A stretch of 63,443 nt of DNA, counting the filler, from Octopus bimaculoides (Eukaryota): NCBI RefSeq assembly GCF_001194135.2. It is 6 parts of 6 records of this genome, joined end to end, with 100 filler letters (N's around TTAATTAATTAA, not from the genome) between each part and the next. Parts side by side here need not be neighbours in the genome. Positions count along the whole stretch, not along the records: positions 13,334 to 25,674 come from NC_069003.1; positions 25,775 to 47,790 come from NC_068982.1; 4 more parts are not named here. One strand, given 5' to 3'. The position numbers and the translations under genes were made by a program. Position 1 is the first letter of the stretch. The number at the start of each line of letters is the position of its first letter. Shown piece after piece: positions 1-63,443 of the stretch. The notes beneath the pieces were generated by a model. That model was given only the letters and a program-made list of their open reading frames with translations. It was not told the origin of the DNA and did not search any database.

Positions 1-82
<82 letters not shown>

Positions 83-624
83 CACATACATATATATATG
101 CATATATACATGTGTGCATAAATGAATGAATTTATATAAAAATCGATTTATTCTTGAGAATATTTGCTTTTAATATGTCCACCGTCATTACATAATTACA
201 TGTAATCTCATGTGTTCCAGAATCACAGAGATACATTTTGTTGCTGAATTTTAGTTATATCTTGTATTCCATAAGTTATAAACTCTATTACATTCTCACC
301 TGCAGATAATCTATTGAACAAGGTTTAGATAAATAAACAGTACTCTTTAACATTTTCCCATCATATAAAGTTCAAGTAATTACTGACATTTTTTTCCTTC
401 AAATTTAATCAACAATTATAATAAATTTCTGATTGATAACGATAAAATAGGTGCATCAGATTTCTAAATATTCTTTACAGATTAATTCCATCATATATGG
501 AACTAAATTTATATACATTTAAAATTTGTAAATTAAAATTGCGAAAGGCTACATAATAGTCTTGTATTACTATACGTGTATAAACGTATGTATGCATGCG
601 TGTGTCTGTAAAAGNNNNNNNNNN

Positions 625-671
<47 letters not shown>

Positions 672-1027
672 TATAGAGAGTGAGAGTGGGAGACATATAT
701 ATGTGTGTGATATATGCAAACTTATTGCTATATTATCCGTGGTCTCCCTGTTGTACAGTTATGTGCATGTAAGTTTTCAAGTTGCAATATGTGGACACTT
801 ACGACGAAATATGTATTTTCCCATGATTTATAAACATCCAAATTTTCATATTCTCCATCTAGTTCTCTTCCTCTTTCTCTCTTACTCTCTAATTATGCAT
901 ACATTCATACACACACACATACACACACACACACAAACATACACACACATACACGCACACATCAATTTGTCTATCTATATTAAAGTGTACACTTATACTT
1001 ATATGTTTGCATGCACATATATGCATG

Positions 1028-1126
<99 letters not shown>

Positions 1127-1200
1127 TTTAATGGTGCACATATGTATACACATACAGACACACAGACACACACATATATATAATTTCTGTATATATATTC
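1..1200. repeat. Compound (TA)n/(CA)n microsatellite field
   Basis: Long TATA and CACA runs at 1-110, 625-675 and 900-1180. They explain the YI/HT-repeat ORFs. Confidence 0.95.
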
Positions 1201-3899
1201 TCTTCGATACTTATAGAGCTCTCTCTCATATGGCAAAATGGAAATATCAGCAAACTAGAAAGTCACTTTAAATGAATAAAATACTTATTTGTTGACTTTT
1301 AGGCAGAAATATTTGATTAGATTATTAATGTAATAATCAAATTGGAAATATGAGAGTCACATTCCATGTGCTAACTGAGTTTGGTGTTATTATTATTGTT
1401 GTTGTTCATTGTTGGCGGTGTTGATCGTGGTGGTGGTGGCGGCATTAGTTGTGATGGCAGTGATGAGCGCGTTGGACCAAATGTAGTAATTTCGATTTAG
1501 TTGTATTTGTTGTAATTGTTATTGTTGTCAGTAAAACAAGACTCCCGATATGATACGTAATGGTAGCTGTTGCAGATATGACAGGGATAATTTATGTACG
1601 ATTATCAGATTTAGATGTAAGCATGTAGACAAGACGTGTAGGGATATTATGTGTGTTTGTGACTAGATATTGTTATAAGTTGTGACTAGGACAAGATATA
1701 GTTTATATGATGATTAATGGTAGCAGATGCAAATATAACTAGAATAAGATGTGCAATAATATCAGATGTGGATATGATTAAATAAAAGCATGTAAATGAA
1801 GTTACAAGACATGTATGATAGATGTCAGTATGACAAATGAGTGTGTATATAATGACTGATATAGCTATGACTAGGAGAAGGCACGTAGTGATGTCAGATG
1901 TAGAATATGCTACAGACAAGACATGAAGTGATATCAAGTATAGATGTGACAAGGATAACCTAGAGCTGATATACATGTACAGCGATCAGTAATGTTGCTC
2001 CATTTATATTATGCCTCCACTTAACTGAGAAACATACTGATAGCAGACGAATGCGTCGCTAAAATATGAAATAGCCAGTGTGACAGATGTAATGATAACA
2101 GATATTGTTGTGACTAGCATGAAACTGTAGATATGATACATAGGGCGATGGTAGATGTGAGACTTAGCCTATAAATAGTTGATAAACATTTTAGTGATAA
2201 TAGATGTAGATGTAACTTGAAAATGACAATGGACGTAGTAAGTACAATTCATGAAGTGGAAATAGATGCAATTGTGATTAGAACAATATATATATGTATT
2301 ATACATGCGTGTAGCAATTTCATATGCAAATATGATTGGACAACAGGGCTGATGCGATACATGTAATTGATTATTACCAGTACTTATTGCTAGTTTTAAT
2401 AACGATTTTAATGAGCTTATAGTAGCTAAATCATATGGTCCATGATCAGAAACAGAGACTGGATCCAATGAAAAGACAGGCCAATACAACTTAGGCTTAG
2501 ACCTGAATAGAAATGATCCGTTACCTTGTCTTGATATCTGGGTAAGCTGAATTAATGCGACATAAAGTATTCTTCACAGATGCCCTTCGAAATACTAGCA
2601 GAGGGCTTGTATCTATGATAGTTTAAACTCATATAAACGCAGTCACCTCCTCACTAAAGTGAAGTCATATTTTAAGTATAAGCAAATTTTGCTGAGATTT
2701 TATATTGAATTTTTATAATAGAGTATAGTAGTTCATCACTGACAGATAGCCGGAGGCAGGGAAACTTAAATGTTTTAGCTATACGCAAGTGAACTCTCAA
2801 CACCACGACTGATTATCTGATTGTAATCGATAGAAATATAACAATTATAAAAGTTAAAATATAATGACATGGTGATTTTCCGTTTTTACCCCTTTTTTTT
2901 TTTTTTTGTAATCAGCCATTTTTAGTGTCTGTACTTAGAAAACGTAAGCTGGATGCACACATACACATGGTATTATTCTGTAGATTCACGACAATATCTT
3001 GTCTTTTCATACCACATTACGAGACCATCGTCATACTTCTGAATTTCATCCATTTTGGCCACTGCTACTTTCTTTATTTCTTGTGAGAATGATGCGTTGA
3101 TAGCTGGGCATTTCAAATTCTTTATGTTTAAAAAAGGAAAGGAAGTGAAGAACAATAAAAAAAATTGACACAAAACATAACAGTTCTTCACTATTTTTAT
3201 CCTTTACACAAAATTAGTAAATCCCCAATAAATACATCACTATCTAGGGTTAAAATGTGTTTACTGAATAAATTTATCCTATCACCCGCCATAATATTTG
3301 TATTTTTACTTTCAATTTCGCAGTGGTGTCCTATTGATTTTTCTTGACTGTTCAAAAGTGTAACCATTTTAAGAGAGGAAATAGCATTACCGATTAAAAA
3401 CACCAAAGTACAATTCAAGTACTCATTTTGTCGATACATTCCGGTTCCGAAAATAAACAAATAATTCAACCCTACTGTAATTCGATCTCAGATTCACTAA
3501 CGTTATCCAAGTAAATGTGTGTGAGGCCAACCAGTTCGTTACTCTACTACACTGGCTATTTCTACCCCCCCCCCCCTTCTGGCATGGTCGTAACGCTTTT
3601 CCTCTTTCTACTGTTTAACAGCACAAATGTATAGATCGTCAGATTTTATCGTAGACAAGTTAGAATCTAGCCAATCTGCCTTTGATGTTGTAGTTTTGTA
3701 TTTTTTAATGAGTTAAATGCCGTTTGTATGCAGATACTAAAGCAAACATTTCCCAATCAAATGGATAGTTTTACTTGGTCGTAAGAAGTATTGTTTCCAA
3801 ACAAGGAATCAATACATTTAGCCGTTTACTGCAATATAATCAAATTAATATTTGCATTTGAAATTGTGTCAAACATTATTGTCGTCGTCGTTATTGTTT

Positions 3900-4105
3900 C
3901 TATTGCTGTTGTTATTGTGGTTTAGCCCCAGGTCAACCCTGACTGAATAGGCATATGATCAAAGGTATTCAAGCCATAAACACTCCATTCTTCGCTCGAG
4001 CATTGCGTATCTAGGACTACATTGTTCAATGTACCATTCTCTTTTAAAGGCGGTACATTTTATGTTAATTTGAGAGAAATTTGGTTGCTGTATTTAGTAG
4101 ATCCC
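3900..4105 (-). mobile_element. SINE-like repeat, family E (GAAATAGCAGCCAAAT core, ...GGGGCTAAACAACAAC tail)
   Basis: Reverse-complement match to the copy at 5725-6025. Related pieces lie at 10680-10830, 13575-13945, 34960-35130 and 53330-53410. Confidence 0.6.
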
Positions 4106-5243
4106 TCGCTGATTCCCTCATTGGCACATGCTAGGCATTATACATCACGATGTAACCTCGAAGTAAACAAATATACATAGTAATTTACATTTTTTATGTA
4201 AGCCAATGCATTTTTTACGTCAAAACTATCACAGAATAGGCTTGGAAGACACAGCATCACTTTCTCAAACCCCAGAATATAGATACAGTGTCTGCCTGGG
4301 TAAAAGAAGCNNNNNNNNNNNNNNNNNNNNNNNNNNNNNNNNNNNNNNNNNNNNNNNNNNNNNNNNNNNNNNNNNNNNNNNNNNNNNNNNNNNNNNNNNN
4401 NNNNNNNNNNNNNNNNNNNNNNNNNNNNNNNNNNNNNNNNNNNNNNNNNNNNNNNNNNNNNNNNNNNNNNNNNNNNNNNNNNNNNNNNNNNNNNNNNNNN
4501 NNNNNNNNNNNNNNNNNNNNNNNNNNNNNNNNNNNNNNNNNNNNNNNNNNNNNNNNNNNNNNNNNNNNNNNNNNNNNNNNNNNNNNNNNNNNNNNNNNNN
4601 NNNNNNNNNNNNNNNNNNNNNNNNNNNNNNNNNNNNNNNNNNNNNNNNNNNNNNNNNNNNNNNNNNNNNNNNNNNNNNNNNNNNNNNNNNNNNNNNNNNN
4701 NNNNNNNNNNNNNNNNNNNNNNNNNNNNNNNNNNNNNNNNNNNNNNNNNNNNNNNNNNNNNNNNNNNNNNNNNNNNNNNNNNNNNNNNNNNNNNNNNNNN
4801 NNNNNNNNNNNNNNNNNNNNNNNNNNNNNNNNNNNNNNNNNNNNNNNNNNNNNNNNNNNNNNNNNNNNNNNNNNNNNNNNNNNNNNNNNNNNNNNNNNNN
4901 NNNNNNNNNNNNNNNNNNNNNNNNNNNNNNNNNNNNNNNNNNNNNNNNNNNNNNNNNNNNNNNNNNNNNNNNNNNNNNNNNNNNNNNNNNNNNNNNNNNN
5001 NNNNNNNNNNNNNNNNNNNNNNNNNNNNNNNNNNNNNNNNNNNNNNNNNNNNNNNNNNNNNNNNNNNNNNNNNNNNNNNNNNNNNNNNNNNNNNNNNNNN
5101 NNNNNNNNNNNNNNNNNNNNNNNNNNNNNNNNNNNNNNNNNNNNNNNNNNNNNNNNNNNNNNNNNNNNNNNNNNNNNNNNNNNNNNNNNNNNNNNNNNNN
5201 NNNNNNNNNNNNNNNNNNNNNNNNNNNNNNNNNNNNNNNNNNN

Positions 5244-5287
<44 letters not shown>

Positions 5288-5724
5288 TTTGAAGTACCCG
5301 ATTTCAATGGGAAAAGAGGAACAGGATAACAGGATAGAACTCGCAGTGTAAGCACGGTTGTAAACTTCCTGATAGTCAAGTGTTTCATGGATGCATGGTT
5401 CGATTCCTGTGCAAGCCTTATCATAACACAGTCTCTTCTATCTTTGATATTGAGCTGTAGTCAACAACCGGAACAAAGCTATGGTTTCCACCGAACTGAG
5501 TTGCCTTCTCTTTGGCATACTACTCCAAGGCGACGAAGCAGTAAACTCATTAAAGATTGTAAGATAAATCGTTTTCAGATATGAAACTGCTAAGTCATCA
5601 ACTACGAAATGTATTTTAAATAAATGGACCTGAGAAATCGAAAGCTGCCGACAAGACTCAGCTTGTTGAGTTTGGCTGCTATATATAAAGCCAATAATAT
5701 ATATGTATTAGTTCTAATTCAGTT

Positions 5725-6025
5725 GAGTGGTCTGGCACTGTAATGGCACTACACTATTGTAATTGAGGACCAAAGGAGCCTGTACGTGTTCGTTTGCCTT
5801 ACTAGAAATAGCAGCCAAATATATATCACTCACATTAAACTATGCCATCTTAAAATATGAAAGAAATGAATTACATTAGAAAGGGTAACACAAGATAATT
5901 CTAAAAGGTAGATGGTCACGACTGGAATAAGTCTTTTCGATTAGAGCTGATATGGAGCTTAACAGCAGCTGCAGTAGCAGTAGCAGCAGCAGCAAAACAA
6001 CAACAACAACAACAACAATGACAAC
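5725..6025 (+). mobile_element. SINE-like repeat, family E
   Basis: Contains agaaatagcagccaaat and ends in a (CAG)/(CAA)n tail. The family is multi-copy within the window. Confidence 0.6.
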
Positions 6026-6999
6026 AAAGTGAAGTGGTCAGCCTCGAGTGACAGAAAGCTTCATGCATGATGTAAATTATGTTTTACCGTGACTGAGCAC
6101 AGCTTCAAGTTGACACGGTTAGCGATGTTTCTTTACGAAAAAATTTGTTTGATCTCTAGCATCAATATTTGCAGAGTTACATTGATGTAACATAATCAAT
6201 TGCTATTGGTTATATATATAAACACATCACAGAAAACAGTTAAGTTTCTATTGTCTATTACGTTTCAATTGTCTACAAGGCCCAAACTAAAATGAAATTG
6301 TTGCATGTACAGGTAACATTTATTAATGACATAGAGAAAAAAGGAAATGGAGGAATACTTCTCATGGCATTTGGTAGGACTTCCGAGACTAAGAAATAAA
6401 GTATTTGCGACGAAGTGAAATCTGGTTAAGTTATCCCAAACCAGATAGGTGTATTTAAACTGCTGATTGTTCTAAACATCGCTATCATGTCCTTGGATGC
6501 TTGTAGCAGGAGATATTCCATAACTGTGTTACTACAACACTGTGTGACTAATTGCTGTGTATGTTTACACAGGTGCTATGGGATTCTACAAGGATAACAA
6601 TAGTATACTTACCTCATGATTTACACAATCTGGATGTATAATCAACCCTACATTTGCTAAACTAGTGGTTGGGCTGGGCATTGAGCAATAACAACAACAA
6701 ATCCAATAACAACAATAACGCTATCAACTGAAGCAAAACTCCGACAAAGGGTCTTGCACATAATTTGTACATACAACAATAATTTCCAAATACATACAAG
6801 GTTAGAAATTTCAGAAGGGACAGACGATTAAATCGGCCTAAATAAGCACATGATCAGTATTCATTTTATTGACCCCGGAAGTCGGTCTTTTTCTTTTGGC
6901 ATTTGAACTCAGTATGTAAAGTTTTGTAACTAAACAGCAAAAGTTATTTTGTCCGAAGCCCTGCAAAATCTGCCTGTCCATGATCCTGATAAATATAAT

Positions 7000-7190
7000 G
7001 CAATGCATTGTGTCTTTGTGTCTATTCTTGTCCGCACCACCGTCGCCTGACAACCGATGTTAATGATAGAATAAATACTAGGCTTACAAAGAATAAGTCC
7101 TGGTGGCGATTTCTTCGACTAAAAAGAAAACCATTTAAGGTGGTGCTCCAGCATGGCCGCAGTCAAATGACTGAAACAAGTAAAAGAATA
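7000..7190 (+). mobile_element. SINE family B, 3' half
   Basis: ggtgctccagcatggccgcagtcaaatgactgaaacaagtaaaag, shared with more than 10 other copies. Confidence 0.85.
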
Positions 7191-7715
7191 TACTAACTGT
7201 CTCATCCTTGAAATTCGTCCTGCAAAGGAGGATGTGTGATGTCCTTTTATTGAAGGTCTACAATTGGGACTTAGAAAACAATACAACGCAATAACATGAT
7301 AAACTTTGAAAAAGGGATATTTAGGATCAATATTTAATGCATTTTTAAAACCAATAATGTGCCCGATGAAATTTCATGCAATGACTAGTGATATTACTGG
7401 ATTAATGGAATAATTTAATCCAATTTTTCATTTCTTAAAATATACTGTCAGTTGCGATGAAATAAACAGTAATAGAGTAATGAAGTCAACAAAATTAATT
7501 ACAATCCATCTTTTAGATTTGTGACAAAACTGGATTCCAGTATTTTTTCTAGCATCTTAACTGTTTAGTGTTCCTTAGTTTACTCATACATTCAACGAGA
7601 TGAATGAGACTGTGTGTGTATGTTCATACATACACAGGCATATCGATCGGCAGACATATAGACAGACAGACAGACATATAGACAGATAGACAGACAGAAG
7701 CCGGTCAGTTCGTTG

Positions 7716-7751
<36 letters not shown>

Positions 7752-8011
7752 NNNNNNNNNNNNNNNNNNNNNNNNNNNNNNNNNNNNNNNNNNNNNNNNN
7801 NNNNNNNNNNNNNNNNNNNNNNNNNNNNNNNNNNNNNNNNNNNNNNNNNNNNNNNNNNNNNNNNNNNNNNNNNNNNNNNNNNNNNNNNNNNNNNNNNNNN
7901 NNNNNNNNNNNNNNNNNNNNNNNNNNNNNNNNNNNNNNNNNNNNNNNNNNNNNNNNNNNNNNNNNNNNNNNNNNNNNNNNNNNNNNNNNNNNNNNNNNNN
8001 NNNNNNNNNNN

Positions 8012-8045
<34 letters not shown>

Positions 8046-9884
8046 ACTGTTTTAGAATTACCATGTATGTCAAAGATCATTAAACCAAACTCAATAGCAC
8101 ACCGAAGAGACTATACACACAATACATACATGCATGCATCCATCCATCCATCCATACATACATACATACATACATGCATATATATTTAAATACTCTGACA
8201 ACTTTGATATGATAAAGATTGTATTGTTGTTCGGGACCCCCCGTTTAGAAAGGTTGGACACATATCCTATCATAATAACAAGCCCCAATAGTTTGCTATT
8301 TTGAACAGCGACTAAAGCACTAGTGAGACGACACTAATTCCTACGAGCAGCTTGGGAAATAATTCACCATAGGAATCTATTCTGGAGCATGTGGAAAATC
8401 GAGTTCACCAAGTTGTGATTCCTCCTGTGAGTGGTGTAAAATGTGCTACCGTCTTCGGCAGTATTATACGATGTGGAGGCAATGAATCGTTGGGGTTATA
8501 CTCTGTCAGCAGGCTAGTCATTCCTGTCTGAGCATGCCTGCATACATATCTAAGTTTTGAGTATCCATGAAGATGAATCAACACAACAGAACAGCAGCGT
8601 CAACCACCAAGATGAACCAAATTATTTTACACAGTGGAGACGGCAAAGGGCAACAAGGGAGCGGAAAATACAAAGGAAGAACTGACGCTTCTGTGTGGTG
8701 TTAAATGATTGTATGATTAATGTGAATTTGAAAGGAAGTCTTGTATCCCCAAGCACAATACAAATACGAAGGGAAATTAAAGGAAAAAAAAACAAGTGTA
8801 ATTTGTGGTTGCTTAGAATGAGTGGAGAACAATCTGGAGAACAATAATTCGGACATTCCCCGCTCGACATCGTCGATGGTTGCGGCCGGAAGGTATCGAA
8901 ATCGTTGATATTCAGTCGACAGCTGAGGAAGGGAGAGTCTCGCGGCGCAACACATATATACATATGCAAATACGCGTGCGCGCACTCAAAGTGATTTAGA
9001 AAAGCTTTTGTGTGTACACACACATTTATAAATACACGTATATCTGTCTGTCTGTGTATATTCATGTGTGTGTTTGGTGTGTGTGTGTGTTCGTGTGCGT
9101 GTAGATATGTGTATAAATATACGTGTACATGCATACATATATGAACATATATAAGTATATATTCTATATGTCTATGTATGTATATGTGGGTGCGCATGTG
9201 CATGTGCGTGTATATGTGAGTGTGTGTGTGCATGTGTGTGTGTGCGTGCACGTTTTTCTAGAGTGTACAGTGAATATTTATATAATATTGCATAATTTGT
9301 TTCAAACTTCCAAAATTATACAAAAAAAAAGAAGCAAAACGGATAAAAATTGATTCTTGCTATTGTTTAATATGTTGATGCTTTTTATTTATTGTCTGGT
9401 CTACTGGCATTGTGGTGGTGGTCGTCGTGGTACAGTTACTGCTAATGTTTTACTTGTAGATGTAGTTTTGTAGTCATGATTATTTTTTATATCTGTCTCG
9501 ATTTTGTTTGGAACGAACTGGGAAAGACGTTTTGTTCAGGAAATAAAAAAAATTTTCTAAAAATTATGCGATTCACATCTACAAACATATGCACACATAA
9601 ATTCGTGCACACACACACATATTCAAATATGTATGTATATCTTCATAGAGTGGGGGAAATAAGAAAACGCTAAAGACAAATACAATAAGCATAAAATAAA
9701 AACAATAATAAAATGTTATATTATTTAATAAAGTAGTGAAGATTTTATAACTGATATTCATGGTAGCGAGGTCGACGGTGGTGATAAGGGCCACGATGAT
9801 GATCGTGGTGATAATGGTAAAAAATCGAGACAGATATAAAAAATAACCATGACTACAAAACTACATCTACAAGCAAAACAAGGC

Positions 9885-10459
9885 CTGAAAATTTTAGGGA
9901 AGAGGTCGAGTTGATTACATTGATCCCATTGCTTAACTGCTACTTATTTTATCGACCCCGAAAGGATGAAAGGCGAACTTGACTTCGGCCGAATTTGAAC
10001 TCAGAACAAAAAGACAGATGAAATGTTCTTTTCTACTCTAGGCACAAGGCCCGAAATTTCGGTGGTGGGGAGGCCAGTCGATTAGATCGACCTCAGTACA
10101 CAACTGGTACTTAATTTATCGACCCCGAAAGGATGAAGGACAAAGTCCACCACGGCGGAATTTGAACTCAGAACGTAAAGACATGAAATGTTGCCAAGCA
10201 TTTTGCCCGGCGTGTTAACGATTCTGTCAGCTCGCCGCTGTATAATCCTTTCTACTATAAGTACAAGGCCTGAAATTTTGGGGTAGGGGACTAGCCGATT
10301 GCATCGACCCCAGTGTTCTACTGGTACGTATTTCATTGACCCCGAAAGGATGAAAAGCAAAGCCGGCATCGACGGAATTTGAACTCAGAACGTAACGATA
10401 GGCGAAATACGACTAAGGTTTTTGCCCGGCGTGCTAACGATTCTGCCAACTCACCGCCT
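9885..10459 (-). mobile_element. Three head-to-tail copies of tRNA-derived SINE family A
   Basis: Repeated atcgaccccgaaaggatgaa...ggaatttgaactcagaacgtaa (reverse B-box GAGTTCAAATTCC) and reverse A-box-like TGGCAGAATCGTTAG. Confidence 0.9.
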
Positions 10460-11913
10460 TATCAATAATGATGATAATGATGAGTTGGAACAGTGGCTGC
10501 TGCAACTATTGATGATGATTATGAAGAAGCAGATGCGATGGAAGAAAGTGTGGGGCGTACGAATGTTTTCCAAAATAAGCAAAAGGCCCATAACAATTAG
10601 TGTGAAGGGTGCAGCTGATTTATCTGATCCCAAATACTTGATTAACATTTCAAACCTCTACATGATTATTTTTCCCTTCTGTTAGAAATAGCAGCCAAAT
10701 GTTCCTTAAATCAGTTTGCAAAAGAAAGAAAGAAAGAGCGTCGTAAACTGACATGACAGGAAAGGATGTCCAGAACTAGGACGCCTTTGATTATAGATTT
10801 GCTCGATAGTGTTCATTATCGACGCTATAAACACAGTATCAATAAGTGGTCAGGTGTCTTTTCCACTTTAATGTAGCCGGTTCAACAAACACCATCAACC
10901 GGCACTCGGGTGCCTCTAGAAGTGCCTGAGTGCCTTTAGTTCTTTGCCACGTTCGGGTCTTTTCTTAACATTCTCCTACCAACCTCTAAAACAATACTTC
11001 TTATACTGAGCGGTACCATTCCTTAAGAAGGAGGAGGGCTGGGAAAAGTTCTGCATTGCTCCCGGAGACAAAAGAGAAAGGAAGCGGTAGCGGACAACAG
11101 ATGCATCTGTTCAGTTTTTTTAGACTTCGTTTCGTATTTAAATATCAATCTTTAAAAAATGTAAGTATAATGCTATGATAAACTGCTTGTTAACCACAGT
11201 CACCACAACAACAGTACAATAACAATAACAACATCAATAATAATAATCCAGTTCGAAATGGTAGTAGGTAAATGAACAAAACCCGGAACTAAATAACTTT
11301 GGTATTTGTATGCTAAAAAAATTAGAGGAGGGCTTGATTTTTAACAACGGGTTGGGGGGGAAAAAACTGTTAGTAAATTAGAAGGTGTGATAGTTAAACG
11401 ATACATTCCTCCAGGATCTTTTCTGGCCGACCCCTCATGTCATCTCTCCACCTTCATATTTAATGCTCACCATCTAGTTTTTCATTCACTTAGCCCCTGA
11501 TGGTGAATGGAAAGAGATCCTGGGCTCTAATAACGCAGCCAAAACATGTTTACCCTAAGTTTAAAAATAAAGAACTTTTAGTTTACGTCCAATTTACTAA
11601 ATATGTGCATCAGGAAAAAATATGAGCTTACTGAAAATCCATTTATACAGAGTAGATAAAAAAATAATAAATAAGTTTAGTTTAACAGTCCGATAAAAAT
11701 ATAATCATGTTCACTTTAATCGTATTTCTCAGTTACATACTTGACAATGTTGTAACACCATATTTAGAGTTTAGTTGATTCCTCTAAGATATCTGTAGAT
11801 AAAAATCCCTAATCTTGGAAGCCTAATCAATTGATCCACTTTATGCTTTGGGATACATATAAGTCTCTCACGTATGAAAACAACACATACGCGCGAGGAG
11901 GCAGGCAGGCCCG

Positions 11914-11949
<36 letters not shown>

Positions 11950-12008
11950 AACACACACGCACGCGTTCTCACTATAATACTATAATAATAATAATAATAA
12001 TGATAATA

Positions 12009-12072
<64 letters not shown>

Positions 12073-12561
12073 TGATGATGATGATGATGATGCTGAGAAT
12101 AATAATANNNNNNNNNNNNNNNNNNNNNNNNNNNNNNNNNNNNNNNNNNNNNNNNNNNNNNNNNNNNNNNNNNNNNNNNNNNNNNNNNNNNNNNNNNNNN
12201 NNNNNNNNNNNNNNNNNNNNNNNNNNNNNNNNNNNNNNNNNNNNNNNNNNNNNNNNNNNNNNNNNNNNNNNNNNNNNNNNNNNNNNNNNNNNNNNNNNNN
12301 NNNNNNNNNNNNNNNNNNNNNNNNNNNNNNNNNNNNNNNNNNNNNNNNNNNNNNNNNNNNNNNNNNNNNNNNNNNNNNNNNNNNNNNNNNNNNNNNNNNN
12401 NNNNNNNNNNNNNNNNNNNNNNNNNNNNNNNNNNNNNNNNNNNNNNNNNNNNNNNNNNNNNNNNNNNNNNNNNNNNNNNNNNNNNNNNNNNNNNNNNNNN
12501 NNNNNNNNNNNNNNNNNNNNNNNNNNNNNNNNNNNNNNNNNNNNNNNNNNNNNNNNNNNNN

Positions 12562-12715
12562 CGTAACTTAGCGGTTCGGCAAAAGAGTCCGATAGAATAA
12601 GTACTAGGCTGCCAAAGAATAAGTCCTGGGGTCGATTTGCTCTACTAAAGGCGGTGCTCCAGCATGGCCACAGTCAAATGACTGAAACAAGTAAAAGAGT
12701 AAAAGAGTAAAGAGA
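12562..12715 (+). mobile_element. SINE family B, 3' half directly after a gap
   Basis: cgtaacttagcggttcggcaaaagag...gactgaaacaagtaaaagagtaaaagag. Confidence 0.9.
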
Positions 12716-12804
12716 ATAATGATGATGATGATGATCATGATGATGATGTTGATAATGATGATAATAATAATAATAATAACTACAACAACGACAATAATAA
12801 TGAA

Positions 12805-13200
12805 AGGAGACACTTTCCTCCGTGGTCGAGCCCCTAGCGAATTTTGTTACGGCTTGAAGTTGAAAGGAAAGAATTGGTGGAGATGGACGTGTTCTCTTCA
12901 GGTGAATTTATTGAAAGGTGGATGAGACTTGCGAAAATGGCAAGATCAGATGGAACTACTGCAAGCACATACCTGTGGGTCAAAGAGAGTACTGGCCCCT
13001 AGTGACACTTGCTCTTGGCATTCAGAGTAATCTTAGATCTGCAGTGTTCCTCGATTGGCTCGGGACGGATGTTCTGCATCAGGAAGACTGCATTATCATG
13101 TATATCTTAATTTTATTTTACTCGATTTTCTATTCCAACACCCAAACTTTGTAGCTATTTTCCTTATTCCCCTCTTCATTCGTTACCCATCTGGTAAATA
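12805..13200 (+). pseudogene. Decayed 3' end of a Tx1/L1-clade LINE (ORF2 C-terminus plus 3' UTR)
   Basis: Frames read DTFLRGRA and RLEVERKE...SSGEFIERWMRLAKMARSDGT, resembling Tx1-type ORF2 C-termini. This is recall only and was not searched. Confidence 0.45.
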
Positions 13201-13233
13201 ACATTTTTTGAAGTTGTTGCTATTATTATTATA

Positions 13234-13333
13234 NNNNNNNNNNNNNNNNNNNNNNNNNNNNNNNNNNNNNNNNNNNNTTAATTAATTAANNNNNNNNNNN
13301 NNNNNNNNNNNNNNNNNNNNNNNNNNNNNNNNN
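13234..13333. other. Artificial scaffold-join spacer N44-TTAATTAATTAA-N44 (also at 25675, 47791, 52842 and 56108)
   Basis: Identical 100-bp construct five times. The 12-mer gives TAA stops in all six frames. Confidence 0.9.
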
Positions 13334-13972
13334 ATATATATATATATATATACATATATACATATACTCACAACATTATATTCTTCATTATTATGCAACT
13401 CTTAATGTAATCTTCATCTTCCACGACACGGCCGACAACCCTCCTACGTCTCACCCACAAAAATTGCTATTTGTTTTAAAGTTCAATGAAAATCAATATT
13501 TGCCGTAGACAGATCGATAACGGTGAAATATTACATAATACTCTCAGTAAACATACTACTTACATGAACCAACAAGAGCGACCTCTACACGGTTACTATA
13601 ACTTGTTGAAATAGCAGCCAAATTGCCCTTAAATCGCACACACTACTGTCTTCTGTAAGTACATACAAGTAAGCTTATGTAAGCTCTACATGGTAGCTAG
13701 ATCTGGTAGAAATAGCAGCTAAATTCTCTGAAATAAAACCCTGACGTCTCATGTGTGTATGCGTAACTGTTAGTATTAGCAATAGATGGATTACTCTACA
13801 TGGTAACTGCATTTGGTAGAAAGAGCAGCTAAATCCTTCTGAAATCAAGCCCTACTTGTATGTATGACCCAACAACAGAAAACAACATGGCAACTAGATC
13901 TGATAGAAATAGCAGTTAAACCGCTCTCAAATTCCATTCTGTCTTGTGTGTGTGAGTGCGTATATATGTATG

Positions 13973-14047
<75 letters not shown>

Positions 14048-14790
14048 NNNNNNNNNNNNNNNNNNNNNNNNNNNNNNNNNNNNNNNNNNNNNNNNNNNNN
14101 NNNNNNNNNNNNNNNNNNNNNNNNNNNNNNNNNNNNNNNNNNNNNNNNNNNNNNNNNNNNNNNNNNNNNNNNNNNNNNNNNNNNNNNNNNNNNNNNNNNN
14201 NNNNNNNNNNNNNNNNNNNNNNNNNNNNNNNNNNNNNNNNNNNNNNNNNNNNNNNNNNNNNNNNNNNNNNNNNNNNNNNNNNNNNNNNNNNNNNNNNNNN
14301 NNNNNNNNNNNNNNNNNNNNNNNNNNNNNNNNNNNNNNNNNNNNNNNNNNNNNNNNNNNNNNNNNNNNNNNNNNNNNNNNNNNNNNNNNNNNNNNNNNNN
14401 NNNNNNNNNNNNNNNNNNNNNNNNNNNNNNNNNNNNNNNNNNNNNNNNNNNNNNNNNNNNNNNNNNNNNNNNNNNNNNNNNNNNNNNNNNNNNNNNNNNN
14501 NNNNNNNNNNNNNNNNNNNNNNNNNNNNNNNNNNNNNNNNNNNNNNNNNNNNNNNNNNNNNNNNNNNNNNNNNNNNNNNNNNNNNNNNNNNNNNNNNNNN
14601 NNNNNNNNNNNNNNNNNNNNNNNNNNNNNNNNNNNNNNNNNNNNNNNNNNNNNNNNNNNNNNNNNNNNNNNNNNNNNNNNNNNNNNNNNNNNNNNNNNNN
14701 NNNNNNNNNNNNNNNNNNNNNNNNNNNNNNNNNNNNNNNNNNNNNNNNNNNNNNNNNNNNNNNNNNNNNNNNNNNNNNNNNNNNNNNNNA

Positions 14791-15157
14791 GTTTATATCC
14801 ATTTAAAAGAAGAAAGGAAAATGGAGATAAGGAAATTAATAACTGCTTAATATTAACAAATTGGTCATCTTCGCTTCTTACATCCGTTTCAATTAATATT
14901 GAATAATTTAATTACAAATCTGAGTCTGCTGAAATAAATTGATAGGTCCACTTATAACAAATAAAGGCACAGTTTTTTTTTCTGATGAAATTATACTCAT
15001 GTAACGTAAATGTAAATTTAATGTACAAATTTGGAATTAAATTATTGAGTATTAATTGAAACGGCTGTAAGAAGCGAAGATGACCAATTTGTTAATAATA
15101 AATAATTATTAACTTCCTTATCTCAGTTTTCTTTTCTTCTTTTAAATGGATACAAAC
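14791..15157. mobile_element. Inverted-repeat element (arms about 14791-14920 and 15028-15157) overlapping a hammerhead
   Basis: gtttatatccatttaaaagaagaaaggaaaatggagataagg...catccgtttcaattaat matches the reverse complement of 15028-15157 at roughly 85-90% by eye. Confidence 0.85.
14977..15074 (+). ncRNA. Minimal type I hammerhead ribozyme motif (PLE-type)
   Basis: CTGATGA 14982-88; stem II aattatactca/tgagtattaatt; GAAA 15058-61; stem III ACGGCTGT (self-pairing with G.U); GUA triplet; stem I ttttt/agaag. Confidence 0.7.
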
Positions 15158-15338
15158 CATACGCTTTATACAGACTATTGTTTTAAGGGAATTTCATTCC
15201 CCAAAATACTAGATATTGAACCAGTATTTCCTTGGATGATAACACCCCTTCACGAGGTTAACATATCCTCTAATAAAATTTATATGTGTTTATGTGTGTA
15301 CATATATATATATATACATATATATACATATATATATA

Positions 15339-15412
<74 letters not shown>

Positions 15413-16180
15413 NNNNNNNNNNNNNNNNNNNNNNNNNNNNNNNNNNNNNNNNNNNNNNNNNNNNNNNNNNNNNNNNNNNNNNNNNNNNNNNNNNNNNNNN
15501 NNNNNNNNNNNNNNNNNNNNNNNNNNNNNNNNNNNNNNNNNNNNNNNNNNNNNNNNNNNNNNNNNNNNNNNNNNNNNNNNNNNNNNNNNNNNNNNNNNNN
15601 NNNNNNNNNNNNNNNNNNNNNNNNNNNNNNNNNNNNNNNNNNNNNNNNNNNNNNNNNNNNNNNNNNNNNNNNNNNNNNNNNNNNNNNNNNNNNNNNNNNN
15701 NNNNNNNNNNNNNNNNNNNNNNNNNNNNNNNNNNNNNNNNNNNNNNNNNNNNNNNNNNNNNNNNNNNNNNNNNNNNNNNNNNNNNNNNNNNNNNNNNNNN
15801 NNNNNNNNNNNNNNNNNNNNNNNNNNNNNNNNNNNNNNNNNNNNNNNNNNNNNNNNNNNNNNNNNNNNNNNNNNNNNNNNNNNNNNNNNNNNNNNNNNNN
15901 NNNTATATATATATATATATATGTATACAGAGAAAGAGAGTGACTTAGGCAGAATCTGCATAACACAGTACATGATGAAGATGAGCCTTTGAATTAGAAG
16001 TACACCTATATATGACGGCTTCCGGTTTCCGGCGTTCCATTTCCGCTCAAAAGACTCGAGTAAATGGCCAAGCTGAAGCAGAAAAAGAAACAACTACCAA
16101 GGTGCCATGCAATAGAATCGAACTTGGAATTTCACGATTGCGAAGCGAATTTCTCAATCGAATAGCCATGTATACGCAGC

Positions 16181-16239
<59 letters not shown>

Positions 16240-16618
16240 TACATATACACACACGTATATACCCGCGTACACGTACATATGGCTGTATGTGGTGGTACAT
16301 GCAACTACATACATCCAGACAAATATACACACATACTCATACATATATACAAATGCAGGCACATACATAGAGAGAGAGAGAGCAAGAGAAAAAGAGAGAT
16401 AGAAAGAGAAAAAGGGAGAGAGAGAAAGAGAAAAGGAGAGAGAAAGAGAATGAGGGAGAGAAGGAGAAAAGGAGAGAGAAAGAGAATGAGGGAGAGAGAG
16501 ACTTGTAACAGAGAGAAGATAAAACAATCAGTTTTGAACTGAAAACTTATTGAATTGTTTCTTCCCTCTATCTTTCTCTTTCTCTATCTCTCTCTCTCTT
16601 TCTCTCTCTCTCTTTCTC

Positions 16619-16654
<36 letters not shown>

Positions 16655-17147
16655 CGTCCTTTTCTCTCTTTCTCTCTCTCCTTCTCTATTTCCCTCCTCC
16701 TCTCTCTCTGGCTTCTAGTTCAATTTCTCACATCCACTCTCCCCCTCCAACTTACTTCGCTTGTCTCTCCTCCTACTTCTTCTTCATCCTCTCCCTCCAT
16801 CTCTTCATATATACATTCATCGTCTGTCATCTTTTGCACCTTCACTTCTCTACTCCACTTCCTCCTTTCCCTCTTCTCTTTCTCATTTTATTTCTTACTT
16901 TATCACTTTCTTTCTGTCTCTCTCTCTCTCTCTCCCTCTTCTTCACTTGCCATGTCTCTTCTCCCTTCTTTTTCCATTTCTCTTTCCTTATGACCCCCTC
17001 TGCTTTTCCCACCTCCTCCCCTCCTCTCTCGCTTCTTCCTCTTTTTCTTTCTTCTTCCATGTCTTCCCACCCTGCACCTTTCCCCCAGTCCCCTGTTCCC
17101 CTTCCTCTCCCCTTCATATCAGCTTTATTCCATTTCCTTTTTTCACC

Positions 17148-17212
<65 letters not shown>

Positions 17213-18402
17213 GCCTCGTTCTCTCTGTCACACTCTTCGTTTTATTGTTCCACCATTAATACCACCCTCGCCACTTACCACCACCACCACCAACAGCAAC
17301 AATAACAATCTCTTTCTCTTATCTCTACTCAAAATCTCGGTAATCCACAGATTAAACGTGTGCAAAGCCGTGTGTTAACTGGTTGTATTTAAAACGAGAG
17401 TGGTTTTCTTTTTTGTGTGTGTGAGGCTCTCAAAAATCCCCACTGCCATGAGAATGAATTAATTTCACAGATTTTAAACATAACACGAACTCTAGACAAT
17501 TATTTCGCTTCCATTTATTTATTCTTCCATTTCACTCAGCAGACGATCGACCGAACGATCGACCGACCGACCAAGTCGACCAGCAGACGACATCTCTTAC
17601 AACGCCATCTTGACAGTAATTCTAAGGCGCTATCAATAATAACTTGGCGCAAAGCTGCATAATATCGAAACTAAAGAAAACTAGGCGATTTATTCCAATG
17701 GATGTAGAGTTATCCATTTCCTTCTTTCTACGTCTTTCATTATTTTATTTTATTTTCTTATGTCTCCTTTCTTTTTCTTTCTTATCTTTCCTCTTCCTCT
17801 TCCCAGTTCTAACGCCATCATAATCATCATCATCATCGTCCACAACACCAGCATCATAGAACATCATAGAACATGATAGAACATCATAGAACTGGAATAA
17901 CATAGAAAAGACAGGAAAATAAGAAAGTAAAAAAAACAAGCGATATAGAAAGAAAAGATTAGGGATAAATATACATTCATTGGAATAAACCCAGTTTTTT
18001 GGTTTTTTGTTTAGATTTTTGGCGGGGGCTTTTCAGCATTTCGATACGATGCAGCTTTGAGTCAAGTTCCCAAAGAAAACTATACTAGCTATTCCAATGG
18101 ATGTAGATTTATCCATTAAATTCTTGCTACGTTTTCCCATTTTCTTTTTTTCCTTCTATCGTTTCGCTATTCTATCGCTCTCCTAGTTCCTCTTCTATCT
18201 GCTCTCCTCTCAGTTCTATCAATAACGTCAATAATATCACCATCGTCTTCTCTATTCTGCTCTTCTACACAACCAATACACAATAGAAAGCTTGTTTTTT
18301 TCAATTAAAAAAGATAAGAAGGAGAGGAAACGGCCGAAACCGAAAGAGTGAGGAAGAAAGTTTTACAAAAGGAGGCGGTAATGTGTGCGTTCATGTGAAT
18401 GC

Positions 18403-18454
<52 letters not shown>

Positions 18455-19382
18455 NNNNNNNNNNNNNNNNNNNNNNNNNNNNNNNNNNNNNNNNNNNNNN
18501 NNNNNNNNNNNNNNNNNNNNNNNNNNNNNNNNNNNNNNNNNNNNNNNNNNNNNNNNNNNNNNNNNNNNNNNNNNNNNNNNNNNNNNNNNNNNNNNNNNNN
18601 NNNNNNNNNNNNNNNNNNNNNNNNNNNNNNNNNNNNNNNNNNNNNNNNNNNNNNNNNNNNNNNNNNNNNNNNNNNNNNNNNNNNNNNNNNNNNNNNNNNN
18701 NNNNNNNNNNNNNNNNNNNNNNNNNNNNNNNNNNNNNNNNNNNNNNNNNNNNNNNNNNNNNNNNNNNNNNNNNNNNNNNNNNNNNNNNNNNNNNNNNNNN
18801 NNNNNNNNNNNNNNNNNNNNNNNNNNNNNNNNNNNNNNNNNNNNNNNNNNNNNNNNNNNNNNNNNNNNNNNNNNNNNNNNNNNNNNNNNNNNNNNNNNNN
18901 NNNNNNNNNNNNNNNNNNNNNNNNNNNNNNNNNNNNNNNNNNNNNNTGTGTGTGTGTGTGTGCGCGCTCGCGTATCTGTGTGTTTGTGCGTGCGGATATG
19001 TAAATGTGTGTATTCGTTTATATGAGTTTTGTCTATGTGTGCTTATGTGAATGTGAGTGTGTGAGTGTTTATATGTGTGTGCGTGAGACTGCGCATGTAT
19101 GGGTGTGTGTGGTTATGTGAGCATGTATTTGTTCAAATATACACACATGTGAATGTGTGTACGTATATGTAAACGTCTGTAATGAATGCGTGTATGTATG
19201 TGTGTGCTTATGTGTGTTACCGTCTGTGTGTATGTTAATATGCGCGTGCTTGTGAGATCACGTGCTTTTCTAGGTATTTCCATGAATGTGCACGTTCGTG
19301 TATATGTATGTGTGCATGTATGTATATGTGTAAGTGTGTATGTATCTATCTATGTATGTATGTGCGTATGTGTGTATGTACG

Positions 19383-19417
<35 letters not shown>

Positions 19418-20238
19418 GTGTGTATATATATGTGTGTAAGCATGTATGTATGTGTGTATGCATATGTTTGCGTACATCTGTGTATGCATGTATGTGTGTG
19501 AGTATTCATACATGTGTGCATGTATGTGTGTATGTATTATCGTGACTGTGAGTGTGTTATTTAGTGTGTGCGTGTATGTCTTAATGTGAATATATGTATG
19601 CGTACGTTATTTGACTATGAGCGTGTGTGTGTATGTATGTGCGTTATAAATCATAGTGTGTATGAGCGTGCGTACATGTGTGTGTGTGTGTGTGTGATAT
19701 TGTGAATATCAGTGTTTCTGTGAATAAGTGTGAATTAAAGATAAAGAGAAGGAAAGTGAGAGAAGAATAAGAATGAGAGAGAGAGAGAGTGGTATTGATG
19801 AAGGAGGGAGAGAAAGGGAGAAGTATAGTGGGAAGGGGCGATAATCAATAATTATATTTGAAAACATTAATACATGTCTGAAAGAAATCGAACAGGAAGT
19901 GGAAAGAGAGGAGGAAGTGAAGAGGTTAAAATAGGAAGGAAAGTGAAAGTAGGATTAAATGAGAGAAATATATATGGAAAGAGAGAGAGGGGGGGACAAG
20001 AGAGACAAAGAGAGAGGGGGAGCAAGAGAGAAAAAGAGAGGTGGAGATGGCGGGAGGGAGAGGAGGATACAGAGAGAAAGACATACAGAATGACAGAGAC
20101 AGAGATGAATAGAGAGAGAGAGATGGACACAGAGAGAAAGAGAGATAGAAAGAGAGGGGGGGAGGGGCACAAAGAGATAAAGAGAGAGAGGAAGGGGTAG
20201 TGAAGAATGGAGAGAGAGCAGGAGTGAGAAAGAAAGAA

Positions 20239-20274
<36 letters not shown>

Positions 20275-20275
20275 A

Positions 20276-20323
<48 letters not shown>

Positions 20324-20811
20324 AAAGAAAGAGAAAAGAGAGAAAGAAGNNNNNNNNNNNNNNNNNNNNNNNNNNNNNNNNNNNNNNNNNNNNNNNNNNN
20401 NNNNNNNNNNNNNNNNNNNNNNNNNNNNNNNNNNNNNNNNNNNNNNNNNNNNNNNNNNNNNNNNNNNNNNNNNNNNNNNNNNNNNNNNNNNNNNNNNNNN
20501 NNNNNNNNNNNNNNNNNNNNNNNNNNNNNNNNNNNNNNNNNNNNNNNNNNNNNNNNNNNNNNNNNNNNNNNNNNNNNNNNNNNNNNNNNNNNNNNNNNNN
20601 NNNNNNNNNNNNNNNNNNNNNNNNNNNNNNNNNNNNNNNNNNNNNNNNNNNNNNNNNNNNNNNNNNNNNNNNNNNNNNNNNNNNNNNNNNNNNNNNNNNN
20701 NNNNNNNNNNNNNNNNNNNNNNNNNNNNNNNNNNNNNNNNNNNNNNNNNNNNNNNNNNNNNNNNNNNNNNNNNNNNNNNNNNNNNNNNNNNNNNNNNNNN
20801 NNNNNNNNNNN

Positions 20812-20904
<93 letters not shown>

Positions 20905-21007
20905 CAGACGCCATTTTTAAATCAAATACAGCATAAGAAATGATAATCATTATTAGCATTAGGAAATCATCAACATCATCATCGTCGTCATCATCACCAT
21001 TATCATC

Positions 21008-21039
<32 letters not shown>

Positions 21040-22004
21040 TATCATCATCATCATTATTATTATTATTATTATATAATGTCTCAGAGTGTTATCATCTATA
21101 TTGTCCGGCACCATTATTAGTCGTGTTTGTATATTAAAAAAATAAAACGAAAAGATAGAAAGAGAGAGAGGCGTGGGGGAGGGAGAGAAACGGCAGGCCA
21201 ATTGATAATAATATTATATCTTCAAATATAAGAAATATCGTATTATGTCTTTCTTTTTATTTCTTGTTTTTTTTCTCTCTCTCCTTATTTAATTGTTTTA
21301 CCAACTTTTTTAAAAAATATCACGTACGATATTACACCAAATATAGATATTGTATCAATTGTCTGCTGTTACTTTCGATTATTGTTGTTCTTGTTGTTCT
21401 TGTTATTGATGCTGTGTGGGGTGGAGTTCCGCCTTTTACTTAGATATAAGTAAAAAAAAACTCAGCCATTTTGTTTGCGATTTTTCTCCGCCTCCTGTGA
21501 GAATTTTGGAGGATTTTCTTTTATTTTATTCTAAACAATCTGGTGGCGTCGTCTGCTGTTCGGACATTGGTGAAATGAACGAGTTTCAAATACTTAGAGA
21601 AAGACTTAATGGAAAATATCGAGAAAAAGATACCGAATGTAAATGAATAGCAAATATTTAGATCTTTATTTCCGTGTTCTATATAAGTGATTTTCTATTC
21701 AACTATCTATCTACCACTTTACCTATTCATTTATCTGTCTATATATCTCTCAATTTATTCGTCCATCTATTTATCTACCTATCTATCTGTCTGTCTGTTT
21801 GTCTTCCTACCTGTCTCCCTATTTGCTAAGCTACCAACTTATCCATCCACTTATCTACCTATATGCCTATCTCCCTTTCTACCTATCTAACTATCTGTAT
21901 AGCTACCAATTTATCTACCTATTTATGTGTCTGCCTATCAATCTATCTACCTATCTACCAATCTCTCCTTCAATCTATGCACCTATCTATCTATCTATCT
22001 ATCT

Positions 22005-22051
<47 letters not shown>

Positions 22052-23099
22052 CGTTTATGTTTGTTCCCCCACCCCCGCTTGACAACTGTCCTAAGAAGGA
22101 TAATAACCGAAAAAGAGAAGAATACGCAGCACGACGAATCACTCGATTAGTAAGCTTAATACCAATCACAAGAGTAGAAGTTCCAACAGAACAACGATAT
22201 TGGTAGTACAGACTTTGTTAGTATTTATAGAATAGATATAGAAATGCAAGGCCCCGGTGATGAGAGATTGGTTGAAGTTTGACTGTTAAAGCAAGACCAG
22301 TGATGTTAAAAACTCGCTTTGAATTTGGTCAAGGAGAAAGAAAGAATGTCAGCAGATGTGTCGGCCCAAATGTGATAACAATTTTCCTTACAAGGGCGAA
22401 AAAGAGATTTATAAAGACGAAAAATATACTTGTGGGGAAAGGCTATGTCGAACTAGATATATAGAGTCAACGTTCATAGCGGATGATTTGGCAAAAGAGT
22501 TTATATAACCGTTTCAATTAAGTTCTTTTGAAGAGGTTAAGCTTAAAAGACAACAGAACTAGGAATATCATGAGAGTTCTTGAAAAGATTAAATGGTTAG
22601 ATGTTTAGTTCTGACGGAGTTGAAAGTAACCAGAAACTGAGAAATGACTGATATCAGTGTCTGTGAATAGAAAATAATTCGCTCCATCCCACAGTGACGT
22701 TATTGAAGTTGAAGATGACGGAATCGAGACAGACGACAACATAATCGAGATTGAAGAGACCTCAATGAACCATCGAATGCCCGGTCAAGCCCTCGAGAAT
22801 CATTCGATTTCCACCCGACTAAAACGAATCAGACATCTCATTCAAGCAAGAATACAAAGAAAAATCTTCAAATGATGTCCAAAGGTTTTATTTGTTATAA
22901 TCCGAAAGAGCATAAATAAATAAAAACTAAGAACAAGAACGGACCGAGAATAGAGAAGAACTTTCAGGAACACCAGATGAGACGGAGAAAGTAGACGGAT
23001 GACAACTTCAATGTTACGTTCTCTCAGAAGAGATTCAAGAATTCTTCTAAGGATCTTTCCAGAAATTTCCTGACTTCGGCTTGTGCAAGAGATCAGTAT

Positions 23100-23330
23100 C
23101 GTTTTTCTTGTACTTGTTTCAGTCACTGGACTGCGGCCATGATGGAGCATCGCCTTGAAAGGCTTGAGTCGAAAAGATCGGCCTCCTCCGCCATTCTCCA
23201 ACGCTTGCGTATTTCTAAAGTCTGGTATGTAGTCTGTCTTTTTTTGTCGAACCGTTTGGTTACGAGGACATAAACAAACCAGCATTCGTTGTCAAGCGAT
23301 GGAGATGTGACACAGAGACAAAGATGCACA
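23100..23330 (-). mobile_element. SINE family B, 3' half
   Basis: cttgtttcagtcactggactgcggccatgatggagcatcgcc followed by the (TA)n gap. Confidence 0.8.
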
Positions 23331-24938
23331 TATATATNNNNNNNNNNNNNNNNNNNNNNNNNNNNNNNNNNNNNNNNNNNNNNNNNNNNNNNNNNNNNNN
23401 NNNNNNNNNNNNNNNNNNNNNNNNNNNNNNNNNNNNNNNNNNNNNNNNNNNNNNNNNNNNNNNNNNNNNNNNNNNNNNNNNNNNNNNNNNNNNNNNNNNN
23501 NNNNNNNNNNNNNNNNNNNNNNNNNNNNNNNNNNNNNNNNNNNNNNNNNNNNNNNNNNNNNNNNNNNNNNNNNNNNNNNNNNNNNNNNNNNNNNNNNNNN
23601 NNNNNNNNNNNNNNNNNNNNNNNNNNNNNNNNNNNNNNNNNNNNNNNNNNNNNNNNNNNATATATATATATATATATATATATATACATGCACATACATA
23701 CGTACATACATACATACATACATACTTATATACAAGTGTGAGTGTTTGTATGTGTGTGTGTGTTAGTTCAATCGGTTTGTATGTTATATCCTTCATGTTT
23801 AGACAGCAGGTGTAACCAATTTTTACATAATTCCTATTGAATAAATAGTTTTCTGTAGTGGTGGTAAATGGGGAAATGTTCATCAGGAGAAATGTGTTGT
23901 TTATTCAGCAATAATTAAAAATGCTTTACAGCTGAGACCCACACATGGAATATATTACAACACAAAGGCCAACTGTATTAACTGAGCCTAAATGCACGTG
24001 CGGAAACACCAAATCATTCTCACTCAACAAGTAACGCAATGCTGCGACCAAAATACACGAAGAATGCATTTATACACGTTATAAGAAGCAAAACATTTGT
24101 CCAATGTGATCTGCAGTGAGACTGAACTCAGAATCTCATGATTCTGATTTTAAATCTTTAACCACTCAGCTACATCTGCACCTATTTATAGACTTTTTAA
24201 GATGTGAGGAACAAAGAGGCAGTAGTCGTAGCCATTTCAGAATGCCCATCTTCTTCTTAGACGCGGGAGATTGTTGGAGCTGGTAATCTACTTGCGATAC
24301 CAGCAGCAAAACCAAAATAGTATGTGGGGAGGAAATCAGAGGTTTATGGTTCGAAATATCCTACTGTACGGTGGCATATGGTAGCCGATAACCGCACAAG
24401 AGCTTTGAAATGCGCCCTATAAGCTTATGAGACAGAGAGAAATGTATGTGTGTGTGTGTGTGTGTGTTTGTATGTTTTCTATAGCTATAAAAGTATGTGC
24501 TTATGACCCACAACCCTGGGCCCCAACTTCATTATAACACACGAGTTTTATTTGGGAAACCATCGATGCATACATACNNNNNNNNNNNNNNNNNNNNNNN
24601 NNNNNNNNNNNNNNNNNNNNNNNNNNNNNNNNNNNNNNNNNNNNNNNNNNNNNNNNNNNNNNNNNNNNNNNNNNNNNNNNNNNNNNNNNNNNNNNNNNNN
24701 NNNNNNNNNNNNNNNNNNNNNNNNNNNNNNNNNNNNNNNNNNNNNNNNNNNNNNNNNNNNNNNNNNNNNNNNNNNNGTGGCAAGCTGTACCAAAAAACAA
24801 AAAAAAACAGAGGAAAACAATATGTTATAATTAACGGAAATAATTTGCAGAACATTCTCATTAGGACACGGTGTGTTAATTATCACAATATACAAACGAT
24901 TGCAGACTCGTTCGACCATTTCGACCGAGTGACTGAGC

Positions 24939-24982
<44 letters not shown>

Positions 24983-25779
24983 CAGGAGGGGGTGACAAAA
25001 GGACAGAGGGAGCAAGCGAGGGAGCAGGCCTGGTTGTTAAGAAAATGGACTATTTACACAGTTCAATACCAAATATTATTCCTAAATTATTTAAATAACT
25101 ATGAAATTCACGTCTAATCATCCAGAAATGGTTTCAACCACTCAATGAACAATATTTATTCGACTTTTATATTATTTCTTGCTGTTCACCATTCGATAAT
25201 ATTGATTTCATGTGTTGTTGTTGTTGTTATTGTTGTTGTTGTTGTTTAATCGAATTATTTTGCTACAAGTTATTAATTAATTTATTTGTTTGTTTGTTTG
25301 TGTTGTTATTTGTTTGTTTGTTTGTTTGTTTGTTTGTTTATATATTTATTTATTTATTTATTGCTTTGTTTATTTGTATTTCACAGAATTATTGCCACTT
25401 CTGCCTTCGCTCTCTAAGTATTCGATTTGATTAAATTCGTGAAGTTTTAATTAAATCCCTATATAGATAGATAGAGAGAGAGAGAGAGAGGGGGGGAGAG
25501 AGAGAGAGGGAGAAGGGAGAGAGAGAGAGAGACAGACAGACTGACAGACAGATAGGTAGAGGATATATAGAAAGATACATACATACATAATTACATACAT
25601 ACAGACAGACTGACAGACAGGTATATATACATATATATATTTATACATATATATGTATATATATATATATATATNNNNNNNNNNNNNNNNNNNNNNNNNN
25701 NNNNNNNNNNNNNNNNNNTTAATTAATTAANNNNNNNNNNNNNNNNNNNNNNNNNNNNNNNNNNNNNNNNNNNNTATAT

Positions 25780-25985
25780 ATGTATGTATGCTTGTGTGTG
25801 TATATGTTTGTCTGTCTGTGTTTGTTCCCCAACATCGCTTGACAACCGATGCTGGTATGTTTACGTCCCCGTTCGGCAGAAGAGATCGATAGAATAAGTC
25901 CTGGGGTCGATTTGCTCGACTAAAGGTGGTGCTCCAGCATGGCCACAGTCAAATGACTGAAACAAGTAAAAGAGTAAAAGAGATA
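25780..25985 (+). mobile_element. SINE family B, 3' half
   Basis: Near-consensus copy ending gactgaaacaagtaaaagagtaaaagag. Confidence 0.9.
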
Positions 25986-26099
25986 TATATACGCATATAT
26001 ATATATATATATATATATAATTCAAATATTGAGGATGTAATTTCCTCGTAAGGATATCAAATATGTTATCAAATATATTGAAAAGAAGATGTTCCGCAG

Positions 26100-26907
26100 T
26101 TAATAAAGGAAAATAGAGAAGAAATATAGTCGACGCTCGGTTAATTTTATTTTATTTGTATGACGATGAAAGAAGTAATGAATATAAGATTCGGGATGTA
26201 AAGGAAACAAATCAGCAACAGAAATAAACATAAAAGAATCCTACATATGTTTCAATCTGGCCATTAGGCTTCGATCATCAGTATTCAAGCGATGTTAGAT
26301 TAAAATATGTCCGGATCTCATCAGGAAGTGAAATTTACTTTCTGGTGGTAAACAACGAAAAAACTAGAATGAGGATCGTGTTTTTAAATATTCAAACGTA
26401 AACAATAATTTATTAGGGCGCTGAGTTCATGTGAGGTGATATTATCTAATGAAATTTTGCTAAAATACTATAATGTACTTGATAAATAGACATTTAAGTG
26501 TTTAGTGATATAAAGTAGTCATTTAATTATAATATGGGCTGTTAAGGGTATTGAAGACAAATTGAGAGATGAAATAAATTTTTGAGGGGGAAAAACATAA
26601 AGGATTTGGAAAATAAAGTGAAAGATAATTCTATATTATATAATAAGATAACTATTAATTATTTAACATTTGAATGTACTAACGTATACATTCCATTATT
26701 CAGAGAAAAAGTTATTGTTTACTTACTTCGGCGATGAATTAAGATTTTTATGCGAAACATATGTAGGACTCTTTTATGTTTGTTTCTTTTGTTGGTTTCT
26801 TTCCTTTACATACTGAATCTTATTTGTATTACTTCTTTCATCGGGATACAAATAAAATAAAACTAACCAAGTATCCACTATATTTCTACTCTATTATCTT
26901 TTATTAA
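26100..26907. mobile_element. Inverted-repeat element (arms 26100-26253 and 26754-26907)
   Basis: gaaacatatgtaggactcttttatgttt...tatttctactctattatcttttatta matches the reverse complement of 26100-26253 at about 80% by eye. Confidence 0.8.
26239..26327 (-). ncRNA. Degenerate type I hammerhead motif
   Basis: Minus strand reads ttc CTGATGA gatc (long loop) gatt GAAA catatg TA gga. Stem III ACATATGT is a perfect palindrome. A second CTGATGA at 26275-81 is an alternative 5' core. Confidence 0.5.
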
Positions 26908-27230
26908 ATTTATATATATATATATTATATATGTAAATTGACGCATATGTGTGCATACACACACTCACACACACACACGCATATATATATATATATAAAA
27001 TAACAAACGAAGGAAAAGAATTCCTTCAAAAGGGTGTGTAGAACATACAATTCACTGGAACGTCAGTTGAATACCACATAAATATGGCTATAATGCAAAT
27101 TATAAACAGTAAATTAAATAGAGATTCAATCGACAATCCAATAATTTATTTATGTTATAATATAACATAATCTACTATGAATATAATATAATATAATATA
27201 AGATAACATTAAAAAATCATTAAAAAAACA

Positions 27231-27318
27231 AAATAGCCAACAATCTGTTTCGACTTATATGCATTATTTGATTTATAAACAATACATATCTTCTTATATA
27301 AGTCTCTTCGGAGCTTTG
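27231..27318 (-). ncRNA. Type I hammerhead motif with a U4C core mutation
   Basis: Minus strand reads agct CCGAAGA gacttatat...atataagtc GAAA cagattg TT ggct, with a perfect 9-bp stem II. Confidence 0.6.
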
Positions 27319-27812
27319 GTTTATCGACAGACGAAATTCCGTGTGAAAGGACGGCTGGATTGTAAAAGAATTAATTCAAATGCCTATATATTATGAGCGT
27401 GAGCGTTAACTTTTTAACTACACAACAATTACAATTAAAAACACAACAAAATTATAACGGACAAAATAATTAAGTAAATAGAATCTATAACTATCGAAAT
27501 ATATTTCTATATATCTCAAATAATATTAATCTAAACTCGTTTAGGTCGAAGATAATCTTTTGCTATTATAATAACATACTACAACAATATATAGGTATAC
27601 ACAAGTATCAGGGTCTTACTTAATCTAGAGACTGTAATAAAACGTGGAAATAAATGTAAATGATAATATACTATTATATTGGTGACTAACAAAAAAAGTT
27701 CTTTATTTATTTAGTTTATCGGAGGGAGAATTCCGTAATAAATATGAAGAGAAACCTAACAAAAATGTTCTTTATTTACTTAATTTATCAAAATTTCGCC
27801 TGTCGATCAACC

Positions 27813-27900
27813 AAAGCTCTGAAGAGATTTATATAAGAGAATATGTATTGTTTATAAATAAAAAAAAATGTATTTAAGTCGAAACAAATTGTTGGCTATT
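27813..27900 (+). ncRNA. Type I hammerhead motif with an intact core
   Basis: agct CTGAAGA(27819-25) gatttatat...atttaagtc GAAA(27881-84) caaattg TT ggct; GUU triplet. Confidence 0.7.
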
Positions 27901-28128
27901 TTGTTTTTTTTAATGATTTTTTTTAATGTTATATTATATTATATTCACAGTATATTATGTTATAATATAGCATAAATAAATTATTGGATTGTCGATTGAA
28001 TCTCTCTTATTTATTGTTTGCATNNNNNNNNNNNNNNNNNNNNNNNNNNNNNNNNNNNNNNNNNNNNNNNNNNNNNNNNNNNNNNNNNNNNNNNNNNNNN
28101 NNNNNNNNNNNNNNNNNNNNNNNNNNNN

Positions 28129-28188
<60 letters not shown>

Positions 28189-30015
28189 CCAACAACACCG
28201 CTTTACGGAAATGTGTCCCTGAAACGTTTAACCTCGCGTAGAATTCCGTAAAGCAAGACCTATTTTCCATTGACTTTTCATGTCATGAGTACAACGTTAA
28301 TGGGCAGAGAAACTAATGATAAATACGTTTCATGTTAAGGAATTCTAAGTAACAGTATAATTTTTCAAAGAGTCAATGCTTCCTTAATGTCTGCAAATGC
28401 TTATGAATAATGATTAATGTACAAGATCAATATCACTTGCTTATGACCCATTCAAAAATAATTGAGAATAATTGTAAAGACTATGACGTGAGCGATATTT
28501 GAAGATAGTCACATGCTTTTATTATTGTCTGTTATCTGAATGAAATACATCTGCTTATATTATTGTTATTTTTCCTTGTACTTCCAGTCATTTTTACATT
28601 GCTTTCTTTCACGACGTGTTTATTTAAAATTCAAACAAATTTTTCTTCCCTTTTTTTTATTTTCTCTATATTTTTTTTAAAATATATTTCCTAAGAAATA
28701 TATTATACTGAAATATTGTCTTATTGTATACTTGATTAAAAATGAAACAAATTTAGAGAAAATAGTTTTTTTTTTTTTAATAAATTAAAAGTGATTCATT
28801 CATATTGGTAACAGTAATTTTCAAACAGGTGGTTTTTTTAAAACTGGAATTTTTTTTTTCTTTTTCCATTAATAATTTAATCAAATATTCGATACATATG
28901 CTTATTTGTTGATATTAAATAATTTCTATTTCTTTTCATTTCCGAAGTATTTCACTAGACTATTTAGAGTAGATCTTATCGTGCGAATTGACAGATTGAA
29001 AAATTTTGATATTTCACTTTTTCTATTTCATTCTAGAAGGAGCTGGAAACTTCGAATTAAAAATATGTAAAATATAAAGACTTTAAAAAATTGTCTATTT
29101 TTGTATGATGTAAACATTGTTTTTATGTTACTTATTCATGTAAACAAATATAAGTATTTAAAATGGTTATCTGAATGGTTTACAAGAATTTATTGTTGTT
29201 GTCGTTGTTATTATTATTGGTATTGTCGTCATCATCATCATCATCATCATCATCATTATTATTATTGTTATTGTTGGGAACTGAGTGAAGTCATAGTATA
29301 ATACAACAATAAAAAAAAACGAGACAAAATATTGGAAAACGTCTCGTTCTTGCAACCTCTTCTAAATCTTGTTAAATAACAAACATTATAATAACTGGTG
29401 CGTTTACTGTTAATGCTTAACCAAGATTATCTTTGATTGTGCAAACCTTTGATTAAAGGCGTTCCTTCCTTGATCATATTCTTTCCCTTGAGAATACATC
29501 ATCCAACATGAAGACAGAAGAGAGCCCTTTAAATATAACTTCTGGCTATAGTGTAATAGTCACCAACCTTCGCAACTGACCATTTAAAAATCTCAAGGAA
29601 GATACCATATATATTCTATAAACAAACTAAACGAACCTCATAAAGACAACACTTTTAGAATCAGGCAATGAATTACTGGCGCCTGCTATCATAAAATAAA
29701 GAACATCGCTACCGCTAGAAGCATTCAGCTGTGGTTGAATTTATATACCAAGAACAAGCAGACCCATTTAACAAATAAACTGATATCAGTCGCAAAAGCT
29801 TAGTAATGATTGAGGCTTCTTAGACTCAACTAAGTGATGATAATTTATTTACAATTGTACTTTTTAAAAACACTCACTTGTCAATGAGTTCTGATTTCAC
29901 TCACAGTTTCATTTTATACAGATTTCAGTCACTGGACTGCGGTTATGCAAGAGTAACTTTTGAGCCGCCTAACTGGAAAATGTTGTCGTTTATCTTTTTT
30001 AACAGCATCAACAAT

Positions 30016-30109
30016 ATTTACATTATTTACATTTGACGGATATTTGTCCTCATCTTGTAAATAATGTAAATAATGTACATAATTACTCATCTCTTAAATA
30101 TAGAACTGT
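30016..30109. mobile_element. 94-bp insertion of the family D 3' tail with a 5' inversion and 12-bp TSD
   Basis: agcatcaacaat occurs at 30004-15 and 30110-21. Positions 30016-58 are the reverse complement of the tail at about 39160-39199, and the rest is forward. Confidence 0.8.
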
Positions 30110-30426
30110 AGCATCAACAATGTACCTTAAATGAAATAACTACGAAGTGGAATCGAAACCGAGTGGTGAATATCAACCTCTACGACCAAAGCATTCACTG
30201 CGTTACGAATGAAACAAACAAGCCTCTCGAAATATATGTTTAGAACAGCGTTTCTCGACCACGTTTTATCTACGATTCCTGTTTTACGTGGATTGTCATT
30301 TATGGCCGTTTGATGTTTCAAAAACACCTATCACGTTTTTGTAATTAAATATTATTAGGAATTGCATTTAAAAAATGTTAAAATATTTTTTGAATAGTAA
30401 ATGTATAACCAATTCATTACTCAAAA

Positions 30427-30620
30427 CTTTTACTCTTTTACTTGTTTCAGTCATTTGACTGCGGCCATGCTGGAGCAGCGCTTTAGTCGAGCAAATCGAC
30501 CCCATGACTTCTTTATAAGCCTAGTACTTATTCCATCGGTCTCTTTTGCCGAACCACTAAGTTACGGGGACGTAAACACACCACCATCGGTTGTCAAACG
30601 ATGTTGGGGGGACAAACACA

Positions 30621-30662
<42 letters not shown>

Positions 30663-30881
30663 NNNNNNNNNNNNNNNNNNNNNNNNNNNNATATATATAT
30701 CTATATATATATATATACGACGGGTTTCTTTCAGTTTCCGTCTACCAAATCCACTCACAAGGCTTTGGTCGGCCCGAAGCTATAGTAAAAGACACTTGCC
30801 CAAGGTGCCACGCAGTGGGAATGAACCCGGAACCATGTGGTTGGTAAGCAAGCTACTTACCACACAACCACTTCTGCGCCT
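30427..30881 (-). mobile_element. Full-length SINE family B (tRNA head, CORE-like ccttgggcaagtg block, internal (TA)n(TG)n, AAGAGTA tail)
   Basis: Minus strand reads ggcgcagaagtggttgtgtggtaagtagc...ccgggttcattccc...ggcaccttgggcaagtgtc, then the microsatellite and the common 3' half. Confidence 0.9.
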
Positions 30882-31229
30882 ATACTCAAAACTTTTTAAC
30901 AACAAAACCTTATATAGACCCCCAGAGCTTAAATGGACCCCTAAAGGTCAAATAGACATCTATTGAGAGTCACTGGTTTAGAGCTTTAGAAGTGTTATGG
31001 CGTCATAACTTCGCTTTCTTTCTATTTGATATTGTATCAATATGAATATGTATCGAAGTTGGAAACGGAAGTAAAAGATGGACAAAATCTTTGAAAGTGT
31101 TTAATTTAATGCGAAAAGTAAAGTGAAATGTCATCAACCAAAAATCTCACAAAACGCTTCTTGTTTGTTTTCGTTCTGACATTTACTTCTAGCTGGTCGG
31201 TTTTCGTAACAGTCCTTCTTCAATCTAAA

Positions 31230-31560
31230 TAAAGGAGCACTCCGTCGGTTACAACGACGAGGGTCCCGGCTGATACGATCAACAGAACAGCTTGCTCGTG
31301 AAATTAACGTGCAAGAGGTTGAGCACTCCACAGACACGTGTACCCCTAACGCAGTTCTCAAGGAGACTCAGCGTGACACAGAGTGCGACAAAGTTAGCTC
31401 TTTGAAATACAAGTACAACTAATTTTTGCCAGCTGAGTGGACTGGAGCAACGGGAAATAACGTGTCTTGATGAAGGACACAACGCGTCGCCGGGAATTGA
31501 ACTCACAACCTTACAATCATGAGTCCGAATGCCCCTAACCACTAAGCCACGCACCTTCAC
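31230..31560 (-). mobile_element. tRNA-derived SINE family C with a CORE-like segment
   Basis: Minus strand has A-box tggcttagtgg, B-box gagttcaattcc, then gtgtccttcatcaagacac...ttgctccagtccactcagctg. Confidence 0.8.
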
Positions 31561-32823
31561 AATCTAAATAAAAGTTCGCCAGCATAAAAAACTAAAAGCA
31601 AAATAAGAATACCAGTTTAATTGTAAACCTTAATACAATATTAAAACAAATAAAATTAAAATTCTCAAAAAAAACAAACTTATTGGAATGATTCTCGTTC
31701 AAAGAAATTATCGAAGTACTACCTATCTAAATTTATTTGTAACTCGAGACTGACCAAGTTGATAGATCCGAAGTACCACTGGTTCATATCTATCATGGAA
31801 TGGAACCATGTTCAAAATAACCTTTGATGTGTAGTCTACTGTCCATCTAACTGCAAATAGGTTCTTCACGGATAAATAAGATTATTTGATAATTTCGTTC
31901 TGAAAATATAATATAGCTCTAATTCTCTCATTGAATTACATGTGGATATATTTTTCAATCGGATACAATTAGACAAGGAGGGGATAGTATATTAATTGGC
32001 TTGAAATAGCATAAGTATACACAAATGGTGGGAACTCACGATCAAACGCCGGATTACCTAATTTGCCGAAACAATACGGTATTTTAAACACGTATTTGTG
32101 TTCATATCATGCGTAAGTTAACTTTGTTGTTTTTTTCATCCTTCTCGAGTCGATAAAATAAGTAGTTGTCCAAAACTAATTAAATAGACCTCCGTCTATA
32201 CAATTTATAACTTTATACCTATATCACGAACCAACAATGTCTATCTCAATGGTATTTGGGGCTTGAAGGAAAAGAGTAGCTACCAGGCAAGCTGAAATGG
32301 CAACGTAGTTTTAATGCCTTGGCAAAGTAATTTCACTAAGATTTTATTAGAAGAGCATAAAACTCCCATATCTCTGCCTCTATTTTCTTTGTCCTTTGCT
32401 CGGGTTTTATTTTCCCTCATTTCACCATTGCTCGTGAAGGATATTAATCAGGTTGATCTAATCTGTGTTGAACGGCCTACAAAAGCTATGACAGCGACCC
32501 CTGGAGGCCAACACAATAAAAACTTGTTTCGGTTTCAGGTGCAAATAGCTGGAACTTGTAGAGTAGAAAGTTTAAATGCATTTATTTAGTTCGCTTCTCT
32601 TAAGCTATGGAGTTCTTATATCGTCGAAGTGGACTTAACATTTCCTCCGCTTGATTTCTTAATATGCATCACGTATGTACTGAGATCAATTCATTCCGCT
32701 GTGTATTCATTTCCAAAAATAAATTTGTGGCTTTGCACCAATGTAAGAGATCAAACTTTACAGTGTTCTCTCGTATGTGTACCACCTCTCAATAATTGCT
32801 GTGGCAATTGCTGTTGTAAGGCA

Positions 32824-33217
32824 AGGCGGCGAATTGGCAGAAATGTTAGCACACAGAACCAAATGCTTAGCGGTATTTCGTCTGTCCTTTCGGAGTCGAT
32901 AAATTAAATATCAGTTGCGTACTGGGGTCGATCTAATCGACTGATCCCCTCCCCCAAAATATCGGGCCTTGTGCCTAGAGTAGAGAAGAATATTTGTTTC
33001 TTACAAGGCAGCGAGTTGGCAGAAACGTTAGCACGCGGGGCGAAATATTTAGCGGTGTTTCATCTGTCTTTATGTTCTGAGTTCAAATTCCGCGAGGTCG
33101 ACTTTGCCTTTCATCCTTTCGGAGTCGATGAATTAAAAATCAGTGGCATACTGGGGTCGATCTAATCGACTGGTCCCCTCTCCCAAAATTTCGGGCTTTG
33201 TGCCTAGAATAGAAAAT
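32824..33217 (+). mobile_element. Dimer of SINE family A inside one 18-bp TSD
   Basis: aattgctgttgtaaggca at 32806-23 and 33218-35. Copy 1 lacks the B-box segment and copy 2 is complete. Confidence 0.85.
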
Positions 33218-35141
33218 AATTGCTGTTGTAAGGCATCATTTTATTTTTCTTCTGTCTTCTAATTATGAATTGTATTTATTCTGTAAAGTATAGCGGAACA
33301 TGAAAAAAAAAAAAGAAATATGCAATTTTACATCAATCAAACTAATTAGGTTTTCAATAGCAGCTATATTCTACTTAATGTAAATAATTTGCTTAACACA
33401 AATTTTTGTATAATATAAAATCCCACTTTAAAACTCTTGTCTTTCTTAAGGACATAAAGCAGATAACTAAAGTGAAATCATTGCAGTTTAATTTCAAAAC
33501 ACTGAAGAATTCTTCATTTCGTTTTTTATGGCACCTTTATGTGAAAATATAATGGGTCGTTTTTGACGATTTGGGAAGGTTTGGGGTAAAAAGGAAAATG
33601 CTAACTTTCAAGTATTCAAAAAGCTTTACTAACATGAACTGTCTTTAGCAGAGATTGAAACCCGCTCATCACCTCCGTCTGACAGGAAAGTATAGCGGCT
33701 ATATTATACCGTTCTGACCAGACGAAAGCAATGTTTTTAGCTTGGTAAACGTAGTCTTATGGATTTCACTCTTCTCCCAAAACCAACAACGATACAAACG
33801 AAGAGAATGAATTCTTTGGAGATTGAAACCGCGTCTTGACTCGGTTTACCAGCAGTTTACTTTCTCATATGAGTTTCGTACTGTTAAAAATATCGATTTA
33901 AGAACAGTTTCTTTTCCAGTCTTTTCCCCTTCGTCTGCATGACAAATTGGCACTAATTTAAGAGGGGATAAGATCTTTATTTATCCAATATTGACGTATA
34001 CTGATTAGGATGCAGACTTACAATTTGCTTCCTTGAAACTTTATATTATTCTGTCATTAATGGCAGCAATAATCAGTGTCTAAATTCTTTCAAAATCCAG
34101 ATCAAAATACGTCAGATTTTTTTACTTTTGCTGTTGTACTTTGAAATCGCAAATAAGCTTTTAATGGTTCTTCTAACCAAGTATAAATTTGTTTTCTACT
34201 TTGGAGAAAATTATGTGCGCAGGTATAGGTGTGTGTGTGTGTGTGTGTGTGTTATGTGAGTATATAATTAGAGTTATTATCAGCATGTGAATAACTGTAC
34301 CAAACAGCTATCATCCACTCTGCAGTGTCTCCATGGCAAGTATAACCATTTCTGTCGAAACGACTGGAAACAACTAATGTTCAATATGGAAATAGAGAAG
34401 CGATTCAGACATCGGGAGCGTTCAATGACTAACAAGTGTTTCGTCAGCGTGCTAGTCTGATTTCAAATCCTCCTATGAGTTTTCTTTGGATCCTAAAAAA
34501 AAAGTAGAATCATGTGATCGATTTCAATTCGATAAATCACTTCTGTATTATAAAGAGGTAAACAAAAGTAGAAAGAAAGAAAGAAAAGAAAGAAGGAACG
34601 GGAGGTGGGAGGTTTTCATATGGAGATTAGTTTTTACAGGTGTTGCGAAATTTTTATCTTTTACATGCGGCCATGCTGGAGCACCGCCTTCAAGACTTTT
34701 GGTCGAAGAAATCAACCCCGCTACTTGCTATCTTTTAAGTCCGGTACTTAATCTACGAGTACTTACCCAACTTGTAGTTGGCGTGTTGTGTATTGTGATT
34801 GTTAATGCATTTCTCCGAGATTCATCGATTGACAACATTTAATCCAAGAGAAAGAAGAAAACAAGGGCAGGAGATAGATTGGCGTGAACTATTTTGGAGA
34901 AATATTAAGAGAAACATGCTTTACAGAGTAATAAAATTTGTAATTCAAGTCAGACCCGTTTCGTCGCGAAATTAAACCTGACCAAATAGGCTATGATTCA
35001 AAGGATTCCAACAATGATCATACTGTCCTTTTTTCTTTTCAGACAGTGTTTCTAGGACTATACATTAAGTAACGTGTCTTTCCCTGTTTAAAGACAATAG
35101 AGTGTGACATGTAGAAGATTTGGCTACGGTAAAAGGAACAG

Positions 35142-35193
<52 letters not shown>

Positions 35194-35446
35194 GTTTTCA
35201 ATCCATTTTTATGGTATTCCGTTCTTAACATTCAACCGAAAGAAGCTTGAAACGTATCCATGTTTAATGCTGTGACATTTCATATCATATATAGAAGCGA
35301 CGTCTGTGTATAACGTCATTTCCAATCCCAAACGTAATCATCAATGACATATTTTATGTAATGTTCTAACGACACGGATTCCAAGAATTTGAATACCAAG
35401 TAAACACTCATTATTTCATCAGAACGACACGTTAAATATAGGTTTC

Positions 35447-35888
35447 AAAGTTTGGCACAAAGCTAGAAATTTCTTGGGAAGGGGTAAGTCGATTTCATGG
35501 ATTCCAGCTCTCAAATGGTACTTATTTTATCGACCCCCAAAAGGATCAAATATAAAATCGACCTCGACGGAGTTTGAATTCAGAAGCTAAAGACGAATGA
35601 AATGCCGCTAAGCATTTTACCCAGCCTGCCAATGACTCAGCCAGCTCGTAAGCCTTGCAGTCATGCTAATATTGGTTTCAGATTTTGCCACAGGGCCAGT
35701 AATTCCTGGGGAGGGAATACGCCAATTACACTGACCCCAGTCCTCAAATGGTACTTATTTTTATCGAGTCTGAAAAAATGAAAAGCAAAGTCGACGTCAG
35801 CGGAATTTGAACTCGGAACTTAAAGGCAGACGAAATACACTAAGAACTTTGCCTGGCGTGCTAAAGATTCTGTGAGCTCGCTGCCTTA
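35447..35888 (-). mobile_element. Two tandem SINE family A copies
   Basis: Two ...atcgacccc...ggaatttgaactc units in the same orientation. Confidence 0.8.
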
Positions 35889-36599
35889 TGGATGATTAAG
35901 AAGTAGATCATTATTAGCTAGCAAGATACGAAAAATTAAAAGGCATATAACAATCTCCTTGATATTTAATTAAACTATTATTGGCCTGCAGGCAAATACA
36001 CAAACAGTACTGAAGCTGAAACATCAAAGAACTTTTCAAAATTAGTTTGTGTGTATGAGAAAGTTTTGAGCACAAGAAAAGTAGACAGCAAACATCAGAA
36101 ATGATACATTTCTTCCTATTTCCAAATGCTTACTGTGTACAGAATAAACATACGACCTAAACATCATCTGTGTGTGTGCACATATGTATGAATTATATAC
36201 ATACATATATATATATATATATANNNNNNNNNNNNNNNNNNNNNNNNNNNNNNNNNNNNNNNNNNNNNNNNNNNNNNNNNNNNNNNNNNNNNNNNNNNNN
36301 NNNNNNNNNNNNNNNNNNNNNNNNNNNNNNNNNNNNNNNNNNNNNNNNNNNNNNNNNNNNNNNNNNNNNNNNNNNNNNNNNNNNNNNNNNNNNNNNNNNN
36401 NNNNNNNNNNNNNNNNNNNNNNNNNNNNNNNNATATATCGGCCTGCCCTACTCGGCAGCGGAGTGACAATATTCGGAAACTAAAACAGTGCGAAGTGCAT
36501 GGTGATGCGAAGTGCATTGTGATGCGAAGTGCATTGTATGACAACTTTCGATAGTCTGGTCCATATGATAATTGATGATAGCCGTCCCATCAACACACA

Positions 36600-36885
36600 C
36601 ACCACACCCCATTACATAGCACAATCCCTCCGCTGATGACCCCCTCAGATGACTTTTAAGACCAGCTGCTGACTGACAGGGTTTGAAACACAAGTGACAA
36701 ATATTCTTCAAGTTTCTTCTAAATTCTTGCCCTTTGGAATCTGATTCTGAAGGAATGTTTTTATGAACTAGCATATGTCTTTTAAGTCCAGATATTGTCT
36801 TATAAGTTTTGCGACACAAGTCGTAAGAGATGCATAGAGTTCAAGATTATTACCAACCTGGGCATTTCGATTTTCATGTGACTTC
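36600..36885 (-). pseudogene. Two C2H2-like fingers, probably the C-terminus of an RTE-type LINE ORF
   Basis: DLCRKTYKTISGLKRHMLVH and CHLCFKPCQSAAGLKSHLR. There is no TGEKP linker, the first Cys of finger 1 is lost, and there is a frameshift upstream. Confidence 0.55.
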
Positions 36886-36892
36886 ATACGTG

Positions 36893-37350
36893 ACCAGTAA
36901 ATTCCACTACGGTAAATTCCACTCGGAAAATAGCGGTCTATAGCAAATTAATTACACACACCCTTGTTACACACTTCTTAACTAATTAGTCGTTAGTTAA
37001 AGTATAGGTTTATGCCATTATTACTCATTTTTTAACTGAATTTTACTGTACTGATAATTTTTTTCTGTTCAATTTAACTTTGAACTTTGAAACCCTCAAC
37101 CATGGCAACATTTGTAACTTCAGAGAAGAACATATGTAAGCTTTGCGATGAAGAGAATCATTTATATGAAAAGAATAGAGTTAACAGTAGCAAAACAAAA
37201 TTATATTGGCGTTGTGAATGGTTTTATAAAGGATGCCGGACTAGACTACATACAACTTTCAATTCCAGTGTACCGGAAGTTATTTTTTGGTCCTTAGTAA
37301 TAGAACTAACGTTTCTATACATCAACAGCTTACTCAACACCTTGGAGTGA
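36893..37350 (+). mobile_element. 5' remnant of a MULE-like transposon with a FLYWCH-type domain
   Basis: Repeated gtaaattccact motif at the left end. ACCATGG start at 37102 gives MATFVTSEK...HLYEKNR...KLYWRCEWFYKGCRTRLHT, truncated next to the maT element. Confidence 0.6.
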
Positions 37351-37373
37351 AGAGTTTGTAATTTTTGAAGTTA

Positions 37374-38284
37374 GAAGGTGTTCGGGCTCTATTTGAAGAT
37401 TTTTTTTTGTCTCTTTTTTTTTCAGAAACAGCTTGATTTTTGTGGAACAGTCAACGGCGTTGGAGAACATAAAAATTAAAGTTGTAGTTGAGAAAAATTC
37501 AGCCGACATTGAGAGCCGGAAGACACCTGAATATTCAAAAAAGAGTTAACTGTATCACGATGATTCGCGCCTGGTGTCAAAATGTCGACATCATTACCGC
37601 AGCTCAATACACAGTGAACACCGTAAAGGGTTTAAGCGCTGACCTGGACAGCTGCAAAGGAGGCTACGAAGCTGTGGCCAGCAGGAAAGGACACAGCAAA
37701 CGTTCTGACCCTGCCTACATGCCGCAGTTCATCTAACAATTGATGAACAGGGCCTTAGGTTCAATATAAATGGTTATGTAAAACTGCTAGAGATGGTGGT
37801 CAATCATTGGCTAGAGAGGGTTGCTGCTGGAAGGGCATATGTTTGCTAGTAGGATTCGGATCCTTGCCATACCTCCGAAAAGAGTCAGAAATGGTTGTCA
37901 GAGAATTTCTACGACTTCAGCAGCCTCAGTTCCTCTGGCCTCCTAATTCACCTGAATGTAATATCATCGATAATTATGTGCGGGACGCGGTTGAGAAAGA
38001 CACTAATTGCTCTGCCTGCAACACCAAGGCCGAGTTGGTGGCCAAAATCAAGGAGGTGTTCGAAGATATTGCCAGGAACACAGTGATTAACTCGTGCACT
38101 AAGTTCCGGAGCCGTGTTGAGGCCGTGGAAGAAATCGAGAGCGGCTACTTTGAGTAAACTGTTATCAGCCAGCCAGAATCTAGTTGGTAATGCTGGATTT
38201 TTTTAAATGATTTTATTTTGGGATGGGATATTGTGTTTGCTTTTCATTCTATGCAAACTTTCAAATTTAGCCCGAACACCCTTG
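37374..38284 (+). mobile_element. Internally deleted maT (DD37D, Tc1/mariner superfamily) transposon
   Basis: TIRs aaggtgttcgggctctatttgaa and ttcaaatttagcccgaacaccctt. The protein reads DSDPCHTSEKSQKWLSENFYDF, then after a frameshift WPPNSPECNIIDNY...FRSRVEAVEEIESGYFE*. Reconstruction gives 37 residues between the second and third Asp, with in-frame stops. Confidence 0.9.
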
Positions 38285-38379
38285 CAAGATGTGTTTCATC
38301 GAGGGAACAGGAAAGCTGCATTTGGAGTCATCAAAGTTGGGTTTGATAGATGCCTCGGGAAGCTGTTCCTCAACGAGAT

Positions 38380-38491
38380 GGGTGAGGTGGGTGAGGTGGG
38401 TGAGGTGGGTGAGGTGGGTGAGGTGGGTGAGGTGGGTGAGGTGGGTGAGGTGGGTGAGGTGGGTGAGGTGGGTGAGGTGGGTGAGGTGGGT
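38380..38491 (+). repeat. (GGGTGAGGT)12 minisatellite
   Basis: Perfect 9-bp tandem repeat. Confidence 0.95.
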
Positions 38492-38504
38492 GGCTATCTT
38501 TTAA

Positions 38505-38920
38505 TCTTTTACTTGTTTCAGTCATTGGTCTGCGGCCAGGCGGGGGCACCGCCTTCAAGGATTTTACTCGAACGAATTGGCTTCAGTACTTAATATTCCT
38601 TTTTTTCTTATTTCGTATATTCTGGTACTTACTCCATCGGTCTCGTTTGCTAGACCGACTGCTAAGTTACGGGAAAAGCAAACACTTCAACACCAGTTGT
38701 CAAGCGGTGGCGGCAAACAAACACAGACACAAAGCCGCACGCGCGCGCGCACGCACACACACACATATAGAAGCTTCTATCAGGTTTTGTCTACCAAATC
38801 CACTGACAAAGCTTTGGTCAGCCCAGGGGCTATAGTAGAAGACACTTACCCTAGATGCCACGCAGCGGAACTGAACCTGAAACCATGTGACTGAGAAGTA
38901 AAGTTCTTACCACATAGCCA
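38505..38920 (-). mobile_element. Full-length SINE family B
   Basis: Both halves are present around an internal (GC)/(CA) microsatellite. Confidence 0.85.
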
Positions 38921-38950
38921 TTGATTTGGTTTATTAATTATATTTCACTT

Positions 38951-39197
38951 ACAGTCCTGCGCATATGGCGTAGTGGTTAAGAGCACGGGCTACTAACTCC
39001 AAGATTCCAAGTTCGATTCCAGGCGGTGACCTGAATAATAATAATAATAACAACAACATCGAAAAATACCTTAGGAATGAGAACCCAGGTTCGAAATTTC
39101 CCCAAGACACATGATGAAGGCTGGAGGGTATATTAGCCGAAACGTTGAGTTAACAACAAACAAGATGAGGACAAATATCCATCAAATGTAAATAATG
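38951..39197 (+). mobile_element. tRNA-headed SINE family D carrying a hammerhead motif, with a 12-bp TSD
   Basis: A-box tggcgtagtgg 38966-76; B-box gttcgattcc 39011-20; TSD tatatttcactt at 38939-50 and 39198-209. Confidence 0.85.
39106..39151 (+). ncRNA. Minimal PLE-type hammerhead within SINE D (C3A mutated)
   Basis: gacac [A]TGATGA a ggctg gagggtatat tagcc GAAA cg TT gagtt; stem III palindrome ACGT. Confidence 0.65.
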
Positions 39198-40246
39198 TAT
39201 ATTTCACTTGTTTACTTTTGTAAAGCAACAGTCCTAAGTTTAAAGTAGGATTGGTAAATTGATATAAAGATTAGTAGCAATAGATAAATATTCAGGTGAA
39301 CAGAAAATTGACTAATCATTTAACTATAGACATTAAATATTCTTCTCAACATTGTTTCTCCTTAACAAGCAATACAAATTCCATCAATGAAATTTCACCC
39401 ACTTCACCTTTAGAATTAACCTTTAAAGCCACTCCACAGTCCGTGGATGGAGCACAATTTGTAGGCTACTCTGCTCTGCTATAAATGACACACACAGTTG
39501 TCCCTCCCTGGTTCTACCTTCTCTTTTCAGTTGACTGAATGTGAGAATATATAAAAGAGAAAAAGACATGAAGAACAGGTTGAACCAGAATCCAAAAGAT
39601 TATCATTGTCATATCTTTCTCTGCAGACTTGTCGAGTATAAAATTATAAATTACTGATATTTCATCTAGTGATAATAATTGTCTGAATGTAAATGTATTT
39701 ACGCGTACCAAGTGTCGTTCAACCGTTTCACATACATAAACATACGCGCGCGCGCACACACTCACACACACACATGCACTTACTCATCTATCTATCTATC
39801 TATCTATCTAGATAGATAGATAGATAAATAAAACAATAGAAAGTATACCCTGAAAAATCTGTTTCCTGTTTCAACAACCGGGTGATTGTATTCTTTGTTG
39901 GTTTCAAAAGGTGTTTTCACTCTATTTTTGCCAATATATCCAGTTATCGTTCTTTCATGTCGAACTTTAAGATATCTGTGCAGATGAAATATATAACTGG
40001 TTTTTTTTTTTATATTTTATACTCTAGAAATGTAGAATTCTTTCCGGGTGAAATTTGTAGTTTTAGAATCATCATACAGGAATTACAAATATTAAAATGT
40101 ATTCTTCCATCAACATTGTAATTAAAATAACCAAAATCACGGAATTAACTCACAGTAAGAAAAAAGTGAATACGCCAGAGACAATGACTCTTGGATGAAA
40201 AGATAAAATTCAAAAATTAAGATTCCAGTGAATCAGACCAAGTTTC

Positions 40247-40833
40247 GGATCTTTTTTAAAACGGGGGCCACATTTTTCATTAACGAAACACTTTGAAACT
40301 TGGAACACTGGTAGAATGTGTCATATAAAACATCTTTTTCTCTTAGTCTTCTTTAAAAAAAAAGAAATCCATAAGTTATTCCATGTTAAAGTTGTCGTAT
40401 TTCTGTAATTTCAACCAATCACTGACGTCCATTCAGCCGATATACATTAAGTGCCGACTACATAAACAAACGATTCTGAAACAATTAACCCTAACCCTAA
40501 CCCTAACCCTAGGGTTAGGGTTAGGGTTAGGGTTAGGGTTAAAGCAAATTTAAAATGAAAAAAGCAAATAAAACGAAGGTATGGAGATTAAATACGCTTT
40601 ACATCGCTTAATCAGCCAAAGGAGTAAATGTAAACAACTGAATACTTGTCAGTGATTGGTTGAAATTATCGAAATAAGACAATTTTTTACATGAAATAAA
40701 TTCGAATACAAAAATATTTTTCTGTTCTATAATGCAAAATAGATAAGTATACAAAGTTTGAAAGTCTTTCCGTACCAAAAAACACTACGTAACACATTAA
40801 TGAAAAATGTGGCCCCCGTTTTAAAATAGATCC
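40247..40833. mobile_element. 587-bp MITE with about 38-bp TIRs, an 8-bp TSD and a central telomeric palindrome
   Basis: TSD caagtttc at 40239-46 and 40834-41; TIR ggatcttttttaaaacgggggcccacatttttcattaa and its reverse complement; inner IR aatttcaaccaatcactgac. Confidence 0.92.
40485..40542. repeat. (AACCCT)4-(AGGGTT)5 palindromic telomeric repeat
   Basis: ttaaccctaaccctaaccctaaccct|agggttagggttagggttagggttagggttaa. Confidence 0.95.
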
Positions 40834-41499
40834 CAAGTTTCACTTGAAGTCATAAAAAAGATCCAGAAACAGCTGTAGAAAACCCCTGAAGGAAAACAAA
40901 ATTCTTTGCGGAATTGCTATCTGAAACTTAGGAAACAGTTTTTAGAAGAGAATAAAGAAAGAGAAAGCAACTTCGGACAGATGTTATCTTCACTAATGAA
41001 TCAAGATCCTCTCTTTCCTCTTTTAATCATCAAAGATCAAAAGGTTTAATTATAATGGAGTGGAGCTTTTTCACCTGTCAAGATACTAAATACTTTCTTT
41101 CCCACAATGAAAATATCACTGCACAATATTTTTAAAGAAAAAAAAAACATTATAAGAGTCTTATAATGTCTTTTTCTTTTGTAAAAGTTCATCTAATTCA
41201 AACAAGACTGACAACAGAGTTAGTTGGACATAGTGTTGTTAATTCTGTCCAATTAATATTTTGCTAAAATAATTAGAAGCAATAGTTAAGTGGTTAAGGT
41301 TAACGATAATAATTCAAAGCAAAATTATAAAGAACTTTTAAAATAAGAATACTTAACTTGTTTAGATCGTAAGTATAGTCAAAATTCGAGACTGCATTAG
41401 GAATGAGTCTTCTGAATTTAAAACATTCGCCGGGAGTATAACTAAAAAGAGTGAAAACCGTCAGTTATTAATTTGGGTTAATCAAATTTAATATTGCTA

Positions 41500-42720
41500 A
41501 ATATCTAACTAGATTTGATTTCATCGATGCTCCGATGACCACTGGTATTTTTTTCGGTCTTCGTATTCCAAATTCTGTTGATTTCGCTCTCCGAGGCTTT
41601 GGACTTGATCAATATGTCTGTGACTTTCATGGAACTGGGACTTTTTCCAGATATACACCTCATGCCTTCCTGTCCTTGATAACGATGTCCGTCTTGTTGG
41701 CGTTTACCTCTCTGCCATAAACTAAGCATAGCCCAAAGGACGGTGACGCAATTGTTGCTAGTCACAGTGTTTCGTTGATGTCTATACCACTTCTCAGTTA
41801 TCTTGATTCTATAACTTCTGCATATTTTCTGGTTTAGGTACGCAGTTACCTTGTTAGATCTTCGTGGAGGTATGCTCGGTCTGCTACTTTCAGGCATCCA
41901 AACAATGTGGCCGATGGTTTCTTCATACGCTCCACAAATCTTGCATTGTGGGGTTTGTTTCATCATAGATAATGCGATGACAACATCTGTTTGCAGGACT
42001 TTGATTTCGTGCGTCGATTATGGGAGTTTCTGTGTCTGCTTTAACTCCAGTACTCTTAAACCACTTGGTTCACGTCTACAACCTCTATCCATTTTAGGTG
42101 CTTCTTGTACATTACATTATCTCCAGTTGATGCAGGCCTTGCTATTTCGTATTCTGTTTCACTCGTTGGACTAAATGGTTGTTGCCTTGTTTTCCGTTGG
42201 CAGGATTTTTATGGTTTCAAATATTTCATCAAATCCCTGATGATACTTTACAATTTGGAGGAGCAGATCTTATGACTTTTTCTTTATTAGTTATGCATCC
42301 GATCTACAATCTGATAATCTTGAAAGTCAGCTCAAGATGAGGTAAGCATTGTCCTTCTGAAGCTTTTGGTAGATGCAACCTATCGATATCTCCTTTCGGG
42401 TGGAGCATCTTCTCTGTGGTTAGCATCTGTTTTTCTTGGTGATATTGGAACAATATGTCACCACAGATATTGGCTGAGTGTTAATGGATTTAAATTTTCT
42501 TCGTCGCAGTTAATTCACTTTTCAACTAGCAATAACCACGCCTCGGATAACCCCTTTTCATATACTACGAAACATTATGATCTGAGTTCAAGTTCTGCTG
42601 AGATTAGCTTACCCTTTAGTCCTTTAGAGATCGATAAACTATATACCATTTATATATTGCAGTCAAGGTAAGCAAGTATTGTATTCTCTATTGAAATGCG
42701 TTACGTGTGCCAATGTTAAT
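41500..42720 (-). pseudogene. Decayed R4/Dong-clade non-LTR retrotransposon (RT thumb, CCHC knuckle, RLE endonuclease)
   Basis: Minus frames read HPKGDIDRLHLP, KWFKSTGVKADTET, QCKICGAYEETIGHIV, KTDIVIKDRK and KIPVVIGA, with many stops and frameshifts. Confidence 0.85.
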
Positions 42721-43149
42721 AAGTAATATTATACCAACAGTTTTATTCAAGCAATCTCATTAAACCGCCACTTGACGTCCATAATTAATATGGTAGAATG
42801 ATTTGAAGTAAATGCTTGTACAATCCAGTTTCGTTTCTTCAATGGAATTGTGTTTACTTACATTAATAATTCTTCCCCAAACTACGAAAGTTTGAAGCTA
42901 TGAAAAATAGATATATGTACATCATTTTCTGATTGAATTTCAGTTGCTTAAATTAATTCCTGGATATTTTATAAGTTCACATTTTACAGTTCTGTTTGAA
43001 GGTGCTTTAATTTCGTTACAACATAAATAGTAAAACATTGCTGGACAACAAAAACAACAATACAATACTAAGGGTAACAAACGCGAAAGATAATACATAA
43101 AAATGAAGAAACCTCTAAGTAATTATATCAAAAAGTTCACTGCAATGAA

Positions 43150-43528
43150 TTATTACCTCTGCCTTAGCGAAGGCGGAGGTATTGTTTCCAGTCGTCTTTG
43201 TTTGTTTGTTTGTCCGTGGACAAGATATCTCAAGAACCGCTGGATGGATTCGGATGAAGCTTTCAGGGATGTTTGGCCTCATGACTGGCACGAACTGATT
43301 AGATTTTGGGATCGATCCGGTACCGCACAACGATTTTGGATTATTTTTCCGGGTTTTTTTTTTTTTTCACTTAATTTTGGAGAGCGGTCGGTTTCATATT
43401 TAATATTCGCGTTTGTGAGAGCAGTTTATTTCAGATATTCTCATTTTAAAAAAATCATCTCTGGCTAATCGTTGAGAGGACGTTGGTGTTGCCTTGGCGG
43501 AGGTTTGCGCTCTCCGAGTACTCCTGTT
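43150..43528 (+). mobile_element. Non-autonomous Helentron-associated element (HINE/DINE-1-like)
   Basis: 5' ttattacctctgcc...ggcggaggt; (TTTG)n microsatellite; 3' ccttggcggaggt plus hairpin gcgctctccgagtact and TT ends. Confidence 0.75.
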
Positions 43529-43564
43529 AAGAATATAAGACAAAGATAATATTGGTAAAGCCAG

Positions 43565-44265
43565 TGATGCAGCGAGCTAGCAGAATCGTTAGAAGGTAAA
43601 GGGCGAAATGCCTAGCGGCAAAAGATACCGCTGAGCATTTCGCCCTTTACGTTCTGAATTCAAATTCCGCCGAGGTCGGCTTTGCCTTTCATCCTTTCGG
43701 TGCCGATAAATAAATACCATTTGACCTCTGGATGGTCGATTTAACTGAATTACCCCCTCCTGCAAACTGCTGGTCTTGTTCCAAAATTTGAAACCAATAT
43801 AACAAGTAGAACTGAAGGTAAAAAGAAAAGAGAGCGACAAAAGCTTAAATATAAAGAACAATCTACATTATGAATTGGTTTTTAGGAATAATTGTCTCCA
43901 TCCGATCCGTGGAATCTGGTTCGTGTTTCAATCCGAGTTAGACACCCCTGCTCTAATGATTCTGTCAATCTGTACCCTGGATTGATATTTTATTTTACCT
44001 AACCCAGTGGGATTTAAACTGAAAATGTCAAGAACCGGAATAGATACCGGTTTCAAAATTTGGCACAGGGCCGGCAATTTCTGGGGACAGGGTAAGTCAA
44101 TTACAACGACCCTAGTAATTAAAATGATACTATTTTATCGAACCCCGAAAGAATGAAATGTTAAGTCGACCTCGGTGGAATTTGAACTCAGAACCTAAAG
44201 ACGGATGAAATGCCGCTAAGTATTTTGTCCGGTGTGCTAACAATTCTGCCATGTAGCCGCCTTAA
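43565..44265. mobile_element. Two SINE family A copies (43565-43800 plus strand; 44050-44265 minus strand)
   Basis: gcgagctagcagaatcgttag...ttctgaattcaaattccgccgaggtcg, and the reverse-complement copy. Confidence 0.85.
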
Positions 44266-45166
44266 AAACCGGAATAAATATCGCAAGGCATTTTGTCAAC
44301 TCTCCAAAATATTCTGTCAACTGCTTTTACGACTACGACTTATTTCTACATATGGAACCTATAAGGATGGGAGGAATACTTGACACAGACATGAATAAAG
44401 AACAGTGAAGGAAATAAACTGTTGTGAAGCATTTAGTTCGGCGCTCACATTTTTTTCTCTGCCAAATGTGCGATAACATTTCATTGAACAATTTCATACG
44501 GCGAGAGAAGCGAAAAGCACACGTCAACATGTATTCTTGGGCAAACATATATATACAGGCATATGAGTGCGTATACACTGACACATTTACAGAAACCTCT
44601 TACACAGGAAAACCACATACACGCACGCCCTCTAAATCATTCATCGCATAATAGTAATCAGATAGATGACTCCAAAACTCGAGTATATTTTACCACACAC
44701 ACACACATACACTCACTAGCCAGTGCAAACACAGACGCACAAGAATGAGCTGAAAGAATACATGTTGAGCCATATGCATTCATTCATTTACTCAATTTTA
44801 AATCGAAATTTCTAAACAGGGGTAATTGCCAGAACAGCATTAGTTTGAGGTTTGACTGCAAAGCTTTTTTTTTTATAGCAAGAAATAAAGATAATTGTAG
44901 GTTTAAAGCAAAAAGTAAAAATCAAAACAGGGTAAAGAAGTGAAAAATAAATGTGTCTGCCAATATGTCTCGGTAAATCATCCGCAATTATAGGATGAAA
45001 TAATTACAACTTAAGATAAATTGCTACCGCTGTTCATTATTATTCGTTACTGATGACGTTATGTCCGTTGTTGTTTAACTTCAAGGCATTCTACAGTAAG
45101 AAGACCTATAATATGGGTTTAGGGAAGCTTCTCTGCTATTTCTAGACAGTCGAACAGCTACGCAGA

Positions 45167-45197
<31 letters not shown>

Positions 45198-45728
45198 NNN
45201 NNNNNNNNNNNNNNNNNNNNNNNNNNNNNNNNNNNNNNNNNNNNNNNNNNNNNNNNNNNNNNNNNNNNNNNNNNNNNNNNNNNNNNNNNNNNNNNNNNNN
45301 NNNNNNNNNNNNNNNNNNNNNNNNNNNNNNNNNNNNNNNNNNNNNNNNNNNNNNNNNNNNNNNNNNNNNNNNNNNNNNNNNNNNNNNNNNNNNNNNNNNN
45401 NNNNNNNNNNNNNNNNNNNNNNNNNNNNNNNNNNNNNNNNNNNNNNNNNNNNNNNNNNNNNNNNNNNNNNNNNNNNNNNNNNNNNNNNNNNNNNNNNNNN
45501 NNNNNNNNNNNNNNNNNNNNNNNNNNNNNNNNNNNNNNNNNNNNNNNNNNNNNNNNNNNNNNNNNNNNNNNNNNNNNNNNNNNNNNNTATATATATATAT
45601 ATATATATAAATTATGGTTGAAATAGGCGCTTGGATTTTAATTCATTAATACGTGCACAATGCATGTACATTATTTTTGCTTATGGCGGTATGTATAATG
45701 TATTTTTCATTTATTTACGCTTCTGTAT

Positions 45729-45792
45729 GTTCCCGCTGATGATCGGAAAGGGTTTTTAATAACTCAAACCGTGAAATCTATAGATTTGGGAC
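45729..45792 (+). ncRNA. Type I hammerhead motif, variant with U.U at the base of stem II
   Basis: gttcccg CTGATGA(45736-42) tcgg...ccgt GAAA(45773-76) tctataga TT tgggac. Stem III lies in the palindrome AAATCTATAGATTT. Confidence 0.6.
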
Positions 45793-45824
45793 TACCCAAA
45801 CTATTTTGTAAATCCTCGCTGTCT

Positions 45825-46145
45825 ATTTTCCTTGCTTACAACCTTCTGTGGTAGAGTTATAATCTAAGTGGTTCATAGACCATTTGGGGTCTATTTCTAT
45901 CGGACTGGTGTTGTAATCATTCAGCACCCTTATTAGAATTTTAATATAAATTAACCATTATGATATTTTTAGTATGTTGTCCACTGATAAATCATTAAAT
46001 AACGATTTTATCCTATTTATGTATATTAAAATTCTAATAAGGGTGCTGAATGATTACAACACCAGTCCGATAGAAATAGACCCCAAATGGTCTATGAACC
46101 ACTTAGATTATAACTCTACCACAGAAGGTTGTAAGCAAGGAAAAT
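45825..46145. repeat. Perfect 124-bp inverted repeat with a 73-bp spacer
   Basis: 45825-45948 equals the reverse complement of 46022-46145, checked base by base with no mismatch seen. Confidence 0.92.
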
Positions 46146-46166
46146 TGGTTATTTTCCCTAAAACTA

Positions 46167-46206
<40 letters not shown>

Positions 46207-47364
46207 GTATAAAACCTAGTGATGAGTTCTGTGCAGATAATGCTTTTTGTCAATCAAATCCATGATCCGGATTTTTTATTTTTTCCATTTGAAGTTATTT
46301 CATTTCATTCGCATCACTGAAATCTTTGTTAAAGACATTAATGTTAATTTTTTTTTTCCCGTTTCCTCTCATGTAAACAAAAATTACTGAAAGCTTAAAG
46401 TATCTAAGGAAAGTATTATTTAAAATAAAATTTTATACTCTTTTAAAGAAATTTTACTTATGAGGATAGAGAAAGCTCTACATTCAGTGCCATCTAGTGA
46501 ATCTGTTTGCCTTATCGTCAGAAAATACTGACTTTATCAAATAATCCTTCCACTTCAAAAGTTATTGTGTTATCAGCTTCTCAGAGAAAACCCTGGCGAT
46601 TGGAAATTCTTTCTTGAATTAGTTTTGCATTTGCACCATTGATTAAATTATTGCAAAGAAGTTTGCATTAAAATGTCACAATGAATCTATGATTAATATA
46701 ATATTTATAGAAGAATACTATTGTAATAGCCGAAACTAGTATAGAATAGAATTTGGGAGAATTATCAACGCCCAGTGACTATGTAAATGAATCCTACAAA
46801 ACATTTTTACAGGATTGAATTCACAATATGTTTCTCTAGTATTCTAAGAATATATATAGGAATGCTTGAATTAAACACAATGTACTATAAAACGTTAGTA
46901 TCCCTGTTTCTTAAATCTGTGCGTTGTACATTCTTCCGGTACTTATATACGACTTGGGGGAGTAAACGGTACGAATTTACTTGGTTATAGACATAGTGTA
47001 GAATCAGTAAAGGGGACAAAATGTTGACCCCACCGCTGGTAGTTCAGTAATCTAAGAGAAAACTTTACCATCTGTAGTCAATAGAGAGAGACTGGTGGAA
47101 GTGTGAAAGTCGAAGAAAATGAAGGAAAGAGAAACAATATTGAGAGTGGAGTAGAGAATGTTTCATTGAAAGAATAATTCATCTGTGGTTTTTTGAAAGA
47201 ACGGAAATACTTCTGACGTTTTGTAAATTTCCTTTCCTGTGGTTAATTGATAAGTTAAACACAAAATTCTAGACTTAAGACATCAAATCAACAAATTAAT
47301 CTTTTAAAAGATTAAGTAAATGAATATTAATGAACTATATTCTCCTATTGTAATATTAGTTTCA

Positions 47365-47890
47365 AATCTTGACACAAGGCCAGCAATTTCAGCAAAGAGA
47401 TTAAGTCAATTAAATAGACCCTAGTGAACAACTGGTGCTTATTTTATCGACCCCAAAGGCATGAAAAGCAACGTCAACCTCGACGGAATATGAACTCCAA
47501 ACGTAAAGACGGACGAGATGTCGCTAAACATTTCGCCCGGTACGGTAACTGTTCTGCTAAGGCACCGCCTTTTTCTCGTATATTCTTTTCTTTTACTTGT
47601 TTCAGTCATTTGAATGGGGCCATGCTGGAGCAACGTCTTTAGTCGAACAAATCGACTCCAGAACTTATGCTTTGTAAGCCTAGTACTTATTCTCTTTTGT
47701 CGAACCGCCAAGTTATGGGGACGTAAATACACCAACATAAGTTGTCAAGCAATGGTGGGGGGAAAATACAGACACAATTATATATATATANNNNNNNNNN
47801 NNNNNNNNNNNNNNNNNNNNNNNNNNNNNNNNNNTTAATTAATTAANNNNNNNNNNNNNNNNNNNNNNNNNNNNNNNNNNNNNNNNNNNN

Positions 47891-47931
<41 letters not shown>

Positions 47932-48060
47932 GCATACATACATTCATTGATATATATACATACCAACTAACCCAACTTATATTTTAGGTAAATGACACTT
48001 GTCTAATATTCCATGCAGTAAGATCGAACCCGAGACCTCGTGGTTGTGAAACGAATCTTT
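47365..48060 (-). mobile_element. SINE A (47365-47570) followed by a gap-split SINE B (47586-48060)
   Basis: Family-diagnostic motifs as above. Confidence 0.8.
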
Positions 48061-49604
48061 TCACCGTTTGGTCTTGCTGTTAGTCACTTTAAATATAAAC
48101 ACACACACACACACGCGCACACACACACACGCACACACACACACACACACTGCTTAGATTAACATTTAACAGTCTAGCTATCTACCTCTAAATATACGTG
48201 TGCGTATCCATACATGCCTAATTCACACATACATACATATACATGTGTATGTCTATCATATATTTATGCATATATCATATATAGAGTATATTGATATGCG
48301 TATGTGTGCTTGTGCGCGCTCGCGTGTGTGCTTGTTTCTATAGTTTGTAAGTGTGTGTGTGATGTGTGGGCATTTGTGCGTACGCCTGCGCATGCGTGCG
48401 TGCGGCAGTGGGCACGTTTGTGTGTGTATGTGTGCGGGTGTGAAAGAGAGAGGTCTACAATGTATACATATTAATGATTCCACTCAGGGTATTTATGCAT
48501 ATGAAAATGTTTTTGTTTTTTTTTTATGACGGTGGCCGGTAGTTTAAAGACATTAAGGACGCGTGCTTGTGTTATGTTTTATAGATCTGGGCGTGTTAAG
48601 CGAAATAACAACTGATGAAGAAAGACCATGCGAATGAATAAGTGACAGAGNNNNNNNNNNNNNNNNNNNNNNNNNNNNNNNNNNNNNNNNNNNNNNNNNN
48701 NNNNNNNNNNNNNNNNNNNNNNNNNNNNNNNNNNNNNNNNNNNNNNNNNNNNNNNNNNNNNNNNNNNNNNNNNNNNNNNNNNNNNNNNNNNNNNNNNNNN
48801 NNNNNNNNNNNNNNNNNNNNNNNNNNNNNNNNNNNNNNNNNNNNNNNNNNNNNNNNNNNNNNNNNNNNNNNNNNNNNNNNNNNNNNNNNNNNNNNNNNNN
48901 NNNNNNNNNNNNNNNNNNNNNNNNNNNNNNNNNNNNNNNNNNNNNNNNNNNNNNNNNNNNNNNNNNNNNNNNNNNNNNNNNNNNNNNNNNNNNNNNNNNN
49001 NNNNNNNNNNNNNNNNNNNNNNNNNNNNNNNNNNNNNNNNNNNNNNNNNNNNNNNNNNNNNNNNNNNNNNNNNNNNNNNNNNNNNNNNNNNNNNNNNNNN
49101 NNNNNNNNNNNNNNNNNNNNNNNNNNNNNNNNNNNNNNNNNNNNNNNNNNNNNNNNNNNNNNNNNNNNNNNNNNNNNNNNNNNNNNNNNNNNNNNNNNNN
49201 NNNNNNNNNNNNNNNNNNNNNNNNNNNNNNNNNNNNNNNNNNNNNNNNNNNNNNNNNNNNNNNNNNNNNNNNNNNNNNNNNNNNNNNNNNNNNNNNNNNN
49301 NNNNNNNNNNNNNNNNNNNNNNNNNNNNNNNNNNNNNNNNNNNNNNNNNNNNNNNNNNNNNNNNNNNNNNNNNNNNNNNNNNNNNNNNNNNNNNNNNNNN
49401 NNNNNNNNNNNNNNNNNNNNNNNNNNNNNNNNNNNNNNNNNNNNNNNNNNNNNNNNNNNNNNNNNNNNNNNNNNNNNNNNNNNNNNNNNNNNNNNNTAGT
49501 CAATACGCAGTGATCATTTATACATATCAATATTTATAGCATGTATATACTCATGCGTCAATATAAATCTCTATATCTATACATAAGCACTTACTTACAG
49601 ACGT

Positions 49605-49920
49605 AATATTGGCTTCAAATCTGGGCACAAGACCATCAGTTTCGGTGGGGAAAGACCTTAACTCTATGACATCATCCCCAGGATGAAAGCTAAATTCGAC
49701 CTCCGAGGAACTTGAACTCTGTGATTGTTCCCCCCATCATCGTTTGACAGCCGGTATTGGTGTGCTTGCGTCTCTGAAACCTAGTGGGTCGGCAAAGAGA
49801 CCGATAGAATAAGTATTAGGATTTTAAAAATCAGTCCTGAGATCGAATTGTTCGACGAAACACTCCAATGCGATGCTCCAGCATGGACCCAGTCAAATGT
49901 CTGAAAGAGATAAATGAATA
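49605..49920. mobile_element. Partial SINE A (minus strand) fused to a SINE B 3' half (plus strand)
   Basis: ggatgaaagctaaattcgacctccgaggaacttgaactc, then gtgggtcggcaaagagaccgatagaataag. Confidence 0.7.
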
Positions 49921-49931
49921 AAATAATGTGT

Positions 49932-49970
<39 letters not shown>

Positions 49971-50661
49971 AGAGAGAGAGAGAGAGAGAGAGAGTGTGTG
50001 AGCGAGTATATGCATGTATAAATACACACACACATGCACGCACACACACACACACGCGCGCGCGCGCGCGCAGACACACACACACCAGTACGGTGACGAC
50101 CAAATTTCACCGTCAGCCTTGCCTCCCTTTATTGTCTTTGTCGCTTTATATTATTTCTCTGTAATTCAAAGCTAAACATACCGAGTTAAAGGCTTCTTGC
50201 TTACTTCACATCAGTTATTATAATTGAATTTAGCAGACCTATGATGATTGCTTTCAAACCGTATCCATCATTTCTCTTCTGTATTTATTCATTTATTTTA
50301 CATCAACGACCTCGTTCTAGATTTCCCTTTATTTCTATAGGTTGTAATTTGATAAATTTTCAAAATTATTCAAAATTAGAAAAATTGTTGATGTGTCGGC
50401 ATGGCATTTGTAAGATTTTCTAACTTCTTTTTTTTTTTTTATCCAATACACGCGCGTGTGTTTATGTGTGTGTACATATATACACACACAACAGTCACAC
50501 ACATGGGTAGTAGACTTAATCTGTCATCCAATTTAACATCACCTCCTTGAACTCTTAGCGGAGACAATTATCTGTTGCAAGTTTTCGAACCAGGTCTCAA
50601 GTCTGAAGATACCATTCTCCTTCCCATCAACCTGGAGGCTCAGAAGACAAACTTCCTAGAG

Positions 50662-50997
50662 CAGGGATACTCAACAGATTTTTATTTACGGACCCTTTTG
50701 ATTGCTATTTCATTCTTGTGGACACTTATAATCATTAGATGTTTAAAAACTAGATTCATAGAAACTTCTTTCAAAATTCCTATTTTGTTATTCACACAGT
50801 GTAGGTTGAACCCTGTAAAATTTTAGAGAAAGTTGTTTCTTGCAATACATACCAATACATACATCTAAAGCAAATTTTTTTTTCAGGGTCCCTTAAAATG
50901 CTACTGTGGATCTCCAGTTTGCTATTTTGTTGTGCGGACCCCAAAAGCCTTATATGGACCCTCAGGGGTCCACATGGACCCCAGTTGAGAACCACTG
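50662..50997 (+). mobile_element. hAT-type MITE (CAG...CTG ends, 8-bp TSD)
   Basis: cagggatactcaac and gttgagaaccactg ends; TSD tcctagag (50654-61) and tcctagac (50998-51005). Confidence 0.8.
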
Positions 50998-51084
50998 TCC
51001 TAGACGCTCTTTTAGTAGTAGTAGTAGTAGTAGGGGCCACATGGACCCCAGTTGAGAACCACTGTCCTAGACGCTCTTTTAGTT

Positions 51085-51119
<35 letters not shown>

Positions 51120-52730
51120 TGTGTTTGTTGTTTTTGTTGTTTAAAACCCAGGTGAGCCCTGATCGATTGTATTTACGATAATAACTGTTGCGACTGTAAT
51201 CACTCTGTGTCTTTGTAGTCTCCAGTTTGATATTCCTATTTAAAGACTATAGCGTGTACACACACACATGCATAGCGATACATAACGGGAGGAATTGATT
51301 TTAAGCAAGTCAGAATAAATTTCTCCAAGTTGATAATTTTACTATAATTGAAATTACAACTATAAACGTTTCTCCGTCTCTCTCATTTTCGTCAGTATAA
51401 CAGTCGAACCGATCCAGTAAATGAGCAAATCGATATCTAAATATAGAAAAAATAATGATAATAATAAATATAGGAAAACTTATTACGCATGTCTCTAATT
51501 TCAGTTTTCTGAAATGAAATCAGTATTCATAATGAAGAATGAAAAGGAAAATACTTCAAAGGAGCAAATAACTAAGTTAATAAGTGAATACTGGATGACG
51601 TATGCAATAAATCCGTCAGTGTTCGGAGTTGGGGTCAAAAATGAAGGCTTAGCAACAACTGATTGTGACGCTCAAAGAGAAGGGGAGATAATTTGTTTTC
51701 AGGTTCCTACTTGAAAATTTCAATATATTATCATCTTTTAACTATCCACAAACGCTTACTAAAACATGCATATATATATATATATATATGAATTAAGAAC
51801 GTAAAAATAAAAACAGAACACAAAGGATTCCGCGGTGCACGTGTTTCAAGCTTTATGGTCGTTGCATCATTATATTGGTATATAATTGATAGACAGGATG
51901 GTATAAAGCTATCTTCAGCCGCAAATATATTCTTTCCCAAGTATTATATCACAAAGAAGTCACCAAGAAAAAAGTAAAGTAGAGAAAAACATATATATAT
52001 ACAAATCTATATGTGCAGGTGTGCGTGTGAGATTGTGTGTCAGTATATATCCGCGTGTATACATTTATATATGCAAATGTGTGTGTGTGTGTGTGTGTGT
52101 GTGTAGAAATAGAACAGCTTATGAAGTCAAGAAAGTTGATTTCTAGAATCACACAGGCTCACACTTTTGAATTGCCATTTATATGGATATTTACATATTT
52201 CCCAATCCATATGGTAGTATCAGACTGGCGGCATTTGTGGTATCTGATCAACATGCTTTCTTTTTTTATTTGCGTATTCTTTTTACTTCTTTGCCAATTG
52301 AGCTAACCCCCACACATTTAATATGAGTGCCTTTCTACATGTGTGGGTCACTGGTGTGGCACAAACATTTTAACGTTGTAAGATTATGAAATATGACTAA
52401 GCACGTTTTTTTCCTAACTTCAAATCATAAGTCGGACTTCAATGAACCACAGACAGGTGACAAGATCTTTCGTTGTCTCATCCGCTCTTGAATCAACGAA
52501 ATAATGTCACTTCTCTGATTTCTTCATTCGTTAGGGCACCGAACGTGTGGCACATATGATAGAGCAGTTGTGATTTTCAGGCTGTATTCTTCGTCAAAGC
52601 ACTGCTGTTCACCGACAAGTGGACGTATTAGTCACTTAATACTTTTGTTGTATATCTTCGTTATCATGAAAGCGCAAGTCAGGATAGTATTACATCTGAA
52701 ATTTTAGTACTGGTTGTCATATACTAAAGC

Positions 52731-52773
<43 letters not shown>

Positions 52774-54229
52774 AATCTCACCCCCTCTCTCTGTCTATAT
52801 ATATATATATTATATATATTATATATATATATATATATATANNNNNNNNNNNNNNNNNNNNNNNNNNNNNNNNNNNNNNNNNNNNTTAATTAATTAANNN
52901 NNNNNNNNNNNNNNNNNNNNNNNNNNNNNNNNNNNNNNNNNTTATTTATAAACAGATGTACGGAGAATACTGGTAAGACGTTCAGTTACTTCCCTTGAAT
53001 ATTTTTATTTATTTTTTTAATTCCCCTAAACTTGAAGATTACCTATATATATATATAATTGCTATCATAATATCTAGCAGTCTTGTAAGGGACGTTGTTA
53101 CTGTTTATTTGCTCCTAGAATCATCATTTGTAGCTGGCTATACGACGCATTATCTGTGTCCTTATATTTTCGAACCGGGAATTCAGCATCGAATTCAGCA
53201 ATCAACCCCTGGACTTACTTTTTTAAGCCTAGTACCTATTCTATCATTCTCTTTAGCCGAACCGCTACGTTATGGGGACGTATATATATAACTATATACA
53301 TACGCACAAAAGTGATGAGGTGGTCACAGCAGGAAAGCCTTTGATCATATATAATCATTGCTACATCAGCAATGATTACGTGACCTAGGGCTAAACAACA
53401 GCAACAACAAGCGCTACCGTAAACCACTCTCCACCATCACCGCCACCAACCCTCAACCATCACCACCACCACCATCAAACATTACACATCAGACAATATT
53501 CGCCACTCACCGAGCATTAGTCATTAACCTTCGACCATTGGTCATTGAATGCCCGAACAAAGAATTTCTAAAGGAATTACAAAGATGTAATTAAAAAAAG
53601 TTATGGAAAATAATTAAGAATNNNNNNNNNNNNNNNNNNNNNNNNNNNNNNNNNNNNNNNNNNNNNNNNNGCACAAACGCACACATATATGTGTTAATCT
53701 ATAATATCTACCTATCTGTGTGTGTGTGTGTATCTTCGTCCTTGTCTTAACTGGTGTTGGTTTGTTTACCTCCCCGTAATTTAGTGGTTCGGCAAAGAGT
53801 GACTCCACAACCACGACTCTCCCAGGAATAATGGCCATAAAAGATGAATGGATGGATATATATATATATTGAGAGGACTCAACTCTAGTTCTATGGACAC
53901 GTGAAGAGAATGTCACGAAATTGTTCTGGGTACGACTTTTTAACTGCATCTGGTCGTGAGGCCTTAGTACGAGAGTTCCAGGCTTTCGAGGTATCTAGAG
54001 CCATCTCTTAGCCATCTATTGCTCCCAGGTTTACTCTGACCTGGTGTACCAGCACCTGTTAGGTTCCGAGCATGTGTACCATCCGGTAGTGGGTCCTTGG
54101 TATGGAAGTCCCAGGAGTCTGAAGAGTGAGGAACCATCTCTTAGCCAGTATTGTTCCCAGGTATACTCTGACCCTTAGCAGTAGCAACTGTTAGGGCCCC
54201 AGCTATGGGTTAATTATCATATGTATCAC

Positions 54230-54620
54230 CTGCTTGAAACCCAGGCTATATCTGCTTCGATAATCAATGGTGACTTGCTCAGTGGTCTGTTGTCAAAGAA
54301 GTGTTATTGATACGCGACAATACACACCCACACATAGCTTTCCACGCTGTTGAAACTATTGAAACAATGGGTTTCGAGGTGCTGGGACACTCTGTCTTTA
54401 GCTCAGGTTTCGTTCTTCCCTGCTGTCACCTTTTTGGACCGCTCAGACACCCTTCACGGGGCGGGGCTGTCGATTTGTTACGGACGAAGAAGCGCAGGAA
54501 GCGGTATATAAATGGCTGCGCGATCAGCCGTACACCTTCTCTGATGGAATAACCGAACTTCTGGACCGCTGGAAGTGCATCGAAAAACAAGGAGACAAGT
54601 GTTCAACCCATACTTTTGTT
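54230..54620 (+). pseudogene. mariner (DD34D) transposase C-terminal remnant
   Basis: LLIRDNTHPHIAFHAVETIETMGFEVLGHSVFSSGFVLPCCHLFGPLR matches the HDNARPH...HPPYSPDLAPSDYHLFGPLK pattern, with frameshifts. Confidence 0.85.
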
Positions 54621-55611
54621 TTAATAAATCACAGAAACAAGAGAGCATATGATTTGTGACTTAGCCTAATGTGTCTACCCACACAACAAATAACTACGTT
54701 ATTGAAACCACTTTCNNNNNNNNNNNNNNNNNNNNNNNNNNNNNNNNNNNNNNNNNNNNNNNNNNNNNNNNNNNNNNNNNNNNNNNNNNNNNNNNNNNNN
54801 NNNNNNNNNNNNNNNNNNNNNNNNNNNNNNNNNNNNNNNNNNNNNNNNNNNNNNNNNNNNNNNNNNNNNNNNNNNNNNNNNNNNNNNNNNNNNNNNNNNN
54901 NNNNNNNNNNNNNNNNNNNNNNNNNNNNNNNNNNNNNNNNNNNNNNNNNNNNNNNNNNNNNNNNNNNNNNNNNNNNNNNNNNNNNNNNNNNNNNNNNNNN
55001 NNNNNNNNNNNNNNNNNNNNNNNNNNNNNNNNNNNNNNNNNNNNNNNNNNNNNNNNNNNNNNNNNNNNNNNNNNNNNNNNNNNNNNNNNNNNNNNNNNNN
55101 NNNNNNNNNNNNNNNNNNNNNNNNNNNNNNNNNNNNNNNNNNNNNNNNNNNNNNNNNNNNNNNNNNNNNNNNNNNNNNNNNNNNNNNNNNNNNNNNNNNN
55201 NNNNNNNNNNNNNNNNNNNNNNNNNNNNNNNNNNNNNNNNNNNNNNNNNNNNNNNNNNNNNNNNNNNNNNNNNNNNNNNNNNNNNNNNNNNNNNNNNNNN
55301 NNNNNNNNNNNNNNNNNNNNNNNNNNNNNNNNNNNNNNNNNNNNNNNNNNNNNNNNNNNNNNNNNNNNNNNNNNNNNNNNNNNNNNNNNNNNNNNNNNNN
55401 NNNNNNNNNNNNNNNNNNNNNNNNNNNNNNNNNNNNNNNNNNNNNNNNNNNNNNNNNNNNNNNNNNNNNNNNNNNNNNNNNNNNNNNNNNNNNNNNNNNN
55501 NNNNNNNNNNNNNNNNNNNNNNNNNNNNNNNNNNNNNNNNNNNNNNNNNNNNNNNNNNNNNNNNNNNNNNNNNNNNNNNNNNNNNNNNNNNNNNNNNNNN
55601 NNNNNNNNNNN

Positions 55612-56107
55612 NGGGGGGGGGGTAGTGACAGTGGGAAGAGGTGGTCGTCGTTGTGGTGGTAGTAGTAGTAGTGGTGGTGGTTTGATGGTGGTGTGGTGTT
55701 GGCGGTAGTGGTAGTGACGGTGTCAGTGGTTATCAGGTGGCCATAGTGACGGTGTGGTTATGGTAGTAGTGGTGGTGTCGTTATTGTTGTGGTGGTGGTG
55801 GTAGTGGTGTCAGTCGCAGTAAGGTGTTGTCATGTGGTATAGGCAATAGTAACGGGGTGGTTATGGTTATGGAGGCGGTAGTCTTGGTGGTGGTGTGTCA
55901 TTGTTGTCTTGGTGGTGGTGGTTGTGGTGGTGGTTGAGGTGGCAGTTGCAGTCAGGTGTTCTCATGTTGTGGTGATGGAGGTAGTGCAGCAGCTACAGTG
56001 TAATGGGCAGTTTTGGCTGCGGTAAAACGGTATGACGTAATGATAATGTTTAAGTGGTAGTTGACGGGGTGGCTTGGCATGGTATGGGAGATAGTGTAGA
56101 GGTGGTG
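55612..56107. repeat. (GGT/AGT)n-rich low-complexity tract
   Basis: Degenerate GGTGGT/GTAGT repeats. Confidence 0.85.
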
Positions 56108-56207
56108 NNNNNNNNNNNNNNNNNNNNNNNNNNNNNNNNNNNNNNNNNNNNTTAATTAATTAANNNNNNNNNNNNNNNNNNNNNNNNNNNNNNNNNNNNN
56201 NNNNNNN

Positions 56208-59200
56208 GGCAGAAAAACCTCCCGTATTAAATAAGATCGTTGACGCTATGTGCGGCAGAAAAACCTCCCGTATTAGATACGATCGTTGTCGCAAGGTGGG
56301 GCAGAAACGACTCCCGTATTAAATACTATCGTTGACGCAAGATGCGGCAGAACAGACTCCCGTATTAAATGCGATCATTGACGTCAGGTTCGGCAGTATT
56401 GACTACCGTATTAAATGCGATCGTTGACGCAAGGTGCGGCAGAAAAACATCCCGAATTAAATACGATAGTTGACGCAATGTACGGCAGAATAACCTCCCG
56501 TATTAAATACGATCGTTGACGCAAGGTCCGGCAGAAAAGTCTCCCGTAGTAATTACGATCTTACACGCAAGGTACGCCAGAAAAACCACTCGTATTAAAT
56601 ACGATCGTTGACGCAAAGTGTGGCAGAAAAACCTCCGATATTAAATACGGTCGTTGACCCAAGGTGCTGCAGTATAGACTCCCGTATTAAATACGAATGT
56701 ACAGGCAAGGTGCTGCAGAATAAACTCCCTTATTCTATACGTTTGTTGAGGCAATGTTCGGCAAAAAAACCTCCCACATTAAAAACGATTGTTGACGCAA
56801 GGTGCGGCAGAACAACCTCCCGTCTTAAATAAGATCGTTGACGCAAGGTGGGGAAGAAACGACTCCCGTATTAAATACGATCTTACACGCAAGGTGCTGC
56901 AGAATAGACTCCCGTATTAAATACGATCGTTAATGCCAGGTTCGGCAATATAGACTCCCGTCTCAAATGCGATCGTTGACGCAAGGTGCTGCAGAAAAAC
57001 TCCCGTATTAAATGCGATCGTTGACGCAAGGAGCGGCAGAAAATCTTCCCTTATTAAATGCGATAGTTGACGCAACGTGTGGTAGAAAAGACTCCCGTAT
57101 TAAATTCGATCTTTGACGCAAGGTGCCGCAGAGTAAACTCCCGTATTAAATACGATCTTTGACGCAAGGTGCCGCAGAGTAGACTCCCGTATTAAATACG
57201 ATCGTTGACGCAAGGTGCGGCAGAAAAACCTCCCGTATTAAATACGATCGTTGTCGCAAGGTGCCGCAGAAAAACCTCCCGTATTAAATACGATCGTTGT
57301 CGCAAGGTGGGGCAGACACGACTCCCGTATTAAATACGATCTTACACGCAAAGTGCTGCAGAAAAGACTCCCAAATTAAATGCGATCGTTGACGCAAGGT
57401 TCGGCAGTATAGATTCCCATAATATATACGATCGTTGCTGCAATGTGCGGCAGAAAAACNNNNNNNNNNCAATTTGCGGCAGAAAAACCTCCCGTATTAA
57501 ATACGATCGTTGACGCAACGTGCGGCAGAAAAACCTCCCGTATTAAATACGATCGTTGACGCCAGGTGGTGCAGAAACGAATCCCGTATTAAATGCGATC
57601 TTACACGCAAGGTGGTGCAGAATAGATTCCCGTTTTAAATGCGAACGTTGACGCAAGGTTCGCCAGTATAGGCTTCCGTATTAAATACGACACTTGACGC
57701 AAGGTGGGGGCAGAAACGACTTCCGTATTAAATACGATCTTACACACAATGTGCTTTAGAATAGATTCCCGTATTAAATGCGATCTTTGACGCAATGTGC
57801 GGCAGAAAAACCTCCCGTATTAAATACGATCGTTGACGCAAGGTGGGGCAGAAACGAGTCCCGTATTATATTCGAGCATTGACGCAAGGTGGGGAATAAA
57901 CGACTCCCGTATTAAATAGGATCTTACACGCAAGGTGCTGCAGAATAGACTCCCGTATTAAATACGATCGTTAATGCCAGGTTCGGCAATATAGACTCCC
58001 GTCTCAAATGCGATCGTTGACGCAAGGTGCGGCAGAAAAACTCCCGTAGTANNNNNNNNNNNNNNNNNNNNNNNNNNNNNNNNNNNNNNNNNNNNNNNNN
58101 NNNNNNNNNNNNNNNNNNNNNNNNNNNNNNNNNNNNNNNNNNNNNNNNNNNNNNNNNNNNNNNNNNNNNNNNNNNNNNNNNNNNNNNNNNNNNNNNNNNN
58201 NNNNNNNNNNNNNNNNNNNNNNNNNNNNNNNNNNNNNNNNNNNNNNNNNNNNNNNNNNNNNNNNNNNNNNNNNNNNNNNNNNNNNNNNNNNNNNNNNNNN
58301 NNNNNNNNNNNNNNNNNNNNNNNNNNNNNNNNNNNNNNNNNNNNNNNNNNNNNNNNNNNNNNNNNNNNNNNNNNNNNNNNNNNNNNNNNNNNNNNNNNNN
58401 NNNNNNNNNNNNNNNNNNNNNNNNNNNNNNNNNNNNNNNNNNNNNNNNNNNNNNNNNNNNNNNNNNNNNNNNNNNNNNNNNNNNNNNNNNNNNNNNNNNN
58501 NNNNNNNNNNNNNNNNNNNNNNNNNNNNNNNNNNNNNNNNNNNNNNNNNNNNNNNNNNNNNNNNNNNNNNNNNNNNNNNNNNNNNNNNNNNNNNNNNNNN
58601 NNNNNNNNNNNNNNNNNNNNNNNNNNNNNNNNNNNNNNNNNNNNNNNNNNNNNNNNNNNNNNNNNNNNNNNNNNNNNNNNNNNNNNNNNNNNNNNNNNNN
58701 NNNNNNNNNNNNNNNNNNNNNNNNNNNNNNNNNNNNNNNNNNNNNNNNNNNNNNNNNNNNNNNNNNNNNNNNNNNNNNNNNNNNNNNNNNNNNNNNNNNN
58801 NNNNNNNNNNNNNNNNNNNNGGATCTTACACGCAAGGTGCTGCAGAATAGACTCCCGTATTAAATACGATCGTTAATGCCAGGTTCGGCAATATAGACTC
58901 CCGTCTCAAATGCGATCGTTGACGCAAGGTGCGGCAGAAAAACTCCCGTAGTAAATGCGATCGTTGACGCAATGTGCGGCAGAAAAACCTCCCGTATTAT
59001 ATACTATCGTTGACGCAAGATGCGGCAGAAACGACTCCCGTATTAAATACGATCTTACAGGCAATGTGCTGCAGAATAGACTCCCTTATTCTATAGGTTC
59101 GTCGACGCAATGTGCGGCAGAAAAACCTCCCGTATTAAATACGACCGTTGACGCAAGGTGGGGAAGAAACGACTCCCGTTATATATTCGATCGTTGACGC

Positions 59201-62200
59201 AATGTGCGGCAGAAAAACCTCCCGTCTTAAATACGATCGTTGACGCAACGTGCGGCAGAAAAACCTTCCGTATTAAATACGATCGTTGACGCAAGGTGGG
59301 GCAGAAACGACTCCCGTATTAAATACGATCTTACACGCAAGGTGCTGCAGAATAGACTCCCGTATTCTATACGTATTTTGACGCAATGTGCGGCAGAAAA
59401 ACCTCCCGTATTAAATACGATCGTTGACGCAAGGTGGGGCAGAAACGACTCACGTATTAAATACGATATTACACGCAAGGTGCTGCAGAATAGACTCCCG
59501 TATTAAATGCGATTGTTGACGCCAGCTGCGCCAGTAGAGTCTCCCGTATTATACTCGATCGTTGACGCTAGGTTCGGAATTATAGACTCCCGGATTAAAT
59601 GCGATCGTTGGCGCTATGTGCGGCAGAAAAACCTCCCGTATTAAATACGATCGTTGACGCAAGGTGGGGCAGAAACGAATCCCGTATTATATTCGAGCAT
59701 TGACGCAAGGTGCAGCAGAAAAGATTCCAGAATTAAATACGCTCGTTGACGCAATGTGTGGGAGAAATATCTCCCTATTAAATAGTGTGGTTGACAAAAG
59801 GTGCGGCAGAATAGACTCTCGTATTAAATACGATCGTTGACGCAACGTGAGGCAGAAAAACCTCCCGTATTAAATACGATTGTTGAAGCCATGTGCGCCA
59901 GAATAGACTCCCGCATTAAATACGATTGTTGACGCAATGTGCGGCAGAAAAACCTACCGTATTAAATACGATCGTTGAGGCAAGGTGCGGCAGAGTAGAC
60001 TCCCGTATTAAATACGATCTTTGACGCAAGGTGTGGCAGAAACGACTCCCGTATTAAATACGATCTTACACGCAAGGTCCTGCAGATTAGACTCCCGTAT
60101 TCTATACGTTTGTTGACGCAATGTGCGACAAAAAAACCTCCCGTATTAAAAACGATTGTTGACGCAAGGTGCGGCAGAATAACCTCCCGTATTAAATAAG
60201 ATCGTTGACGCAAGGTGGGGCAGAAACGACTCCCGTATTAAATACGATCTTACACGCAAGGTGCTGCAGAATTGACTCCCGTATTAAATACGATCGTTGA
60301 TGCCAGGTTCGGCAATATAGACTCCCTTATTAAATGCGATTGTTGACGCAAGGTGTGGCAGAAAAGACTCCCGTATTAAATTCGATTTTGACGCAAGGTG
60401 CCGCAGAGTAGACTCCCGTATTAAATATGATCTTTGACGCAAGGTGTGGCAGAAAACCTCTGGTATTATATGCGATCGTTGACGCTAGGTGGGGCAGAAA
60501 CGACTTCCGTAATAAATACGATCTTACACGCAAGTTGCTGCAGAATAGACTCCCGTATTCTATACGTATTTTGACGCAATGTGCGGAAGAAAAACCTCCC
60601 GTATTAAATTCGATCGTTTAGGCAAGGTGGGGCAGAAACGACTCACGAATTAAATACGATCTTACACGCAAGGTGCTGCAGAAAAGACTCCCGAATTAAA
60701 TGCGATCGTTGACGCAAGTTTCGGCAGTATAGACTCCCGTATTAAATACGAATTTACAGGCAAGGTGCTGCAGAATAAACTCCCTTATTCTATACGTTTG
60801 TTGACGCAATGTGCGGCAAAAAAACCTCCCGCATTAAAAACGATTGTTGACGCAAGGTGCGGCAGAATAACCACCCGTATTAAATAAGATCGTTGACGCA
60901 AGGTAGGGAAGAAACGACTCCCGTATTAAATTCGATCTTACACGCAAGGTGCTGCAGAATAGACTCCCGTATTCTATACGTATTTTGACGCAATGTGCGG
61001 CAGAAAAACATCCCGTATTAAATATGATCGTTGACGGAAGGTGCCGCAGAAAAACCTCCCGTATTAAATACGATCGTTGACGCAAGGTGGGGCAGAAACG
61101 ACTCCTGTATTAAATACGATCTTACACGCAAAGTGCTGCAGAAAAGACTCCCAAATTAAATGCGATCGTTGACGCAAGGTTCGGCAGTATAGATTCCCGT
61201 AATATATACGATCCTTGATGCAATGTGCGGCAGAAAAATCTCCCGTATTAAATACTATCGTTGACGCAAGATGCTGCAGAAAAGACTACCGTATTAAATA
61301 CGAACTCACACGCAAGGTGCTGCAGAATAGACTCCCGTATTAAATCCGATCGTTGACGTCAGGTTCGGCAGTATAGACTCCTGTATTAAATGCGATCGTT
61401 GACGCAAGGTGCGGCATAAAAACCTCCCGAATTAAATACGATAGTTGACGCAATGTACTGCAGAATAACCTCCCGTATTAAATACGATTGTTGACGCAAT
61501 GTCCGGCAGAAAAGACTCCCGTAGTAATTACGATCTTACACGCAAGGTGCTGCAGAATAGACTCCCGTATTAAATGCTATCGTTGACGCAATGTGCGGCA
61601 GAAAAACCTCCCGTATTAAATACGATCGCTGACGCTATGTGCGGCAGAAAAAACCTCCCGCATTAAATACGATCGTTGACGCATGGTGGGGCAGAAACGA
61701 CTGCAGTATTAAATACGATCTCATACGCAAGGTGCTTCAGATTAGACTCCCGTATTAAATGCGATCGTTGACGCCAAGTTTGGCAGTAAAGACTCCCGTA
61801 TTAAATGCGAAATTTGATGTAAGGTGCGGCACAAAAAACTCCCGTATTAAATGCGATCGTTGACGCAAGGTGCGGCAGAATAGTCTCCCGTATTAAATGC
61901 GATCATTGACGCAAGGTACGGCAGAATAGTCTCCCGTATTAAATACGATCGTTGACGCCATGTGCGGCAGAAAAAGCTCCCTTATAAAATGCGATCGTTG
62001 ACGCAAGGTGCGGCAGAATAGACTCCTGTATTAAATGCGATCTTTGACGGAAGGTGCGGCAGAAATGACTCCCGTATTAAATACGATCTTTGACGTAAGG
62101 TGTCGCAGAGTAGACTCCCGTATTTAATACAATTTTTGACGCAAGGTTCCGCAGTGTAGACTCTCGTATTAAATGCGATCGTTGACACAAGGTGCGGCAG

Positions 62201-63443
62201 TATATACTCCCGTATTAAATGCGATCGTTGACTTTAGGTGCCGCAGAAAAACCTCCCGTATTAAATGCGATCGTTGACTTTAGGTGCGGCAGAAAAACCT
62301 CCCGTATTAAATACGATCTTTGACGCAATGTGCGGCAGAAAGACCTCCCGTATTAAATACGATCTTACACGCAAGGTGGGGCAGAAACGACTCCCTTATT
62401 AATTAAATACGATCTTACACGCAAGTTGCTGCAGATTAGACTCCCGTATTCTATACGTTTGTTGACGCAACGTGCAGCAAAACACCCTCCCATATTAAAA
62501 ACGATTGTTGACGCAAAGTGCGGCAGAAATGACTCCCGTATTAAATACGATCGTTGACGGAAGGTGCGGCAGAAAAGACTCCCGTATTAAATAAGATCTT
62601 ACACGCAAGGTGCTGCAGAATAGACTCCCGTATTAAATACGAGCGTTGATGCCAGGTTCGGCAGTATAGACTCCCGTATTAAATGCGATCGTTGACGCAA
62701 GGTGCGGCACAAAAAACTCCCGTATTAAATGCGATCGTTGACGCAAGGAGGCGGCAGAAAAACTTCCCTTATTAAATGCGATCGTTGACGCAAGGTGCCG
62801 CAGAGTAGACTCCCTTATTAAATACGATCTTTGACGCAAGGTGCCGCAGTGTAGACTCCCGTATTAAATACGATCGTTGACGCAAGGTACTGCAGAAAAA
62901 CCTCCCGTATTAAATGCGATGGTTGACACAAGGTGCGGCAGAAAAGACTCCCGTTTTAAATGCGATCGTTGACGCAAGGTGCGGCTGAATAGACTCCCGT
63001 ATTAAATGCGATCGTTGACGCAAGGTGCGGCGGAAAAGATTCCCGTATTCAATACGATAGTTGACGCAATGTGCGCCAGAAAAACCTCCCGTATTAACTG
63101 CGATCGTTGAGGCAAGGTGCGACAGAAAAGACTCCCGAATTAAATAGTATCGTTGACAAAAGGTGCGGCAGAATAGACTCCCGTATTAAATGCAATCGTT
63201 GACGCGAGGTGCAGCAGAATAGACTCCCGTATTGAATGCGATCGTTGACGCAAGGAGCGGCAGAATAGAATCCCGCATTAAATATGATCTTTGACGCAAG
63301 GTGAGGTAGAAAAAAATCCCGTATTAAATAGTATCGCTGACGCAAGTTTCGGCAGAATAGTCTCGCGTATTAAATACGATCGTTGACGCAAGGTGTGGCA
63401 GAAAAGATTCCCGTATTAATTGCGATCGTTGACGCAAGTTGTA
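56208..63443. repeat. 46-bp satellite array (about 140 sequenced monomers), running off the window end
   Basis: Consensus GCAGAAAAACCTCCCGTATTAAATACGATCGTTGACGCAAGGTGCG. The 46-bp period was measured at 57189/57235. Recurrent variant monomers are present. Confidence 0.98.

Follow-up and report, generated by a model that had tools for sequence, protein, structure and literature searches.

Hammerhead ribozyme motifs in an octopus genome: probable Penelope-like element ends and a SINE-like family that carries one

Introduction

Type I hammerhead ribozymes occur in the pseudo-LTRs of metazoan Penelope-like elements (PLEs; Cervera and de la Pena 2014, PMC4209133). We analysed 63,443 nucleotides of Octopus bimaculoides DNA (GCF_001194135.2; six parts joined by N filler), hereafter the window, and observed motifs that share several traits with the available text of that report: type I topology, a short stem I, a long stem II, a palindromic stem III, many unrelated families per genome, and mostly single motifs or opposite-strand pairs. 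The same text reads opposite-strand pairs of minimal hammerheads 100-700 bp apart as probable truncated PLEs. A preliminary description of this DNA had linked its motifs, with their palindromic stem III, to PLEs; this is upheld, but was already published there (PMC4209133). Helix II differs: it is given as 6-8 bp in that text, which mentions no long inserts, whereas four families here have inserts of 53-69 nt.

The insertion mechanism of PLEs, including Poseidon, offers a second comparison (Craig 2021, PMC8557442; Frangieh 2024, PMC11167929). As far as the available portions of these papers go, the shared features are an inverted 5′-truncated copy, an optional tail of 30-40 nt, AT-rich or (TA)n targets, an element end ~90-150 nt past the hammerhead, a probably uncleaved RNA template, and no RNA-seq ends at the cut site. 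Unlike those PLEs, our loci have no detectable reverse transcriptase or endonuclease, the SINE described below ends ~51 nt (tail-less) or ~85 nt (tailed) beyond its predicted cut, and the locus at 45.8 kb is a misfit.

Two groups of non-coding elements are also close. The schistosome Sm-alpha and Sj-alpha elements are short non-coding retroposons in which a type I hammerhead follows a Pol III promoter, as in our SINE. In the part of the review available, these elements carry canonical hammerheads and are often tandem, whereas our SINE has a hammerhead of the minimal PLE type and is mainly dispersed, with a PLE-type tail and inversion (PMC6765202). Non-LTR retrozymes of animals are likewise non-coding, carry type I hammerheads and have a proposed PLE dependence and origin. 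They form tandem units of ~150-400 bp and circular RNAs, and no Pol III head is mentioned in the text available, whereas the window has no tandem arrays (PMC7229834; bioRxiv 2026.07.22.740005).

Results

Hammerhead motifs in the window exceed chance

All six motifs of the preliminary description, at ~15.0, 26.3, 27.3, 27.9, 39.1 and 45.8 kb, were located (Table 1). The type I core CUGANGA had been claimed for each. It is present at 15.0, 26.3, 27.9 and 45.8 kb, but the 27.3 kb core is mutated and the 39.1 kb copy reads ATGATGA, with a stem I mismatch. Stem III is self-complementary or nearly so in every motif, as described: a perfect palindrome at 26.3, 39.1 and 45.8 kb, an imperfect one at 15.0, 27.3 and 27.9 kb. 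Stems I and II accompany the palindromic stem III as a set; stem I is weak at 15.0 and 26.3 kb, and at 45.8 kb the mismatched base of stem II is followed by 3 bp.

A strict descriptor found three sites (15.0, 26.3 and 27.9 kb) and none in any of 100 local dinucleotide shuffles. This comparison, named beforehand as the check on motif frequency, places the motifs above chance. With one core mismatch allowed there were four sites (shuffle mean 0.62; 1/100 shuffles reached 4). A scored descriptor, composed after the motifs were known, gave six sites (shuffle mean 0.25; 0/60 shuffles reached 6); it omits 45.8 kb and detects one further motif, the seventh, at 51918(-), beyond the interval first described. 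This motif has an 8-bp stem II with a U.U base and a 64-nt insert, a 4-bp GC stem I, and a C in place of the U of the UH triplet. The core CUGANGA/GAAA/UH is thus intact in 4/7 window motifs (15.0, 26.3, 27.9 and 45.8 kb) and changed in 3/7 (27.3, 39.1 and 51.9 kb), the 39.1 kb core being intact at family level. The motifs are real, yet in part decayed.

Chance origin in AT-rich, microsatellite-rich DNA would agree with the failure of 45.8 and 39.1 kb to satisfy the strict descriptor, with the 0.62 sites per shuffle at one mismatch, and with whole-motif folding z-scores that are weak in 5/6. The strict and scored counts stand against it, as do the majority letters of the 39-kb family, which mend all three defects of the window copy. 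For the set, chance is refuted, and we give it a negligible probability.

The flanks had been called mutually unrelated, and the best blastn match among the six loci was at E=0.04, which agrees. Long stem II loops, reported in three families, were also borne out: inserts of 53-69 nt separate the core from GAAA in these three and at 51.9 kb. The insert folds as an extended hairpin at 27.3 kb (z -3.6) and 51.9 kb (z -3.4) and weakly at 15.0 kb (z -1.8); no such folding was observed at 26.3 and 27.9 kb. An intron within the long stem II was considered and dropped, as GT..AG fits only at 15.0 kb. Rfam over the window returned 117 matches at E<=5, with no hammerhead among them. Because it overlooks long-stem-II motifs (0/7 recovered), counts in such genomes are likely too low.

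Table 1. Coordinates of hammerhead-bearing and associated features in the window
Feature	Position	Strand	Details
Short inverted arm, hammerhead 3′ half and element end only	14791..14922	-	118/132 bases match other arm
Long arm with type I hammerhead	14923..15157	+	core 14982-14988, GAAA 15058-15061
Long arm with intact-core hammerhead	26100..26750	-	core 26324-26318, 64-nt stem II
Short inverted arm, 5′-truncated at GAAA, (TA)n end	26754..26907	+	133/154 identical
Short inverted arm with whole hammerhead	27104..27338	-	core mutated to CCGAAGA (27311), 9-bp perfect stem II
Long arm with hammerhead	27340..28023	+	core 27819, predicted cut after 27893; end lost to N gap
Second 39-kb-family insertion, 94 bp	30004..30121		exact 12-bp target duplication
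Full-length SINE-like element, 247 bp	38951-39197 (38939..39209 with duplications)	+	exact 12-bp target duplications
tRNA-like head	38959..39025	+	A box 38966-38976, B box 39010-39020, 33 nt apart
SINE hammerhead, minimal type I	39107..39150	+	core 39111, predicted cut after 39146
Intact-core hammerhead	45731..45791	+	core 45736, U.U at stem II base, 10-nt perfect palindrome, 5-bp stem I
Inverted repeat	45825..46145		130-bp arms, 128/130 identical, 61-nt spacer
Seventh hammerhead, not in the preliminary description	51832..51922	-	core 51918, ~200 bp between two (TA)n tracts

Inverted loci resemble truncated PLE insertions

The loci at 15.0, 26.3 and 27.3/27.9 kb each comprise two arms of differing length placed back to back, and the hammerhead sits close to the outer end. 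Each looks like one decayed insertion. The arms are 86-89% identical, and their shared ends extend past the predicted cut by at least 88 nt (15.0 kb), 142 nt (26.3 kb) and ~140 nt (27.x kb). An inverted 5′-truncated copy with 3′ ends outward is present at 15.0, 26.3, 27.x and 30.0 kb, and not at 45.8 or 51.9 kb. At 15.0 kb the stem II is 69 nt, the predicted cut falls after 15069, and the 5′ strand of stem I has decayed to a T run; the outer end of the short arm is lost to an N gap. The hammerhead at 26.3 kb has the palindrome ACATATGT and a predicted cut after 26242. A 43-codon frame, open in both arms, comes next; the long arm extends further than the shared end, in the direction of a (TA)n tract. 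An optional tail is suggestive at 26 kb, while at 15 and 27 kb the element ends fall in N gaps.

Association with inverted repeats, part of the preliminary description, was recovered: a local inverted repeat whose arms are at least 100 nt long occurs no further than 100 nt from 4/6 independent loci. Such repeats span 7.8% of non-N bases (binomial P=0.0005 for 4/6 loci, with both thresholds set after the data were seen).

By comparison with published copies, the inverted loci match the footprint of 5′-truncated PLEs and not that of tandem retrozymes. The preliminary description had instead proposed small ORF-less, retrozyme-like, PLE-dependent elements; on this view the inverted loci would belong to dedicated families that spread as circular or tandem RNAs with the help of PLE enzymes. 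Consistent with this, the 430-480 nt upstream of the motifs at 26.3 and 27.9 kb yielded no coding remnant, the unit at 51.9 kb measures only ~200 bp, retrozymes are reported in the available text as derived from PLE ends (bioRxiv 2026.07.22.740005), and the 39-kb SINE family has one head-to-tail joint (39199->38961) among the joint rows listed. However, no head-to-tail tandem units each with a hammerhead were found within the window, locus geometry is that of ordinary truncated PLE copies, and the hammerheads belong to the minimal PLE type and not to the canonical one of retrozymes. Since the arms are only 86-89% identical, decay could mask short ORF ends. We consider the retrozyme-like origin of these loci unlikely. 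The ORF-less claim holds for the 39.1 kb family, which is high-copy and probably PLE-dependent; for the inverted loci, which are without tandem units, the retrozyme-like ORF-less reading is not supported.

PLE coding remnants were searched for by several methods. Pfam found no PLE domain in stop-read-through frames of three regions or in 74 of 191 open frames. Neither tblastn nor a profile from 188 endonuclease stretches, drawn from a single clade, found a PLE protein remnant at the window loci, which are short and decayed. A C-terminal PSSM found none either, with targets ranked 49 to 4988 of about 107,000. The protein atlas had no match to the 43-codon frame at 26.1 kb or to a frame at 45.8 kb, where a protein search in another frame was also empty. 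Segments at ~27.47-27.56 kb(+) and 26.48-26.56 kb(-) resemble, by eye, what we take to be the GIY-YIG C-terminal pattern; as candidate GIY-YIG C-termini they gained no support from the profile, tblastn or PSSM.

Of 55 metagenome motif rows from other animals with at least 700 nt upstream, 9 place this hammerhead type 60-106 nt downstream of a PLE endonuclease domain (L018 and L019 are one place). The remaining 46/55 had no upstream endonuclease match. L018 has an opposite-strand motif pair as in the window loci. We regard it as probable that the motifs are the 3′ ends of several unrelated PLE families, one of them within a PLE-copied SINE with Pol III boxes. Most of the window insertions outside the SINE are likely decayed, 5′-truncated, often inverted PLE relics.

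The locus at 45.8 kb

The 45.8 kb locus does not fit the truncated-PLE pattern cleanly. Its hammerhead lies outside the adjoining inverted repeat, 34 nt from the arms, and the whole unit (45.61-46.17 kb) is bounded by (TA)n tracts. This position and the near-identical arms would suit fold-back DNA transposons (MITEs) without relation to hammerheads, and the window holds further inverted-repeat units without hammerheads (40244-40836). At 15, 26 and 27 kb, in contrast, the hammerhead, whole or as its 3′ half, falls within both arms, and the centres lack symmetry. As a general account MITEs seem improbable; they are most plausible for 45825-46145.

A SINE-like family with a hammerhead at 39 kb

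The 39-kb element is flanked by target duplications at 38939-38950 and 39198-39209, and 7 of its first 8 bases agree with the reverse-complemented tail end. The 5′ end carries Pol III A and B boxes with 1 mismatch to the consensus of PMC8969392 (0/100 shuffles equal). ARAGORN at thresholds 100-80 and Rfam found no source tRNA for the head, which has no intact cloverleaf; Rfam over the SINE found neither hammerhead nor tRNA. The family had been thought invisible to SINE annotation. It is itself a SINE whose Pol III head had been overlooked, and is therefore visible to such annotation.

The 30.0 kb insertion consists of an inverted tail-less 3′ piece (30016-30058) and a forward piece (30077-30109) with a 33-nt tail. 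The two arms agree in their 3′ end, and only one of them carries the tail.

The octopus tRNA-derived SINEs OK, OR1 and OR2 (Ohshima and Okada 1994) have a tRNA-type head in common with the 39-kb family, a likeness by description only in the citing texts available (PMC4758252, PMC4824008). The 39-kb family may already bear a Repbase or Dfam name. Other repeats of the host genome presumably resemble octopus SINEs. In titles and abstracts (Repbase, Dfam and SINEBase being outside this search), the schistosome case was the only hammerhead-bearing or PLE-dependent SINE found.

The 39-kb family in public sequencing runs

We observed 18,775-26,334 contigs of the 39-kb element per DNA run in public runs from three organisms. 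Majority letters across these organisms rebuild a perfect minimal hammerhead. The three defects of the window copy (39111, 39134 and 39148) are private: the family majority restores core C3 (3110/3187 RNA reads; 96-99% of contig depth), the stem II G-C pair (3545/3645) and the stem I A-U pair (3410/3894). Among the per-position counts listed, N7 varies at 10-29%; many copies show CpG decay at G12 (10-26%) and the stem III C (15-32%).

The family has two alternative 3′ ends, the 33-nt tail being optional. Opposite-strand joints 38961/39149 occur in 4/4 runs, where the pile-up at 39149 may reflect alignment clipping, and a fold-back at the start of the head was found among the loose ends. The optional tail and the opposite-strand joints were found again in three organisms. 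Many copies terminate in repeats of a 9-nt unit.

RNA ends at the predicted cut had been named as a check. We observed no pile-up of RNA starts or ends at the 39.1 kb cut site in one RNA-seq run (6% read; both mates equally on either strand). An RNA-only circle joint, sought for the SINE only, was absent from the 15 listed of 91 joint rows. As 72% of the SINE RNA reads (n=8,205) extend into unlike sequence, they are mostly read-through. A minimum-energy cofold of two SINE motifs did not yield the dimer fold. With core changes in 3/7 motifs and no RNA end pile-up at 39.1 kb, the activity implied in the preliminary description is doubtful.

Discussion

Judged from its sequence, the 39-kb family is most likely a PLE-mobilised SINE. 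By analogy with described PLEs, its two 3′ end types and inverted joints would be PLE signatures. Pol III would transcribe the SINE from the A and B boxes; the signal for PLE binding and priming would lie in the SINE's 3′ ~135 nt, comprising the hammerhead and the end. A PLE protein may nick both strands of AT-rich DNA and prime reverse transcription on each, starting at either of two sites ~30-40 nt apart downstream of the hammerhead. Two cDNAs that halt early and join head to head would leave back-to-back arms that differ in length, together with an optional tail and a duplicated target. Full-length copies cross the cut site, and the template would therefore be uncleaved RNA; cleavage by the hammerhead is predicted to require dimer formation or the help of a protein.

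Alternatively, the element could be an ordinary LINE-mobilised tRNA SINE that captured a PLE end once, with the hammerhead as a passenger. The 9-nt tandem unit at many 3′ ends, as in LINE-driven SINEs, and the 12-bp target duplications are in line with this, as is the CpG decay at G12 and the stem III C. So is the absence of a partner: no autonomous element with the SINE 3′ end was found among metagenome motif rows, by protein search (no candidate with a frame starting in the SINE hammerhead) or in viral and prokaryote collections (0 matches to the hammerhead pattern). However, the shared 3′ end on both 30.0 kb arms with a single tail, and the recurrence of optional tail and opposite-strand joints in three organisms, argue against it. 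LINE twin priming inverts a different, upstream segment. We judge LINE mobilisation quite unlikely. We lean slightly towards a PLE-mobilised Pol III SINE with on the order of 100,000 copies in several related species, whose source genes keep an intact minimal hammerhead with no need of release from a longer transcript. The hammerhead fold would belong to the RNA signal bound by PLE proteins, and occasional cleavage in vivo would explain inverted pieces beginning close to the cut.

Relics that combine a hammerhead with an inversion are already known as remains of PLEs. The classification of SINEs follows their LINE partners, and a SINE driven by a PLE, if true, would broaden this scheme. PLE hammerheads are dispensable for insertion in vitro, according to the available text of PMC11167929, and the SINE renders testable why PLEs retain them. 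The 3′ 135 nt of the SINE would be a natural minimal substrate for PLE reverse transcriptase.

Hammerhead motifs in the window exceed chance expectation

The window DNA is AT-rich, of animal origin and rich in microsatellites and N gaps; its common repeats presumably resemble octopus SINEs. All six type I hammerheads of the preliminary description were located, but the core was intact only at 15.0, 26.3, 27.9 and 45.8 kb (loci are named by window position); it reads CCGAAGA at 27.3 kb and ATGATGA at 39.1 kb. A strict descriptor returned 3 sites but not one in 100 rounds of local dinucleotide shuffling, bearing out a motif frequency above that of shuffled sequence. With one core mismatch allowed, there were 4 sites versus a shuffle mean of 0.62 (1/100 shuffles reaches 4). 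A scored descriptor, devised only after the motifs had been seen, gave 6 sites versus a shuffle mean of 0.25 (0/60 reach 6) and missed 45.8 kb. It also picked up a seventh hammerhead, at 51.9 kb, which sits in a 200-bp unit flanked by (TA)n tracts. Rfam recovered 0 of the 7 hammerheads over the window, and z-scores for whole-motif folding (−2.2 to +0.6) were mostly unexceptional. We also observed a chance-looking CTGATGA..GAAA at 36633.

The flanks had been described as mutually unrelated, and we found no flank similarity among the six loci. Five motifs had been placed in or beside inverted repeats; with thresholds set post hoc, 4 of the 6 loci counted as independent lie in or next to a long local inverted repeat (P = 0.0005).

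Features located in the window
Feature	Position	Strand	Remarks
39-kb element (SINE-like)	38951-39197	+	between exact 12-bp duplications
Seventh hammerhead	51832-51922, core 51918	−	top score in relaxed scan; U of UH changed to C
Inverted-repeat unit	40244-40836		40-bp near-perfect outer arms
C2H2 zinc-finger and FLYWCH	36451-36840 and 37084-37347	− and +	Pfam; zinc-finger matches weak, one FLYWCH match above cut-off
Long tandem array	57500-63443		related units; numerous near-identical open frames
60-bp inverted repeat	9446-9505 and 9821-9880		97% identical; hammerhead not detected

Inverted loci have the layout of Penelope-like elements

At 15.0, 26.3 and 27.3/27.9 kb, paired arms face outward, one long and the other shortened within or just before the hammerhead. 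The arms end at least 88 nt, 142 nt and ~140 nt, respectively, past the predicted cut. Arm identity is 86–89%, so the insertions are old. This layout is the structure described for Penelope-like elements (PLEs): PMC8557442 reports an inverted 5′-truncated copy with an optional 30–40-nt tail, and PMC11167929 places the beginning of reverse transcription 111–118 nt inside an ORF whose start is the hammerhead. In 2014, minimal hammerhead pairs on opposite strands, 100–700 bp apart, were already considered probable truncated PLEs (PMC4209133). Past the motif at 26.3 kb, both arms keep open a 43-codon frame, consistent with an ORF start; an atlas search with it gave no match. Searches of the inverted loci with Pfam, an endonuclease profile, tblastn and a PSSM detected no reverse transcriptase (RT) or endonuclease remnants.

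The 45.8 kb motif does not fit the PLE arm pattern: the inverted repeat beside it is nearly perfect, and the motif lies 34 nt beyond its edge. It shares with the 51.9 kb motif a U.U at the stem II base and (TA)n tracts on either side; of positions drawn at random, 6% are flanked in this way within 500 nt. At 45.8 kb, the 3′ strand of the hammerhead's stem I is partly shared with a hairpin, TTTGGG-ACTA-CCCAAA (45783–45800), that could compete with the hammerhead.

A SINE-like family carries the 39.1 kb hammerhead

The 39-kb element starts with a Pol III A box and a B box separated by 33 nt (one mismatch; 0/100 shuffles); ARAGORN and Rfam made no tRNA call on it. At least half of its words occur in 18 of the 24 sequencing runs listed, from four organisms. 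Four runs from three organisms (3 contig sets and one RNA-seq run) were aligned to 38900–39420, yielding 18,775, 26,083 and 26,334 contigs per run and 8,205 RNA reads on the element. Summed contig depth was 2–7 million over the hammerhead versus 12–47 on single-copy flank; since summed depth is not copy number, we read this only as very many.

Majority letters repaired the three defects of the window copy (RNA reads 3110/3187, 3545/3645 and 3410/3894; contig depth 95–99%), giving a perfect minimal hammerhead with a 4-bp stem I and a 5-bp stem II. Among the rows listed, the free core position N7 varied in 10–29%, and CpG decay affected G12 and stem III in 10–32% of copies. Copies lacking 3 nt at the predicted cut (39146) formed a subfamily that made up 243/3976 RNA reads and ~0.1% or less of contig depth.

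A second insertion, at 30.0 kb, has its own 12-bp duplication, a 33-nt tail at one end and an inverted tail-less piece at the other. SINE copies end at 39196–39199 or run on into a tail, whose consensus (2,040 RNA loose ends, agreement 0.67) is that same 33-nt tail. The 39-kb copy has eight extra 5′ bases, which agree with the end of the tail in reverse at 7/8 positions; on a contig from another organism the agreement is 8/8.

Loose ends upstream of 38961 fold back onto the SINE head. An opposite-strand joint, 38961/39149, occurred in 4/4 runs among 15 of the 91 joint rows (14 RNA reads from 9 starts; 4, 5 and 11 contigs). Position 39149 lies two bases away from where the downstream cleavage product would begin, and the joint may derive from cleavage products; it may also reflect clipping at a private mismatch of the window copy. 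The window has five short inverted arms, and none begins at a cut site. RNA 5′ ends at the predicted sites had been proposed as a check; for the SINE, one RNA-seq run gave no pile-up of starts or ends there, as is likewise reported for the anole element of PMC11167929.

Metagenome loci identify the 39.1 kb motif as a PLE-type hammerhead

Scanning metagenome contigs for this hammerhead type gave at least 123 stretches, of which 122 loci were analysed. Among the matches listed, 55 motif rows, some from overlapping loci, had 700 nt or more of upstream sequence; in 9 of these a PLE endonuclease domain ended 60–106 nt ahead of the hammerhead on the same strand, and 46/55 had no such upstream match. 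One locus, L018, holds an opposite-strand hammerhead pair with a PLE endonuclease domain in between, and relatives of its protein have RT domains. Another, L060, has a 919-aa RT ORF ~1 kb downstream of the hammerhead. Together, these data indicate that the 39.1 kb hammerhead is of PLE type. The L060 ORF (5064–7820) is intact and PLE-like, in a tandem arrangement.

The hammerhead loci work like PLE pseudo-LTR ends; membership among the retrozymes, as initially suggested, fails on tandem structure. Alongside the observed motifs, geometry, duplications, tail and family majority letters, we propose that the SINE would be transcribed by Pol III and that a PLE protein would prime twice, at two start sites. 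Uncleaved RNA would be the template, because full-length copies span the cut site. A protein search with the hammerhead frame and a motif search of viral and prokaryote collections found no partner PLE.

Schistosome hammerhead SINE-like elements (reviewed in PMC6765202) are the closest to the 39-kb SINE, but the SINE differs in having a minimal hammerhead of the PLE type and the insertion marks of PLEs. Literature searches, judged by title and abstract, listed no account of it, though repeat databases, a 1994 octopus SINE paper or bioRxiv supplements may name it; the text and one supplement of a 2026 octopus repeat annotation mention neither hammerhead nor ribozyme. Overall, the loci are mostly PLE debris of a known kind, and one element among them, the SINE, is likely a new variant.

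Other repeats in the window

The zinc-finger and FLYWCH matches are probably transposon remnants. Decayed frames at 41508–42300 (−), without a Pfam match, resemble the C-terminal part, with zinc knuckle and nuclease, of an R4/Dong-type LINE. The 40244–40836 unit looks like a DNA-transposon derivative; at its centre (40486–40540) lie inverted TAACCC/GGGTTA telomere-type repeats.
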